Shown: positions 1 through 64,000 of the stretch, in pieces
Position numbering within the stretch: the first letter of the stretch is position 1
How the letters are laid out: each line of letters opens with the position of its first letter
Made by a program: the position numbers and the translations under genes
Assembly (NCBI GenBank): GCA_977030845.1
Contig: OZ365117.1
Location: forward strand, 3,038,001-3,102,000
Origin: Fimbriosthenelais zetlandica
Lineage: Eukaryota
Length of the DNA: 64,000 bases
Reading direction: 5' to 3'
Notes under the pieces: generated by a model
The model's database searches: none
What the model saw: only the letters and a program-made list of their open reading frames with translations
What the model was told of the DNA's origin: nothing

Positions 1-56
1 AAGATGCTGTTCATGTCTAATACAAAGTATCGGTAGGACAAAAGTCAGTTGCTTAC

Positions 57-356
57 CAAATGGCAGTTTAGCAGTTACAGGTTCAGTTTGAGCTGGATCA
101 CTTTCACCAATATCATTAACTGCTTTTATTTGGAAGATGTAATCTTTTCCTTCCACACATTTCTCCACCTTGAAGCTGAAGTCTTTGTCACTGACTTCTC
201 CGACCTTAACAAAGGCCTCACGTTTGACGTCGCGGCGTTCTATGACGTAGCCAGTAATGGGTGAGCCTCCATCGTGTTCAGGCTTCTCCCAACTCACCAC
301 AACAAAATCTTTGTAGATTTCTGTGGGACGAACATTCTGTGGAGGCGATGGGCGAT
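57..356 (-). CDS. Fn3 exon (DRPSPPQNVRPTEIY...TAKLPF)
   Basis: AG/GT sites, 300 nt, phase 1-1; 5 differences from 4224-4523. Confidence 0.95.
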
Positions 357-3300
357 CTAAAACAGAAGAAAAACATGTTGAATTTACTGGACTGGTCACT
401 TAGAACATGGTTGGCACTAAACTAATATTTCTAATGCTGAAAATACGGTACCTTTGACAGTGACATCAAATTCTGCGGATGCCGAGCCTGCTACATTTTC
501 AGCTGTCACTTTGTATGTGCCAGCATCAGCTGCTGTCAGGCCCTTCACCGCCAGCCTGGAATAGGTGCCCTGTGTCTCAATAGTGACACGGTTAGTGTTC
601 TCTAGTGTCACATCACCTCTTGACCAAGTGACAGTTGGTGTGGGTGTACCAGTGACTGTCACATAAAAGATCAAACTTCCCTCTGCCTTCAGTGCCTGAG
701 TCTCCTTGTACTTGTCTTCGTAGGTGATGACCGGTGCAACTGCAAAGCACAAAAACCATCATTCTCAAATTTCAGACCGTCAATAGCAAATTAAAAGACC
801 ATAACTTTACTGATTATTGGAATATCAAGAAGATTTCTCAGTTTAAGAACGCCCAGATCAAGATTGAATAGAAGAGATCTTACTATTGACTGTGAGTGTA
901 CATGAAGTCTCCACACGACCAAGCTTGTTGCCGGCCTCACAACGATATAGATGGTCGTCATTCAAATCTACCTTTGAAATCGTCAATGTTGCTACTTGAT
1001 TCTCATACGTCATGGCATATTTCTTGCCAGAACTAAGCTCTTCTTTGGAGTTCTTCCACCTGAAAAACGGTAGCATAATGTCCATATGAAGGGTGTAGCT
1101 TTTGAAACTAGTGTTTGGTTAAAGCACAGTGGAAACCAAAGATATTTGATAGTTAAGATAGAGTTGTTGCCTACCATTTAACCTTGGCAGCTGGATCTCC
1201 TGGCTTGATGGTACATTCCAGTGTTGCAGAGCAAGGAGAAGTCACAGTTTGGTCTTCCAGGGGTTTCACTAGTTCTGGTTTTTGCCCAGCTGAAATTGAA
1301 AAGCAAAAGACGTATATTCAATATAGAAAAAGATCAATATAGAAAGATTTTGAAACTTAGTCATGATGATATTGTTTCAGATCCAAAGGGCAGCAGTGCA
1401 AGGTACTTACATACGGGTTCCTTGAGAGTGACTGGCGGGTCGCTGGGATCAGACCATGGACCCTGTCCTGCCTTGTTGACAGCAGCCACACGGAACTCGT
1501 AAGTGATAGCTTCACCAAGTCTTGTCACTTTGTAGCCTGGTTCAGGTTTCTTGGTGTTGTCTGTGTCTCTGACCCAGGTGAGGGTACCTTCTATACGATG
1601 TTCCACCACGTAGTGAGTGATGGGGGCGCCACCGTCGTCAGATGGAGCTGTCCATTTAAGATCAACTGATGTTCCCCGGATGTTCTCATACTCGGCTCGT
1701 CCGGGTTTGCCTGGTTTTTCTGTAATTAACAAAAGATCAACATGAAGGTTTATTTACCATAAGATGACCAGTAACTGTGGTGATGTTCTGGTACTGAAAA
1801 GCCCAATGAAATGTTCAAATTGAGAAGGAAAGATTGGGAAGACTTACCATATGGATCCTTGGCAGTAAATGGTTCGGTTGGTGAACATGGTGGTCCAACT
1901 CCAACCTGGTTTTCAGCCATGATCCTGAACTCGTACTGATTACCTTCAATGAGTTCCTTCACCTTGTACTCGAGGTCTTTGACGGCTTCCTTGGTGATCT
2001 TTACCCATCGTGCACTGTCAGTCATTTTACGTTCTACATAATATCCAGTGATAGGCGAACCACCATCATTGGCTGGTGGTTGCCAGGTCAGAACACATGT
2101 TTCTGATGTGATATCGCTGACTGCAGGTGACTGGGGTGGACCTGGTGGATCTACAAGGAACAAATTTTCAAAATAATTTCAGTTTGCACATAAATTATCA
2201 ACATCATCCAAGAATTTGTCAAGAAGTTTATGAAAATAACATACCAAATTCGCTCTTAGCAGTGACAGGTTCTTTGAGCTCCGTGAATGGCCCTTGACCC
2301 ACGTCGTTGACAGCTGCCACTCTGAAGTAGTATTGCTTGTCCTTTACTAGGTTCTTCACGGTGTATTCCCACTCATCTGACGTCATGTCGTTGCCCCAAG
2401 AGCTGCGGGAAGCGTCACGCTTCTCAATGACGTATTTCTGAATGTCACAGCCGCCATCGTCATCTGGCTCCTCATAGGTTATTGTCACAGTAGATTCTGT
2501 GAACTCTTTGACCTTGAGTTCAGTAGGTGGTCCTGGTTTGTCTAGAGATAACAAAGTTTGTGTTTGACTTCCAATATCAATTAAACAAAAGGGTCAATGT
2601 TGCATCAGCTTTCTAAGGACAACAGCCAACAGATTTCTGTTGCACCAATGTCCATATCTTAAAGCATATTAGTTATTCCAAAGGAGATATGTTTTTGGAA
2701 CTTACCAAGGACAATGACCTTGACTGTGAGTGAGCACTCTCCATAAGGATTGCGCACAGTCACCACATATTTGCCTGAGTCGGGCCGCGTCATCTTCTTC
2801 AAACGCAAACATGTCATGCCATAGATTGTCTCTTCTTGGAATCGCTTGTCTGAGATGGGAGCGTTCTTAAACTTCCATTCTACATCAGGCATTGGGTGGG
2901 CTGAGAACGGCAGCTCTATGATGGTAGCCTGTCCTACTTTGAGTGTGCGCACCTCTTCAAAGTTGTCCAGGTTGAATGAAGGTGGCACTGAGAGAAAGAA
3001 TTGTAAGGATTGTACATGACAATAAATGAGACAGTTCATGTGTTCTTTAACTCATTTACTCCTGAATATGTCTATCTGCATCTCTACTTTTAGCCAGCAG
3101 TATCTGGCTTAAGAACAAATTTAACACTAATTGCATGTCACAGTGATTTACCTTTGACTTTGAGGGCAGCAGTTGATTGAGCACCCTCGGCGAAGTAGAC
3201 AGTATAGTCATCATCATCTTCACCAATCACATCGTTGACGGTGAGAGTGTGCTTGCCGTTTGATGCACTCATGGTGTATTTATTACCAGAAGAGATGGGC

Positions 3301-6300
3301 TTGCCGCCCTTTCTCCACTCAGCCTTCACTGACTTATTACTGATCTCACACATGAATGTAGCTGTACCGGGAATCTCGCTGACCTCCTGATCTTCCAGAG
3401 GTGTCAGGAAGTTGATAGGCTCAACTGAAAACAAACAGAGAGTGTTTAGAGTCTATTACACTATATCAGGAAAGTGATTAGTTTACCCTGGACAGATCTG
3501 ATTAGAATTAGAAAAAATGTCTTTTCCTTACCACATTTGTGAGGGAGTGAAGGATCAGAGGGTGGACCTTGTCCAGCCTTGTTCTCAGCTGTAACTCGGA
3601 ACTCGTACTCCGTCCCTTCCCTCAAGCTGGGAATAGTAAACTTCAGATCGGTCACGGCCTCTTTCTTGTTTACAACTGTCCACTTGCGATCACCAACTTG
3701 TCTCATTTCTACGATGTAATTTGTGATCTCTGCTCCACCATCTGACTCAGGAGCAGCCCAGGAGATAGAAGCAGTGACGCCTGTTGATTCTTCAACAACA
3801 GGACGTCCTGGTTTGCCTGGTGGATCGAACGGATCCTTAGCCACAAAGCTGATGGGTTCACATGGCTTGCCTTGGCCAGCATCATTCTCAGCGAACACTC
3901 TGTATTCATACTTCTCGCCTTCGTTTAGATCATCAAGAGCGAGCTCAAGGACCTTGACGGCTTTCTTGTTCACCTTGATCCATCTCGATCCAGAACGTCT
4001 TTCTACATAGTAACCAGTGATAGGAGAACCACCATCAAGTTCAGGAGGTTCCCACGTCAGTTTGGCTGATGTTTTGGTGATATCATTTGCCTTGAGGTTA
4101 ATTGGTGGGCCTGGAGGATCTGAAAGAACACAAATTATTTGTTTTAAAAGTGAGAAACGGATCCATACAAGGGCTAAATATATTTAGTACAAAATCTCAG
4201 TAGGACAAAAGTCAGTTGCTTACCAAATGGCAGTTTAGCAGTCACAGGTTCTGTTTGAGCTGGATCACTTTCACCAATATCATTAACTGCTTTTATTTGG
4301 AAGATGTAATCTTTTCCTTCCACACATTTCTCCACCTTGAAGCTGAAGTCTTTGTCACTGACTTCTCCGACCTTAACAAAGGCCTCACGTTTGACGTCGC
4401 GGCGTTCTATGACGTAGCCAGTAATGGGTGAGCCTCCATCGTGTTCAGGCGTCTCCCAACTGACCACAACAAAGTCTTTGTAGATTTCTGTGGGACGAAC
4501 ATTCTGTGGAGGCGATGGGCGATCTGTAACAGAAGAAAAACATGTCGAATTTACTGGACTGGTCACTTGAAACATGGTTGGCACTAAACCAACATTTCTA
4601 ATGCTGAAAATACGCTACCTTTGACAGTGACATCAAATTCTGCGGATGCCGAGCCTGCTACATTTTCAGCTGTCACTTTGTAAGTGCCAGCATCAGCTGC
4701 TGTCAGGCCCTTCACCGCCAACCTGGAATAGGTGCCCTGTGTCTCAATAGTGACAAAGTTAGTGTTCTCAAGTGTCACATCCCCTCTTGACCAAGTGACA
4801 GTTGGTGTGGGTGTACCAGTGACAGTCACGTAAAGGATCAGACTTCCCTCTGCCTTCAGTGCCTGAGTCTCCTTGTACTTGTCCTCATACGTGATAACAG
4901 GAGCGACTGGAATGTGAGAATGTTCTTGTTAAGTTCCACCTATATCCTTTATTTTTTAAGAGCTACATGTTGATTCTTATGAAATTTCAAAATCATATGA
5001 CATACTTGGCACAGTATGCAACCAACAGTTTGCTATGCCCATTCATGTCATGGCAGGTTGCGGAACAAACAAAATGAACATCATTCTTTAGTGGAGAATT
5101 CAATGTCTTCAACGAATAGTTGTTGAGTTATTTCAAGTATTTCTTACCATTAACTGTGAGCGTGCATGACGTTTCAACACGACCAATCTTGTTCTTAGCT
5201 TCACAGACATACATGTCACCATCATTGACAACAACATCATTTATTGTCAGTGTAGCCACGTTCTTCTCATAAGTGATCTTATACTTCTTGTTGGAACTGA
5301 TCTCTTGATTGTTCTTCATCCTGAAAAAATTCAAATTCAAACATAAATATTTTCAAAGTTTATAGCGGATTTTACTTCGCAATGATTATCTTCAATTGTG
5401 GGATAGATGCGCGAGTACTGACCACTTGATCTTGGCCTGTGGATCGCCTGGTTTGATGGTACACTCAAGTTTAGCAGTACATGGAGAAGTGACTGTCTGG
5501 TCCTGCAGTGGTTCAACAATCTCAGGGCCATGACCAGCTAGAAAGAAAAATGACCAAATAAATTAATCAATCATTTATAAAAACCAACGTAGACGGGATC
5601 TGCAGAACACCAGGGGATTCGGTATGCAGTAAGATACCAAGGCAAACTGGTATCTCTTCAAATTATGGCTCGGCAAGTTCCATACATTAGGATCTGGTAC
5701 TTACATACGGGTTCCTTGAGAGTGACTGGCGGGTCGCTGGGATCAGACCATGGACCCTGTCCTGCCTTGTTCACAGCAGCCACACGGAACTCGTAAGTGA
5801 TAGCTTCACCAAGTCTTGTCACTTTGTAGCCTGGTTCAGGTTTCTTGGTGTTGTCTGTGTCTCTGACCCAGGTGAGGGTACCTTCTATACGATGTTCCAC
5901 CACGTAGTGAGTGATGGGGGCGCCACCGTCGTCAGATGGAGCTGTCCATTTAAGCTCAACTGATGTTCCCCGGATGTTCTCATACTCGGCTCGTCCGGGT
6001 TTGCCTGGTTTTTCTGTAAATTCAAGTAAAATAGAAATAGAAATCCAGCAGCAAGATTCAGCATACAGTAGGCCTACATTTCTCTAAACTTATTGAATCA
6101 TAAGGGCCGTCCTCCACTGCTGCGATTTTACTTGCGACAATACTGCGACAACAGTGATGTTTGTCTTGCAATAAAATATAAAAATTGTAGATGAGGTGAC
6201 CAAGGATTATAGTGGTCATACTCAAGTGGATTCATTTTCATTGCCACACAAGCATCACCATTGTCGCAGTTGTGTCGCAAGCAAAATCGCAGCAGTGGAG

Positions 6301-9300
6301 TCCCGGCTTAAGAGTGGGCTTATACAATAAAGCAGATGGCATCCAGTATTGATACTTACCATATGGATCCTTGGCAGTAAATGGTTCAGTTGGAGAGCAA
6401 GGTGGTCCGACTCCAACCTGGTTCTCGGCCATGATCCTGAACTCATACTGATTGCCTTCTATGAGCTCCTTCACCTTGTATTCCAGATCTGGAACTGATT
6501 CTTTGGTGATTTTTACCCATCGAGTACTGTCTGTCATTTTACGTTCCACGTAGTAGCCCGTGACTGGGGAACCGCCGTCGTTAGCAGGTGGTTGCCAGGT
6601 GAGGACGCACGTCTCCTTGGTGATGTCACTAACAGCAGGTGACTGAGGAGGTCCTGGTGGATCTGAATGTGACAGAAATCAGTGATTAAACCTCATCGAC
6701 AAACATTATGACATTATGTATTCCTATAACAATTCCCCAAGCAGTATCAACACTGTTTCGTGCAGTATTTCTATAACAATTCCCAAAGCAGTATCGACCC
6801 TTTTTCGTGCAGTATTCCTATAACAATTCCCCAAGCAGTTTCAACCCTTTTTCGTGCATTATTCCCATGACAATTCCCCAAGCAGTATCAACGCTGTTTC
6901 GTGCAGTATTCCTATAACAATTCCCCAAGCAGTTTCAACCCTTTTTCGTGCAGTATTCCTATAACAATTCCCCAAGCAGTTTCAACCCTTTTTCGTGCAG
7001 TATTTCTATGACAATTCCCCAAGCAGTTTCAACCCTTTTTCGTGCAGTATTCCTACAACAATTCCCCAAGCATTTTCAACCCTTTTTCGTGCAGTATTCC
7101 TATAACAATTCCCCAAGCAGTTTCAACCCTTTTTCGTGCAGTATTCCTATAACAATTCCCCAAGCAGTTTCAACCCTTTTTCGTGCAGTATTTCTATGAC
7201 AATTCCCCAAGCAGTTTCAACCCTTTTTCGTGCAGTATTCTTATGACAATTCCCCAAGCAGTTTCAACCTTTTTTCGTGCAGTATTCCTATAACAATTCC
7301 CCAAGCAGTTTCAACCCTTTTTCGTGCAGTATTCCTATGACAATTTCCCAAGCAGTATCAACGCTGTTTCGTGCAGTATTCCTGGACATTATGGAGATTT
7401 CACCCTTTTTTGATTACTCATTAGTTTTTTTTTAACTTAAGACGTTGGCCAGAATCTGAGGTCTACGTACCAAATTCGCTCTTAGCAGTGACAGGTTCTT
7501 TGAGCTCAGTGAATGGCCCTTGACCCACGTCGTTGACAGCTGCCACTCTGAAGTAGTATTGCTTGTCCTTTACTAGGTTCTTCACGGTGTATTCCCACTC
7601 ATCTGACGTCATGTCGTTGCCCCAAGAGCTGCGGGAAGCGTCACGCTTCTCAATGACGTATTTCTGAATGTCACAGCCGCCATCGTCATCTGGCTCCTCA
7701 TAGGTTATAGTCACAGTAGATTCTGTGAACTCTTTGACCTTGAGTTCCGTAGGTGGTCCTGGTTTGTCTATAAATATGAAGAAAATGAATTTGAATAAAA
7801 GAAAACAGACTAGAGCAAAAATATGACTTCACTCTTATTGCCATCCTAACGTCTTTATTGTTCCTTAACTCATATGATCAAGACATGTCAAAGTAAACTT
7901 ACCAAGGACAATGACCTTGACTGTCAGTGAGCACTCCCCATAAGGATTGCGCACAGTCACCACATATTTGCCAGAGTCGGGTCGTGTCATCTTCTTCAAA
8001 CGCAAACATGTCATGCCATAGATGGTCTCTTCTTGGAATCTCTTGTCTGAGATGGAAGCGTCCTTAAACTTCCATTCTACATCAGGCATTGGGTGGGCTG
8101 AGAATGGCAGCTCTATGATGGTAGCCTGTCCTACTTTGAGCGTGCGCACCTCTTCAAAGTTGTCCAGGTTGAATGAAGGTGGCACTGAAAAGAGGCAGAG
8201 TAACTTAAATTTTGTGTTGAACAGTTATCTTTCACTTGATGCCGTGGATAGCCCCACTTAGATTGAGCCAATTATCAGGGCTTTAGATATTGGTAGGGCA
8301 GTTTTCTCACAGATAGAAGACATTTTCTGGCCGTATTTCTAAGAGAAAAACCAGTACTTACCTTTGACTTTGAGGGCTGCAGTTGACTCAACGCCCTCCT
8401 GGAAGAATACAGTGTAATCATCATCATCTTCCCCAATAACATCGTTTACTGTGAGAGTATGTTTCCCATTTGTGGACGACATGGTATACTTGGCACCGGA
8501 TGAGATGGGCTTTCCAGCCTTCTTCCATTGAGGCTTCATCCCCTTCTTGGAGATCTCACATGTGAAGGTGGCTGTGCCTGGGATTTCAGTGACTTCCTGA
8601 TCTTCAAGTGGCGTCAGGAAATTGATTGGCTCAACTGAAAAATAAAAGGTACAGCATCCGTTATCATACTACACTTTCTACACAAAATACTTTATATGAA
8701 CCAGACGCTGCAAGACCTCACTAAGAATGGTGGATTTAAGCCGGGACTCCACTGATGCGATTTTGCTTGCGACACTACTGCGACAAAGGCGATGCTTGTG
8801 AAGTTGTGTAAGAATAAAATTTATAAACTGTGGTTCAAGTGTCTAAGGCTTTAAGGCTGTCCTCCAATGGTAAATTTATCATTGAAACACAAGTATCACC
8901 TTTGTCGCAGACGTGTCGCAAACAAAATGGCAGCAGTGGAGTCCCAGCTATACTCCCACAAAGAACCAAAATCAAGGTGCTCACCATATTTCTTTGGTAG
9001 GGATGGAGGTGAGAATGGTCCCACTCCAGCCTTGTTCTCCGCCGCTACATGGAACTCATACTCTTTCTCTGCGACTAGTCCTGTCACAGAGAAGGTGAGC
9101 TCGGCGACTGTCTTGCCTTTACTGCCTGCCTTCCATGTCTTATCGCCGACAGGGCGGTACTCGATGATGTAATTAAAGATCTCTGCTCCACCGTCATTCT
9201 CAGGTGGAGTCCACGTGATCGTGGCCGAGTCTGGATTCAATTCAACAACATCGGGACGTCCTGGGGCCTCGGGAGGATCTGAAATCATATAATATTATTT

Positions 9301-12300
9301 TACTTACATTTTAATATGTAAAATGTAAGAGTTATATGTCTATAACAATTCCCCAAGCAGTATTGACCCTGTTTCGTGCAGTATTCCTATAACAATTCCC
9401 CAAGCAGTATCAACCTTGTTTCGTGCAGTATTCCTATAACAATTCCCCAAGCAGTATCGACCCTTTTTCGTGCAGTATCCTTATAACAATTCCCCAAGCA
9501 GTATCAACCTTGTTTCGTGCAGTATTCCTATAACAATTCCCCAAGCAGTATCGACCCTTTTTCGTGCAGTATCCTTATAACAATTCCCCAAGCAGTATCA
9601 ACCTTGTTTCGTGCAGTATTCCTATAACAATTCCCCAAGCAGTATCGACCCTGTTTCGTGCAGTATCCTTATAACAATTCCCCAAGCAGTATCAACCCTG
9701 TTTCGTGCAGTATCCTTATAACAATTCCCCAAGCAGTATCAACCCTGTTTAGTGCAGTATCCTTATAACAATTCCCCAAGCAGTATCAACCCTGTTTCGT
9801 GCAGTATCCTTATAACAATTCCCCAAGCAGTATCGACCCTTTTTCGTGCAGTATTCCTATAACAACTCACCAAGCAGTATCGACTTACATTTTAATATGT
9901 AGCATAACACTAGCATAAAACCACTATTTGTCCAAAAGAATATTTATGCTAGTCTCGATAGAAGATATACCCAGTTATGCCAGAAACATAGGCCATAGTT
10001 CAGAGACATCCTACAATATTATGGAACTAAAAATGAGGAAAAAGGAAGCAAATTTGCAAAACTTCCGTTATCTTTACAACAGAATACCATTTTTAATATT
10101 TACCAAATGGATCTTTGGCTACGATTGTGATGGGTTCACATGGGTCACCGACACCCGCGGCGTTCTCAGCGCAGACCCTGAACTTGTATTCTACACCTTC
10201 TTCAAGGTCATCCATGGCGAGTTGAAGGTCAGTGACTGGTGTCTTGTTGACCCTCGACCAGCGGGTACTATAGGCCGCCATACGTTCTACATAATAACCT
10301 GTCACTGGTGAGCCTCCGTCAAACTCAGGTGGTGACCACGTGAGGCGAGTGGACGTCTTGGTCGTGTCGTTGGCCTTCAGGTTGATGGGAGGACCAGGCT
10401 TGTCTGTAGATGATTGAAAACTTCATTAAACTTTCACATTCCAGTTAATTTGACATATAGACATTTTTCGAATCGGTCATCATGTTTTGAAGGTAAAGAT
10501 AAGAGTCCAATTTGGGGTTGAAGATGTTTCTTCTGACTAATGACATGCCTCAATGTGTTTCTCATAAGGTATCAACTATGTTTGCTAGACATGTAGAGAA
10601 AATGCCAGTCCTTCTGACAAATCATAGTCAGATATTTCCAGTTCTAAGCAACTACAGGTTTGTGTTGTAACTGAATCGGAGAATTGTGAACTAAAATGAA
10701 AGGTAGTGGAACATGGGTAAAATAAATGGTATGAATCTACCTAAATCCAAGCTACAATTAATTATGGTGAAAAAGTATTTCCATTCTGGATTACTTTTTC
10801 CTAAAAGCTGCGCTGGAATAAATAAAAAGGTTAAGGGACAAAATTGTAAAAATTCATGGAGAGATGAAGCGAAATAAAATAGTTCATGTAAGGAATACAA
10901 CTAAATAGTGATTGGATCCATATGGCAAGGTGATAACAAAATTGGTTTAAACAAATTAATAAAATAATTGGAGCTAACTATCTCCAGGTAAATTTAACAA
11001 AATTGGATTAAATTTAACAAATAATTGGATATATCTCCAATATTTCCAGGTGAATGCTAGATGAATAAAAAAATAAATAAGCCTGATGAAGAAGAATTAA
11101 AATCGTTGGTATTTCTGATTAGTAAGCGAAAATAAAAAATAACGTTCGGATATATAAATACCATCTCCGACTACTTACCCATTCCGTCTACACCTACTAG
11201 AAATACACATAGAAAATACACAGTCAGACACATTCATCTAATGACACGAAATACACTTAAACATACAACATAACTGAATAATTAAAATAAATAATTACCA
11301 AATGGAAGTTTAGCCGTGACTGGTTGCTCCATTTCGCAAGCATCACTAACTCCGATGGCATTTTCAGCCTTGACCCGGAAGTAGTACTGATGCCCCTCGT
11401 GGAGTTTATCAGCTTTGATGGTTCGCGTCTGTCCGTCTGTCTCTCCCACCTTGACCCAGGTGTTTTTGGCCGCGTCCCGTTTCTCGATGATGTAGTTTGT
11501 GATGGGTTCTCCACCGTCAGTTTCAGGTTCGTCCCAGACCACTACGATGAAGTCCTTGGAGTACTCGGTGGACCGGAGGTTTCTCGGAGGCGAGGGGCGA
11601 TCTGAGCAAGAGGAAGATTGTGATAGACATCCAGCCATGAAGACGATAATCAGCAAAGAAGTAGGTATTATATTTGGTATCACATTATGTAATTGCTTTG
11701 TTTTCTTGTATTGTTTTCTTAATACAATTATGCACATATAAGTACTAATAATGTGCTATGAAAATGGCACTGTAGTACTAAGTAGAAAACTGTAGTTAAA
11801 TTCTTGCCTTGGCTACCACTATATGGTATGAACATCTCCAGGACAATACATAAATACTCTAGAAAATAAACATAAATATCAAAGGAATCTTACCTTTGAC
11901 CTCAACTGTGAATTGTGCTGAGTCACTGCCCACTTCATTGGTGGCAGTAATGGTGTAGGTACCCGCCATCTTGAATGTAGCATCGACCAAGGTCACCTTG
12001 CTGGTACGGTGGTTGGTCTCAACATACACGTTATCCATACCTTCTACAGGCGCGTCGTTCAGCGTCCATTCAGCAGTCGGGCTAGGTACGCCATCTATCT
12101 TAGTGTCAATGATGGACTTCTGACCTCCTTTTAGGCTGATAACTTTCTTCAAGTCATCAGAATAGGTGATGGTAGGTGCAACTAGAATGGAAGTGATTCC
12201 TTGCATTTATTACACATCAAAACTTGCAGTATTCCTATAAGTATAACAATTCCCCAAGCAGTATCGACCCTGTTTCGTGCAGTATTCTTATAACAATTCC

Positions 12301-15300
12301 CCAAGCAGTATCGACCCTGTTTCGTGCAGTATTCCTATAACAATTCCCCAAGCAGTATCGACCTTGTTTCGTGCAGTATTCCTATAACAATTCCCCAAGC
12401 AGTATCGACCCTTTTTCGTGCAGTATTCCTATAACAATTCCCCAAGCAGTATCGACCCTTTTTCGTGCAGTATTCCTATAACAATTCCCCAAGCAGTATC
12501 AACCCTGTTTCGTGCAGTATCCTTATAACAATTACCCAAGCAGTATCGACCCATTTTCGTGCAGTATTCCTATAACAATTCCCCAAGCAGTATCAACCCT
12601 TTTTCGTGCAGTATTCCTATAACAATTCCCCAAGCAGTATCGACCCTGTTTCGTGCAGTATTCCTATAACAATTCCCCAAGCAGTATCAACCCTTTTTCG
12701 TGCAGTATTCCTATAACAATTCACCAAGCAGTATCAACGCTGTTTCGTGCAGTATTCCTATAACAATTCCCCAAGCAGTATCAACCCTTTTTCGTGCAGT
12801 ATTCCTATAACAATTCACCAAGCAGTATTAACCTTTTTTCGTGCAGTATCCCTATAACAATTCCCCATGCAGTATCAACCCTTTTTCGTGCAGTATTCCT
12901 ATAACAATTCACCAAGCAGTATTAACCTTTTTTCGTGCAGTATTCCTATAGCAATTCCCCAAGCAGTATCAACCCTTTTTCGTGCAGTATCCCTATAACA
13001 ATTCCCCAAGCAGTATCGACCCTTTTTCGTGCAGTATTCCTATAACAATTCCCCAAGCAGTATCGACCCTTTTTCGTGCAGTATTCCTATAGCAATTCCC
13101 CAAGCAGTATCAACCCTTTTTCGTGCAGTATTCTTATAACAATTCCCCAAGCAGTATCAACCCTTTTTCGTGCAGTATTCTTATAACAATTCCCCAAGCA
13201 GTATCAACCCTTTTTCGTGCAGTTTTCTTGTAACAATTCCCCAAGCAGTATCGACCCTCCTTCGTGCAGTATTCCTATAACAATTCCCCAAGCAGTATCG
13301 ACCCTTTTTCGTGCAGTATTCCTATAACAATTCCCCATGCAGTATCGACCCTTTTTCGTGCAGTATTCCTATAACAATTCCCCATGCAGTATCGACCCTT
13401 TTTCGTGCAGAATTCCTGTAACAATTCCCCAAGCAGTATCAACCCTTTTTCGTGCAGTATTCCTATAACAATTCCCCATGCAGTATCAACATTGTTTCGT
13501 GCAGTATTCCTATAACAATTCCCCAAGCAGTTAAAGTTTATAGTTCTTATTAAAACCCTTGTAGATAAGGTTAATATTTACCATGTACGGTAAGTTTAGC
13601 TTCACTGTTTGACTTTGCCAGCTTGTTCACCAGTTCCACGCTGTAGTCGCCCGTATCGTTGGCGACACTGTCCTTGATTTGCAGCGTGATGACGTCACCG
13701 TCGATGGACGTCGTGTATTTGTCATCATCACTGATGGCGCTTCCATCCACGTACCATGTCACCTTGGCTTTAGGCTCTCCCAAGCTCACACGGCAAGAGA
13801 AAGTGGCGGAAGCAGGCGAAACAACCTTCTGATCAGTCAGGGGCTCAAACACCTGCGGCTCGTTCCCAACTGAAAACAGATTATAATCAATGTTTCTATT
13901 ACATACATTAGTATTTGAGCAAAATATACTTAACTATATACTTGAGACTTGTAAAATTGCTGACCAATAATACCCCCATTGCAGAAAAGCTTATCTATTT
14001 TATCTTTAAGATTTTATCTTAAAGGTCTCGTCCCCCATTGGATTTGCATTGGCTTCGAGGCCTTTAAGATAAGATCGTAATTCATGCAATTCCTCCCATA
14101 TCATGCATGTTCCTTTTATATACATCAGCAATTGGGCAATTCAAAATGATTTTAGCATTCACAGTATGGACTCACCAACAAGTGTTTTGACTGGTTCGCT
14201 GGGATCGGACCATGGTCCGAAGCCACATTTGTTTTCAGCAGCCACCCTGAACTCATAGTAAGTATCCTCCTTCAGGTTCTTAATCAGTGTCTTCAGGTCA
14301 GGGATCTTGCCATCCCTGGGGTATTTCTCCCACTTTGTGGTGCCCTGAGGCCGCATTTCAATGTCATAATTGAAGATTTCAGCTCCACCATCTGATTCTG
14401 GAGCAGCCCAGTCCAAATCCAAGGTCTGACCTGTTACATTATTGCAGGCAGGTCTCCCTGGTTTGCCGGGCTTCTTCCATGGATCTTCCGCTGTCATTGG
14501 TTGTGATGGAGGACTGAACTCACCAATACCTGCTTTGTTCTCAGCAGCTACTCTGAACTCGTAATCATTGCCCTCAGTGAGGTCCTTCACATGGAGTTTC
14601 ATTTCTTCTATCTGGTCCTTGTTAATACGGACCCAGCGTGGACTACCAACAACTCGTCTCTCAAGGTGGTACCCAGTGACGGGAGAACCACCGTCATTAG
14701 ATGGTGGCTGCCAGTTAGCCACACAGTTATCACACAGGATGTCAGTCATAGTGGGAGCTTCAGGAGGACCGGGGACATCTGGAAGAGAACAAGAAAACAT
14801 AGAGCCAGGTCCCACTTATATTATATGTGTAATAACCCATGTGTAATAACCCAAGTGAAAAGTGAGTAACCAGAGCAGGATTCGAACCCGGGTCTCACTT
14901 GCTGCTCACTAATTATCTCTAGACTCTCTGAGCTCACACTCTCCACTGCAGACATGGGTATTCAAACTATTTTCACTTACAGATTAAGTACTATAGTAAT
15001 TAATCTGTACTATATATAGTACTTAATCTGTAATCATATAGGCTATATTTATTTCCAATCACAATTCACAAATTATTAAATTGGTGAATTAAAGGTTTCT
15101 CTTACCGAATGGGTTTTTAGCGAGGATGGGTTCCTCGATCTGTGCTGGTTCACTAACCCCGTACTTGTTCTCAGCAAACACTCTCAACAAATACTCATTG
15201 CCTTCAATCAGCTTGAGTACGGTCATCTGGAGATCCTCTGTCTTTCCAGCATCTTTCCATGAACGGCGATTAATATCCTGCAAAAAACATCAGGAGATTC

Positions 15301-18300
15301 TTGTTATTTATCAGCTCTTTTACAACAGACCAATACCTCTATAAAAGAGTTTCAGAAATCTGTATAATCCGCTTTAAGTTCGACATCCACTCTACGATCT
15401 TTGGAAAAACAGATTTTTCTGATCGGCAAAGATCAAAATAAAATCGTTCCGGATCATTTCTCTATTGATTTAACATTGAAAAATCGGCGCCGATCCCAAG
15501 ATTTTGGCATCCACCAGCCCGATCATCTGTTTTTGGGGTCCCGATCGCCTGTGATCGCTTAAGATCGCAAAATCGGAATGAAAATCGGGCTGGTGGATGT
15601 CGGGCTTTAGATTCCATGTTTTCACAATATTGACGTTGACCAACCTTGAATTCTACAATGTAGCCGGTGATAGGGCTACCTCCATCATCTGCTGGCACCT
15701 CCCAGTGGAAGTCAGCAGTATCCGCCGTCACTCCAACTACGTTCGGTTTCTGCGGTGGTGATGGTTTGTCTAAAAATTAAAAATAAATACAATATGAACA
15801 AATGATTTGATATTATCATTTGACTATCAATCACCTAATATGTCGCCAATCATTCACAAGATGCCTCTGCTGCAAGGACCTGAACTTTCTGTCCCCAAGT
15901 GCCATATTTGTCAGAGCACTTGCAAATAACGCATATAGTAAGACCCTGCTGGTGCAGTTACACTTGCAGTAGATGCAACAGTTGCTCGTGCAGTATTCCT
16001 ATAACAATTCCCCAAGCAGTATGGACCCTGTTTTGAGCAGTATTCCTATAACAATTCCCCAAGCAGTATCAACCTTGTTTCGTGCAGTATGTCTATAGCA
16101 ATTCCCCAAGCAGTATCGACCCTTTTTCGTGCAGTATTCCTATAACAATTCCCCAAGCAGTATCGACCCTTTTTCGTGCAGTATTCCTATAACAATTCCC
16201 CAAGCAGTTTCAACCCTTTTTCGTGCAGTATTCCTATAACAATTCCCCAAGCAGTTTCAACCCTTTTTCGTGCAGTATTCCTATAATAATTCCCCAAGCA
16301 GTATCAACCCTGTTTCGTGCAGTATTCCTATAACAATTCCCCAAGCAGTATCGACCCTTTTTCGTGCAGTATTCCTATAACAATTCCCCAAGCAGTATCA
16401 ACCCTCTTTCGTGCAGTATTCCTATAACAATTCCCCAAGCAGTATCAACCCTGTTTCGTGCAGTATTCTTATGACAATTCAGTAAGTAGTATCAACCCTT
16501 TTTCGTGCAGTATTCCTATATCAATTCCCCAAGCAGTATCAACCCTTTTTTTAACCCTGCTACTCACCAAGCACCACCACCTTGACAATCATCGTTGCTT
16601 CCCCGTATTCATTGACGAGTTTAGCCGTGTACTCTCCTGAGTCCGGCCTCTCTCCGTCCTTTACACTGAAGGTTGTCTTGTTAACGGTGGTCGTTAGTTT
16701 AATACGCTCTGTATCCCGCACACTGCCCCCGTTAAACGTCATCTCTACAGACGGCTGAGGGTGAGCTGTGAACGGCAAGTCACGTGACTCGGAGCTTCCA
16801 GATTTCATGGTGATTGTGTCGTTAAACTGGTCATCCAGGAGGAACTTGGGCACAGCTGGAATAATAATAATAATAATTCATTTTGTATAGCGTAAAATCC
16901 ACAATAGTTTGTGCTCTAAACGCTGCTGACAGAAAAGTAGTATGGGAAAAGAGTATTGGAATTAACAGAAATAGTCTCTAAAAAGGTGTGTTTTTAATTT
17001 TGATTTTGAGAGAGAAATGAAAGAGAAGGGAAACATGTTAGATGGTGATGAGAAAGAGTTACTCCAGTTACAGCTGGAGCGGAAAGAGAAAGTAGACATG
17101 TTAGATGGTGATGAGAAAGAGTTACTCCAGTTACAGCTGGAGCGGAAAGAGAAAACAATGTTAGATTGCACTGAGAAAGAGTTACTCTAAAGAGTCACAG
17201 CTGGAGCGAAAAGAGAAAGAGACAATGTTAGATGACGCTGAGAAAGAGTTACTCCAGTTACAGCTGGAGCGAAAAGAGAAAGGAACAATGTTAGATGGTG
17301 CTGAGAAAGAGTTACTCCAGTCACAGCTGGAGCGAAAAGAGAAAGGAACAATGTTAGATGGTGCTGAGAAAGAGTTACTCCAGTCACAGCTGGAGCGAAA
17401 AGAGAAAGTAGACATGTGCTGAGAAAGAGTTACTGTATGTCCATATAGCAGGACTCAACGTGAGACAAACTGTTACGACTGTGAAAAAAAGTCAGTGAGA
17501 AGGTACTCCTTTGTGGGACGGACATCTACCACTGCATTGGAGCAGTCACTATCACAATGCTATAGGAGACACATTAAAATCACTCAAATTTTAATCATCT
17601 GATCAGCAAAAAGTGCTCTTGGAGCTTTACAACTTGCTAAGCTCCATCAGACTTTCTAGTGACCCTATTGCTTAGAATAGCATGATAGATGGTCAGAAAT
17701 ATAAAAGCCAACCAACACTCACCCTCAATAGAAAGTTTAGCCTTGGAAGACTTGCTTCTGGCCATGGCCACATACTCATTGATGTCCTCATCAGTGACAT
17801 CATGGATAATCAGTTGGTGGACAGTGTCCTTCATGATGATCTCGTATTTAGGACTCCTGTCTATAGGCTCGGTGCCGCGCAACCATTGTATCTTGATGTT
17901 TGCCTTGGTGAGCTCACATTCCAGCGTCACCGTACATGGCAACTCCTTGACAACCTGGTCCTGGAGATGCCTCACAAAGTCGATAGGTTCCTCTGCAAAT
18001 AATATTTAAAAAATCAAGACATCGCTACAAATGGTTTCTCATTTATCAACCGATAGGCAGAGATAGGCGTCTGTAAATTGGATATCATATTGGGTGTTTA
18101 AACTGCCATCCTTTGGATAATTTTTAAGCCCCCGGAGTAAACTGGGTCTCTAAAACTGAGGTAACTCCCCTCCATGAAGAATCTGGTGCTTACCTTCAAC
18201 GAAAACAGTGGCAGAAGAGTCCTTGTCGCCTATAACAATGGAGTACTCTGAATGGTCCTCAAGATGGGCGTCCTGGATAATCAGTTCATGCTTTGTGCCA

Positions 18301-21300
18301 TCAACCCTGATTTCAAATCTTAAAAAGGTAAAACAAAAGTGTTAGTCAGTGGATGGGCAATGTTGCCTCACTTGGTCGGTTAGAGGCTATCTCCCTTCAC
18401 TGATAGTCATTGAATGGGCAATGTCCTTTTGACTTTAAACATGTACAGGATACCCATTGAAAACCGGGGGTTGTTGCGATATTTAACTAGTTGTTTGTAA
18501 ATTGATATGAACAACATAGAAAGAGAGCGAGGTCCCCACTTCAATGCGACCGTATCTGACCCTTCTTGACCTGCACTTCCTGCAAACCTTTGTGGGTAGG
18601 AAATGAAACGTATAACCTTTTTTGTTCCAGGTGGTGTCACAAAGGTATGAATAGGGAATAAATATGAAAAATGAAAAAATACGGTTTCGTCATTGTAAAT
18701 CGAATGCAATTGAATGTACGCACCTGCCACCAGCCTTCACCTCCTTGCCAGCCTTGTACCACTTGGCAGTCTGGTTGGGTTTGGATACTTCACACGACAG
18801 GGTGGCAGTCTGGGTCTCCTTCACCTCCACGTCCCGCAACGGGGTCAGAAACTCTAACGGTTCTTCTGTAAACACAACATTGATAGAAATACACCCATGG
18901 TATGTTGTCTGAGGGAGGGGCAGAGCCAGGAAGAAGGGGAGTTAGCCATATGCAAAAGGATATTTTACTTTCTCACTTGGTCGATTAGAGGCAATCTCCC
19001 TCCACTACCTGTTATAATTGATCTAAAGTAATGGATATTTTACTTTCTCACTTGGACGATTAGGAGCTATCTCCCTCCACTACCTGTTAGAATTGATCTA
19101 AGGTAGTGGATATTTTACTTTCTCACTTGGTCGATTAGAGGCTATCTCCCTCCACTACCTGTTATAATTGATCTAAGGTAGCGGATATTTTACTGTCTCA
19201 CTTGGTCGGCTAGGGACTATCTCAAGCCTATACATGAAGCCTATACATGCAGTGAATCACTTACCAAGAACAATGAGTTTAGCTGAGGTCTTCTTGTCTT
19301 TGATGGTACAGGCGTATTTCATGGTATCGTCTAGGATAGCATCCACTATGGTCAGTCTGTGGACGTGGCCGTCCACCTCGGGGGTGAATCTGGTATAGTC
19401 AGGTCCGGCGATCTGAGAGCCAGCCTGGAACCACGTCGCGGTCTGGTTTGGTTTGGAGACCTCGCATTCAAACACAGCGGTTTGCTTCACGTAGATTTCA
19501 AGGTTGGACAAAGGTCGGACATATTCAACTGGAAGCTCTGTTAAAAACAAGTGACACACAATTACTTCATTTAGAACTTTCAGTTCTCTTGGAATTTTTA
19601 GTTCAAACGTTTGATTTTTATTGGGGTTGAACACCGCCGCATCGACCAAATATCTAATGTCCTACAATCTTAACCAAGTTATAGAATTTTCAGCTCAAAC
19701 ATTAGAAGGTCCAAGGACTGGGTTCCCACACAACTTAAAAGTCTAACGTCCACCACAGTGCAAAAGTTTGAACTGAAATTTCATGCATAAACGAGTAAGT
19801 GATTGCCTTTCCGCCTATTTGGCCCTGGGGTTTATGGTTATACTATCTGGGAATATAGAACCCACCTTCAACGAGGAGGTTGGCTGAGCTCTCGACTCCC
19901 TCCTCTACAATGATGGTATATTTAGACTGGTCGTCAAGCTGGCAGTCTGTGATGGTCAGTAGATGTCGCTGGCCTAGTTTATCGTAGCTGATACGGCCGC
20001 CAATCTTCAGTGGCTCGCCGTCCTTCAACCACGTGCCCTTTCTGATCTTGCTGATCTCACATTCAAATGACGCCGTCTGATATTCAATGACCTTCTGGTC
20101 AGTCAGGGGCGTGAGGAATTCAGCTGGGCATTCTGTGGACAAATATATTAATTTTTAGTGCCAATCTTATTTGTCAACATATGTTTCCAAATAATATACA
20201 TTTATATATGTGAAAATAATATTTCCAATTAACATCAGAAAAGAGCAAGGTCCCCACTTCAATGCGAACGCATGTCAAGCTTTAGTCTACACCTGCACTT
20301 CCTTCAAAGCCTTGTGCACAGGAAATGAAACTTAACATTTTTTTGTTCTCAAAGATGTCAAAATAAGGTTCTCAAAATAACTGATTTAACATTATTTTAC
20401 TCACCTTCGACAGTCAGTTGGGCAGTGGACTCCTTACCGTCCACCTTGATGGTATATTTAGATTCATCATCTAGTACAGACTTGTGAATGTAGAGGTATT
20501 GTTTAGGTCCCTCCACTTTCATCTCAAAATGATCTGATGGTTTGATCTCCTTCCCATCTTTATACCATGTAGCTTTGCGGTCAGGCTTGGATATCTCACA
20601 TACAAATGTCGCATCTTCCTTTTCCATCGTCTTTTGGTCAGTCAGTGGGCTCAAGAACTCCGTTGGCAGTTCTGGAAAGAAAAAAACACTCAATGTTTTC
20701 AATAATTGTAGTTTTAAGACAACCCAAGACAGGCCCCCTGGTATTATAATGCCTTTGGAAATACAATAGCTCACATAAGTGAGTGCATCTTTATTGATGT
20801 TATTCCATTTCGTTATGAATTATGAAATATTAAGCCGGGACTCCACTGCTGCGATTTTGCTTGCGACACGTCTGCGACAAAGGTGATGCTTGTGTTTCAA
20901 TGATAAATTTACAATTGGAGGACGGCCTTAAGGCCTTATAGACACTTGAATCACAATTTAGTAATTTTATTCTTACACAACTTCACAAGCATCACCTTTG
21001 TCGCAGTAGTGTCGCAAGCACTGTCGCAGCATTGGAGTCCCGGCTTTAATGACAATTTAAAAGCACAGAACATACCATCGACCACAAGTGTAGCCTCGGT
21101 GGACACTTCAGTGGGTTCGAATGAGAGCGCTGGGATGGAGTAGGTGACTGACACATTGTCATCCAGGGTGACATTGTTAATGGTGAGAGTCTGTTTAAAC
21201 TCCTCTGTAGTAATGGTGATCCTCTCACCGGCCGTCACTGGCTCTCCCTTCATCCTCCATGTGCCTTCTGTCTTATTTAGTTTGGAGATCTCACAACTGA

Positions 21301-24300
21301 ATGTTACAGTTTCCTTCTCCATGATCTCGATACTCTTCAGTGGTACCGTAACTTCAATGGGTCGTTCTGCAAATGGAATCAGAGATAATCAGATTGTATG
21401 GGAGTGATCTCCAATTGATGAAATCATTTGGCCAAAAGAAGATGAGCCATCTATTGTGGTAGGTCAAGCCCGATATCCGCCAGCCCGATTTTCATCCCGA
21501 TTTTGCGATCTTAAGCGACCGGGACCCAAAAAGAAGATCCGTTCCGATGATCGGGCTGGTGGATGCCAAAATCTTGGGACCGGCGCCGATTTTTCAATGG
21601 TAAATCAATAGAGAAATGATCCATAACGATTTTATTTTGATGCCGATCATAAAAATCGGTGCCCTCAAAGATTGTACAGTGGATGTCGGGCTTTACACTT
21701 ACAACGAAATCACATGGTCATTGTTATATGATGAATTGACTTACCATCGACTACGAGTTTGGCGGTGGAAGCCTTGCCGCTTGGCAGTTTGATAGAGAAA
21801 CTGTCGGCATCCTCGAGATGAGCGTCTACGATGGTCAACTTGTAAATAACATTACTGGTCGATACCGTGAATCGCTCCATGTCCTTGATCTCTACTTCAT
21901 TCTTAAACCATTTTACCTGAAAAACAAACATTTTCTTTATTAGAGATATCTTTTATAGAGACATCACTTTGAAAAAATGACAATATGTGGACTTGGAGGA
22001 AGGTCCGTGGTGGCTAATACTCAAAGTAACATGTATATTGATCTGTATTGATCCGGCTATTGTAGCTACACCTGTCGTATATCTATGGTACCATACTGTC
22101 CTGATAACAATCACTTCTACCTCCTCCCACTTGCTTTTAAAGCCGGGACTCCACTGCTGCGATTCTGCTTGCGACACTACTGCGACAAAGGTGATGCTTG
22201 TGAAGTTGTGTAAGAATAAAATTTATAAATTGTGATTCAAGTGTCCAAGGCCTTAAGGCCGTCCTCCAATGGTAAATTTATCATTGAAACACAAGCATCA
22301 CCTTTGTCGCAGACGTGTCGCAAACAAAATGGGAGTAGTGGAGTCCGGGCTTAAGTTTAATTCTATTATTTTGTTGTCGGATATTCAATCTTATTTTAGA
22401 AAATAAATTTTCATTTACAAAAAAAGAGAGAGAATTCGTACTTGGATATTGGGCTTGCTGATCTCGATGGTAAACTCAGCAGTCTCCGTTTCCATAATGT
22501 GAAGATCCCGCAGGATGGTGATAAACTCCGGGGCTTTCTCTGTAACCATAGCAACGTCAGGATTAAAATACATCCATAGTTAATACCGCTAAATGTTATA
22601 CCAGGGGACATAGGCATGCTGGTATCTCTCAACTATTATAGGAGGGATGTGTGATATAGGGTGATTCAAAGGTGCATAGGATATAATTATTATGTTAACA
22701 AATACATCTACTATATGAATGATGTTTGATAGTATCAATATGAATGTGTATTGGTAAATTATGAGTTATTAAATTTGAGATCATTATGACATGATTAAGA
22801 TTTGATATCAAGTAGTATAGGAAATGTTTATGAACTCAGTTCTTCCTTGGATGGATATATCAATAGTTCGATTAATTAGTTCTCGCCTAAGCATGGCGTT
22901 AAATCACCATGAATTAATCCTTACCGTGGATTAATGGGATATAGAAATGTCTAAAAAACATTCTAATCTCCTTATGAATGAATGGACGTAAATAGAAGTA
23001 ATTAGAATTTGGAGGGGAGCTCAGTTGGTTATAGAGCGCCAGCTCATACAAGGTGATGGACCAATGATCGAAGGGTCGGCGGTTCAATCCCCCGAGCTGT
23101 TCAAGGCATTTCCAATGCCTCCCTCCCCAGGGTGTTTGTGTGTTGTACATATGTCCTAGAGCACATGCACCTAGAAATATCCATTGCACAGAAGGCAATG
23201 TAGATGTGCACGTAGATAAAGAGCCCCCAGCTTGAAAACCATACGTATCATCAAGAGTGTGAGCTGGCTTCACCCATAATATGGCTCTATAAAAATTCTA
23301 ACTAAAAAAGCAAATGACCTACCATTGTCTTGGTAAATGCCGGACTAACCCTGTTTGTACAACTGTAGTAAAACTATGTCCGATTATAGGGTTGCTTACA
23401 ACTGTGGAGATGGTAGATATGAAGAGGCTGAGTTGGTAGCTGTAATCTATGGGTATTTCTTGTATAAATCCGTAAATCGCAGCTAATGGAGTCCAACTGA
23501 CTGGACAGGGCAGTGGAGCAAGGCAGGGATCACCTGATCAGGGGGGGGGGGGTCAGCTGGTCAGAGGGGAGGGGAATGTTCCGCATGAATGACCAGCCAT
23601 ATTTACTACACAACCTTTGGCAGCAATGCCGGATCAAACCAATACAATGAGGTGGTCAGCAATACAAGCTAACTTGGTCGTTGATTGGGTGTCTGATAAT
23701 TGGGGAGTGACCAATCACGATCCAGTGACCAATCACGATTGAGGGGGAGGGGGTTGGTGGTAGACCTATACCACAAATCAGTGAATAGGTGGACGGGGGG
23801 GGGGGTGGGTGGGCTGGTGGTGTGTACTATATAGTCTGGATGTTTACTAGTCACACCTGAGTGAGCACTACTAACAGTCGGGAGGGGGGTGGGGGTTGGC
23901 TCTGTCCCACTGAATGACTGCATGGATTGAGGGAGGGTGGGGGGGGGGGGGCGGGTATACCCTAGAAGCAGGAATCCATAGAGTATACATTACTGTACTA
24001 TAGAGACTGGATGTTTACTGGTCACACCTGAGTGACCACTACTACCAGTTGGGGGGGCTGGGGGTTGGCTCGGTCCCACTGAATGACTGCATGGCTTGAT
24101 TGAGGGAGGGGGGTATACCCTAGAAGCTGGAATCCATAGAGTATACATTACTATGGTGCTCAATATAATGAGTTCAATTCCCTGCCTTTTCTAGCTTTCT
24201 CCCCAATTAGTAAAATTTGATACATTTGTCTGATACATAAGACCCACATCCAATCTAAGGGAAGAACTGATGTTCATAAAGCAAACAATGGTGTCAATTT

Positions 24301-27300
24301 TCAGATAATTAGTTCTAATCTACAAGTGCGAAACTTAGTGCATATTACTTCATAAACTGATCTAATAAATTCTAGAAACAATATGTCATGCGCAAGGAAA
24401 TAAAATTCAAAATGTAATCAACAGCAAAATAATGATATATGTAAAAGCTTGTAACGCAAACAGGAAAGGATTTTGAAACAATAATATTGTACATAAAGAC
24501 TGAAAACAAAGACAGCGACGATTGAATCAAATAGTGGCACAATATAAAGACAAAAGTTCATCAATACAATGACAAAATAAAGTAAAACATGACAATGTAT
24601 AAATGTCAATACGGTCTCTTATACACTTGGGATATATGGAGAGGGAATGCACAAGTTGAATGTAGAAGTTGGATTTTGTCTGTCTATTTTTTTATGAGTA
24701 TTGGAAGCTGAAGGGTGAGACTTATTTTCTTATATGGAACAATGTTGTATAGACAGAGAACAAGGAGTTCCAAAGACGAAGCAGTCCATATACGTTGACA
24801 CAATAAAGACGAACAGTTCGAAAATAAATCAAAATCAAAAGCAATAATGCTCTCAAAATCACTCAAACTAAATAATTAGGAATGTAAAAAGTTTCAAAAA
24901 TAAAATTCAGAATCCTGTCAGGACTTTCCTGATATACACACAAACCTAGTTAATCCGGATGATTCGAGATCCGGACGCAATTTGATGGGAACCAAATCAT
25001 CTGAATTAACGGGGTCAGAATGTAAAATCTTGGAGAGTAAAGAAGGGAAAATGAGAGATGAAAGAAAGATGTACCTTAGACTAAATGACATACTTATGCT
25101 TATAGACATGAAAAGACATTCAAGCAACTGAAAAAAGACATCCAAACAGGCCAGAGATGGGCATAATGATAGAATGGTCCTTATCAGCAGTCCGGATGCA
25201 TCATTCATGTGTCATACCCTCTATTTTCACTTCAGCCTTCGTCTCGTCTTTGGGAAGTTTTGCGCTGATCTTGCAATCCGCAGGACAGTCCTTGATGGTC
25301 AGTATGTGCTTTTCACCCTTCTTCTCTATCGTCATATTCTTTCCCGGTTTCAGCGGTTTCCCATTTTGGAACCACTTTACCTCAGCGTTTTCCTTGTTCA
25401 CCTCGCACTCAAGTACTACAGTCTCTCCCTTTGTTATGTTACGGTTTGAGAGAGGGACTGTGAATTTGGCGTCGATCTCTGGAAATTGTTAAACCAAGCT
25501 ACACATTTTAGATTTAGGAAGTTTTTTATTTAAGCTCAATTGAGTTAAAAGTGTGTATTCATCAGAAATATGAAGCAAAATGAATACTGCAGGAAAGTAA
25601 CTGGAGTGTGGGTACCCTACAATAATTACTTAACATTTAAATGTATTTTATTGACACATTTTGTCATACAAAGATCCCAAATATTCAGTTCCACACAGTT
25701 GGTTCTGCAGTAATCAATTTCTTATATTTCCCAAACAGAATCTAATCTATCACATGTGAAGTGAACTTTTCAGATAGCTGTCAAATTGACATAGATATCT
25801 TAAATGTCTTTGTTAATCTCTAGGTTAGGTAGAGTAGTAGCAAGCAGTTAATGGGAGAGATCTAGATTAATTTTAAACTAATTCTTAACTGAGATCAATT
25901 CGACTTCAAAGTGACGCCTCGAAAACATTTCGGAATGAAAAATATTGGTAATACACTTTGAAAATGTTTATTTGATATTTCCGTCCTTACAAAATTAAAA
26001 AAAAACAATATGGAATGTTTATTGTGTTTCTTGGAGACATATTTATCACAGTATCCTCCAATTCCTGAAACTCTGGTCCTTCTTAAAGAAGTTTCCATCT
26101 TTAATAAATAATATCTGTTTAAACATCACTCAGTAGTAAGAGCAATAGCATCACAAAAACAAAAGTAAAGGTGGCAACACACCATGTTCTCTCATGTCAA
26201 AAAGCATGCGGTTGATTGTCATAAATAGTAATGTGTTCTTGTGAGTAACTGTCCACTGTGACATTACATGTACATGTCTTCTGGTTTTGCACAATGACGC
26301 AGGAGTAGGTTCCCGCGTCATCTAGCGTACAGTCTCTGACAGTGAGAATGTGTCTCTGACCATCCTTGTACAGTGACACCCTCTCATCAGCTGTGATCAT
26401 CCAGTCATCGTGAAACCACATGATGTCACCGTCACGGCTGTTAAGGCAGCATTCAAGGTCAAATGGGTCACCTTGAACAAGGTGAAGGTCATGCATTATA
26501 TTAGTGATGAGGAATTCTGCAATAGAAAACCTGGTTAGTTAGTTATGTGTGGGTTCTTTCTACGTTATATTTTTCAAGGCAAGGTTATTATCTTAACATG
26601 CAGTAGGATGATTAAACTTGTTTGTTAATACAATTTTTAGAAAGTGCGTCTATTATTTTCAATTGATTAAGTATGATGTATTGTTAGTAAGAACCAAGCA
26701 TCTAGCTACATGACAATGCATTGGCACAAAGGCTGTTCATGGCCAATTGTACAGCCATAAAGATTAGTTCTACAATGTCTTCTAAGACTAACGCCTAGAA
26801 AGGTTCTGCTGAAGACAAATCAACAATAGGTCTATGTCCCATCTTCAAATCTAAAAGACCTGAGAATAGGAATACATAATATACCCTGGAAAAAAGAGTG
26901 TTTAGGTAGAATTTGCTGAAAGAGGAAAGAGTTGCCTGCAAGAGAAATCTTTGATGATGTTAGAGTTGGATTAGAATTAAAATAAATGAAAACACTCACC
27001 GTCAACCGTGAGTTTGCCACTAGACTTGATATCTTCACATTTGAATGTGTATTCAGCCTGGCTGTTCACCTTGGCCTTCACAACGGTGAGGAAGTACTGG
27101 TTTCCTTCACACCGTATCTCAAATGCGTCGTCTGTTGGCTTGATTTCCTTTCCGTCCTTGAGGAAAGTGAATTTCTGGCTGGGTTTGTTTAGTTCTACGG
27201 TGAATGTGACAGTCTCCTTCTCGTTACATCTGATATCCTCCATGGGCTTCACCAGTTTCAGTGGCATGTCTGAGTAGAGAAAAAGTTTGAGTATTAAGTC

Positions 27301-30300
27301 TTGTTTCAGGTTTTCAATTAGAGCTTTTGTGGGTTGGGATAGTACATACTTTTCTAACGACAAAATTAATAGATTTCATTTAAGCAAAAGCATTTACTAA
27401 ATTCAAAAAAGTGTTGGTATTTATCTGCATAACCACATTTAACAGAAAATATATAGATTCTTATCACAAATAACATGAACTGGCATATATATGTCAATGA
27501 TAGACATCGTTTGTACATTCAATTGTGCAAGAGAATGTCATCATATTTAAGCATATCTTACAGCTTGTAAAAGGTCTAAGAGACAGAAACTGATCGTAAA
27601 GACAGAAGATTCAGATGTGGATTGCTGGTAGTTTGACAACCAATCGTGAATTCTCTGCGTTCTCCATTTCAGAGAAGAAGAAAAGAAAAAACAAGAAGGA
27701 GAGTGGAAGAAGAAGAGCAGCAGACAAGGTAAGTAGCCTAATGCCTTGTCTTTATATTGAGGGCCTACACATGAAATATCTCTAAGATGCCAGAGATGTA
27801 GTTTGGGTTTTAGCCCGACAGTCTCAATGATCTTTGAGCAATTTCAGGCAGATTTCATTGTTTCATTCCGGCAACAGAAATAGTGTGATCCATGCTGACG
27901 TAAATTACCCTTCACTGCCAACGTCGCTTCTGTCGTCTCCTGGCCAACCTTGGCCACATACTTGGCAGCTTGAGATTTAGTCGCACCACTTATGACAAGT
28001 TTGTGAACTGGTCCTTCCTGAATTATCTTCAGTTTCTTGCCAGTTCCTTTCAGTAACTTGCCATCTTTGTACCATTTGACCTGAGCGTCAGGTTGGTTCA
28101 CCTCGCATTGCATGGTTACATTCTCATCTATTACAACTGTCTGCTCACTCAGGGGGACAGTGAATTTAGGGGCCATCACTGAAAACCAGGGTTCCACAAA
28201 AGTTTTAGTCAAAACTACTAACATCTAATCATGTGTAGGTGGATAGACATCTGATTTTAAGAGTGCAGGTACTGATACAACATTAGAGGGAACATGAACA
28301 AAGTTCTAAGTGCATTGTACATGACTTTAGTGCAAGTATAGGAAGGAATTGAAAAGTAAATATGAACTTATAATGATTAGAACTTAGTTAAAGTTAAAAC
28401 AGTTAACAAAAACAACAACAAATTATGGATCTGTGTAGTTGTGTGACTAACTAGTTTAAACGGTATGAGATACTAGTGTGGAAAACATGAGGAAAACTCG
28501 TGTGAAAATCTACACTTTGTCCAAACTAACTTGGACTGAAACTACCATAGGAATGTACCCTGGTTTCGGTCCGAGTTAGCTTAGACAGTCTATAGTTAGT
28601 TAAGATTTTATCTGAGATGGAGACTGGGACACATACCTTCCACTAGGAGTTTGGCTGATGTCTTCTCATCATCGCGGAGTTTGGCTGTGAATTCTCCAGC
28701 ATCCTCCTTTGGTACATCCTTGATGATGAGGCGATGCACCAGGCCATCCACCTCGTACTTATACTGGTCTGAAGGTTTAAGTCTCTTACCCTTACGAAGG
28801 AAGACTACGTCAGCGTCAGGTTTAGACACTTCACATTCAAACACCACCGTATCATGCTCCTTAGTTGACTGATCGGTAAGCGGCTTTGTGAACACTGGTG
28901 GAAGTTCTGAAAATTCCATCAAGTAATATTGGTTTATAATAATACGATATTTTTCCTCAAAAAACCATGATGACCAAATTGCTTTTGAATACTATTCAAA
29001 CATACAAGTTTTAAAAGTAGATAATATTTCAAAACTAAGTGATTCTAATGAAAACACTTGTACTATGTTAACATTTCTATCGATAAACCTAATATGGGTA
29101 AGGGAGATTGAGTAGACAATAAAATATATTTAGACAGAAAATCTAGACTTAAGAAAAATCTAATAGTTCATCTTACTAGCAATTACTCTAACTAATAGAG
29201 AATTTCAGAAAGAAATCCATATGTTAGATAAGAGGATTTTGAAAGCTGACATCATTCTTGGTACTGGTATGTCTATCATTCTATCATACTCACTGACTCA
29301 GAAACCATTCTACTATATGGTCTATACTTTATCCTGTACTAAGTATTTCTTAACAAGACAAAAGTTTTTCTATTCATTATAATCTAGGGGACAACCAATG
29401 TGCTCAGGAAGTTTTCATAGGAGAATTTTTGGGGTAAGGTACAAGTTCTTACTTCCCAGATCTGGACGGAGGTATTAAGGAGTATTTAGAATGAATAATA
29501 TCAGAAGATTTATAAAGAAAATCATGGAATCTTGAAATTAAAGAAAAGTATTAAAACAATAAAGCAGGGAGGAATGGAGACACTTCTTGCCTTATTCCTT
29601 GCCTTAGTAGACAAAGTAATTCTATGGGTTGCCTACTATATTGACCAAAACAATTGAAGCTATACACTAAATTATAAACAAAAATATAAAACAAAAATAC
29701 TTAAAGACAAATTGTGTGTAGCACTTGAAAAAATATTCTACTCGCAGGAGAATTTTTCATGGGGCATGGGACATGAAAAATTGTACTGGTAAAGGCATAA
29801 AAACACCCAAAATAAAGGGGGGAAAAGACAATAAAATACCAAAAATTAAAACAAAAATTTGCGAGATGATATGGGAGAACCAAATCTAAAACAGGGACTC
29901 AAAATATTTCTCTTGATAATTCTAATAGTTATTTTAGTCCTTAAATAGCAGTAACCATTTTTAGAACCAAACTTTTGGGTTAACACATCTTAATTCGGTA
30001 CTCCCTTATCAAGGTTTCGAACAACATTCTTGCTGTCGGAACTGCAGTCAGGACCATAGCCAAAACCCGTGAATTTCTGACTATGGAACTAAGTGCACAA
30101 AGTAGCACAACTTGCAAGCATGCTATTCCGGATGCGCAAAGCTCCACCACTAAATGTAATAATAATAATGCACTTATGGCCTTAATGTCTAAGGGTCTAC
30201 CTTTGACAGTGAGGGCAGCCTCGCTGATGACGAGGCCTACTGTTACTTTATACAACCCCTCATCTGAGAGCACGGCGGATTTGATGTGAACTTTATGAAC

Positions 30301-33300
30301 GCAACCCTCGATGAGAACGTTTATCCTATCATCAGGCGCAACGTTACGGCCGTCCTTGAACCAATTCAAAACCACGTTTGGCTTGTTGACCTCTACTTCC
30401 AAGGTCACTGACTCGTTGGTCATCACTTCTTTAGCTTCAAGGGGCACTATGAATTCTATGGGGATTTCTGTGGGGCATAAAGGAGTAAAAGAACAAAAAT
30501 GTAACTCCAGTTGATTGTTTGTGTGTGTCTATGTAGCACAACCAACCGATTTTTGTTCATGGTTCATCATGTTATGATGTTATAGGTAATTATTTTTTTT
30601 GTGGATGGTGAAGTGAAACGACAGTTAGGAGTAAAACTACTGGTGGATATCCATAGATATGTGATAGAAGCATCTACTGAAAATGCAGTTTAACGTTCAC
30701 AAGAATGACTTCACGGCAATTAAAACAAATTCCAATTTTTATTTGCTGCAATCCTTTTTACAAAATTAAATTTGCCCACTTAAAAATATAAACCTTTTTG
30801 ACAAGCATTTCTGAAGTCATTCTTGTCCAATAATTGTATGTAAAACACTGACAGCCAAAATTAGCATAGACCTTCGTTTGAAACATTGATATTTCCAAGA
30901 TAAAATCAAATTGGATTCTTTTTGGACAAATTTGCTAGGCCTAACATGCGAAAGTTTTCACCTATGCTCATTCTGGCTCTGTAAGTTATGCCTCCTCTTT
31001 GAGGAGATAGAGAAACAAACTACCATTTCTATAGAAAAACAGTAACTTTTGAAAAGTAATTATTCTATTCTACACACTCTACAAAAGGTTAATCGAGTTT
31101 GTATCACATATATGATTCAGTAACTATAGAGTAAAATAGCAAAACCATCATTAAACAGTTTATTTTACACCTTTCCTTGCGAGCAAAACAGTGTGCATGT
31201 GCATGAAGGCCAGAGTTTTTTTTTGTAACTATGATATCCTGAAGTTTATATGCATTTCTCGGCCCCTATACAGGAGTGCATACGAGCATTACTCGCGTGG
31301 AAAGGGTGAACAATTCACGATGCAGTATTAAGGATGTCAGTAAAGTTGAGGTCCTACCTTCCACCTTGAGTTTAGCGGCGCTAGATTGATCGCCAATCTT
31401 AACGCAGTACTCAGCATCGTCATCTAGTGCGGCATCGTGGATCAACATCTTGTGATCGCATCCATCAACGAGTATCTAAAAAAATAGTCAACTTTGTTGT
31501 ACATTTATCTAATAAACACTAATGTCCATCCAATTCTCATCAAAGCAAGCCCTGATGAAGCCCCATATGACTGACCTTAATAAGGGCCCCACCTATTATA
31601 AAATCATAAAGCGCCTTCTACACTACACCGATCTGGGACCGATATCATTATCTTAATGATCTCATCAGATAAAATTGAAATAAGATTAGAAATCGGCATA
31701 ATGTGTATGGAGATCAGATCATGATCGGTGTACAGTGTGCATGTGATCTGACATGTCAGATCTGATGCGATTTGGAAGCAGATCTTGCACGTCAGATTTT
31801 GTTCTGATCAGATCATAAATCGGTATAGTGTAGAATGAGCTTAAAGCCCGATATCCACTGTACGATCTTTGAGGACACCGATTTTTGTGATCGGCAAAGA
31901 TCAAAACAAAATCTTTACGGATAGTTTCTCTATTGATTTACCATTGAAAAATCGGCGCCGATCCCAAGATTTTGGCATCCACCAGCCCGATAATCGGAAC
32001 GGATCTTCTTTGTGGGTCCCGATCGCCTAAGATCGCAAAATCGGGATGAAAATCGTACAGTGGATGTCGGGCTTAAGTTAAAGGCCTGACTCACCTTAAT
32101 ACGGGCATCTACACTGACCATCTCCTGGCCGTCCTTGTACCATGTGACCTCCCTGTTAGGCTTGCTGACAGAGCAGGCCATGGTCACCTCGTCATGTTCC
32201 TTCACCACCTGGTCCTTCAGTGGCATGGTGAACACGACTGGCTCCTCTGTTACCGTAACAACAAACATAACGTTACCACCGAGTATCAACTAGTTAATGT
32301 ACAGCGCAAAAACTTAAAATGCATTTAACAACAGTGGGGGAAAATGTTGATCTTGGCCAAATTCTTGTCTGGGGTGCATTATACCAAGGCCAACATCAAC
32401 ATCTTGACCACTTATGTTTAATGCCAATATATACACATGATGGATAATTGTTGATAGAGGATCATTTGTCTCAGATTTACTCAATTTATCCATTACACGT
32501 GAAGTCGCGCTAACATTTATAACATAAAAGTTGCGTATAATGGCACAAGATTGCACATGAATGCGGGACAAAACATGATAGAACCAAAGTACAGGAGTTT
32601 ACATCAATTAAAATAAATGGGTTCTTATATCAATGAAGATTTTTCCAAATTATAAATCGGAAAAATGTAAGGAGGTCAGAGAGAATTTGTTGAAGTCAAA
32701 ATAAAATTTCTCTTACCACTCTAATTTTGGAGAGGAAGTGTGAAATATTTTGAACGTATTAGTCCAAGTAAACGGTTAATATGAACTAGAAGTTTGGCTG
32801 GTGGAATAGTATTTCAAGTGGAAAATTTTTAGAAGCACGTGAATTTCAATTTCATGAGTAGAATAACCGGTGCTATCTAATCTATGTATAAAGGGAAGGG
32901 TGAAGTGATCATTACTGAACTGTATGGCGGTGTGATTTGGAAAATATTTGGGTGGTTAATTGGTTTACTCAACTGGTACAATAAATGTTATTACAAAATG
33001 TTAAAGACGTGATAACTACATGTAAAATAGGAAGATATAACGAAGGGACAGGAACGGTACGCGACAAATTGGACAACTATGAAAAACGGTGTCAAAGATC
33101 TAAAAGGACAAAAACAACAACCAAAAGGTTTATATAACCAAGGCGATGGTTATATTCCTTTTGTCACAAAAAACAAATCACTAATCACTACTAAGATGTG
33201 ATGGACTGAGCAAGCGCCCAGATATGGCCAGAGATATTTTGTCAATATATGATGAAGATTACCATCCTAGTTTGATAATACAAACTTACTGCTTTCCACA

Positions 33301-36300
33301 TAATTGGGCCAGTCAATATCAAAGGACAGCCATGAATTATGAATTAACTGGCCTGATTGTATAAAAACGCTTTAGTCTATGGTTATACAATGGCCAGAAT
33401 GTCTTTAAGATATTTCAGGACATTGATTTAACAGAAGTATTTGGCCCAGGCGGGAGGAATACATTATTTATGGACGGTTTCTTCATGTATAATTATATCA
33501 AAGTATCTCTGTCATTCCATGACATCTAACAATGTATATAACAAGCATGGTTGTCGTAGCGCATGTCGCAGCGTACCCAGGACAGTGAGTTTCCCACTCG
33601 TTTTCTTTCTGCCGCACACAGCTGTGTACTTAGCAGTATTCATCAAAGCTGCATCGCTTATGATCAACTTATGTACCACACCCTCTTTGACAAGTTTCAA
33701 TTTTTTCCCTGTGGCTTTTAAAGGTTTGCCATTTTTGTACCAGTCTACTTTAGCAGTAGGCCGACTAACTTCACAAGTCATAGTGATATCTGCAGTTTCA
33801 AAGATAGTTGCGTCAGAGAGGGTTTTGGTAAATTTAGCAGGTGGTTCTGGAAAAAAAAGACACCAGACAGAGGCATGAATAAGAATCAGAAAGCTGAGTA
33901 GCTTTGAAGCTCATATTTTCTGAATCTTATTCATGGATTAGGAAAGAACATTAAAGGAAGCATTAAAGTTTCTTCCTTTATTTGTTCTTAATAGTCTTAA
34001 GATCATCTAGATCAGAAACATCATCTAGATTAACTTAGCCATAGAGAGAGAGCGCCAGAGATAAGAGAAAGAGAGACTGACAGAATAAGCATAAAGGCAT
34101 AGGAAAGACATCCATGCGTAGAGTCCTTATATCTGCATTGACGTAGATAACTGGCATGAAATATATTGACATTTACATGCAGTAACAAGGTTCAATATGT
34201 ATCATGAACATTCTTATACATACTAGAGCATTCTTATGCGCAATATATAGTCTCATTCTATAGCTATTTCAATATCTAATTGGATAGCTAATTGAACAAT
34301 GAACATAACAAGAATGATTCACATAGTATTCAGAATAAAGCAAACATATATATATATATATGCAGTTCTATTACATTAACTAAATACCTTGTGAAGACAT
34401 ATACAACTAAACTATATACTTTTACTATTAGAATTAAAGGGGAGGAACTAAGGGAGGTGGGCCTACCTTCAACAATAAGGTTGGCTGCCGATTTATCTCC
34501 TTCTATTTTGGCAACCACAGGAGCGGAGTCGGCCAACAGACAATCTTTGATGATCAGGCGATGGACGGCTCCTTCATCGACGATCTCATATTTGTCGCTT
34601 GCTTTGACAGGCTTGCCGTCCACCATCCATTTCACCTTGCCCGGCTTGTTCAGTTCACACTCGAAGACTGCTTCTTTGTGCTCCAGAAGATTGACTTGTT
34701 TGATGGGCTTAACAAATGCCAGTGGTTTTTCTGCAGGCCGAAATAGAATTCATTAAGATAAACAGTCCTATTAAATTAATTCCTTTATTAATAATAAAAT
34801 TATAGCAAAAGTAGCATTCAAAATTAAGAGTTTGAACTAGGTTCTAAGCATTTTAAGACTTAAACTGCACAAAGAAGAAAGTAAAGAATAATTTGAACTG
34901 TAGATGTCCCTTGCATTCAATCGCTAGCAGAAGATAAATTATAAATAAATAAGAGATGAATTCATGACAGTAAGAATGCTTTAAATACAAGCAGCGCGCA
35001 AATAAAAGAAGTAGATAATACATACAGCTAAACAAAGATATAAATCAAGCTGAATTTGTATCTCAATAAACATAAGTCAATGTCATTCAATGCGCAACAA
35101 AGACGGCAGCTGGCGCACATCATTTCATTTTGAACCAAATAGAACTAAGTTTGCAACAATCATTGCTGATCAACATAAATAAAATGAATAATAAGTGAAT
35201 ATATGTGGTTAGACTGACCTGCTGTAGCCTTCACATAGATTCTCTCACTCCTCCTGTATCTCTTACTCCTACTCTACAGTTTTACTTTGTTATATTGATA
35301 TATAGAAGGTTGTCTTACCTCTCAATCGACCACACATGTACTCAGGATACTTTAAATTAAGTCTCTTAATCCATTTAGGTTATTCAGAAGATTAGAAATT
35401 GATCACTCGTCAGTGATGAAGATTGCTAAGGGTTTGCTATATTGTTACCTAGAATGAATGGTTCTTATCCAAGAGTTGAGGGAAGTTTGTCAACGTTATT
35501 CATCTGCAACAACTTGATTTACAACTTTATGGAAATTCAAAGGGGTTTAAAACTAATCAGAAAAGGGCCTTAGGTATTTTAGACAAAGTTGAACGAATAA
35601 GAACTTTTTATGACTAAAAGTTTTTATCTAGGCTTACCTGTGATCATTCGAGTAGAAGTCTCCATTCTTATGTCTGCTGACCAAACTTTGTTGTTGTGGT
35701 TAACAAAAGTGACACCTTTATCCCCCACAAGACTTTGCATAGACAAAACATAGGCCATACAAATCAGGTAATATATATGCCACTAGAGGGCAAAGCGAAA
35801 TAAATATTGTCAATGAAAATATAGATGAACTAAAGAATGAAAATGAGATTCCAACAGGTGAACTTAAAAGGTGGAAAGTTGTATGAGAACTGAGGAAGAC
35901 TCAATAACAAAAGCAGAGAAAAAGGGAGAGAAAATGAAAATAAAAAGATTGAAAGAGGAACTTAGAGAGAAATGTGACGACGAGGAAGAAGAGACTGAAC
36001 ATGCAGTACTGGTGACTGTAAATTAAGAATACATAAATAAGAAAGGAAGCAGTACTGAAAGGACAAATAAGGAAACATAGAGGGGCATGACTTGCCAATG
36101 GAAATAGTGAGGGAAGTGTTTTGTTGAACCTTGAATGAGAAACATTCTGACCAGTATATGCATGTAAAAAACATCAACTTAAATATCCTGAATCTGGATG
36201 CAAAATAAACAAAATAAAAGTTCCAGTTAACTACCAAAAAGTAAATTGTATAAAATTATACAGCCAAATGAAACTGTCGATAGATTTGAAAAGAGATTGA

Positions 36301-39300
36301 AGCTATAGCAACATTCCAAGAATGATAAATTATTCCAGGCAAAATAAAATTGATAGAAAGCTATAATAAAGTTAATAAAAAAAATAAATGACATTCTAAC
36401 AATAGGAAAAATATAATTGTTGAATATCTAGTTACAAGATGATGTTCAAAGTAGTAGATATATAAAATGAGTGTATTACTTAATTTCTCTGTCAAATGTA
36501 CTACTTCCAAGATATTTCATTAAACTATCAAAATTATGATTAGGTTGCTATGTAAAAAATTACTATACTTAATGTCTTGGACTTGATGAATGATTGCCTT
36601 GTTTATAATTGGACAACTTGTGATCTGTTTATAGGGAGAGGCAACCTTTCACCTACCTAACTGAGTGGACATATCATCAGTCTTGTCAGTGACACCGCCA
36701 TAAGCCCCAAAGTCCTCAACTGAAGTTTCCTCTTTCGTTTCCTTTTCCAATTTCTGTCTAGAGGCATCCCGCTTAGGATGCTTTGGACCTGTTATTTCAA
36801 ACATATCCTCAGCAGAGGTTTTCATGTCAGGGGATGTAAGGGATTCTACTTCCTCTTGCCTTTCCTTTTGAATTTCCTTAGCCTTTTCAGCTTTAACCTT
36901 TTCAGCCTCTTTCTTTCGCTTCCAGGTCATAGCTTTCTTTTCCTTAGGAGACTCTGGCTTTTCCTCTTCCTTTGGTTTCTCCTCTTCTGGGGTTTCCACC
37001 TCTTTGGGTTTCTCAGGCTCCTTTGCCTTCTCTGTTTTGGCCTTTTCAGCTTCTTTCTTTTGCTTCAAGGTCATAGCTTTCTTTTCCTTGGGAGACTCTG
37101 GCTTTTCCTCTTCCTTTGGTCTCTCCTCTTGTGGGGCTTCCACCTCTTTGGGTTTCTCAGGCTCCTTTGCCTTTTCAGGCTCCTTTGCCTTTTCTGATTT
37201 GACCTTTTCAGCTTCCTTCTTTTGCTTGAAGGTCATAGCTTTCTTTTCCTTAGGAGATTCTGGCTTTTCCTCTTCCTTTGGTTTCTCCTCTTCTGGAGTT
37301 TCTATTTCTTTGGGTTTCTCAGGCTCCTTAGCCTTTTCTGTTTTGACCTTTTCAGCTTCCTTCTTTTCCTTCCAGGTCATAGCTTTCTTTTCCTTAGGAG
37401 ACTCTGGCTTTTCCTCTTCCTTTGGTTTCTCTTGTGGGGTTTCCACCTCTTTGATTTTCTCAGGCTCCTTAGCCTTTTCTGTTTTGGTCTTTTCAGCTTC
37501 CTTCTTTTGCTTTAAGGTCATAGCTTTCTTTTCCTTAGGAGACTCTGGCTTTTCCTCTTCCTTTGGTTTCTTCTCTTCTGGGGTTTCCACCTCTTTGGGT
37601 TTCTCAGGCTCCTTAGCCTTTTCTGTTTTGGTCTTTTCAGCTTCCTTCTTTTGCTTTAAGGTCATAGCTTTCTTTTCCTTAGGAGACTCTGGCTTTTCCT
37701 CTTCCTTTGGTTTCTTCTCTTCTGGGGTTTCCGCCTCTTTGGGCTTCTCTGGCTCCTTCACCTTTTCTGATTTGGCCCTTTCAGCTTCCTTCTTTTCCTT
37801 CCAGGTCATAGCTTTCTTTTCCTTGGGAGACTCTGGCTTTTCCTCTTCCTTTGGTTTCTCCTCGTCTGGGGTTTCCACCTCTTTGGGTTTCTCAGGTTCC
37901 TTAGGCTTTTCAGCAGCTTTGACCTTTTCAGCTTCCTTCTTTTCCTTCCAGGTCATAGCTTTCTTTTCCTTAGGAGACTCTGGCTTTTCCTCTTCCTTTG
38001 GTTTCTTCTCTTCTGGGGTTTCCGCCTCTTTGGGTTTCTCAGGCTCCTTAGCCTTTTCTGATTTGACCTTATCAGCTTCCTTCTTTTGCTTCAAGGTCAT
38101 AGCTTTCTTTTCCTTAGGAGACTCTGGCTTTTCCTCTTCCTTTGGTTTGTCCTCTTCTGGGGTTTCCACCTCTTTGGGTTTCTCAGGCTCCTTAGCCTTT
38201 TCTGTTTTGGCCTTTTCAGCTTCTTTCCTTTCCTTCCAGGTCATAGCTTTCTTTTCCTTTGGAGACTCTGGCTTTTCCTCTTCCTTTGGTTTCTCCTCTT
38301 CTGGGGTTTCCACCTCCTTGGGTTTCTCAGGCTCCTTAGCCTTTTCTGTTTTGGCCTTTTCAGCTTCTTTCCTTTCCTTCCAGGTCATAGCTTTCTTTTC
38401 CTTTGGAGACTCTGGCTTTTCCTCTTCCTTTGGTTTCTCCTCTTCTGGGGTTTCCACCTCCTTGGGTTTCTCTGGCTCCTTAGGTGTTTCAGCAGCTTTG
38501 ACCTTTTTAGCTTCCTTCTTTTGCTTCAAGGTCATAGCTTTCTTTTCTTTAGGAGATTCTGGCTTTTCCTCTTCCTTTGGTTTCTCCTCTTGTGGGGTTT
38601 CCACCTCTTTGGGTTTCTCAGGCTCCTCAGCCTTTTCTGTTTTGGCCTTTTCAGCTTCTTTCCTTTCCTTCCAGGTCATAGCTTTCTTTTCCTTAGGAGA
38701 CTCTGGCTTTTCCTCTTCCTTTGGTTTCTCCTCTTGTGGGGTTTCCACCTCCTTGGGTTTCTCAGGCTCCTTAGCCTTTTCAGTTTTGGCCTTTTCAGCT
38801 TCCTTCTTTTCCTTCCAGGTCATAGCTTTCTTTTCCTTAGGAGACTCCGGTTTTTCCTCTTCTTTTGGTTTCTCCTCTTGTGGGGTTTCCACTTCTTTGG
38901 GTTTCTGAGGCTCCTTAGGCTTTTCAGGCTCCTTAGCCTTTTCAGCTTCCTTCTTTTCCTTCCAGGTCATAGCTTTCTTTTCCTTTGGAGATTCTGGCTT
39001 TTCCTCTTCCTTTGGTTTCTCCTCTTCTGGGGTTTCTACCTCTTTGGGTTTCTCAGGCTCCTTAGCCTTTTCTGTTTTGACCTTTTCAGCTTCTTTCTTT
39101 TCCTTCCAGGTCATAGCTTTCTTTTCCTTTGGAGATTCTGGCTTTTCCTCTTCCTTTGGTTTCTCCTCTTGTGGGGTTTCCACCTCCTTGGGTTTCTCTG
39201 GCTCCTTAGGTGTTTCAGCAGCTTTGACCTTTTCAGCTTCCTTCTTTTGCTTCAAGGTCATAGCTTTCTTTTCTTTAGGAGACTCTGACTTTTCCTCTTC

Positions 39301-42300
39301 CTTTGGTTTCTCCTCTTGTGGGGTTTCCACCTCCTTGGGTTTCTCAGGCTCCTTAGCCTTTTCAGTTTTGGCCTTTTCAGCTTCCTTCTTTTCCTTCCAG
39401 GTCATAGCTTTCTTTTCCTTTGGAGACTCTGGCTTTTCCTCTTCCTTTGGTTTCTCCTCTTCTGGGGTTTCCACTCCTTTGGGTTTCTCAGGTTCCTTAG
39501 GCTTTTCAGGCTCCTTAGCCTTGTCAGCTTCCTTCTTTTCCTTCCAGGTCATAGCTTTCTTTTCCTTTGGAGATTCTGGCTTTTCCTCTTCCTTTGGTTT
39601 CTCCTCTTCTGGGGTTTCTACCTCTTTGGGTTTCTCAGGCTCCTTAGGCTTTTCAGCAGCTTTGGCCTTTTCAGCTTCCTTCTTTTCCTTCCAGGTCATA
39701 GCTTTCTTTTCCTTTGGAGATTCTGGCTTTTCCTCTTCCTTTGGTTTCTCCTCTTCTGGGGTTTCCACCTCTTTGGGTTTCTCAGGCTCGTTAGGCGTTT
39801 CAGCAGCTTTGGCCTTTTCAGCTTCCTTCCTTTCCTTCCAGGTCATAGCTTTCTTTTCCTTTGGAGATTCTGGCTTTTCCTCTTCCTTTGGTTTCTCCTC
39901 CTCTGGGGTTTCCACCTCTTTGGGTTTCTCAGGCTCCTTAGCCTTTTCTGTTTGGACCTTTTCAGCTTCCTTCTTTTCCTTCCAGGTCATAGCTTTCTTT
40001 TCCTTTGGAGATTCTAGCTTTTCCTCTTCCTTTGGTTTCTCCTCTTCTGGGGTTTCCACCTCTTTGGGTTTCTCAGGCTCCTTAGGCTTTTCAGCAGCTT
40101 TGGCCTTTTCAGCTTCCTTCTTTTCCTTCCAGGTCATAGCTTTCTTTTCCTTTGGAGATTCTAGCTTTTCCTCTTCCTTTGGTTTCTCCTCTTGTGGGGT
40201 ATCCACCTCTTTGGGTTTCTCAGGCTCCTTTGGCGTTTCAGCAGCTTTTGCCTTTTCAGCTTCTTTCCTTTCCTTCCAGGTCATAGCTTTCTTTTCCTTG
40301 GGAGATTCTGGCTTTTCTTCTTCCTTTGGTTTCTCCTCCTCTGGGGTTTCCTTTGGTTTCTCCTCTTGTGGGGTTTCCACCTCTTTGGGTTTCTCAGGCT
40401 CCTTTGCCTTTTCAGGCTCCTTAGCCATTTCTGCTTTGGCCTTTTCAGCCGCTTTCCTTTCCTTCCAGGTCATAGCTTTCTTTTCCTTGGGAGATTCTGG
40501 CTTTTCCTCTTCTTTTGGTTTCTCCTCTTCTGGGGTTTCCTTTGGTTTCTCCTCTTCTGGGGTCTCCACCTCTTTGGGTGTCTCAGGCTCCTTAGGCGTT
40601 TCCGCAGTTTTGGCCTTTTCAGCTTCTTTCCTTTCCTTCCAGGTCATAGCTTTCTTTTCCTTTGGAGACTCTGGCTTTTCCTCTTCCTTTGGTTTCTCCT
40701 CTTGTGGGGTTTCCACCTCTTTGGGTTTCTCAGGCTCCTTAGGCGTTTCAGCAGCTTTGGCCTTTTCAGCCTCCTTCCTTTCCTTCCAGGTCATAGGTTT
40801 CTTTTCCTTGGGAGATTCTGGCTTTTCCTCTTCCTTTGGCTTTGGCATTTCCTGCACTTCCTCAGGCTGTTCCTCAACTAGAGCTTCCACAGCATCTTCA
40901 AATTCATCGTAATCAGAAGTAACTTCCTCCACTTGCTGGTCTAGTTTCTCATCCGCTGTATCTTCTGGCACTGTAACATAGTAAGCTTGGCCGTCAGTGA
41001 CCTCAGTGATGTCAGGTTCCGTCACCTCTTCACTGGTTTCGCTTGTTTCAATGCTGACTTCCTCCTGCTCTGTGCCATCAGGAAGTATTGTCCTCCTTTT
41101 GACTTTCTTTGTTTTTCTGATGATTTTTTTGCCGCCTACATATGTAACTTCTGTTGTTTCTTCAGGCGTGACAGGCTCAGTAACATAATACCCAGTCTCA
41201 CCTTCATCCCCCTCAGTGAAATCCCCGCTCATTTTAACTACAGTTTTCTTGACAGTTTTTCTAGTTACTGTCTCTCCTGCTGGTCCCAATACTTGCTCAA
41301 AAACATCTGAAATCTCCTCAGGCATTTCAAGAGTTGTTTCTGAGACTTGTGAAGAAACAAGAGGTACGTCAGTGATTTCAATGGGGGTGGCAGTGTCAAC
41401 TGTGGGGACTTCGTCTGGTGATGGTGCACCTACAAACTGGGATGATTCTGGTGAAAGGGAAATAACACACAATATTACTACACGGGTAGAATGTGCGAGA
41501 AGACATCAATGACCAAAAGGATAACAGTGCATCACAAGAAAATCACTAAGTCTCAGACAACGCCAACATGTCGTAAAACAACGCCAACATGTCGTAAAAA
41601 ATACGCCAAACTGTCGTAAAATGTCTGATCCATCACAGCCCACTGATTACCAATCATACCTTGGATGAGGATCGCACACAGGCGCAAGTATAGACACATA
41701 ATCAGTTGATTGATTATTAATATGATATCAAATCCAAACTTCTCAGAATATGAGACATCAAGTCAACAATACAGAATAACATGGGAACTGCAGATAAACA
41801 TTCATCGTACATACACCTTATTCAAAGAAAAAAAAACAGTACAAATGAAGAAGTCGCCCTGGAAACAACTTGGGAGTATTGTTAGTGTTACCTTTGCATA
41901 TCATCGTAACTTACCTCGTAAATCTCCTTTGTAACCGAGTCTAATGAACGTGACTTATATCTGTACATACCTTTGACAGTCAACTTTGCAGATGATTTTG
42001 CATTGGGAATTTTCACAGCAATCTGAGCAGAGTCATCCAGTCTGGATTTGTCTATGGTCAGTTGGTGAACAGTTCCCTCAGCTGTGATTGTGGTTCTCTC
42101 ATCTGGGACAATGGGTTTACCATCTTTAATCCATTCCACAGTCTCATCAGGTTTATTTAGTTCACATTCAAAAGTCACTTGTTGTTCTTCAACCACAGTC
42201 TGGTTCTTGATGCGTTTGGTGAAGGATAGAGGGGTTTCTGTATAGGAGGACAGAGGACAGATATACAAACACATCATAATCACCCGAGTCTCACTGACTG

Positions 42301-45300
42301 CACTGTCACACTGCAGTACAACGACAATCACACATTGCCTGTTTCTTCCAACCAAGATTACTTAATAGGTGGAAAGTATAAATAAAACAGGCAATTGGCG
42401 GCAATTGAACTGCATATATCCAGTGCAGTTAAATGTTTTTGAGAAACTCGGGTTCATTCATGTATTGCTGAGAACTGCCAAATTATAATCCGTTGTTTTT
42501 CAAATTCTCAGTTAGAAATCTTGGAGGTCAATCGGCTGTTTCAATTTAGAGATCCATGTGTCAAAATAGTAGTGAATAGGACATGTTATTTTGGCAGTTC
42601 TTAGCTTGAGGAAACTTAATCGATACAAAGACTCCATTCCAAAAGCAATTATAGGAAATACAGCACATATGAAGGTTCCATAAGGCAAAGACATAGTTAC
42701 ACTTAAATCTAAGCAAACTCAGAAGGGATATACATAAACATACATTAAACTTATCGACAAATGTTTTAAAATAAAGAAGGTCCAATGGTTACATGTACCT
42801 TGAACAGTTAATTTGGCTGAGGTTTCCCCTTCTGGGATCCTGACAGTAAAGGCGCCAGCATCACTGAGACTAGCTTTGTTCAGGCTCAGTCGATGCACAG
42901 TACCTTCCACAGTCACCTCAGCATTCTCATCAGGTTCAAAGGGAACACCATCTTTGAGCCACTCCACTGTCACACCAGGTTTGCTCAGTTCACATTCAAG
43001 AGTCACAGTTTCCTCTTCCTTGACTGATTTGTCCGTAAGAGGTTCTTTGATTGTGACAGGAGCTTCTGTTTTGGGAAAGGAAAGGCATTTCTTATACCGG
43101 AGAAAACCATCAGATTATACAGCACAATTCTCATGGGTAAAATAAGCATATATTTGGATTATTCTTAAGCAAGGATATCTTAATCTTAATGAAGTACCTT
43201 AAAAGGGCAAGAAAATCAAAAGGATTACAGAAAAGCACGTTGAAAATCCATCTCAGACTTTGGACATACATAGAATAGAGTAAGGACATGAGTATCTTGA
43301 CAACTTGACAACATACATGTCAAGCAGAGAGCATTCAGTGGCTTATAACCTTACCTTCCACATCAGGATATTACAAGATTCTGCTAAAATTGAAAACGGC
43401 CAAAAACAAGCGCTTAATCAATCAAAAGTACTTTGAATGTCTTATTTAGACATTTGATCACCTACCATCAACCAAGACTGTAGCCATTGTCGATTTACCA
43501 GCTATTTTGCACACATAATCTCCCTCATCTTCGAGCAAGACAGAGGGCATTGTGAGGGAATGCTTCACTCCATCTTGAGAAATAGAACAAACAGTGGTGG
43601 GGAGGACAAGCACACCATCCTTAAACCACTCAGCGGGGTGATGGGGGGCGGACACTTCACACACCAGAGACACTTCATCCCCCTCCAACGCCTGCACGTC
43701 TTCAAGAGGTTTGGTGTAGGATATAGGGGATTCTGCAAGCAATTGGAAAGGTTGGATCGTGATGGGCATTCAAGACAACAGGTTCATAACAAGAAAGTTT
43801 TGTTTGTGACCAGAGATTAAGTTGGCCACAAACAACAGTGAAAGTGGACATGCAGCATTGGGGACTGTGTGTTTATAGTTACAGTGCTTGTTCTTGGCAG
43901 ACATGTAAGGATAGACATGCAGACAATATAGAGATTGATCATTGGGGTCCCTTGTCACTGGTTAATACGAACAAAGACTACAACAAACTGAAGAATCCTC
44001 TACCAGGAAAATTCCAAATGTTGATAAGTTCTGGTGAAGAATAAACAAAAGTATAACAAAGCAGTTCATCCATTATTGATTGGAGAGGAGGTTGTTGCCG
44101 AAGTTGTTGTCTTGCAAATCAAAATGAAAGATAAGAAAATGAGTATTTCTGAAGTCTCACAGCGTGGCAGCATGTCATACACTTACCCTCAACCCATACC
44201 ATGGCCGTGGAGCTGTCTCCGGGTACTTCCACAGTGTACTCTCCTTCATCCTCCAATGTTAAATCTTTGATTGTAAGGCTCTGAATTGTATCCTGTACTT
44301 TGATATCAAACTTTTCGTCTGGTGCTATTTCTCCTTCATCCTTGTACCAAGCACCGATGACGTTTGGTTTAGAAATCTCAGCTTCCAGGGTGACACTGTC
44401 TCCCTCTATTGTTACACACTCTTTGAGAGGTTTGGTTACTGTTGTTGGGATTTCTGCAAGGTCAACATCAAGGTCAAACACACACTATTACAAATACACA
44501 ACATCAAGGGATATGAGGAGACTCAATAGTACAATATAGATGTGGAGGGATACTTAAAGATAAAGGGTCAGGTGGTGCAAGAGGCATTCACACAAAATAT
44601 CTTAAACTATGGTGCCTTATTTACTAGGGATTACAGTTAACCAATTACAACTTCATAGGGTCGTTTCTCCTTTGATTTAAGGACCCATTCCTGTAAAGTG
44701 CAAGTGTGTTGATCATACCTTCAACCCAGAGCATTGCTGTTGTAGTAGCGTCTCCAACTGTTGCCGTATATTCAGCCTCTTCACCTAGCTGTACATCTTG
44801 TATGATGAGCGTGTGTTTAGGGCCATCTACCTTCATCTCATGTCTGTCGTCTGGTTTAATCTCCTTGCCGTCCATCAACCATGTCACCTTCTCGTTCGGT
44901 TTACTAAGTTCACATTCCAAGGTCACTGTTTGACCTTCAACTGTTTCTGTTTGTTGTATGGGGACAGTGAAGGTGACTGGCTCTTCTTCTGAAGGTAGTT
45001 TCTCCTCAACACCTTTCTTTAAAGGCTTCTTGGTTTTCTTTTTGGGCTCTTCAGGTGTTTTGGCTTCTTCAACAGTTTCCTCGGCTACTTTTGGTGCTTC
45101 TTCAACAGGTTCCTTGGTCTTTTCAACTGGTTTTTCTTCTGCAGGTTTTGATTCCTCTTTTGGTTCTTTAGGTTTACCCCATGTTTTCTTCTCTTTCTTC
45201 TCAGGAACTTTTGATTCTTCTACAGGTTCCTCTTTTGGTTTCTTTTCAGGCTTCTCAGGCTCCTTTGCCTTTTCAGGCTCCTTAGCCATTTCTGCTTTGG

Positions 45301-48300
45301 CCTTTTCAGCTTCCTTCTTTTCCTTCCAGGTCATAGCCTTCTTTTCCTTAGGAGACTCTGGCTTTTCCTCTTCCTTTGGTTTCTCCTCTTGTGGGGTTTC
45401 CACCTCTTTAGGTTTCTCAGGCTCCTTAGGCTTTTCAGCAGCTTTGGCCTTTTCAGCTTCTTTCTTTTCCTTCCAGGTCATAGCTTTCTTTTCCTTGGGA
45501 GATTCTGGCTTTTCCTCTTCCTTTGGTTTCTCCTCTTGTGGGGTTTCCACCTCTTTAGGTTTCTCAGGCTCCTTAGCCTTTTCTGCTTTGGCCTTTTCAG
45601 CTTCCTTCTTTTCCTTCCAGGTCATAGCTTTCTTTTCCTTAGGAGATTCTGGCTTTTCCTCTTCCTTTGGTTTCTCCTCTTCTGGGGTTTCCACCTCTTT
45701 AGGTTTCTCAGGCTCCTTAGGCTTTTCAGCAGCTTTGGCCTTTTCAGCTTCTTTCTTTTCCTTCCAGGTCATAGCTTTCTTTTCCTTAGGAGATTCTGGC
45801 TTTTCCTCTTCCTTTGGTTTCTCCTCTTGTGGGGTTTCCACCTCTTTGGGTTTCTCAGGTTCCTTAGCCTTTTCTGCTTTGGCCTTTTCAGCCTCCTTCC
45901 TTTCCTTCCAGGTCATAGGTTTCTTTTCCTTAGGAGATTCTGGCTTTTCCTCTTCCTTTGGTTTCTCCTCTTCTGGGGTTTCCACCTGTGTGGGTTTCTC
46001 AGGCTCCTTTGGCGTTTCAGCAGCTTTGGCCTTTTCAGCTTCTTTCTTTTCCTTCCAGGTCATAGCTTTCTTTTCCTTAGGAGACTCGTCTTTTTTTGGA
46101 ACTGGAACATCTTTAGCCTCGGCCATGGCCAATGTAGTCTCGTCTGGCTCTTGAACCGTAGCGGTTTCTGACACAACTGGTGAATCTACCTTAGTCGTTT
46201 CCTCTTCAGGCATAGTCAGTTCAAGGGCAGCGACCCCAGACAGAGACTTTGGCTCCTGGACAGGCTTTTTAGGTTCCTTGGGTTCTGCCTTTTTGGGCTC
46301 CTTGGGTTCTGCCTTTTTGGGCTCCTTTGCCTTGACATCTTCAACCTCTTCTACAGGAGCAACTGCCATGACAGCTTCTTTGACTTGTTGTTCAGGTTGA
46401 GCTTCAACCTTGGGCTTTTCCTCTGTTTTTGGTACATCCTTGGCTTCGACTGATACAACTTCAGTGGCAGGGACTTCCTCAATGACAGGGGATTCTTCAG
46501 GAGTGACAGGGATTTCTGCAATACGGTGCAACAGGATGTCAACATATACAACCACCACCAATCTATCGTGACAGTATAAACTGAAGGGCTCGGGAAAGTG
46601 TGTTTGGTGGTGCAAACATGCCCACAAAAATATATTGTAAAACACATTTCCACCTTGCCTTGGGGTGATTATGTCCAGAGGCAAAGCCCCTTCAGTTATA
46701 CCCTTAGCCGCCTATAGGACAGCTTAGCACATGCGTCACCCATGCAGGTTTGGCTTATACTTACCATGCATTATTTAGCAGCATTAATATACTACCTACT
46801 CACTTGCAGCCATATGAATAAACCTATTATGTGAATAGGATGCTTACCTGAAATATAAAATAAGAAGAACCATGCTTTTATTATATAATCAAAATAAAAA
46901 TTTAACTGAAAGATACACCTTGGAAGCCTTTGTTTTATATCTAGATAAGAATTACAAAATGAAAGAGATCATCAACAAAAGTAAAGATATAGAAAATGTA
47001 GAAACGTATCACAGCCATAACAACTGAACTTTCTGTATAACAAAGCAGGACAGAATGACAGTTGAAGCAAACAAAATTAGACATAAACAAAGGGGAGGAG
47101 GGGTTAGGAGGAATTCATGAATGTGGACATGAATTGGCACATGTCATGAATGATAAGTGATGCCTTGAAATGGGGAGAGCAGAGGGTATGTCTATCTGAT
47201 CATGAACTAGATCTAAGTGCAGTAAATAATGAACGATATTCGCTCAAACACTGTCCATTATTTAACAATGTTTGGTTAGAGAGAACGGACTAACCAACAT
47301 AACACAATGAATTCATGAATCATAAAAGTGATTCATGTCACATTGCGATACAAATATTTTATCCTGAGAGACAAATATATAAAAAATATATATTATTATA
47401 TATATTTTTCTTCCTAATATTCCTATATATTACTTCGTGGAATGATATTCAATTCAATTCAATCAACTATCTTGATTGAATTGATGATATTTTGGTTGAA
47501 AATATATCAGAATTTCAGAGCTAATAGTTACATGCCTATGGATAAGATATATGTCATGCTTCATACCCTTAAGTTCGAGTTTGGCCTCGGTTTTACACGA
47601 GCCAACTGTTGCAGAATATTCTGACACTTCTTTCGGGGTAGCATCTTTGATGATAAGTCTATGTACCAGTCCCTCTTTGACAATCTGAATGTTTTTGCCA
47701 GTGCCTTTGAGCTGTTTTCCAGCCTTGAACCACGTGACTTCAGCGTCAGGTTTGTTCACGTGACATTCAAACACGACCTCTGTATGCTCAGGCACAGATT
47801 TGTCAGTTAGGGGGACAGTGAATTCAAGAGGCTGGTCTGGAAGTAGGGACACAAATAGGTAGGTAAACACATGGGTTGTGGATATAAGGGATAGGTTCAA
47901 ATCGAATTATATCTACCTTTACTATCATTTACTATCATGATACTTTCTAAACAATTGTAACTGACTAAATCGATGAAAACCTAAAAGATCCCGTACCCTT
48001 CACATCGAGTTTAGCCTTTGTTTTAGAGGTACCAACTGTCGCTGAATACTCTGAAATATCTTTGGCAGTAGCATCTTTGATGATAAGTCTATGTACCAGT
48101 CCATCTTTGACAATTTGAATGTTTTTGCCAGTGCCTTTCAGCTGTTTGCCAGCCTTGAACCACTTTACTTCAGCGTCAGGTTTGTTTACTTCACATTCAA
48201 GCACGGCTTCAGTTTTTTCAGGGACTGTTTTGTCAGTTAAGGGGACAGTGAATTCGGCAGGTTTTTCTGGAATGGGAGACACATGGCGGAAGTCACAAAA

Positions 48301-51300
48301 TGAACTAAAAAAAATCAACATGATAAAAGTAAAGATGTAGAAAAAGTGCAGACACATTCTTAACTGATAAAATAGCGTGAAATATGCTTACGGAGATGTA
48401 GAAATGAAATGCATTTAAGAAAGAAAATGGACCTTTATATCAAGATGCAGAACAGAGTTTCAAGAAATATTTTTACAGAGAAAGTTAAGAATAATCATAG
48501 GAGGTTCCTGGTACTTACTGGTGACAATGTATCAGTTTCTCAATATAGAAAACTGGAAGGAATCTTAGATTATATGATGGAATATTCTCAATGTGTGCTT
48601 CGGGTATTTTCAATGTTAATGGTGGATGAAAAGGATGATATAGAACTCAACAGAAACCTTCATACTTCAGAGAATTTGTATCAATGTCCAAAACTTCAAA
48701 TGTCAGGAAGGGTCTGTTTGAGTTCATTGGACATGAGTGAGTGAAAAAGATGAATAAATGTGATGTTGGGCTTTCAAAATGTGATGTGGACGCCATCTGG
48801 TCATCAGCTAAAATTGAAAAAGAAATCTAACAGATGTTAGTTCCTGAAAGAGAAGCTTATGTCATAAATACGTAAAAAAGGATGTGAAAATCTTACCTGT
48901 TACCGTCAGTTTACATGATGTTTTGTTCAGGTCGTCCAGGACACAGTGGTATTTGTCCATGTCAGTCATCTGCGCTTTTTTGATGACGAGTTTGCGGAAT
49001 GTCTTATCCACGACCATTTCATAATCCTTGCCAGGAGTAAGAGGCTGGTCTCCTTTATACCATGTCACAGTGGCTTCAGGCTTGTTCACCTCGCACTTCA
49101 ACACTGCCTCCGTCCCTTCTGGTACTGTCACGTCCTTCAGAGGTGTAATGAATTTATACAGTGAAGCTGGAAAGAGAATGACATACATAAGGACCTATAA
49201 TTTATTTTATTTCTCGAAAAGTTTGTAAGAAAATCGGGCACAGAAACGTAATGAGAGGTTTCCTTATACTGGTGGAAACAGAAGAAATCCATCCTTCATC
49301 CCAAATAAATTAAACTTTATCTGTATTAAATTAAAATTTGATATCAAAGGTACTGAAATTGTCCATTAAATTAAGCATGTAATCATATATGATAATTCTT
49401 GCGGGTGGGGATTTTAATTGAAAATAAAATCATACATTTTATAACCTTTTTGTATAACTCACAAATAAAACATAACAAATGAACCAAAGAGTAGTGAACC
49501 AAATAAAACATAACATAAAGCTGCTTTCCAACTAAAAATTAAGCAACATAAATAAATAAAGTGAAAGAACACATGAGTCCTTGGTTTGTTTATAAGTAGA
49601 CAGACCTACCTTGTGAATTGTCGACCACAGTGACATAAGCATCTAATGATCTATGAGCAGCACGACATACATATTCCCCTTCGTCTGTCTCATCAACATC
49701 ATGCACAATCAAGACATGCACAGTCTCGTCACACACAAACGTATACTTATCACAGTTCTCCTTGGTTAGTTCTAGACCATCAAGGAACCATACAGTCTCA
49801 GCATTGTCTTTAGACAGTTCAACAGTTAAAGCGAAGTCAGAACCTTCAGTGACGTCCTTATCATACAAAGGACGGAGGAAATACAGCTCCTCATCAGGCT
49901 CAAAACGAGGGTCATCAGCAAAGTCCGGCATATCGTCTCCAACACTTAAGCTTGATGCATATTTCTGAAGTGGGATTTTCTGTCTATTTCTGTCCAGTAG
50001 TGGACCATCGACATCAGTGGGTGTCAAGCTTCTTGGCTGAGGGCTCGGAGTTAGAACATGGCAGCTGGATGGCGAGGAGTCCACCTCACACTCAACATCT
50101 TTATAAAATTTTAATTTTATTAAATCCTGGAATTTACTTAGCTTTAGCAGTATGTATAATTATAAGTACTTGTATGATAAAATGTGTTTCATGAAATCCA
50201 CCTATTTATCTTTTAATGTCAGTAATCTATGAAATGTTAAGAGATAATTATGTAAAAGTATAAGACTTAAACTTAGAATCTTATACTATGTTCTTATACT
50301 ATTGTTATATTGACGCATTGCCTTCCGTCTGTGTCCACTATTCATCACTTATCCAACTTAAGTATCTTAAGTCTAAGGTCTTCAATAAATGCAGAATAAG
50401 TCCAACTAGGTGTAGTTGATATTTAAAAAGTAAAATTATTTGTATTAAATTAAACATGCTTTTTCATATTATTTTTTATTTCATAACCTTATCAATATAC
50501 ATAAGCTTAGCTCGAAGTTAATTAAGTAATCTATTTATGTTAGTGTTTCCTAATTATAGATTCTTTTGGACGTCCTGTGAATCAAGTGTTCTTCAATATC
50601 ATGGTGAATACAAGGCTTATATGATAACTGTATCTTGCTTTAGTTGTTGCTTGACATGAATGGGTACAATGGCACCGCTTACAATAATCTAAAAGTGTGT
50701 TAATAAATAGTGCAAATGGCTTACATTGGTGCAACAAACATCGACTTATAAATATGGAAGCAGACTTAGCTAAAAGTGTGTGCACAATATACAAGTGCAA
50801 GTACTAACAAGGTGCATTACCACCTACCCACAGTCATCAATATTTACCTTTCCTGAATGGCTGAACTTTAAGAACTGATTTACTGTTCTCTGCCTCTTCT
50901 CTAGCTAGTTCTGCTGGCAGAGACTCAGCGCTTTTAGATTGTATATATTTCATAGCTCTCTGTTTGATACGATTAGCAGTACTGCCCGTTTTACCATTAC
51001 CACCTGAAGAACCGGAGTACTTACTCAAACTTTCAACCGAACCAGAAAACCTGGATTTCATGGGATGACCTGAAGGACTGGAGTACTTACTCAAACTTTC
51101 AACCGAACCAGAAAATCTTGATTTCATCGGATGCCTCTCCTGCTTGCCAGGAGAAATTGATCTAGATCGTTTTGATATTTGTTCAAATAAGTTCATAAAA
51201 CTTGGAAGTTTATCTTCATTTCCAGGATCTCTGCGATGTTCTCGTCCTCGAGTCACAGTAGCCATGAACTTTTCATCTTCTTCCTTGATCGTTCTAGGAA

Positions 51301-54300
51301 TCCTATCCGGCTCTATGGATATGACACTTTCAGAGAAGTCTCTGGACCTTTGGGCAGCACCAAATTCTTTCCTATTTGGTAAGAAGAAACCTGGCTTTGT
51401 CGGTGAGGAGGGCAGTTTATGGGCAGGAGGTGCTGAATCTGGACTCAGCAAAGAAACTGCTTTGTCAAGGACAGTTCCCAAGGGCAAGAGAACGCCTCCT
51501 GTAGCAAGGGTCTGAGCATCTTCTGATATAGTCTTAATGTCTAGGATGTCCTTCACTCTCCTTCCCTTTGTACTTTCTACCTCTGTTTTTAATACTTTTG
51601 TATGTACCTTCCCTTTATAAACTGGCCTGTCTGGAAGTATTTTCTCAATTGCTTTCACCCTTTCATTTCCTCTTAGTCCTAACTTAGAAATTTCAGAGGA
51701 TGCAGCACTTTCAATATTACCAAGTTTCCGACCCATATAACCCAATTGTGAAGGTGGAGGAGAAATATTCTGAGCCCTCATAAGACTAGCCTCAGTGGAG
51801 TGAGTGAAATATTGTATTGGCCTCTGACCTACAATAAAAACATCATCCGTTTCCTCAACATCCTCTGTTTCTACTTCAATAGTTTCTTCGTTTTCTTCCA
51901 CCACCAGAGAGTCAGTATTCTGATGGCTTAGTTCTTTGTTCAGAGTATCTGTTATAGCACTTGTGTTATAATGCGAGACAGAATCGTTTTGTGACAATTT
52001 TTGTGACAATTCTACATCCTGGTCTGATTCAACTGGACCTGCTACTTCAAAAGATGGGGTGTCAAGGTTTGGTAACAACTCGCCAGTAATATCAGATAGA
52101 GAGTCGTTTAAATGTGAACATTCCTCTATCAAATCGACCTCTTTAATGTCTCCATCAGCATTCCCCTTGCTTACATTGAGCTCTACTGCGGCACTTTCTG
52201 CCTCAACAGAAAGTTGAGCACCAAGTTGAACACCTTCTTGTAAGTAAATCTGTTCAGTTTCTTGTACTATATTTTGTTCCACATGCTCAGATACAGTTTC
52301 TTCCTTAATTGGGAAACTCGTGGACCCTTTTTCAGTTAGCACTTTTGATACTACTCTCACGCTTGACATTTCGACCTTTTCACAATTTGAATCATCTTTG
52401 TCCTCCACAAAATCATCAACTTCTGCACTGCTAATTGATTCAGATTTCCACTGAACTTGGCTTGGTATTGAAAGGCTAGCATCTTCCCTTTGTTCTGAGT
52501 CAGTCATTCTCTCACCACCTAAATGGTAGAGTGTTCTACTGACTTTACTCTCACACATTGTTGGTGTGATATTCAACACACTTATGAATTCAGATGAAAG
52601 TGTACATCTCCCCAACTTCTGACTGTCACCCATAGCTAGATCTTGTGATGAACTTTCATCTACATCTACCTGACCCTTCTCATCACTACCAGACAAAGAC
52701 CTTCTCTGGAAACTTGTATAATGTGGACATATTTCCACCTGGACCTTGTTGCCTTCTTGAGAGACAGAGTACAGTTGACAATTAGATACATGATCCACTT
52801 GATCATCACATCTTTTACAGAAAAAACTTGTCACTGGTTTCGCAATCAGTTTCCTGGTGCCCTCGATATGTGTGACTTGGACTACCTTTGTGTCACTCGT
52901 TGGGACGTCCAAGAGAAAGAGAGACGCTGCAGCTTCATCAACACTTGGAGACGCCATGACATCATCAGTACCATGTAGGGTCATGACCACATAAGGTTTA
53001 CTTTCATGAACACTTCTCTCTGGTGTTATCATTGAGGAGTCAAAATTGTACAGCTGGGCAAAGTTCTTCCCATTGCTTAACTTCTTAGTTTTCAAAAAGT
53101 TATCAACTTCTTTTGGTGAGACACCAATCATTTCCAGTGAAATGACTTCTTTCTCAACAAGTTCAACTCCCAATTTTTCAATATCTGATAGAAGTGCCCC
53201 ATTTTTTGCGCTCAGCTGATCTTCCTGGAGTTCTGCTTTGGTACTGACATGAATTATCTCCGGCTTAAGTTCCTCAGACTCAAGATGGGAGCCAGAGATG
53301 GACATGTCCTGATTATCTTTAAGAAATTCATCAAATTCGGATACAGATGACATTTTTAATGGAGGAGTGAAAGCCTCAGATGTGAGGCTTGAATCAAAGA
53401 CTTCATAATCTGATGACAGATCAGCTAGATTTTCCACAGCTTTTGGTCTGCGAGCCACAAACCCCATATAATCACTGTCACCTGATTCCTCCAGTAGGTT
53501 CTCCAGGGAGGATTTGAAGCTGACAGAGAGTGTCCTATGACCGGCTTCCTCCTCGCTTACTGAACCACTAGGTTCACTCATCTCCTCAATAGTAGACTGG
53601 CGCCGTAGACCAACACCAATAATCCGACTATGAAGTTCTTGTTTGGGTGATTCATACATTGGTAGTGAGACTGATGGGTCAGGGGCGTCCTCAGAACCAC
53701 TAGCTTGGTGTTCCCATTCATCCCCTGATGAAGAATCAGATTCAGAATCTGTTGAATCTTCCGAAAGTTCAAGAGTCTCAATAGACTCATTAATAATACC
53801 ATCAGAAGAGGAGGTACTGTTACATGAACGTCCTGAACTGGTATGTTCAGATAAGAGAGAAATATCTTCATCAGAGGGGGACTGTAAATCGTTATCATCA
53901 TTGACATTGGAGGTGTCTTTAACATATCTGAGACATGACATATCATTGAGCATTGACAGTTCTTGTGGTGAATTTATTGGTGATTTGGTTGCTTGAAGGC
54001 TTGACTCAGATGGACACAGCTCTGGTAATTTGTCAATCATCACACTTCCCTCTAGCTCGGCCAGGTTTTCTTCTTCATTCTCATTGGTACTTTCTGGGGT
54101 AGTGGAAAGTGCCTGGTCATCAGAGGGTTCTGTTGTTTGGTAAATAAGACAAAATATTCCTGTCAGTTTCCTTTCAGAAGGAGAGCCGAGATATTAGTTG
54201 ACCTTCACCACTGGGTAGTAGATTGTTAGTATGTTTACCAAGTTGTGATATGGACAACTTCATCCAATAGTCACTGCAGTGAGTGTCGAAATATGTTTGT

Positions 54301-57300
54301 TTTCTGACTCTTCTGTATTCCTGAGTCCTAATACCAGTAAGCGTAGTAAGAAGTGTTAGAGCAGAATTGAAAAGACCATCAACCTCTATTTGTCATTCAG
54401 TCAAGTGTATAAGCGATGGAGTGTGAAGTTGCCTTCAGAAGGGCTAATGCCTTGCCAGGATAGGCAGGATTATTTTATGACTATTCTGGGTTAACTGGCA
54501 GGATAGGTGTTTTAGTGAGTATTATGGGGCTAACTATAATCCATTTATCAAGACATGACCTATCTATAGTTATCTTACGTTTTGTTTTAAAATGTATGAA
54601 TTGGATTTCGTCCATATGCACTTAAAACTTGACTTAATACTTATTTCCGCAATTCAACCTTAAGCTAGATTGCCTTAAGTTTATATAGTTTATGTTGAGT
54701 CGTGCTCACCTTCAACCGTTAACGTAGCGCTTGCTTCTACTGTCCCTGACCTTACAGTGTACAATCCTTCATCAAAACCTGTAGCACCATTTATACGGAG
54801 ACAGCGAGTGGCGCCTGCCGACACAATCTCATACTTCTCACTCTCAAAGATCTCAATGCCATCAATATACCATACCACAGCGGTGTGTGGCGGGTGTACC
54901 TGACAGGTGAACGCTGCTACTGACTCACCTGGTATACAGGTGTTTACTGGGGAGGTAACAAAGTGAGGGACATCACCTGTAGAAAAACATGCACACACGT
55001 CTAGTAAAGATTAATAATATCAACATCTACATCTGGATATTCTAAACATGCAGCATCACAGAGAAACAATCCAGATATGAACACTATTGTTAGTGGGTAC
55101 TAAATGTTCATGAGTTCAATTAATACCGAGTTTTTTGTCTACATTTCCACACAAAATCCCTTACCTTGACAGTATAGTTCGGCCATATTTTCTTAATTCA
55201 TTGTGAACATAACTGAGAAATTTGCTTGCAATGGCATTTCAAAATAATTCAAAAATAATCAAACAAAATAAAAATAAAATGACATGCTTGTAACTTACAG
55301 CATTCATGAAAAAAATAAAATGTGAATACCATTCAAAATATTAAAGTCAGATTGATTGCCGATGAACTAAACAGATTCAAAAACCGAGGATTCCGTCCCT
55401 TGACAAAGTCAGGACCTTACCTGCTTTTTCAACAGTGAGTTTAGCAGTTGTTTTAATGTTCCTCGTTTTACAAGAAACATCTCCAGTGTCCTTTAGAAGG
55501 GCGTCCTTGATGATCAGTTTGTGGATACAACCCTCATGGACAAACTCATAACGATCAGACGGCTTGAGTTCCACATTTTTCATGAACCATTTTACCTTGA
55601 AATCTTCATCATTGAGTTCACAGGTAAGGGTTGCTGTGGTATGCTCTGGGGTCGTTACGTCATTGAGTTTGCCCACGAATTCAGGTACGAGCGCTGTAAA
55701 TAATGGTCATTATCATTATAAGAGGTTTCTATACAAAAGATCTCCCATAGAGCAGTCACTCTAAAGGGAATGGATAGAGTGGTCATTGGTAGGGAAATTG
55801 GAGCCTTAGTTGTTATTGACAGGTTGTATTTCAGAATCAGATGGGGCAATTCACTTCAAAAAGGATTGGAAATTATATTAAGAAACTCATATCTAGTCAT
55901 TAGATATATAATTATGTATTAGACAGTTTGAAAATGTTATTAGACAGTAAAGGTTTCATTTACAAGATTTAAAATGAAGTCATATTCTCATAAAAGAAAA
56001 TATTTTTCATTTTGAGATATAGTTGATAGAAATACTGAGATAGAATGATAGATTCACTACACGGCATACTGGTATAAAGGAGTGAGCATGGAATAGGAAT
56101 CAATCTATCTGAAGGCATACACAGCATGGTGTGTTTGCTTCTAGATAGATTTTCCCCGTTCGGCACATGGCCATTTGGAGAGCTCTAAAAGTGTAGCAGA
56201 AAACACGAATCGGTCAGAATGAGCCTGAGACAACCTCAGATAACCAAATCTATGTTTTAGCCACAGCAAAAACGCCAACCAAATCCATAGGCAGAACGGA
56301 CCAACGTTTCTCTCTAAGCTGCTGGAATTTGGTACAGTGAAAAACATTTGCACTCACGTTCAACAAACAGCTTGGCGGTCGTCACAGATTTCCTGAATGT
56401 TGCCTTCACTACACCCTCATCTTCTGGTCTGGCTACGTTGATACACAGCTTGTGGTGCATGTCTTCAGCAAAGACTTGGTACTTGGGTCCGGGAACAACT
56501 GGTTCATCCTTAACAAACCAGTCAACTGGGATCTTCTTATGTGTGACATCACATTCAAAGATGCCATTCTCCTTTTCACGGATATGTTGGTCCTCAAGTT
56601 CTTTGGTGAATCCGAACTGTTGACAGACATAAGATACCATACATGGTAATTCATCAACAAAACAAACAACTAATCTGAATTGATTACAAGATGGCAATCT
56701 GGAACATGTCAAAATAAAAACGAACCTTGGCCTTTCCGATGTTGAGTTTCTTCGGTTCTTCTTCAGGACCTTCTGGACCCTTTGGTTGCCTCTGATAGGC
56801 TCCCTTCTCCTCCTCGGCTTCAACAGGCTCTTCAGCAGGTTTCTTCTCGGGAGATTTCCTCTTTAGGAGATCAATTTTGTCACGTTTTCTGAGTTCAAAG
56901 CCAACACGCTCTCGTTCCTCTTCGACAACTTCGGCTTTCACTTCAACCAAGGCTTCTGGTTCAGGGCGTTCAACCTTCCGCAGCTTGAACTGCAGACCTT
57001 CGTCTTCACCATCTTTAGCTGAGGCTTTACCCTTCTTCAGTTTACCCCAGTCTACATCATCATCACCTTCACCCTTCTCAAATGAAGCCCTAGAAATGGA
57101 ATTTGTAACATTCAAAAGAATGACTGGCTCTGGAACAGATTTCAATTAGCTCTTGATGTTTGCTCCACTGAGACATGCCCATAAAATCGACCAAGCTACG
57201 AGCAGTGCTTAATTTTAACTCAAAAAGATACAGTGACTAGCGAAAAATCCTTACGTTTCTTTGAGGGCAGCCTTCCAGTCCTCTGCTTCCTCTGCGTTCT

Positions 57301-60300
57301 CGGTGACCATGAGTGTGAGTGGAGCTGTGTCGCTACCAAACTCATTCTCAATAGTTACTGTGTAAGTGCCAGCGTCCTTCTTCTTGATGTGATCCATCTC
57401 TAACACATGCTGCTCTGTCGTCTCATCATAGTATATCCTAGTGTCTTTATTAGGAGACATCGCTTTCCATTTGCCTTTAGACCAGGCGAGTGTGGGTGTC
57501 GGCTCTCCGTCTATTCTACATCTGAAGATGGCTGTTTCTCCAGCGAGGATTGTACATTTAATGGGGCGTTCAATGAAGGTTGGTGCACGCCCGCGCACCT
57601 CTAATGTAGCCACACAGGAATCCTCCCCTCCTGTGTTGACAGCCGTGACCTTGACCTGACCCGCCATGTCTGAGAGGTCATTGAGTAAGGTCATGTGGTA
57701 CATCTTATTGACTTCATCTGTTTCAAACTCAATGTTGTCTGAGGGTTGAATCTCGGTGTCGTTTAGTAGCCATGTCACTTTCGGTGTAGGGAAGCCTGTG
57801 ATTTTACATTCAAACTTCCCGGGTCCGTTATTAGGTGCAACCTTGTCCTTGATGGGTTTGACAATCTTAGGTGGCTGCACAGCTGTAAGATAAATTGATG
57901 GTTATTGGCAGAAGACACAATACTATGGATAATTAGGGATATTTCTCCCCCATTTTAGTGCTATGGATGGACAATATGTGAGGAGGAATAAGAATACTCA
58001 CGGACAATCTTCAGCCTGGCACTGGCACTCATGGCGCCCATCTCATTCTTGGCTTTCACTGAGAACATGCCGGCCTCTGACTTGACCACCTTCTTCATGA
58101 TGAGGGTGTAGTTCATGCCTTCTGTCTCGTATATGACTCGCTCTGATGGCTCCAGCTTGGTATCCTTACAGAACCTGTAAAACAAATATAACACAAGTTT
58201 AGTCAAGAAAATCCTGAGAAACGAAGACAAGGCCACCCCATCTCAACCATGGTTGCAAGTCGAAGCTATGATGCAGAACATCGGTGCTGCAAGCCCTGGG
58301 AGGTAGCCAAGAGTAGGCTAGGATGGAGCATATTTAATCGTGTTTAACATACCTAATGTCTTGTACTCACCATTCAACAGTTGGTATGGGTTTACCCACA
58401 ACCATGGCTTCAAACTTAATGTCTTCGTGTTCCAGTGTCTCCACTGTGTCGGGTTTACGTAGGAATTTGGGCATCTCTTTTTTCACTGCAAATAGAAGAA
58501 AAAATGATTGATGAGTGAAGGCATTTTATCTGCATTTCTGTGCTTTCTTCAAGATGTTATTATAATTGCGGAATTGATTAGGGAGAACATATACTGAGTT
58601 TAGAGACTAATACTGACTTGATATGATGAGTTTAGCCTCGCAGCTCGCCTCTCCTGCCTTGTTGGTAGCGACGCATTTGACGAGGCCGGCATCCTCGGGC
58701 ACGCACTCGTCGATGAAGAGTGTAGCGAGCAGTTCACCGCGTGAGATGCGGGTGTCTACAGCCACCCGCCCCGTCACCTCCAGCGGCTTCTCATCAACAA
58801 ACCTGATCAAACAAAATAAAAACAATCAGTAAATTATTTAGATAGGTAACAACGCATCATTCTCCATGGGTGGAGGACAATGAAAGCTTAATAGCCTGAA
58901 CTATACCCACTGAGCTACGATCTCAATACAATCTGCGTTACGATCCAATTACAATGAAAAATTTAAAAGAATGTGGAATGAAACTACTGAAAAAGTGTGT
59001 GGAATGAACCTACGATCATGTTCCTGTGCGTTTTGTGTTTTCTTCATGGGTCAGAAAACTCTACATCTTATTTTGAGCATGTTCAAGATAGTAGCTCAGT
59101 GGATTGGGGCTATAATGCTCTTTAAAGCTTGTGTCATTATGAGGTATGATATACAGTGGAGTCCGCCTAAAACGAACACGCTTAAAACGAAATTTCGGTT
59201 CCAACAAACAAAATCCCAAGAACCAATTCATTCCCTGTTAAATCTAATGTAATTTAGCCCGAAGTCGGATCCCTTATCAAAGAGTTTTTCTTTAGCACTA
59301 AGGGTTTCAGCATAAAATTAGGTAGTATTGAGTCTCTTCATAAGACACGTTATCCTTTTCTATAATCCGCATTTCATTTTCATCCCTATTTAACTCACAC
59401 GTCACTTCACCACCCCCCCCCCCCCCCCCCACCAACTGCCCTACCCACCCACCTCATACTCCAAAGAAGTCAACCCTTCTACAAACACCTGTGATGACAC
59501 GTGGTCATGTGCCCAGTTTTAACCTCCCTCACCCTAAAGACGCTAAAACAAAGCTTCCCTTCCCATGACGTAACTTCACACATCAAAGCTCCGTCAACAA
59601 TGTCCTATCCCCGCCAACCAGACGCCCCACGCGACCGACTGACTGACTGGTCATTGAGGGTCTGGTCAATTAGGGATTAATGACCGAGCCTGGATTGGCG
59701 AGGCAGGTTAGAGAAAAGCTATGGAGGTTGGGGCTGGAGGTTGGGGGGGGGGGGGGGTGTTGGGCTGGTGCTGTGTACTATATAGCCATATTTACTACAC
59801 AACCTCTGGCAGCAATGCCGGATCAAACCAATACAATGAGGTGGTCAGCAATAAAGCTTACTCGGTCGTTGATTGGGTGTCTGATAATTGGGGAGTGACC
59901 AATCATGATCGAGGGGGAGGGGGTTGGTGTTAGACCTATACCACAAATCAGTGAATAGGTGGGCGGGAGGTTGGGGGGGGGGGGGTGGCGGGCTGGTGCT
60001 GTGTACTATATAGACAGGACGTTTACTGGTCACACCTGAGTGGCCACTACTGCCAGTCGGGAGGGGGGGGGGGGGGGGGGTTGGCTCTGTACCACTGAAT
60101 GACTGCATGGCTTGATTGAGGGAGGGGGGTATACCCTAGAAGCAGGAATCCATGGAGTAATTAGGGATTAATGACCAAGCCTAGCCTGACGGCCCTCAGT
60201 CATAGCTTTTCTCTAACCTGCCGAGCCAATCCAGGCGAGGTCATTGATCCCGTTAATACCCGACACTGTTTACCAATCAAAAATGGTAAGAAAGTACTAT

Positions 60301-63300
60301 TTTTGTCTCCCAGCAGAGTTCACTTTAATTGGTATTATACTCGACCATGTTCATTTCCTTTGGTGGCCATACTAAGCTTCCCCACCCACCCACCCACCCG
60401 CCCACCCGCCCACATAGCCTAGTTTTATCCTGACCTCGCACCCCGACCCACCTGCCTACTTTGAGTGCCTTCACATCTATGGTCTTACTTGTGTGGTGAT
60501 CTGGGTAGCAATGAGAAAGTGTGAGTCAGGATGGTATAGTGGTTAGAACACTCGCTTCCAATGTGTGTGGAATGAACCTACGATCATGTTCCTGCGCGTT
60601 TTCTGTTTTCTTCATGGGTCAGAAAACTCTACATCTTATTTTGAGCATGTTCAGGATTAGTAGCTCAGTGGATTCGGGCTATAATGCTCGTTAAAGCTTA
60701 TGACATTATGGGATAATTATGATATATACGCCGAGTCAATTCCAAGCGCCGAGGTGGTGTTGATATGACCCCCGTCCCAAACCGAGGTCGGTTCTTGATT
60801 TATTATACCTTTGACCACCAAAAAACGATCAAAAATTGTTAATAAATGGAAGAAATACGGCTTTTAATCGACCATTACAATGCTGATACCTAGAAACAAT
60901 GTCTGTGACGTCACAGAATGCAATACAGGACAAATTATGGCACTCTAATGCCAATATCAGACTCCTATGTTAAGGCTATGGGAGATCAGTATCAGGGGTA
61001 TAATATAATGAATCTCTCACCATGTCAGTTCTGGGGTTGGTGCTCCCTCAACCGCGCAGTCCATCCTCACCCGTTGTCCCTCACGGAAGTCTTTCTCATC
61101 CAGCGTGCGTGAGAACCTGGGAGGCTCCAGGCGCTCTGAACAAAGTGGATTTAATTCATTAAAACATTACTCAAAGTATTCATCCAGATATAAAAGTTCA
61201 GGGTTTGTGCGTAAGCTAGTTACTATGTAGCGCAAAATTGTCCTGTTGTGTGGATTGAAAAACAAAACTGCATGTGGCATTTCCCAACTTTGGATAGAGA
61301 ACAGGTCAAATTATTACACAGGTCCAAATTGTCTTCCAGTTTCCTTCTGGGACGATTTTGCGCTATAAACTACTGCTTGAGAAAGGGAATTTCTAGCAAG
61401 TATCCAATACCAGGAAATATACCCATGGAAATCCAAATACGTTATTGCATTTGATTTCCAGCAGACTATAGTAGACTAGAGTGGAGTGGCATGATCATTC
61501 TACTGCTATTGATCAAAGTTACTTGACCAATACTGCCATTCAGGCTAGTTCTAGATGAAATGCTTTATTTATGCTGATTTAAATAGCCTATAAATGGCCC
61601 ACCCTACGAATATTTACTTTGTATCTCGATCAAGATGTGTACAAGCACTTTCCTGTGTAAATATCCATGCAACAAAGAGAACAAAATAAAATAAAATAAA
61701 ACTTAATGGGTGTTAGGAAATACTCTAATAAATATTATAAATAAGAATAAATTAAAATAAGATAAACTTGATTAAAGTCAGATAATAACTTATAATAACT
61801 GAATAAACAGTATGACTAGCACATGTCTGATGTGTTAATAAATATCTACAATAAGCATTATGCTTAAAATCTTAAATTAAAACATATAGTCATCAATGTG
61901 CCAGCACCATTGAAAGAAAGTATCAAAAGTTAAATAAATAATAACTTATAGGACCAGAAAGAGGAATTACATGTGTAAAAAGAAAATTTAACACAATGAT
62001 GACAAAAACAAAGATAAGAAATAAATATTTAGGAGCTGAACCCTCCATTGAATCAGCGAGGAAATGCTCAGCTTGAAATTCAACATAGAGTTCACTCCAA
62101 GATGCAAGATAGAAATGCAGTTTGGGTTAGTTGGCTAACTAAGACTTTGTTATTTAAAATAATCGGGCGTTTTAAAGTTTTTTTTTGTTTTTTTCTGGGG
62201 TTACCACCCACCTTCAGCTGCCTTTGGAGCGGCAGGTGCAGCAGTCTCCTTTTCTATTTACAGCAAGAGATGGATCATAGTAATAAGCGATAAAACAAAG
62301 ACGGGTTTTTGAAGAGAGAGAAAGAGAAAGAGAGGTCTTGAAAGAGAGTCATGGTACTTGTCTGTACAATGTTTGGGATTCTTCATAACTGCAATCCACC
62401 CCTCCCTATTCACTTAGTGTCATGTATTGAGGTCTTTCAAACTAAATATAAATTGTAATGTTAAATCAATAAACAAATTTGGAATATTTACTGAATTTAT
62501 CACAGAGAAAAGGGAGATTGCTGGTATAAATACCCCTGATTCTCCACCAAGACCAACTCTTTCATAAGGATATTTCCGTGGAATATATTTGACAGAATTA
62601 GGGCATTTTAGTTTTGGGGAACTCTACTTCTTTTTCTATATATGTAACCCTAGGTATTCAGAACACAGATTCCTACATAGAACTCTGGATAATATTTACA
62701 AAGCATAACATATTTCTTATTGTATGTCCATGCCTTGTTGAAGGTATGACTAAACAATAAGATAATAATAAAACTGCTGAGTGAAGCAAGGTGTACAGAT
62801 CTTAATACTAAAGGTGTATAATTATCTAACATTGAATCTAACAAAGCCAACAGGTGGGCACATAGGTGCTTATCAAATGTATACTACACATCATGCATTT
62901 TAAGAGAAACATATGTATACAATTCTATAGGCTCTAAAAGCCACAAGATTGAGATTAATATTTTACATAGTTTATTGGCAAATGTGAGGATATTTTTAAT
63001 TTAAATTTGCGGGAAGCAACTGCTTAAAGTTATGAGTTATGTTTATAGAACAACTAATAAAAGGAAGCAGAATATTTGGAATTCTAAACAACACTTTGAT
63101 GTCGAAAGTAACGCTATATTATTCAATTGAGGGAAGTTAATTGTTTCTGAGATCCATTAGGGACAATTTGTTAGTATATTTATATAGTAATTTTAGGGGT
63201 TTCTTACATTTTTACATTAAATGTTTCTTACATTTCTCTTTATAAAGTACAGAGTATACTTTTCTTATTGTATTTGTTACAAGTATCCAGAAAATGACAA

Positions 63301-64000
63301 AAATAAAGTTATTTTTAGGAAAATTATTAGCAGTTTCTTTTCTGAAAGTTTCCATATAGTGTGTCATACGTTTCGTCTACCTGTACATTGCTCTATATGT
63401 ATATACAATGTACCTAGGATAATAATAAAGCCTCCAGACTTACCAGTGACTGTGACGTTGGCCTCATGCACGGCCTCACCCGCGTTATTCTTCACCACAC
63501 ACTTGTAGACACCGGCTTGTTTCTGGGTAATCTTCTCAATGATGAGCACGCTCGAGTCAGGACGGGTCGTAATCCTTGACCTGAGTGTGGACACTACCTC
63601 AGTTTTATTGCTGAAAATAAACAGAAATTTACTATGAAATGTCCTGAGCAAATGGTTGAGCCAGTGGCAAAGAAGAAGCAAGCGAATAACAACAATCATA
63701 AGTGAAATTTGTGCATATATTTAGTGCATAAAAGTCTTGTAGACAAGCTTCATATGCAGGAATCACTGCAAGAATCACCAGGCAATGATCCCTGGTATGT
63801 TACCAATTAACTTACCAGGTCATTTGAAATATCTACTAGATATTCATGACTTGCAATCCTTGCAAAGTTTCATACCCATGTTTTCCTATGCCTGCCCACA
63901 GAGCAGGTTATCAAGATATGTAGCAATAAACTCGCCCTAACTTACCATGTCCAGGTGACCCTTGGTGGTGGTTTCCCTTTGAACTTGGTCTTCAGTTCAA
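57..64000 (-). CDS. TTN: Giant titin/connectin-like muscle protein gene (partial at both ends; 69 exons in window, about 9,000 aa)
   Basis: Continuous phase-compatible exon chain encoding I-set Ig, PEVK-like repeats and Fn3 domains (DGGSPITGY, YEFRVxAENxxG motifs) in titin order; the kinase is not in the window; orthology inferred from architecture. Confidence 0.88.
452..739 (-). CDS. Ig exon (APVITYEDKYK...FDVTVK)
   Basis: 288 nt, phase 1-1; paralog of 4619-4906. Confidence 0.95.
884..1059 (-). CDS. Ig C-terminal half (WKNSKEEL...CTLTVN)
   Basis: 176 nt, phase 2-1, GTAAG donor. Confidence 0.93.
1175..1289 (-). CDS. Ig N-terminal half (SGQKPELVKPL...AAKVKW)
   Basis: 115 nt, phase 1-2; not in ORF track, translated manually. 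Confidence 0.92.
1411..1719 (-). CDS. Fn3 exon (EKPGKPGRAEY...LKEPV)
   Basis: 309 nt, phase 1-1. Confidence 0.95.
1848..2150 (-). CDS. Fn3 exon (DPPGPPQSPAV...AKDPY)
   Basis: 303 nt, phase 1-1. Confidence 0.95.
2245..2541 (-). CDS. Fn3 exon (DKPGPPTELK...AKSEF)
   Basis: 297 nt, phase 1-1. Confidence 0.95.
2706..2987 (-). CDS. Ig exon (VPPSFNLDNF...VKVIVL)
   Basis: 282 nt, phase 1-1. Confidence 0.95.
3152..3424 (-). CDS. Ig exon (VEPINFLTPL...ALKVK)
   Basis: 273 nt, phase 1-1. Confidence 0.95.
3532..4119 (-). CDS. Double Fn3 exon (DPPGPPINLK...DPPGKPGRP...LPHKC)
   Basis: 588 nt, phase 1-1. Confidence 0.95.
4224..4523 (-). CDS. Fn3 exon (DRPSPPQNV...KLPF)
   Basis: 300 nt, phase 1-1. Confidence 0.95.
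4619..4906 (-). CDS. Ig exon (VAPVITYEDK...FDVTVK)
   Basis: 288 nt, phase 1-1. Confidence 0.95.
5148..5320 (-). CDS. Ig C-terminal half (MKNNQEISS...CTLTVN)
   Basis: 173 nt, phase 2-1. Confidence 0.93.
5423..5537 (-). CDS. Ig N-terminal half (SGHGPEIVEPL...QAKIKW)
   Basis: 115 nt, phase 1-2, GTCAG donor; translated manually. Confidence 0.9.
5705..6013 (-). CDS. Fn3 exon (EKPGKPGRAEY...LKEPV)
   Basis: 309 nt, phase 1-1; 2 differences from 1411-1719. Confidence 0.95.
6104..6308. mobile_element. PIF/Harbinger-type MITE, family A (divergent copy)
   Basis: TIRs CTCCACTGCTGCGATTTT / AAAATCGCAGCAGTGGAG; TAA on both sides (6101-6103, 6309-6311). Confidence 0.75.
6360..6662 (-). CDS. Fn3 exon (DPPGPPQSPAV...AKDPY)
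   Basis: 303 nt, phase 1-1. Confidence 0.95.
6719..7384 (+). repeat. 47-bp satellite array 1 (about 14 units)
   Basis: Unit CAGTATTCCTATAACAATTCCCCAAGCAGTATC(A/G)ACCCTTTTTCGTG; flanked by direct repeat GACATTATG. Confidence 0.95.
7471..7767 (-). CDS. Fn3 exon (DKPGPPTELK...AKSEF)
   Basis: 297 nt, phase 1-1; 3 differences from 2245-2541. Confidence 0.95.
7903..8184 (-). CDS. Ig exon (VPPSFNLDNF...VIVL)
   Basis: 282 nt, phase 1-1. Confidence 0.95.
8362..8634 (-). CDS. Ig exon (VEPINFLTPL...ALKVK)
   Basis: 273 nt, phase 1-1. Confidence 0.95.
8739..8949. mobile_element. PIF/Harbinger-type MITE, family A
   Basis: AGCCGGGACTCCACTG...CAGTGGAGTCCCAGCT, 211 bp, near-identical to 22141-22351. Confidence 0.85.
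8985..9278 (-). CDS. Fn3 exon (DPPEAPGRPDV...LPKKY)
   Basis: 294 nt, phase 1-1. Confidence 0.95.
9341..9882 (+). repeat. 47-bp satellite array 2 (about 11-12 units)
   Basis: Same unit as array 1; 19-bp direct repeat ACTTACATTTTAATATGTA at 9302-9320 and 9883-9901. Confidence 0.95.
10104..10403 (-). CDS. Fn3 exon (DKPGPPINLK...AKDPF)
   Basis: 300 nt, phase 1-1. Confidence 0.95.
11179..11196 (-). CDS. Candidate 18/15-nt in-frame microexon (V)GVDGM
   Basis: tgtgtattttctatgtgtatttcTAG TAG GTGTAGACGGAATGG|GTAAGT; both NAGNAG options keep frame with no stop. Confidence 0.6.
11299..11601 (-). CDS. Fn3 exon (DRPSPPRNLR...AKLPF)
   Basis: 303 nt, phase 1-1. Confidence 0.95.
11894..12181 (-). CDS. 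Ig exon (VAPTITYSDD...TVEVK)
   Basis: 288 nt, phase 1-1. Confidence 0.95.
12226..13531 (+). repeat. 47-bp satellite array 3 (about 28 units)
   Basis: Same 47-bp unit; fills most of the intron. Confidence 0.97.
13582..13869 (-). CDS. Ig exon (VGNEPQVFEPL...KLTVH)
   Basis: 288 nt, phase 1-1. Confidence 0.95.
14176..14778 (-). CDS. Double Fn3 exon (DVPGPPEAP...KKPGKPGRP...VKTLV)
   Basis: 603 nt, phase 1-1. Confidence 0.95.
14855..14950 (-). mobile_element. tRNA-derived SINE-like fragment
   Basis: Pol III B-box GGTTCGAATCC (14878-14888, minus strand) with degenerate A-box-like GAGCTCAG upstream. Confidence 0.45.
15106..15277 (-). CDS. Fn3 C-terminal half (DINRRSWKD...KNPF)
   Basis: 172 nt, phase 0-1. 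Confidence 0.94.
15377..15606. mobile_element. PIF/Harbinger-type MITE, family B
   Basis: TIR (AG)TTCGACATCCAC / GTGGATGTCGGGCT; TTA on both sides; homologous to 21467-21692 and 31845-32073. Confidence 0.85.
15645..15769 (-). CDS. First Fn3, N-terminal half (DKPSPPQKP...IVEFK)
   Basis: 125 nt, phase 1-0. Confidence 0.93.
15986..16550 (+). repeat. 47-bp satellite array 4 (about 12 units)
   Basis: Same unit; ends about 12 nt from the donor of exon 16568-16855. Confidence 0.95.
16568..16855 (-). CDS. I/A-junction Ig exon (AVPKFLLDD...KVVVL)
   Basis: 288 nt, phase 1-1; last Ig before the first Fn3. Confidence 0.95.
17021..17434 (+). repeat. 63-bp tandem repeat (about 6.5 units)
   Basis: Unit GAGAAAGAGTTACTCCAGT(T/C)ACAGCTGGAGCGAAAAGAGAAAGGAACAATGTTAGATGGTGCT. 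Confidence 0.9.
17723..17992 (-). CDS. Ig exon (EEPIDFVRHL...KLSIE)
   Basis: 270 nt, phase 1-1. Confidence 0.95.
18194..18318 (-). CDS. Ig C-terminal half (FEIRVDGTKH...TVFVE)
   Basis: 125 nt, phase 2-1; translated manually. Confidence 0.92.
18724..18865 (-). CDS. Ig N-terminal half (EEPLEFLTPL...KAGG)
   Basis: 142 nt, phase 1-2. Confidence 0.92.
18958..19222 (+). repeat. 75-bp tandem repeat (about 3.5 units)
   Basis: GGATATTTTAC recurs at 18958, 19033, 19108 and 19183. Confidence 0.9.
19265..19537 (-). CDS. Ig exon (ELPVEYVRPL...KLIVL)
   Basis: 273 nt, phase 1-1. Confidence 0.95.
19866..20132 (-). CDS. Ig exon (ECPAEFLTPL...NLLVE)
   Basis: 267 nt, phase 1-1. Confidence 0.95.
20405..20671 (-). 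CDS. Ig exon (ELPTEFLSPL...QLTVE)
   Basis: 267 nt, phase 1-1. Confidence 0.95.
20833..21045. mobile_element. PIF/Harbinger-type MITE, family A
   Basis: About 60-bp TIRs, TTA on both sides; opposite orientation to the 8739 and 22141 copies. Confidence 0.88.
21076..21366 (-). CDS. Ig exon (ERPIEVTVPL...TLVVD)
   Basis: 291 nt, phase 1-1. Confidence 0.94.
21467..21692. mobile_element. PIF/Harbinger-type MITE, family B
   Basis: AGCCCGATATCC...GGATGTCGGGCT; flanks TCA/TTA; reverse orientation. Confidence 0.82.
21745..21916 (-). CDS. Ig C-terminal part (VKWFKNEV...KLVVD)
   Basis: 172 nt, phase 0-1. Confidence 0.93.
22141..22351. mobile_element. PIF/Harbinger-type MITE, family A
   Basis: 211 bp, long TIRs, TAA on both sides. 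Confidence 0.88.
22442..22539 (-). CDS. Ig N-terminal part (EKAPEFITIL...KPNIQ)
   Basis: 98 nt, phase 1-0; translated manually. Confidence 0.92.
23011..23300 (+). mobile_element. tRNA-derived SINE-like element
   Basis: A-box GAGCTCAGTTGG (23017-23028) followed by TAGAGCG, B-box GGTTCAATCCC (23081-23091); 3' end uncertain. Confidence 0.55.
23595..24152 (+). repeat. G-run-rich dispersed repeat, copy 1 (with internal tandem duplication of about 170 bp)
   Basis: Homologous to 59784-60158 (shared GCAATGCCGGATCAAACCAATACAATGAGGTGGTCAGC). Confidence 0.85.
25218..25478 (-). CDS. Ig exon (EIDAKFTVPL...EVKIE)
   Basis: 261 nt, phase 1-1. Confidence 0.94.
26197..26516 (-). CDS. Atypical Cys-rich Ig exon; ends either at weak donor 26250 or reads through 17 aa to TGA
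   Basis: Good phase-1 acceptor; only a weak CA|GTTACT donor at the usual position; in-frame stop at 26197-26199. Confidence 0.8.
27000..27269 (-). CDS. Ig exon (DMPLKLVKPM...KLTVD)
   Basis: 270 nt, phase 1-1. Confidence 0.95.
27673..27728 (+). other. Candidate 56-nt antisense exon
   Basis: ttctctgcgttctccatttcAG| purine-rich body |AAG GTAAGT on the plus strand, inside a titin intron. Confidence 0.4.
27909..28178 (-). CDS. Ig exon (VMAPKFTVPL...TLAVK)
   Basis: 270 nt, phase 1-1. Confidence 0.95.
28637..28906 (-). CDS. Ig exon (ELPPVFTKPL...KLLVE)
   Basis: 270 nt, phase 1-1. Confidence 0.95.
30201..30467 (-). CDS. Ig exon (EIPIEFIVPL...ALTVK)
   Basis: 267 nt, phase 1-1. Confidence 0.95.
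31358..31475 (-). CDS. Ig C-terminal half (ILVDGCDHK...KLKVE)
   Basis: 118 nt, phase 0-1. Confidence 0.92.
31610..31841. mobile_element. PIF/Harbinger-type MITE, family C (GATC-rich)
   Basis: TIR TTCTACACTACACCGAT / ATCGGTATAGTGTAGAA; TAA at 31607-31609 and 31842-31844. Confidence 0.7.
31845..32073. mobile_element. PIF/Harbinger-type MITE, family B
   Basis: AGCCCGATATCCACTG...CAGTGGATGTCGGGCT; TAA on both sides. Confidence 0.87.
32095..32246 (-). CDS. Ig N-terminal half (EEPVVFTMPL...DARIK)
   Basis: 152 nt, phase 1-0. Confidence 0.93.
33577..33846 (-). CDS. Ig exon (EPPAKFTKTL...KLTVL)
   Basis: 270 nt, phase 1-1. Confidence 0.95.
34467..34730 (-). CDS. First post-PEVK Ig exon (EKPLAFVKPI...NLIVE)
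   Basis: 264 nt, phase 1-1. Confidence 0.95.
35638..35782 (-). other. Cryptic exon, candidate internal-start exon (METSTRMIT|EKPLAF...)
   Basis: Acceptor ttcgctttgccctctAG, donor CAG|GTAAGC; ATGs in frame with the next exon, stop in the upstream titin frame. Confidence 0.35.
36657..41447 (-). CDS. Giant PEVK-like exon 2 (about 1,596 aa, 27 K/E/P modules)
   Basis: 4,791 nt, phase 1-1; repeats of EEEKPESPKEKKAMTWKEKKEAEK... Confidence 0.93.
41971..42237 (-). CDS. Ig exon (ETPLSFTKRI...KLTVK)
   Basis: 267 nt, phase 1-1. Confidence 0.95.
42799..43065 (-). CDS. Ig exon (EAPVTIKEPL...KLTVQ)
   Basis: 267 nt, phase 1-1. Confidence 0.95.
43466..43732 (-). CDS. Ig exon (ESPISYTKPL...TVLVD)
   Basis: 267 nt, phase 1-1. 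Confidence 0.95.
44187..44453 (-). CDS. Ig exon (EIPTTVTKPL...MVWVE)
   Basis: 267 nt, phase 1-1. Confidence 0.95.
44719..46515 (-). CDS. PEVK-like exon 1 (6 modules) plus one Ig
   Basis: 1,797 nt, phase 1-1; EIPVTPEE...TAMLWVE. Confidence 0.93.
47567..47836 (-). CDS. Ig exon (DQPLEFTVPL...KLELK)
   Basis: 270 nt, phase 1-1; close paralog of 47997-48266. Confidence 0.95.
47997..48266 (-). CDS. Ig exon (EKPAEFTVPL...KLDVK)
   Basis: 270 nt, phase 1-1. Confidence 0.95.
48897..49166 (-). CDS. Ig exon (ASLYKFITPL...KLTVT)
   Basis: 270 nt, phase 1-1. Confidence 0.95.
49610..50098 (-). CDS. Unique segment plus acidic Ig (DVECEVDSS...VVDNSQ)
   Basis: 489 nt, phase 1-1; Ig core W...L.I.DV...DEGEYVC. 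Confidence 0.88.
50848..54129 (-). CDS. Giant unique Ser/Glu/Asp-rich exon (about 1,093 aa)
   Basis: Open frame; donor AAAG|GTAAAT; best acceptor ttatttaccaaacaacAG gives phase 1-1 (weaker alternative at 54159). Confidence 0.8.
54710..54976 (-). CDS. Atypical Ig exon (DVPHFVTSPV...TLTVE)
   Basis: 267 nt, phase 1-1. Confidence 0.9.
55165..55212 (-). other. Cryptic 48-nt exon, candidate internal-start exon (MAELYCQ|GDVPHF...)
   Basis: aaatttctcAG acceptor, AAG|GTAAGG donor; ...AAT TAA GAA AAT ATG GCC GAA CTA TAC TGT CAA G. Confidence 0.5.
55421..55693 (-). CDS. Ig exon (PLVPEFVGKL...TVEKA)
   Basis: 273 nt, phase 1-1. Confidence 0.95.
56358..56616 (-). CDS. Ig exon (FGFTKELED...KLFVE)
   Basis: 259 nt, phase 0-1. 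Confidence 0.94.
56726..57089 (-). CDS. UN2A-like insertion exon (ASFEKGEGDDDVDW...NIGKAK)
   Basis: 364 nt, phase 2-0. Confidence 0.9.
57255..57882 (-). CDS. Double Ig exon; second Ig is I80-like (WSKGKW...DWKAALKE)
   Basis: 628 nt, phase 1-2. Confidence 0.95.
58002..58174 (-). CDS. Ig C-terminal half (FCKDTKLE...RLKIV)
   Basis: 173 nt, phase 2-1. Confidence 0.93.
58371..58485 (-). CDS. Ig N-terminal half (KKEMPKFLRK...PTVEW)
   Basis: 115 nt, phase 1-2; translated manually. Confidence 0.92.
58618..58802 (-). CDS. Ig C-terminal half (FVDEKPLE...KLIIS)
   Basis: 185 nt, phase 2-1. Confidence 0.93.
58995..59130 (+). repeat. Dispersed repeat of about 135 bp, copy 1
   Basis: Near-identical to 60563-60699; 12-bp inverted repeat CCACTGAGCTAC/GTAGCTCAGTGG around this copy. 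Confidence 0.85.
59784..60158 (+). repeat. G-run-rich dispersed repeat, copy 2
   Basis: Homologous to 23595-24152. Confidence 0.85.
60563..60699 (+). repeat. Dispersed repeat of about 135 bp, copy 2
   Basis: Direct copy of 58995-59130; preceded by an A-box-like TGGTATAGTGG. Confidence 0.85.
61021..61135 (-). CDS. Ig N-terminal half (ERLEPPRFSR...PELTW)
   Basis: 115 nt, phase 1-2; translated manually. Confidence 0.92.
62212..62253 (-). CDS. Candidate 42-nt in-frame alternative exon EKETAAPAAPKAAE
   Basis: ctcttgctgtaaatAG acceptor, GAAG|GTGGGT donor, phase 1-1, GC-rich island in an AT-rich intron. Confidence 0.72.
63444..63610 (-). CDS. Ig C-terminal half (NKTEVVSTL...NVTVT)
   Basis: 167 nt, phase 2-1. 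Confidence 0.93.
63946..64000 (-). CDS. Partial Ig exon (...ELKTKFKGKPPPRVTWT)
   Basis: Runs off the window; TG|GTAAG phase-2 donor joins in frame to 63610. Confidence 0.88.

What the first reader, a model, noticed from the sequence alone, without database searches (positions are those of the whole stretch)
11179..11196. Hidden NAGNAG microexon between two A-band Fn3 domains
Seen (minus strand): CTGAC branch-like motif, UG/U-rich tract, TAGTAG tandem acceptor, 15 or 18 nt of exon, then a perfect TGG|GTAAGT donor. Both forms are phase 1-1 and stop-free, inserting GVDGM or VGVDGM into the KLPF/DKPGPP linker. The host intron is 895 nt versus 104 nt for the equivalent intron in the next repeat. 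Inference: a regulated Gly-rich hinge or length adjuster in a normally rigid myosin-binding region.
Basis: partly seen in the sequence, partly recalled or inferred. Interest (0 to 1): 0.7.

Follow-up and report, generated by a model that had tools for sequence, protein, structure and literature searches.

The report
Possible tiny exon in titin-like gene
A 9-18-base piece with good splice signals lies in an intron between two domains of a worm's giant titin-like muscle gene, and the closest available relative has a similar piece in the same intron. That makes it about even odds that this is a real, lineage-restricted mini-exon, but no RNA data could be examined.

Summary
On the minus strand the Fn3 exon 11601..11299 (ends KLPF+G) and the Fn3 exon 10403..10104 (DKPGPP) are separated by an 895-nt intron. 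Inside it lie CTGAC, a U/G-rich tract, TAGTAG, 15 or 18 nt of stop-free phase-1 sequence (a third AG gives 9 nt), and the intron's only GTRAG donor, TGG|GTAAGT.

On its own this is not beyond chance: about 0.4 such configurations are expected per window. The intron length is also ordinary for this gene.

New evidence comes from relatives. In the closest one reachable (L031, 84% identical in the downstream Fn3 exon, introns otherwise unalignable), the same intron holds cag|GGGATGGAG|gtgagt. This is 9 nt, phase-1 compatible and encodes G-D-G, against G-V-D-G-M here. The chance of such a site there is about 1-5% by two measures and about 11% by a third. Six more distant orthologous introns (70-78% identity, two of them only partly seen or too short) have no convincing equivalent.

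No sequencing run was listed, so splicing could not be tested.

Verdict: about 0.5 that it is a real, lineage-restricted coding microexon whose regulation is unknown, and about 0.4 that it is a chance pseudo-exon. The hinge function is untested.

The parts
11299..11601 (-). Upstream Fn3 exon (303 nt, phase 1-1). It ends ...TAKLPF plus G, with the donor G|GTAATT.
11197..11298 (-). Upstream mini-intron if the 18-nt form is used (102 nt; 105 or 111 nt for the 15- and 9-nt forms). This is close to the 104-nt whole intron at the paralogous junction.
11223..11227 (-). CTGAC branch-point-like motif; its A lies 27 nt upstream of the first acceptor AG.
   Evidence: sequence only
11194..11199 (-). TAGTAG tandem acceptor, preceded by a U/G-rich tract of 70-75% pyrimidine. 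A third in-frame AG lies at 11189-11188.
11179..11196 (-). Candidate microexon: 18 nt (VGVDGM), 15 nt from 11193 (GVDGM) or 9 nt from 11187 (DGM). All forms are phase 1-1 and stop-free.
   Evidence: A counterpart is seen at L031:179-187.
11173..11178 (-). Donor TGG|GTAAGT, the only GTRAG in the intron. Its score is at the top of the range of this gene's real donors.
10404..11172 (-). Rest of the downstream intron (775 nt counted from the donor). It is single-copy in the genome, has a roughly 60-nt internal tandem duplication, and shows no Rfam match and no stable fold.
10104..10403 (-). Downstream Fn3 exon (300 nt, phase 1-1). It begins (D)KPGPPINLKAND.

Best explanation
The 11196/11193..11179 segment is a genuine, evolutionarily young coding microexon of a titin/connectin-like giant muscle gene. 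It is shared by this worm and its nearest sampled relative and is absent from more distant ones. When spliced in, it places 3-6 extra Gly/Asp-containing residues between the last strand of one Fn3 domain (..KLPF) and the first of the next (DKPGPP..).

Shown: the signals, the frame and the counterpart in one relative. Inferred: that the spliceosome uses the segment. The 102-105-nt upstream intron would be recognised by intron definition like the gene's other short introns, and the first TAG would be preferred, with minor use of the next AGs. Also inferred: that the insert loosens or lengthens the inter-domain linker. Whether inclusion is constitutive or alternative is unknown.
For: Signals: the donor is perfect and the acceptor scores within the range of 36 real sites of the same gene. 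It is the only GTRAG in the intron, with three in-frame AGs upstream. It is the only such configuration on either strand of the 64-kb window. By intron-only scoring, the total score of 15.8 is reached by 2 of 49 intron chunks and 1 of 71 antisense chunks.

Relative: L031 is 84% identical in amino acids and 78% in nucleotides over the Fn3 exon, and its introns do not align with the window's. It has tttttatcag|GGGATGGAG|gtgagt about 500 nt upstream of the orthologous exon. This piece is 9 nt, phase-1 compatible and reads G-D-G, sharing a G..DG core with GVDGM.

Chance of such a site in those 690 nt: 0.007 by a Markov null; 0.03-0.05 from empirical rates; and 2 of 64 plus 0 of 92 chunks by intron-only scoring.

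The two species with the candidate also have the two longest introns at this junction.
Against: No RNA evidence of any kind: no run was listed.

Only one relative supports it, and its contig does not reach the upstream Fn3 exon.

With a scoring matrix that includes exon positions, the L031 score is reached by 4 of 32 and 10 of 92 null chunks, about 11%.

Aligning the two mini-exons needs two 3-nt indels (and by eye).

Six other orthologous introns lack a convincing equivalent: L032, L033, L037, L038, L003, and the 355 nt seen of L034.

L003 has an unrelated, pyrimidine-rich 21-nt candidate that scores as well as L031's, so the scoring can yield false positives.

The window candidate was picked by eye from 64 kb, where about 0.4 are expected by chance.

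Exons under about 25 nt are generally hard to define without dedicated enhancers (general knowledge).
Confidence: 0.5

Rival explanations
1. The segment is a chance pseudo-exon. An AT-rich 895-nt intron happens to carry one GTAAGT preceded by AGs and a U-rich stretch, the L031 piece is an independent coincidence, and neither is ever spliced into mRNA.
For: About 0.4 such configurations are expected per window. The L031 score is not rare with one of the three nulls, about 11%. An equally high-scoring but clearly unrelated candidate exists in L003. There is no equivalent in L032, L033, L037, L038 or L003. The flanks do not align between the window and L031. There is no RNA evidence.
Against: Two of the three nulls put the L031 site at 1-5%. 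Both pieces keep phase 1, have no stop and encode Gly/Asp-rich peptides sharing G..DG. The two occur in the two most closely related sequences.
Confidence: 0.4
2. The segment is a non-coding splicing element: the paired 3' and 5' splice sites serve as a decoy or intermediate (recursive-exon-like) step in removing the intron, or as a poison or regulatory pseudo-exon, without contributing residues to the main protein.
For: Strong splice signals surround a very short segment. After a first splice to the 15-nt start, the junction would read G|GTGTAG, a weak donor-like sequence (reading). Other agents' notes report recursive sites elsewhere in this genome (unchecked).
Against: The acceptor and donor are not juxtaposed as in ratchet points: 9-18 nt separate them. 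The intron is only 895 nt, so stepwise removal is not needed. All three forms here, and the L031 piece, preserve the reading frame without stops, which a non-coding element has no reason to do.
Confidence: 0.07

Closest known systems
NCAM muscle-specific domain small exons (12A-12D)
   Same: These are very small, frame-preserving, alternatively spliced exons that insert a short flexible segment in an Ig/Fn3-superfamily protein in muscle (PMC2120321). From my own knowledge, they lie between the two Fn3 repeats and include 15-nt and 3-nt exons.
   Different: NCAM is a cell-surface adhesion protein and its exons are proven by cDNA and antibodies. Here the host is an intracellular titin-like filament protein and no transcript evidence exists.
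NAGNAG tandem acceptors
   Same: Two AGs lie 3 nt apart (TAG TAG) at one acceptor, which would give isoforms differing by one residue, Val.
   Different: Use of either AG is unproven here. A third in-frame AG lies 6 nt further on. The relative L031 has a single CAG.
Vertebrate A-band titin Fn3-Fn3 tandems (e.g. A77-A78, PDB 3lpw; C-zone titin in thick-filament structures 8q6t and 8g4l)
   Same: The flanking domains are most similar to these in the PDB. The junction ..P(F)|(D)KPGPP.. is the usual tight Fn3-Fn3 linker.
   Different: From my own knowledge, A-band titin exons are treated as constitutive and no linker microexon is described. My literature search for microexon + titin + fibronectin type III found nothing relevant. 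The domain order here (Ig-Ig-Fn3-Fn3-Fn3) also differs from the vertebrate super-repeats.
Muscle microexons such as the 3-bp troponin T microexon of Drosophila
   Same: A tiny muscle-gene exon that specifies muscle-type isoforms (citation seen in the reference list of PMC13322953).
   Different: It is in a different gene and protein context, and it is experimentally established.

Membership tests
Cassette microexon (30 nt or less, frame-preserving) | Flanked by a usable 3' splice site (AG, pyrimidine tract, branch point) and a usable 5' splice site | tested here: met
   By intron-only scoring the acceptor scores 6.3 (real sites range 5.8-15.3) and the donor 9.5, equal to the maximum of real sites. 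CTGAC lies 27 nt upstream of the AG.
Cassette microexon (30 nt or less, frame-preserving) | Length is a multiple of 3 and stop-free in the phase of the host intron | tested here: met
   The 18-, 15- and 9-nt forms are all phase 1-1 without stops.
Cassette microexon (30 nt or less, frame-preserving) | Junction reads or cDNA that include it | not testable with these tools
   No sequencing run was listed in two searches, so read laying could not be used. All related proteins found were genomic ORFs.
Cassette microexon (30 nt or less, frame-preserving) | Conservation of the exon and its splice sites in relatives while the rest of the intron diverges | tested here: inconclusive
   A counterpart is present in L031, the closest relative. 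It is absent or unconvincing in L032, L034, L033, L037, L038 and L003.
NAGNAG alternative acceptor | Two AG dinucleotides exactly 3 nt apart at the acceptor | tested here: met
   TAGTAG at 11199-11194.
NAGNAG alternative acceptor | Both AGs used in transcripts | not testable with these tools
   No RNA data.
SRRM4/eMIC-dependent neural microexon | UGC motif close upstream of the 3' splice site | tested here: not met
   There is no TGC in the 40 nt upstream of the acceptor. The tract is UGU/U-rich instead.
Recursive splice site (ratchet point) | Acceptor AG directly juxtaposed to GTAAGT, within a very long intron | tested here: not met
   9-18 nt separate the AG from the GT, and the intron is only 895 nt.
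Titin/connectin-like Ig-Fn3 giant muscle protein | Tandem Fn3 and I-set Ig domains, one per phase 1-1 exon, with a PEVK-like giant exon in the same gene | tested here: met
   Pfam fn3 and I-set hits. Exon map and a 1618-codon open exon upstream. Best PDB matches are titin.

The most novel reading that the evidence does not exclude
A lineage-specific, alternatively included NAGNAG microexon tunes by 3-6 residues the length and flexibility of one Fn3-Fn3 linker in the thick-filament-type part of an annelid titin-like protein. This would be a way to adjust the register or compliance of an otherwise invariant molecular-ruler region between muscle types.
Probability: 0.2. Interest if true: 0.55.

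Novelty: new member of a known kind. Interest (0 to 1): 0.35.

Why it matters
The Ig/Fn3 super-repeat part of titin-like proteins is thought to act as a fixed ruler along the thick filament, and its exons are usually treated as constitutive. A real microexon inside an Fn3-Fn3 linker would show that this part too can be varied by splicing. It would also give a small, easily tested handle (RT-PCR across one junction) in a non-model worm. If it is only a pseudo-exon, the case is a useful calibration: perfect-looking splice signals around an in-frame mini-segment arise by chance about once every two or three windows of this kind.

Tried and rejected
- **RNA evidence.** Two run searches (kind rna on 10096-11760, kind any on 8800-12300) listed nothing (two busy errors). 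Read laying therefore could not be used.
- **Repeat or transposon origin.** The intron is single-copy in the 447-Mb assembly. It holds only a roughly 60-nt internal duplication.
- **Non-coding RNA or structure.** There is no Rfam match in the window. The fold z-score is +0.86.
- **Paralogous junctions.** The nearest paralogue of the upstream Fn3 is only 59% identical. The paralogous 104-nt intron has no mini-exon.
- **Upstream Fn3 as query.** The whole exon found only distant relatives. A 42-residue C-terminal piece found no candidate.
- **JGI metagenome scan.** The best hit was 54% identity and not orthologous.
- **Representative library.** The top 150 were giant Fn3 proteins at most 48% identical across the junction, so they did not help with orthology. 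A regex survey of their linkers was too crude to use.
- **P0158/P0179 species (78% identity).** The contigs are known but no DNA is served.
- **Extending L031 upstream through an intronic ORF.** This failed because the gene calls on that contig read TGA as Trp.
- **MAFFT of the flanks, window against L031.** No meaningful alignment resulted.
- **Accession search in papers to name the relatives.** Nothing was found.
- **L034 pieces.** An out-of-frame 8/13-nt G-rich piece and a weak 9-nt CCGCGATGG|gtatcg were considered and not counted as support.

Full report
**What is there.** The window carries, on the minus strand, a long stretch of a giant titin/connectin-like muscle gene. It has dozens of roughly 270-300-nt phase 1-1 exons, each encoding one I-set Ig or Fn3 domain, and giant open exons further upstream. 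The finding lies in the intron between the Fn3 exon 11601..11299 and the Fn3 exon 10403..10104. In the PDB the downstream domain is most similar to Fn3 domains of vertebrate A-band (C-zone) titin. This is the only basis for calling the region A-band-like.

**Check of the observation.**
- The upstream exon ends ..KLPF plus G, with the donor G|GTAATT.
- CTGAC sits 27 nt before the first acceptor AG, followed by a U/G-rich tract.
- After TAG TAG come 15 or 18 nt, and then TGG|GTAAGT.
- The downstream exon starts AC AAG CCT (DKPGPP).
- The intron is 895 nt. This GTAAGT is its only GTRAG, and three in-frame AGs precede it, giving 18 nt (VGVDGM), 15 nt (GVDGM) and 9 nt (DGM), all without stops.
- The paralogous junction in the next super-repeat has a 104-nt intron.

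**Is it more than chance?** Taken alone, no. The minus strand has 25 GTAAGT sites, about 12 of them intronic. The probability that a decoy GTAAGT has an in-frame, stop-free AG within 30 nt behind a tract of at least 70% pyrimidine is 0.03-0.037. That gives about 0.4 such configurations per window. The candidate is the only one on either strand of this window. Matrices built from 36 real splice sites of the same gene place its donor at the top and its acceptor in the lower quarter of the real range. With the intron-only matrices, its total is reached by 2 of 49 intron chunks and 1 of 71 antisense chunks of equal length. The intron is single-copy in the genome. It has no Rfam match and no unusual fold.

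**RNA.** Two searches for public sequencing runs listed none. The decisive test, junction reads, therefore could not be run. None was listed; that is not the same as none existing.

**Relatives.** The upstream Fn3 as query reached only distant sequences. The downstream Fn3 reached a graded series of orthologues on genomic contigs. Colinearity of the neighbouring Ig and Fn3 exons confirms orthology for L003, L032 and L033.

| Locus | Identity (downstream Fn3) | Intron seen | Candidate mini-exon |
|---|---|---|---|
| L031 | 84% | at least 690 nt (contig ends inside it) | 9-nt cag\|GGGATGGAG\|gtgagt at 179-187 |
| L032 | 78% | about 490 nt | none intact |
| L034 | 77% | 355 nt only | weak 9-nt piece with a poor donor; out-of-frame G-rich piece |
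| L033 | 74% | about 235 nt | none |
| L037 | 72% | about 70 nt | none |
| L038 | about 72% | 147 nt | none |
| L003 | 70% | 440 nt | unrelated 21-nt pyrimidine-rich candidate |

- **L031.** Its introns do not align with the window's. The piece lies about 500 nt upstream of the orthologous exon and sits behind an 80%-pyrimidine tract. In phase 1 it reads G-D-G and has no stop. It shares a G..DG core with the window's G-V-D-G-M, although aligning the two needs two 3-nt indels.
- **L032.** It has an acceptor-like cag followed by TAGAC, about 70 nt after the upstream donor, but no donor behind it.
- **L003.** Its best candidate is a pyrimidine-rich 21-nt segment near the true acceptor. It encodes a hydrophobic peptide and I regard it as a false positive.
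- **A further species at 78%** (P0158/P0179) could not be read.

**How much the L031 site weighs.** The chance of a site of that quality in 690 nt depends on the null:
- 0.007 by a Markov null;
- about 0.03-0.05 from the empirical rate in other non-coding sequence;
- 2 of 64 and 0 of 92 chunks by intron-only scoring;
- 4 of 32 and 10 of 92 chunks when exon positions are scored too.

The equally high score of the unrelated L003 segment warns that these nulls may be optimistic. By identity and by path length on a poorly resolved tree, L031 is the window's nearest sequence. The pattern therefore fits a young exon shared by two close lineages, and it also fits two coincidences.

**Reading.** I start from a prior of roughly one in five. 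I apply a likelihood ratio of 5-20 for the L031 counterpart and about 0.4-0.5 for its absence in the more distant species. This brings me to about 0.5 that the piece is a real coding microexon, about 0.4 that it is a chance pseudo-exon, and a small remainder for a non-coding splicing element.

If it is real, the mechanism is inferred rather than shown. The 102-105-nt upstream intron would be removed like the gene's other short introns, and the first TAG would be favoured, with minor use of the following AGs. The product would carry 3-6 extra Gly/Asp-containing residues in the normally tight ..KLPF|DKPGPP.. linker. Whether inclusion is regulated, and whether it acts as a hinge, remains untested.

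**Comparison with what is known.** The nearest analogue in function is the set of very small alternative exons of the NCAM muscle-specific domain (PMC2120321). The tandem acceptor has the NAGNAG form. The piece lacks the UGC motif of SRRM4-type neural microexons, and it is not a ratchet-type recursive site. A literature search for microexon, titin and fibronectin type III found nothing on linker microexons in titin-like proteins. If real, it is a new member of a known kind, the cassette microexon, in an unusual place.

Noticed in passing
L003:7489-7509: The orthologous intron of a more distant species has a 21-nt in-frame, stop-free, pyrimidine-rich segment (cag|TGTTTCC...CGTT|gtacga) that scores as high as the L031 piece. 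It lies about 80 nt before the true acceptor and encodes a hydrophobic peptide unrelated to GVDGM. It is probably a decoy, and it shows the false-positive risk of such scans.
   Followed up: partly
L032:3559-3758 and 4444-4560; L038:445-600, 826-939, 1093-1194 and 1406-1612: In some relatives the upstream and/or the downstream Fn3 exon is split by an extra intron that this genome lacks. Intron positions in this super-repeat region therefore differ between related species.
   Followed up: no
L032:4620-4660: About 70 nt after the upstream donor there is a strong acceptor-like ttctttcag followed by TAGAC and, 24 nt later, AATGG. No GT donor follows and stops are present. This could be a decayed remnant of the same mini-exon, or chance.
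   Followed up: no
L034:64-85 and 230-238: There are two small pieces between AG and GT in the partly seen orthologous intron. One is a G-rich 8/13-nt piece before gtgaga (out of frame). The other is a 9-nt CCGCGATGG before gtatcg (in frame, weak donor, 6 of 9 identical to the window's 9-nt form).
   Followed up: partly
window 10934-11036: A roughly 60-nt tandem duplication (two repeat families with 57- and 61-nt spacing) lies inside the host intron.
   Followed up: no
L031:670-1104 and 428-562: The gene calls stored for this Logan contig translate TGA as Trp. The stored 'proteins' therefore read through TGA stops in intron sequence, which is why the locus 'does not translate to the query'.
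   Followed up: yes
window 1-8700: Two adjacent super-repeat copies (about 57-4110 and 4224-8634) have nearly identical exons, including identical splice-site contexts such as CATTTG|gtaagcaa and CCGTAT|gtaagtac.
   Followed up: no
G000:C29:969282-977528 (+): A second cluster of Fn3 exons, 41-49% identical to the upstream Fn3, lies about 2 Mb away on the same contig. It is presumably another giant Ig/Fn3 muscle gene.
   Followed up: no

Follow-up and report, generated by a model that had tools for sequence, protein, structure and literature searches.

Of four intronic elements (E1, E2, E3 and T) in a titin-like gene, only T is a credible candidate route to a shortened protein; E1, E2 and E3 look like chance splice-site look-alikes, in which an AG, a GT and an ATG fall together in AT-rich introns. 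A preliminary description had proposed E1-E3 as internal start exons and T as a terminal exon, together carving one locus into several proteins. The four elements were confirmed on the sequence where they had been placed, with the AG, GT, ATG and phase attributed to them. We tentatively favour the reading that E1-E3 are unused chance pseudo-exons and that T is a putative alternative last exon, a reading to which we give slightly less than an even chance.

The window, the whole stretch of 64,000 nt that was analysed, holds the I-band portion of a single titin-like gene, probably from an annelid, which lies on the minus strand like every feature described below. The gene has phase 1-1 Ig exons and includes three giant exons. 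One of these is unique (50848-54129, 3282 nt, phase 1-1), matching no Pfam family and finding no homologue in a protein search. The other two are PEVK-like. PEVK-like exon 1 (44719-46515) has an Ig domain at its end and gave mostly generic Ig matches in a representative protein search, the best at 56% identity; PEVK-like exon 2 (36657-41447) is 4791 nt long. In a contig from a relative (ENA) the five Ig domains immediately preceding the A-band are colinear with their counterparts in this gene at 50–58% identity, and the layout after the giant exon of that contig differs. The relative is too distant for its introns to be compared.

T consists of an Ig part (26250-26516), which is a 267-nt phase 1-1 I-set domain exon, and a tail (26197-26249) of 17 intron-like codons ending in TGA at 26199-26197. 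The Ig part matches the Pfam I-set family (E=1.1e-11) and a hidden Markov model (HMM) built from the gene's own Ig exons (E=9e-16), and its best PDB matches are Ig domains of cMyBP-C and titin. It has the canonical length, with 89 codons free of stops and frameshifts and with the hallmark Cys, Trp and DxGxYxC residues kept. No paralogue of T was found in its own genome, so T is not a recent copy. A protein search of large collections returned no matching protein, and a scan against metagenomes gave only Ig matches at 33–34%. For 25000-31000 (RNA) and for the unique exon (any kind of run), a search of sequencing runs listed none.

Splice-site scores were ranked against the real sites of the same gene (46 acceptors and 46 donors), using for acceptors a matrix of positions -15 to -1 from which the exon bases were left out as too noisy. 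The T acceptor, at 26516, ranks in the 54th percentile and, being in phase 1, is in frame with the preceding exon; the last base (G) of that Ig exon (27000-27269) and the first two bases of T make an in-frame codon. The canonical donor position reads ACA/GTTACT (a slash marks the exon boundary) and scores -6.8, below all 46 real donors. The GC content of the Ig part (0.464) equals the mean of real Ig exons, that of the tail is 0.34 and that of introns 0.346, and exon-like composition stops exactly at the canonical donor position. The tail holds no other in-phase GT before the stop. T thus combines a normal in-frame acceptor with an in-frame stop that no usable donor precedes, as a terminal exon of a truncated titin would.

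Three poly(A)-signal hexamers follow T (25967-26105): ATTAAA at 26105, AATAAA at 26023, which is followed by a T-run, and AATAAA at 25972. Three such hexamers thus fall within 237 nt, whereas the rest of the sense introns average 0.94 per kb (nominal P ~0.002). There is also a donor-like site, ATG/GTGTGT (26175-26185, score 9.5), whose last exon base, 26183, lies 14 nt past the stop; splicing from this donor would make T an internal exon of 334 nt, with the stop retained. With an intact Ig domain, a dead donor, an in-frame stop and a hexamer cluster, the suggestion that 26197-26516 is a terminal exon is plausible from its sequence.

We propose that T is an old, intact Ig exon with a working in-phase acceptor, whose canonical donor has decayed. 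If T is spliced in, the frame would read through 17 codons of former intron and then stop. The likeliest use of T would be as an alternative last exon with intronic polyadenylation, where we infer both the inclusion and the polyadenylation. Inclusion would give a shortened protein comprising the Z-disc side, the PEVK-like spring, seven distal Ig domains and T, and transcripts that skip T would give the full-length protein alongside it.

That T is a functional truncating exon, and hence comparable to Novex-3 or Kettin, we regard as possible at close to even probability. The Novex-3 exon of titin is large and contains much unique sequence, whereas T would contribute a single Ig domain and 17 residues and is placed after the PEVK-like spring. 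As a candidate T resembles Novex-3 in that it would carry its own stop and end the protein early. In vertebrate titin Novex-3 is an alternative terminal exon within the gene, with its own stop and 3' end, producing a short N-terminal isoform (PMC4720518, citing Bang et al. 2001; PMC13649281). Sallimus has no A-band part at all, flies and worms encoding the two halves in separate genes, and for the short Sallimus isoform or Kettin of Drosophila there is RNA evidence (PMC9886281). The present gene differs in that its I-band and A-band parts appear to be continuous, and T is a candidate read from the DNA sequence. If real, T would add a further example of an isoform type already known, a truncating last exon after the spring region.

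A plausible alternative, although a somewhat less likely one, is that all four elements are inert, E1-E3 being chance occurrences and T an Ig exon whose donor was lost recently and which is by now skipped and beginning to decay. Skipping T keeps the frame, since T is 267 nt long and phase 1-1, and the GT, the A at +4 and the T at +6 at its canonical donor position have the look of a relic donor. A T-like exon is also not seen in the distant relative, where no orthologue was found among the Ig ORFs read through in the contig (50–58% Ig identity). Poly(A) hexamers form clusters elsewhere as well, as a second cluster at 50217-50115 shows. Against recent loss, at least two to three donor positions have changed and yet all of the Ig codons are intact with their hallmark residues; a rough hand calculation favours maintained coding about 5–12 fold. 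Of the Ig domains detected in the window, moreover, T alone lacks the terminal G/GT.

Turning from T to the three proposed start exons, E1 (55165-55212, 48 nt) lies in a 444-nt intron flanked by Ig exons 55693-55421 and 54976-54710. It has an AG acceptor and the donor AAG/GTAAGG, and in the upstream frame it reads VMFTMN and a stop, followed by ATG GCC ... CAA G in phase 1. Its donor (score 12.2) is at the 85th percentile of real donors; its acceptor (score 1.0) is at the 4th percentile of the 46 real acceptors, and the good acceptor ascribed to these elements does not hold for E1. Nor does E1 sit directly before the unique exon, as had been claimed for the positions of these elements, the second of the two flanking Ig exons separating them. 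The GC content of E1 (0.31) is intron-like.

E2 (46765-46847) lies in an intron of 1051 nt that precedes PEVK-like exon 1 and is 83 nt long, or 44 nt with the donor at 46804 (CAA/GTGAGT) in place of that at 46765 (ATG/GTAAGT); its phase-1 ATGs are at 46813 and 46771. The acceptor is at the 59th percentile. The strong donor attributed to E2 is found at 46765 (96th percentile), but the option at 46804 scores below every real donor. The E2 'acceptor', CAG/GTAAGC, itself resembles a donor site. A recursive splice site was considered for this motif (46850-46842) and rejected, because such sites belong to very long introns and the host intron is only 1051 nt.

E3 (35638-35782, 145 nt), in an intron of 1926 nt that follows PEVK-like exon 2, has a TAG acceptor (22nd percentile), the donor CAG/GTAAGC (43rd percentile) and a phase-1 ORF of 40 codons. 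About 400 nt of pyrimidine-rich sequence precede it; the possibility of an inverted PEVK copy ahead of E3 was rejected. E1-E3 as relics of dead Ig exons were ruled out, T being the only one of the four elements to match the Ig profile. The introns that hold E1, E2 and E3 are each single copy in the genome.

Intronic pseudo-exons are pairs of cryptic splice sites that are not used. E1-E3 resemble them in their intron-like composition, in breaking the frame and in a density like that of random sequence and of the antisense strand; they differ in their donors, which rank in the upper range (43rd to 96th percentile of real donors). An open in-phase ATG is present for 31% of all intronic GTs, and phases 0 and 2 have the same base rate as phase 1. 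We applied neutral thresholds, set at the levels reached by 90% of real sites and chosen without reference to E1-E3. On the sense strand they yield 18 pseudo-exon donors over 16.2 kb, of which four allow a phase-1 start, compared with 3.4±2.0 in random sequence; on the antisense strand 9 of 17 pseudo-exons are start-capable in phase 1. With thresholds tuned to E1-E3 a phase-1 ATG is present for six of seven strong sense pseudo-exon donors against 0.7 expected, a post hoc excess that came from setting the thresholds on E1-E3 themselves and that disappears at neutral ones. Several internal starts therefore find no support, their ATG and phase matches occurring at chance rates.

The same introns hold an element of the same kind that had not been flagged (41660-41858), in the intron before PEVK-like exon 2 and with an ATG in phase 1. 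Its acceptor (9.3) scores above those of all of E1-E3 and its donor (9.9) above that of E3 only. Another element comparable to E1-E3 falls within a MITE that has thousands of copies. The practical lesson is that matches of ATG and phase beside cryptic splice sites are chance-rate events in these introns.

One or more of E1-E3, or the element at 41858-41660, might instead be a regulated NMD cassette that tunes titin output and not a start exon; we consider this unlikely. Inclusion of any of them breaks the frame, but the frame is also broken by 18 of 21 random-like pseudo-exons, so that a premature stop on inclusion of E1-E3 is uninformative. The pyrimidine-rich tract ahead of E3 would suit such a cassette, as would a marginal excess of strong sense donors, 9 against 3.9 expected (P ~0.05), seen at one threshold. 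This excess is absent at other thresholds, and donor-like sites showed no significant enrichment at most of them.

If an invertebrate titin did have a set of internal starts and ends, this would bear on the relation between the single vertebrate gene and the split genes of flies and worms, and on the age of Cronos-like and Novex-3-like isoforms. A set of such starts and ends in this gene is unsupported. That two or more of E1-E3 are internal first exons which, with T as terminal exon, yield several sub-titins is very improbable. The motifs are there as described, a terminal-exon role for T is plausible and all four start-capable sense pseudo-exons at neutral thresholds sit in introns flanking giant exons, a pattern noticed post hoc; against this, the motifs occur at chance level, the acceptors of E1-E3 carry no weight since a first exon needs none, and the in-phase ATG of E1 is preceded by a 5-codon upstream ORF. 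The CpG observed/expected ratio averages 0.49 over the window and is lower at both E2 (0.33) and E3 (0.29), neither of which has a raised CpG signature. It is very improbable that this spiralian titin-like locus is cut into an N-terminal 'spring' protein that stops at T and C-terminal proteins with their starts at E1, E2 or E3, an arrangement that would mirror within one gene the fly and worm split into I-band and A-band genes.

The architecture of Cronos also differs from that of the proposed start exons. Cronos, the internal-promoter isoform of vertebrate TTN and the only precedent that is established, starts 110–257 bp upstream in an intron, its Met being contiguous with the exon and no spliced mini-exon being involved, and is supported by 5' RACE, H3K4me3 and DNase data (PMC4720518). 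The likeness lies in the idea of a transcript beginning within the gene, just before a distal I-band Ig exon, and adding a few unique N-terminal residues, and E3 is in a roughly comparable region, past the spring and ahead of the distal Ig domains. E1-E3 would by contrast be separate mini-exons with donors, and none has an intronic Met in frame and contiguous with the exon. The upstream introns of the boundary exons 54976, 46515 and 34730 contain no in-frame ATG; such an ATG lies upstream of 11 of 46 other exons by chance.

The minus strand of the window carries a titin-like gene, in a source genome of 447 Mb and 79 contigs. Its tandem Ig exons are ~267-273 nt long, each in phase 1-1. There are three giant exons on this strand, a unique exon of 3282 nt (54129-50848) and two PEVK-like exons (46515-44719 and 41447-36657), followed by a distal Ig run and then Fn3/Ig A-band repeats. 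One A-band exon has named relatives among annelid, brittle-star and hemichordate proteins (43-56% identity), with further contigs reaching 67-68%. A large protein collection, searched within the length limits it sets, holds no homologue of the unique exon. A pair of similar proline-rich open frames lies in introns (59848-60135 and 23672-23989, window coordinates); these are probably copies of a repeated element.

A proposed terminal exon of this gene, here called T (26516-26197, minus strand), runs from an in-phase acceptor to a TGA. Its Ig part (26516-26250) encodes a full I-set domain (Pfam E=1.1e-11), the best solved relatives are Ig domains of cMyBP-C and titin, and a search of 22 introns found no Ig-like sequence besides T. 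The acceptor lies 267 nt from the canonical Ig-exon end position, in phase 1-1. The sequence at this position is ACA/GTTACT (the slash marks the junction), which scores -6.8, the weakest real donor scoring 4.5; of the Ig-like domains that were detected in the window, every one but T has G/GT at its end. The GT, the A at +4 and the T at +6 look like a worn donor, in which no fewer than two positions (-1 and +3), and probably +5 as well, are changed. The Ig part has the GC content of real Ig exons (0.464), the 17-codon tail is intron-like (0.34). The genome contains no paralogue of T, which is therefore an old and distinct domain rather than a recent duplicate; within the length limits of the protein collection T has no homologues there. 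All 89 codons are still open and the hallmark residues are kept, and a rough calculation puts maintained coding ~5-12 fold ahead of neutral decay.

If T is kept, yet unable to splice onward, it can only end the protein. We therefore lean towards T being an alternative last exon, a tentative reading that comes close to an even chance. The rival reading, that T is a recently dead exon which is skipped, is a real possibility but a somewhat smaller one. As an alternative last exon T would terminate a product that comprises the N-terminal side, both PEVK-like exons and seven distal Ig domains. Known parallels are vertebrate Novex-3 and, in Drosophila, the Sallimus isoform whose alternative stop comes early; T is a fair candidate for a truncating exon of this known type.

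Three hexamers lie on the sense (minus) strand 3' of the T stop, ATTAAA at 26105, AATAAA at 26023, which is followed by a T-run, and AATAAA at 25972. This density, 3 in 237 nt, compares with 0.94 per kb in the rest of the sense-intron sequence (nominal P ~0.002). Across 25479-56357 these hexamers are scarce in sense introns (18 against 27±5 expected; 65 antisense), consistent with a very long gene avoiding premature polyadenylation, and a second cluster after the unique exon (50217-50115) shows that they clump. Given this clumping, the hexamers are suggestive only as putative poly(A) signals of T. A donor-like ATG/GTGTGT, with its last exon base at 26183, lies 14 nt past the T stop; if this donor were used, the protein would still end in T.

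The nearest readable relative (ENA ERZ25070786, contig ctg146868l, pieces L005:1-5600 and L004:1-10700) has the same general arrangement, with a giant PEVK-like ORF, then ~22 Ig domains and the A-band. Its giant ORF before the distal Ig run has a 3424-residue product, and the last Ig domains are colinear with those of the window gene at 50-58% identity. No T orthologue was seen among the Ig ORFs read through in this contig, every one of which ends in G/GT. The interval from the relative's giant exon to its first Ig holds a further two exon-like ORFs that are not Ig. The relative is too distant for comparing elements of the size discussed below.

The preliminary description placed T in a modular isoform system, in which three minus-strand mini-elements, E1 (55212-55165), E2 (starting at 46847, donor 46765 or 46804) and E3 (35782-35638), would act as stop-then-start exons for several sub-titins. 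The positions of all four elements were confirmed exactly, with AG, GT, ATG and phase. E1 is not directly before the unique exon, as one Ig exon intervenes. In the upstream frame it reads VMFTMN (six residues) and a stop, followed by a phase-1 ATG in good context; E2 shifts the frame and has a phase-1 ATG for either donor, and E3 has a phase-1 ORF of 40 codons. Matrices built from 46 curated exons, with leave-one-out scoring of real sites, bear out the reported good acceptors and strong donors only in part. E2 with donor 46765 ranks at the 59th (acceptor) and 96th (donor) percentiles of real sites and E3 at the 22nd and 43rd; the E1 donor is at the 85th percentile but its acceptor at the 4th, and donor 46804 is below every real donor. 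A CAG/GTAAGC at the E2 start (46850-46842) scores well as both acceptor and donor, which is the recursive-splice-site motif, in a host intron of just 1051 nt. Directly upstream of E3 is a pyrimidine-rich tract of ~400 nt (35790-36150, sense strand, 66-79% C+T). A 36-nt E3 variant (35673-35638, acceptor score 4.9) would be an in-frame micro-exon of 12 codons, placed after the spring and ahead of the first distal Ig; it is one of 5/57 acceptor-donor pairs that are in frame and open, about the chance rate by a rough, uncomputed estimate.

The comparison with chance covered all 22 introns, 16.2 kb in total, that lie between 56669 and 25218. A phase-1 ATG with an open frame precedes 31% of the 833 sense-strand GTs, and 30% have one in phases 0 and 2. 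The upstream frame is broken by 18 of 21 pseudo-exons, so frame-breaking by E1-E3 is uninformative. Donor-like sites show no clear sense-strand enrichment; at scores ≥8, for instance, there are 12, against 8 antisense and 7.7±2.8 in random sequence, and the sole nominal excess falls at 9.3, which is E3's own score. At a neutral threshold, with acceptor and donor both as good as 90% of real sites, there are 18 sense pseudo-exon donors and a phase-1 start is possible in four (54239, 46765, 41660, 35638), compared with 3.4±2.0 in random sequence and 9/17 antisense. A large excess (6 against 0.6-0.7) is limited to thresholds set on E1-E3 themselves, and is selection after the fact. A further pseudo-exon (41858-41660), absent from the preliminary description, has a phase-1 ATG in the intron before PEVK-like exon 2; its acceptor (9.3) exceeds each of E1-E3, its donor (9.9) only E3. 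All four start-capable elements are in introns adjoining giant exons, which carries little weight since it is post hoc and pseudo-exons are denser there overall.

Cronos, the internal-promoter isoform of vertebrate titin, has an intronic start site 110-257 bp upstream in zebrafish, mouse and human, and its Met, placed 7-12 residues ahead of the exon, runs on into it without a break, as supported by 5' RACE, H3K4me3 and DNase data (PMC4720518). This design, in which the intron immediately upstream of an exon holds an in-frame ATG that is open into the exon, occurs in our gene at 11/46 curated exons (28224, 48357, 49188, 43769, 42277, 32268, 28919, 12206, 11737, 4575, 3039), where it arises by chance; none is found before the three boundary exons of the modular model.

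E1-E3 showed no Ig match, and were rejected as relics of Ig exons. Their introns are single copy in the genome and their GC is intron-like (0.31-0.39). CpG o/e is 0.67, 0.33 and 0.29 for E1, E2 and E3 (window mean 0.49). If E1 served as a leader, its in-phase ATG would be preceded by two other ATGs and a 5-codon ORF. Having an acceptor lends nothing to a start-exon model, since first exons do without one. With start-exon candidates at chance rates the modular system is unsupported, and E1-E3 are best read as chance pseudo-exons.

Another start-type element sits within a MITE-like repeat of ~240 bp with inverted ends, which has ~2000 first-look genome matches (40 scored, 86-94% identical). Three copies of the repeat in introns of the titin-like gene (31842-32074, 21466-21695, 15361-15610) are the CpG-richest spots in the window, and two of them lie in introns that interrupt an Ig or Fn3 domain of the kind usually contained in a single exon.

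What the first reader, a model, noticed from the sequence alone, without database searches (positions are those of the whole stretch)
49610..55212. Self-contained cassette: start exon, atypical Ig, 1,093-aa unique exon, acidic Ig
Seen: a 48-nt intronic exon with TAA two codons before a strong-context ATG (AATATGG) encodes MAELYCQ in frame with Ig 54710-54976. Next come the giant disordered exon and an exon with a unique segment plus an acidic Ig. All three are phase 1-1 and compositionally unlike the Lys-rich neighbours. Established: vertebrate cardiac N2B is an Ig-unique-Ig cassette acting as a spring and signalling hub, but it lies upstream of N2A. Inference: either an N2B-analogous optional spring placed downstream of the N2A-like element, or the N-terminus of a separate internally initiated protein. 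If spliced after 55421 the 48-nt exon terminates titin.
Basis: partly seen in the sequence, partly recalled or inferred. Interest (0 to 1): 0.8.

Follow-up and report, generated by a model that had tools for sequence, protein, structure and literature searches.

The report
Titin-like unique exon, doubtful start exon
Three real coding exons of a giant titin-like muscle gene, one a 1,093-residue floppy segment kept in the same place in a second species, are ordinary in-line parts of the protein's elastic region, and the proposed 48-base internal start exon has no support beyond a good splice donor.

Summary
The sequence features are all present at the stated coordinates on the minus strand. The Ig exon (54976-54710), the 3,282-nt unique exon (54129-50848) and the unique+Ig exon (50098-49610) are real coding exons, all phase 1-1. 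The giant frame is open where about 73 stops are expected. Its only relative among 1.84 billion representatives is a 1,440-aa ORF on an ENA contig. That ORF shares three collinear islands and the same gene layout: three Ig ORFs, a giant unique ORF, a long Ig-containing ORF, then an Ig tandem. AlphaFold2 gives mean pLDDT 29, consistent with disorder.

I found no homology to vertebrate N2B unique sequence. The element lies after the N2A-like block, not before it. The first Ig reads better as the last, I83-like Ig of that block.

The 48-nt "start exon" has a strong donor and a strong-context ATG. Against it, the acceptor is poor, a short upstream ORF sits just ahead of the ATG, and it could not be tested for conservation or transcription. 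Comparable intronic look-alikes occur elsewhere in the window. Most likely it is a chance pseudo-exon.

Verdict: a lineage-restricted titin I-band unique-sequence spring or docking element. The self-contained cassette and internal-start readings are unsupported.

The parts
55421..55693 (-). Upstream Ig exon (273 nt, phase 1-1), I82-like
   Evidence: Pfam I-set E 2e-11. Best PDB match is 7ahs_A residues 94-179, E 2.6e-30. 7AHS is the human titin N2A I81-I83 tandem.
55165..55212 (-). 48-nt AG..GT intronic segment with TAA, then AATATGG start (MAELYCQ) and donor CAAG|gtaagg; candidate start or poison exon, probably a pseudo-exon
   Evidence: Sequence read. Donor 10.2 bits, acceptor 0.9 bits. Chance estimate. 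Single copy in the window, no repeats in the intron.
54710..54976 (-). Divergent acidic Ig exon (267 nt, phase 1-1), positional equivalent of I83
   Evidence: Pfam I-set E 4.7e-10 over the full profile, residues 3-87. pI 4.67, Lys 1.1%. Lowest similarity to the other Igs of the window. PDB matches: cMyBP-C 3.3e-19, titin 5jdd 2e-17, 7ahs residues 191-255 1e-14.
50848..54129 (-). Giant unique exon, 3,282 nt, 1,093 residues, Ser/Glu/Asp-rich, predicted disordered (alternative in-phase acceptor at 54093)
   Evidence: Open frame P about 1e-33. Acceptor 6.05 bits, donor 9.65 bits. No Pfam hit. One homologue, P0001, E 7.4e-12. AlphaFold2 mean pLDDT 29.2.
53387..53890 (-). Conserved island 1 (residues 80-247): SSGDEW, RRQSTIEE (the only [RK]RxS/T site in the exon), RPKAVENLADLSSDYEVF
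   Evidence: BLASTP 37% identity over 186 columns against P0001 residues 92-273. tblastn. Motif count.
52697..52819 (-). Conserved island 2 (residues 437-477): CxxC ... VE[IL]CPHY, possible small zinc-binding beta element
   Evidence: 46% identity over 41 residues to P0001 residues 632-672. AlphaFold2 places beta hairpins here, but at low confidence, pLDDT about 44.
50921..50977 (-). Conserved island 3 (residues 1051-1069): AN.IKQRAM.YI basic segment
   Evidence: Collinear third BLASTP segment, E 0.014. tblastn.
51002..51133 (-). In-frame 66-nt tandem duplication (HPMKSRFSGSVESLSKYS.. twice) inside the giant exon
   Evidence: Tandem Repeats Finder: period 66, 2.0 copies, 92% match. Translation.
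49610..50098 (-). Exon with a 70-residue Pro/Ser/Asp-rich unique segment followed by an acidic divergent Ig (489 nt, phase 1-1)
   Evidence: Pfam I-set residues 72-148, E 4.7e-08. pI 4.16. The only usable in-phase acceptor scores -0.78 bits; donor 11.5 bits. A 241-aa I-set ORF sits in the same relative position in the second species.
48897..49166 (-). Next Lys-rich tandem Ig exon; start of the ordinary Ig run that leads to the PEVK-like exons
   Evidence: Pfam I-set E 2.1e-17. Lys 14.6%.

Best explanation
The region is an in-line stretch of the elastic (I-band-type) part of a titin-like gene on the minus strand.

A divergent acidic Ig (54976-54710) closes an N2A-like Ig block. A single 3.28-kb exon then encodes a 1,093-residue intrinsically disordered, Ser/Glu/Asp-rich unique sequence. 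Next comes an exon with a 70-residue Pro/Ser/Asp linker plus a second acidic, divergent Ig. The chain then continues into ordinary Lys-rich tandem Igs and two E/K/P-rich PEVK-like giant exons.

Shown here: the exons are coding and in frame, the unique exon is predicted disordered, and its position between the Ig exons is shared with a second species.

Inferred: the unique sequence acts as an additional entropic spring in series with the PEVK-like springs. Fully extended it would measure about 415 nm at 0.38 nm per residue.

Also inferred: its three conserved islands are docking or regulatory sites. They are an RRQSTIEE basophilic-kinase-type site with an AVENLAxLSSD motif, a CxxC...CPHY candidate zinc knuckle, and a basic IKQRAMxYI segment. 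In that sense it would work like vertebrate N2B/N2A unique sequences without being related to them.

The 48-nt segment at 55212-55165 is most likely a chance intronic pseudo-exon and not a start exon.
For: Exon reality:
- Pfam I-set hits in both flanking Ig exons.
- Zero stops in the giant frame against 73 expected.
- In-phase splice sites scoring 6.05 and 9.65 bits.
- Manual phase check.

Conservation:
- A HMMER search of 1.84 billion representatives returned a single hit, P0001, at E 7.4e-12.
- P0001 shares three collinear islands with the giant exon.
- P0001 lies on a 529-kb ENA contig after three same-strand I-set ORFs.
- Downstream of it come more unique ORFs, then a 241-aa I-set ORF, then an Ig run.

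Disorder:
- AlphaFold2 mean pLDDT 29.2 with no residue above 70.
- 15% Ser, net charge -81, no Pfam hit.

Context:
- The upstream Ig best matches I82 of 7AHS at 2.6e-30.
- Ig2 matches the I83 part of the same chain at 1e-14.
- I83 is described as the most acidic and structurally atypical N2A Ig.
- PEVK-like exons with about 24% K, 27% E and 12% P follow downstream.

Against the start exon:
- Acceptor 0.9 bits, below all 39 training acceptors.
- Two upstream in-frame ATGs form a short upstream ORF that ends 6 nt before the proposed ATG.
- Intronic look-alikes occur elsewhere in the window.
Against: - No transcript data could be examined, so constitutive versus alternative use of any of these exons is unknown.
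- The disorder call rests on a two-sequence alignment, which often gives low pLDDT regardless.
- The spring and docking roles are inference from composition and from three conserved islands in a single pairwise comparison.
- The donor at 55165 is strong. Only about 4 comparable donors unattached to recognisable exons exist in roughly 40 kb of intron.
- The full donor+ATG+context pattern is expected only 0.13 times per window in shuffles, so a real start or poison exon is not excluded.
- A real exon here (50098) also has a very weak acceptor, so a weak acceptor alone does not disqualify the 48-nt segment.
- The assignment of Ig2 to I83 is weak. Its best PDB hits are cMyBP-C and another titin Ig, and another upstream Ig also aligns best to the I83 part of 7AHS.
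Confidence: 0.68

Rival explanations
1. Optional N2B-like spring cassette. The three exons (or the giant exon alone) are included only in some muscles or stages, and are skipped by 55421>49166 or 54710>49166 splicing to tune stiffness.
For: All exons are phase 1-1, so skipping keeps the frame. The acceptor of exon 50098 is very weak at -0.78 bits, and those of Ig2 and the giant exon (about 6 bits) are below the gene's mean of 11.4. Weak sites are common in regulated exons. Both flanking Igs are divergent from the tandem Igs.
Against: Phase 1-1 holds for nearly every exon of this gene, so it is not evidence of a cassette. The layout is conserved in a second species as part of the continuous gene. 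No transcript evidence is available.
Confidence: 0.2
2. Internal (Cronos-like) transcription start. The 48-nt segment is an alternative first exon, giving a protein that begins MAELYCQ-GDVPHF and runs through the cassette into the rest of titin.
For: Donor 10.2 bits. ATG with A at -3 and G at +4, in frame with the next exon, with a stop just upstream. The pattern is expected 0.13 times per window in shuffles. A first exon needs no acceptor.
Against: Two upstream ATGs (55210, 55201) form the short ORF MFTMN-stop immediately before the proposed ATG. A transcript would therefore carry an inhibitory upstream ORF or have a leader of 12 nt or less. No TATA-like or CpG-rich feature is seen in the 200 nt upstream (by eye). 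Real introns here hold more donor-like sites than shuffles, 6 against 1.1. No conservation test was possible, because the second species' DNA is not retrievable.
Confidence: 0.08
3. Terminating isoform, Novex-3-like. Either the 48-nt segment is included after 55421 as a stop-carrying cassette exon, or the giant exon's donor is read through (…RKGKY-stop) with polyadenylation in the next intron. Both give a short titin that lacks the A-band part.
For: Inclusion after 55421 reads V-M-F-T-M-N-stop. A stop lies two codons past the giant exon's donor, and AATAAA/ATTAAA signals lie at 50480, 50217, 50121 and 50115 in the following intron.
Against: The acceptor of the 48-nt segment scores 0.9 bits. 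A stop shortly after a phase-1 donor, and AATAAA in a 67% A+T intron, are both expected by chance. The giant exon's donor is strong at 9.65 bits.
Confidence: 0.06
4. The giant open frame is a separate nested, intronless gene that lies inside a titin intron on the same strand.
For: It has no Pfam domain and no similarity to other titin parts. The related ORF in the second species was called as a stand-alone protein.
Against: In-phase acceptor and donor sit just inside both ends of the open frame, and the donor lies two codons before the stop. The frame is open upstream of the first Met. The same position between Ig exons on the same strand is seen in two species. The stand-alone call in the second species is only a prokaryote-style ORF call.
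Confidence: 0.03

Closest known systems
Vertebrate titin N2B element (I23-N2Bus1-I24-N2Bus2-I25-N2Bus3-I26; mouse exon 49), as reviewed in PMC8553726
   Same: A long disordered unique sequence flanked by Ig domains within the extensible I-band part. The exon is frame-preserving. There is at least one conserved basophilic-kinase-type site (RRQS), and N2Bus3 is regulated by PKA, PKG, ERK2 and CaMKII phosphorylation. A spring-plus-hub role is therefore plausible.
   Different: No detectable sequence similarity. The element lies after the N2A-like block, whereas N2B lies on the Z-disc side of N2A. It is split over three exons. The unique part is about twice as long (the 572-residue size of N2Bus is from memory). 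Tissue-specific inclusion and partner binding are untested.
Vertebrate titin N2A element (I80-N2Aus-I81-I82-I83, followed by PEVK); I81-I83 crystal structure 7AHS, PMC8042602
   Same: The Ig just upstream (55693-55421) matches I82 best of all PDB chains, at E 2.6e-30. The next Ig (54976-54710) is acidic and divergent, as I83 is described, and aligns to the I83 part of 7AHS at 1e-14. In both proteins a long disordered elastic segment follows this Ig.
   Different: What follows here is a Ser/Glu/Asp-rich non-repetitive unique sequence, not PEVK. The PEVK-like exons come three and seven Ig exons further on. The one-to-one correspondence of the Igs is not clean.
Cronos titin (internal promoter in the distal Ig region) and Novex-3 (alternative terminal exon), mentioned in PMC8553726
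   Different: There is no promoter, transcript, poly(A) or conservation evidence here. The candidate start has a short upstream ORF and the candidate terminating exon has a poor acceptor.
P0001/P0002 locus on ENA assembly ERZ26222911 (unnamed, uncharacterised ORFs on a 529-kb contig)
   Same: This is the only sequence relative. It shares three collinear islands and the same Ig-Ig-Ig / giant unique / long Ig-containing ORF / Ig tandem layout.
   Different: The unique region there is far longer (1,440 + 2,157 + 603 aa of adjacent ORFs). It carries an expanded array of about 22- and 50-residue repeats that has no counterpart in this window. Its DNA could not be retrieved.

Membership tests
Immunoglobulin I-set domain (Pfam PF07679) | Profile match above the gathering score for the two flanking Igs | tested here: met
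   39.8 bits for 54974-54711 and 33.4 bits for exon 50096-49611, against a cutoff of 23.7.
Titin N2B element | Ig, long unique sequence, Ig architecture within the I-band region | tested here: met
   Ig 54976-54710, a 1,093-residue unique exon, then a 70-residue unique segment plus an Ig.
Titin N2B element | Sequence homology of the unique part to N2Bus | tested here: not met
   phmmer against 1.84 billion representatives gave one hit only, an unnamed 1,440-aa ORF. The word-based search and the Atlas search gave nothing. Caveat: I could not verify that vertebrate titins are among the representatives.
Titin N2B element | Position on the Z-disc side of N2A (N-terminal to it) | tested here: not met
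   The element lies downstream of the I82-like Ig and the N2A-like block. The N2B position is described.
Titin N2B element | Tissue-specific inclusion; binding of FHL1/2 and alphaB-crystallin; stiffness tuned by PKA, PKG, ERK2 and CaMKII phosphorylation | not testable with these tools
   Only one conserved RRxS site was seen. Phospho-motif counts are not above composition-matched shuffles, apart from a slight S/T-P excess of 16 against 10.7 +/- 2.9.
Titin N2A element | Ig domains matching I81-I82-I83 in order, ending just before the elastic disordered region | tested here: inconclusive
   The I82 match is strong. The I83 match of Ig2 is weaker than its matches to cMyBP-C and another titin Ig. 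The Ig at 56622 also aligns best to the I83 part.
PEVK region | Pro/Glu/Val/Lys-rich repetitive modules | tested here: not met
   The giant exon has P 4.8%, K 6.2% and S 15.3%, and its only repeat is one 22-residue duplication. The exons at 46515 and 41447 do fit, with about 24% K, 27% E and 12% P.
Alternative first exon (Cronos-type internal start) | Start codon in frame with the downstream exon through a usable donor | tested here: met
   ATG at 55186 and donor after 55165 at 10.2 bits, phase 1, in frame with 54976.
Alternative first exon (Cronos-type internal start) | Promoter activity, transcript 5' ends, or conservation of the exon in relatives | not testable with these tools
   No transcript collection gave a hit. 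The metagenome scan was empty.
Novex-3-type alternative terminal exon | Stop codon and poly(A) signal used within or just after the exon | tested here: inconclusive
   A stop lies two codons after the donor, and the first AATAAA/ATTAAA lies about 360 nt downstream in an A+T-rich intron. Both are expected by chance.

The most novel reading that the evidence does not exclude
This non-vertebrate-style titin evolved its own N2B-like regulatory spring placed directly after an N2A-like hub. It would be built around a conserved CxxC...CPHY zinc knuckle and an RRQS phospho-switch. The strong donor plus ATG at 55186-55165 would mark an internal promoter that makes a Cronos-like protein beginning at this element.
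Probability: 0.08. Interest if true: 0.65.

Novelty: new variant of a known kind. Interest (0 to 1): 0.33.

Why it matters
Titin's unique sequences (N2B, N2A) are where vertebrate muscle tunes stiffness and docks signalling proteins. How such elements arise outside vertebrates is poorly known.

Here a long disordered unique exon sits right after an N2A-like Ig block. It is kept in position in a second, distantly related species. Only three short islands are conserved, which is the pattern expected of a disordered spring carrying linear motifs.

This gives concrete, testable sites: S178 in RRQSTIEE, the Cys437/Cys440/Cys467/His469 cluster, and the IKQRAMKYI segment. These could be used to ask whether spring-plus-hub elements evolved independently in titin-like proteins. 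The more striking claim of an internal start would matter more, but it is not supported.

Tried and rejected
- Word-indexed protein search of the giant exon and of the Ig exon, hoping for transcript-derived fragments that show the upstream junction: no hits. Candidates are limited to 0.55-1.75 times the query length, so full-length titin entries could not appear.
- Search with P0001 for further relatives: only its neighbour P0002 was returned, because of shared repeats. P0002 has no similarity to the window.
- ESM Atlas look-alikes of the giant exon: scores were 0.56 or lower, generic disordered proteins, and I rejected them. Atlas on an Fn3 exon to learn the taxon: uninformative.
- JGI metagenome scan with the two-sequence alignment: 600 pattern matches, none confirmed.
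- DNA of the second species' contig: not retrievable. The orthologous intron could therefore not be checked for the 48-nt segment.
- AlphaFold2 of the whole exon and of the CxxC...CPHY island: low confidence. I ran no fold search because matches to such models are meaningless.
- The sigma-70 promoter scan does not apply to a eukaryotic gene and I disregarded it.
- Repeat and copy search of the 48-nt segment and its intron: single copy, so it is not a transposon fragment.
- An alternative better-scoring acceptor for exon 4 at 50064 (6.8 bits) was rejected because it is out of phase with the only good donor of the giant exon.
- Phospho-motif enrichment in the giant exon: not above shuffles.
- The organism could not be identified.

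Full report
**What is there**

The whole window is one titin-like gene on the minus strand. It runs from tandem Ig exons, through two E/K/P-rich giant exons, into Ig/Fn3 super-repeats.

I confirmed by direct reading:
- An Ig exon ending at 55421 (…GAA AAA GCA G|gtaagg).
- A 48-nt AG..GT segment at 55212-55165.
- An Ig exon at 54976-54710.
- A 3,282-nt exon at 54129-50848, with a second in-phase acceptor at 54093.
- A 489-nt exon at 50098-49610.
- The next Ig exon at 49166-48897.

All are phase 1-1, but so is almost every Ig or Fn3 exon of this gene. The phase therefore does not set the three exons apart.

**Are the exons real?**

- Pfam finds I-set domains in the two flanking Ig exons and nothing in the giant exon.
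- The giant frame has no stop where 73 are expected from its base composition (P about 1e-33). The other five frames have 33-132 stops.
- I trained a splice model on 39 clear exons of the window.

| Site | Acceptor (bits) | Donor (bits) |
|---|---|---|
| Training mean | 11.4 (sd 3.2, min 4.1) | 9.6 |
| Giant exon | 6.05 | 9.65 |
| Ig2 (54976-54710) | 5.98 | 8.85 |
| Exon 4 (50098-49610) | -0.78 | 11.5 |

- Exon 4's acceptor at 50098 is the only usable in-phase AG ahead of its Ig.

**Composition**

| Element | pI | Notable content |
|---|---|---|
| Ig2 | 4.67 | 1.1% Lys |
| Giant exon | n/a | 15.3% Ser, 10.9% Glu, net charge -81 |
| Exon 4 | 4.16 | acidic |
| Adjacent Igs | n/a | 13-15% Lys |

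- The N-terminal ~800 residues of the giant exon are acidic and the last ~290 are basic.
- Three Igs between the PEVK-like exons are equally acidic.
- Ig2 and the exon-4 Ig are the most divergent Igs in the window. Their median score to the others is 34-38 bits, against 45-56 for typical tandem Igs.

**Relatives**

- The word-indexed search found nothing for the giant exon or for Ig2.
- The exhaustive HMMER search of 1.84 billion representatives found exactly one protein, P0001. It is a 1,440-aa ORF called on a 529-kb contig of ENA assembly ERZ26222911, at E 7.4e-12.
- The similarity is confined to three collinear islands:
  - Residues 80-247: SSGDEW, RRQSTIEE, RPKAVENLADLSSDYEVF.
  - Residues 437-477: CKRC…VEICPHY.
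  - Residues 1051-1069: ANRIKQRAMKYI.
- The gene table around P0001 shows the following on one strand:
  - two short ORFs with no family,
  - three I-set ORFs,
  - P0001,
  - two further unique ORFs of 2,157 and 603 aa,
  - a 241-aa ORF with an I-set domain, unusually long like exon 4 here,
  - a run of ordinary Ig ORFs.
- The arrangement Ig block / giant unique / long unique+Ig / Ig tandem is therefore shared by two species.
- The extra ORF P0002 is an array of ~22- and ~50-residue repeats with no counterpart in this window.
- The DNA of that contig could not be retrieved, and a JGI metagenome scan found no further relative.

**Structure**

- AlphaFold2 on the two-sequence alignment gives mean pLDDT 29.2 with no residue above 70.
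- A separate run on the CxxC…CPHY island gives pLDDT 43.6 with beta hairpins.
- This agrees with disorder, but a shallow alignment weakens the inference. The zinc-knuckle idea rests only on the conserved Cys437, Cys440, Cys467 and His469.

**Context**

- The Ig just upstream (55693-55421) matches residues 94-179 of 7ahs_A better than any other PDB chain, at E 2.6e-30.
- 7AHS is the human titin N2A I81-I83 tandem, so this is the I82 position.
- Ig2 aligns to residues 191-255 (I83) at 1e-14. Its best hits, however, are the last Ig of cardiac MyBP-C and a titin chain, 5jdd. From memory, not verified here, 5jdd is the I9-I11 tandem.
- I83 is described as the most acidic N2A Ig, with atypical loops, lying directly before the PEVK spring.
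- Ig2 is thus better read as the last Ig of the N2A-like block than as the first part of a separate cassette.
- The domain-by-domain correspondence is not clean, since the Ig at 56622 also aligns best to the I83 part.

**The 48-nt segment**

- The donor (CAAG|gtaagg) scores 10.2 bits and is good.
- The acceptor scores 0.9 bits, below all 39 training acceptors. A first exon would not need it.
- Candidates with a donor of 10 bits or more, an in-frame ATG and an A/G(-3)…G(+4) context were counted across 58 introns (37 kb). They number 2 observed against 0.13 expected in Markov shuffles.
- The other case (donor at 11179) encodes only the initiator Met. Without the context rule there are 6 observed against 1.1 expected, partly real exons missed by my mask.
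- Two upstream ATGs in the same frame form MFTMN-stop, ending 6 nt before the proposed ATG. A transcript starting upstream would carry a short upstream ORF, and one starting downstream of them would have a leader of 12 nt or less.
- The segment is single copy and not part of a repeat.
- Nothing allowed a test of conservation or transcription.
- I rate it a probable chance pseudo-exon: about 8% for a real start exon and about 6% for a terminating exon or isoform.

**How it most likely works**

Shown: a divergent acidic Ig, a 1,093-residue predicted-disordered segment, a 70-residue Pro/Ser/Asp linker and a second acidic Ig are translated in line with the rest of the titin-like chain. They lie between an N2A-like block and the PEVK-like springs.

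Inferred: the unique segment is an entropic spring in series with the PEVK-like exons. It makes up about a third of the 3,357 disordered residues counted here (1,093 + 70 + 598 + 1,596).

Also inferred: the three conserved islands are binding or regulatory sites. RRQS is the only [RK]RxS/T site in the exon and it lies in the best conserved island.

This works like N2B/N2A unique sequences. It fails the membership tests for N2B on homology, position and exon structure.

**Novelty**

This is a lineage-restricted variant of a known kind, namely titin I-band unique-sequence elements. It is of moderate interest to titin specialists. The internal-start idea is unsupported.

Noticed in passing
window 60135-59848 and 23989-23672 (minus-strand frames, in introns): Two copies of a Pro-rich open frame (…QSFSGTEPTP.PPLPT.SS.HSGVTSK.P.YIVH.TSPP…) lie in different introns of the titin-like gene. 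This is probably a dispersed repeat or transposon remnant.
   Followed up: no
window 48266-47997 and 47836-47567: Two adjacent Ig exons are 81% identical at the protein level, far above any other Ig pair in the window. This points to a recent tandem exon duplication.
   Followed up: partly
window 8634-5705 versus 3424-1411: Successive Ig-Ig-Fn3-Fn3-Fn3 exon sets are near-identical in their exon peptides. For example, the exon starting EPINFLTPLEDQEV and the one starting PPSFNLDNFEEVRTLKVGQATIIELPFSAH each occur twice. This indicates a very recent duplication of a super-repeat unit.
   Followed up: no
window 17454-17185: Open frames in two phases made of a short tandem repeat (…VTGVTLSQHHLTLFLSLFAPA… repeated). 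This is a tandem DNA repeat in an intron, between the last I-band Ig and the first A-band-type exon.
   Followed up: no
window 50098 (acceptor of the unique+Ig exon): This clearly real exon has a very A-rich, poor acceptor (aaaattaaaattttataaag, -0.78 bits) directly after the 3.3-kb exon. That could indicate regulated inclusion or an unusual branch-point arrangement.
   Followed up: partly
P0002 (ORF adjacent to P0001 on ENA ERZ26222911 contig): In the second species the unique region continues into a 2,157-aa array of ~22-residue (KQVVEKERPIVHSQFDKTET) and ~50-residue (…LTPERSIETPLLELLHLTRVKPEESG…) modules. The array includes a partial duplicate of P0001's tail. It looks like a lineage-specific elastic repeat expansion.
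   Followed up: partly
window 11182-11179 and 46771-46765 (minus strand): Other strong intronic donor-like sites are preceded by an in-frame ATG (donors at 11.4 and 12.6 bits). They show that start-exon look-alikes recur in this gene's introns.
   Followed up: partly
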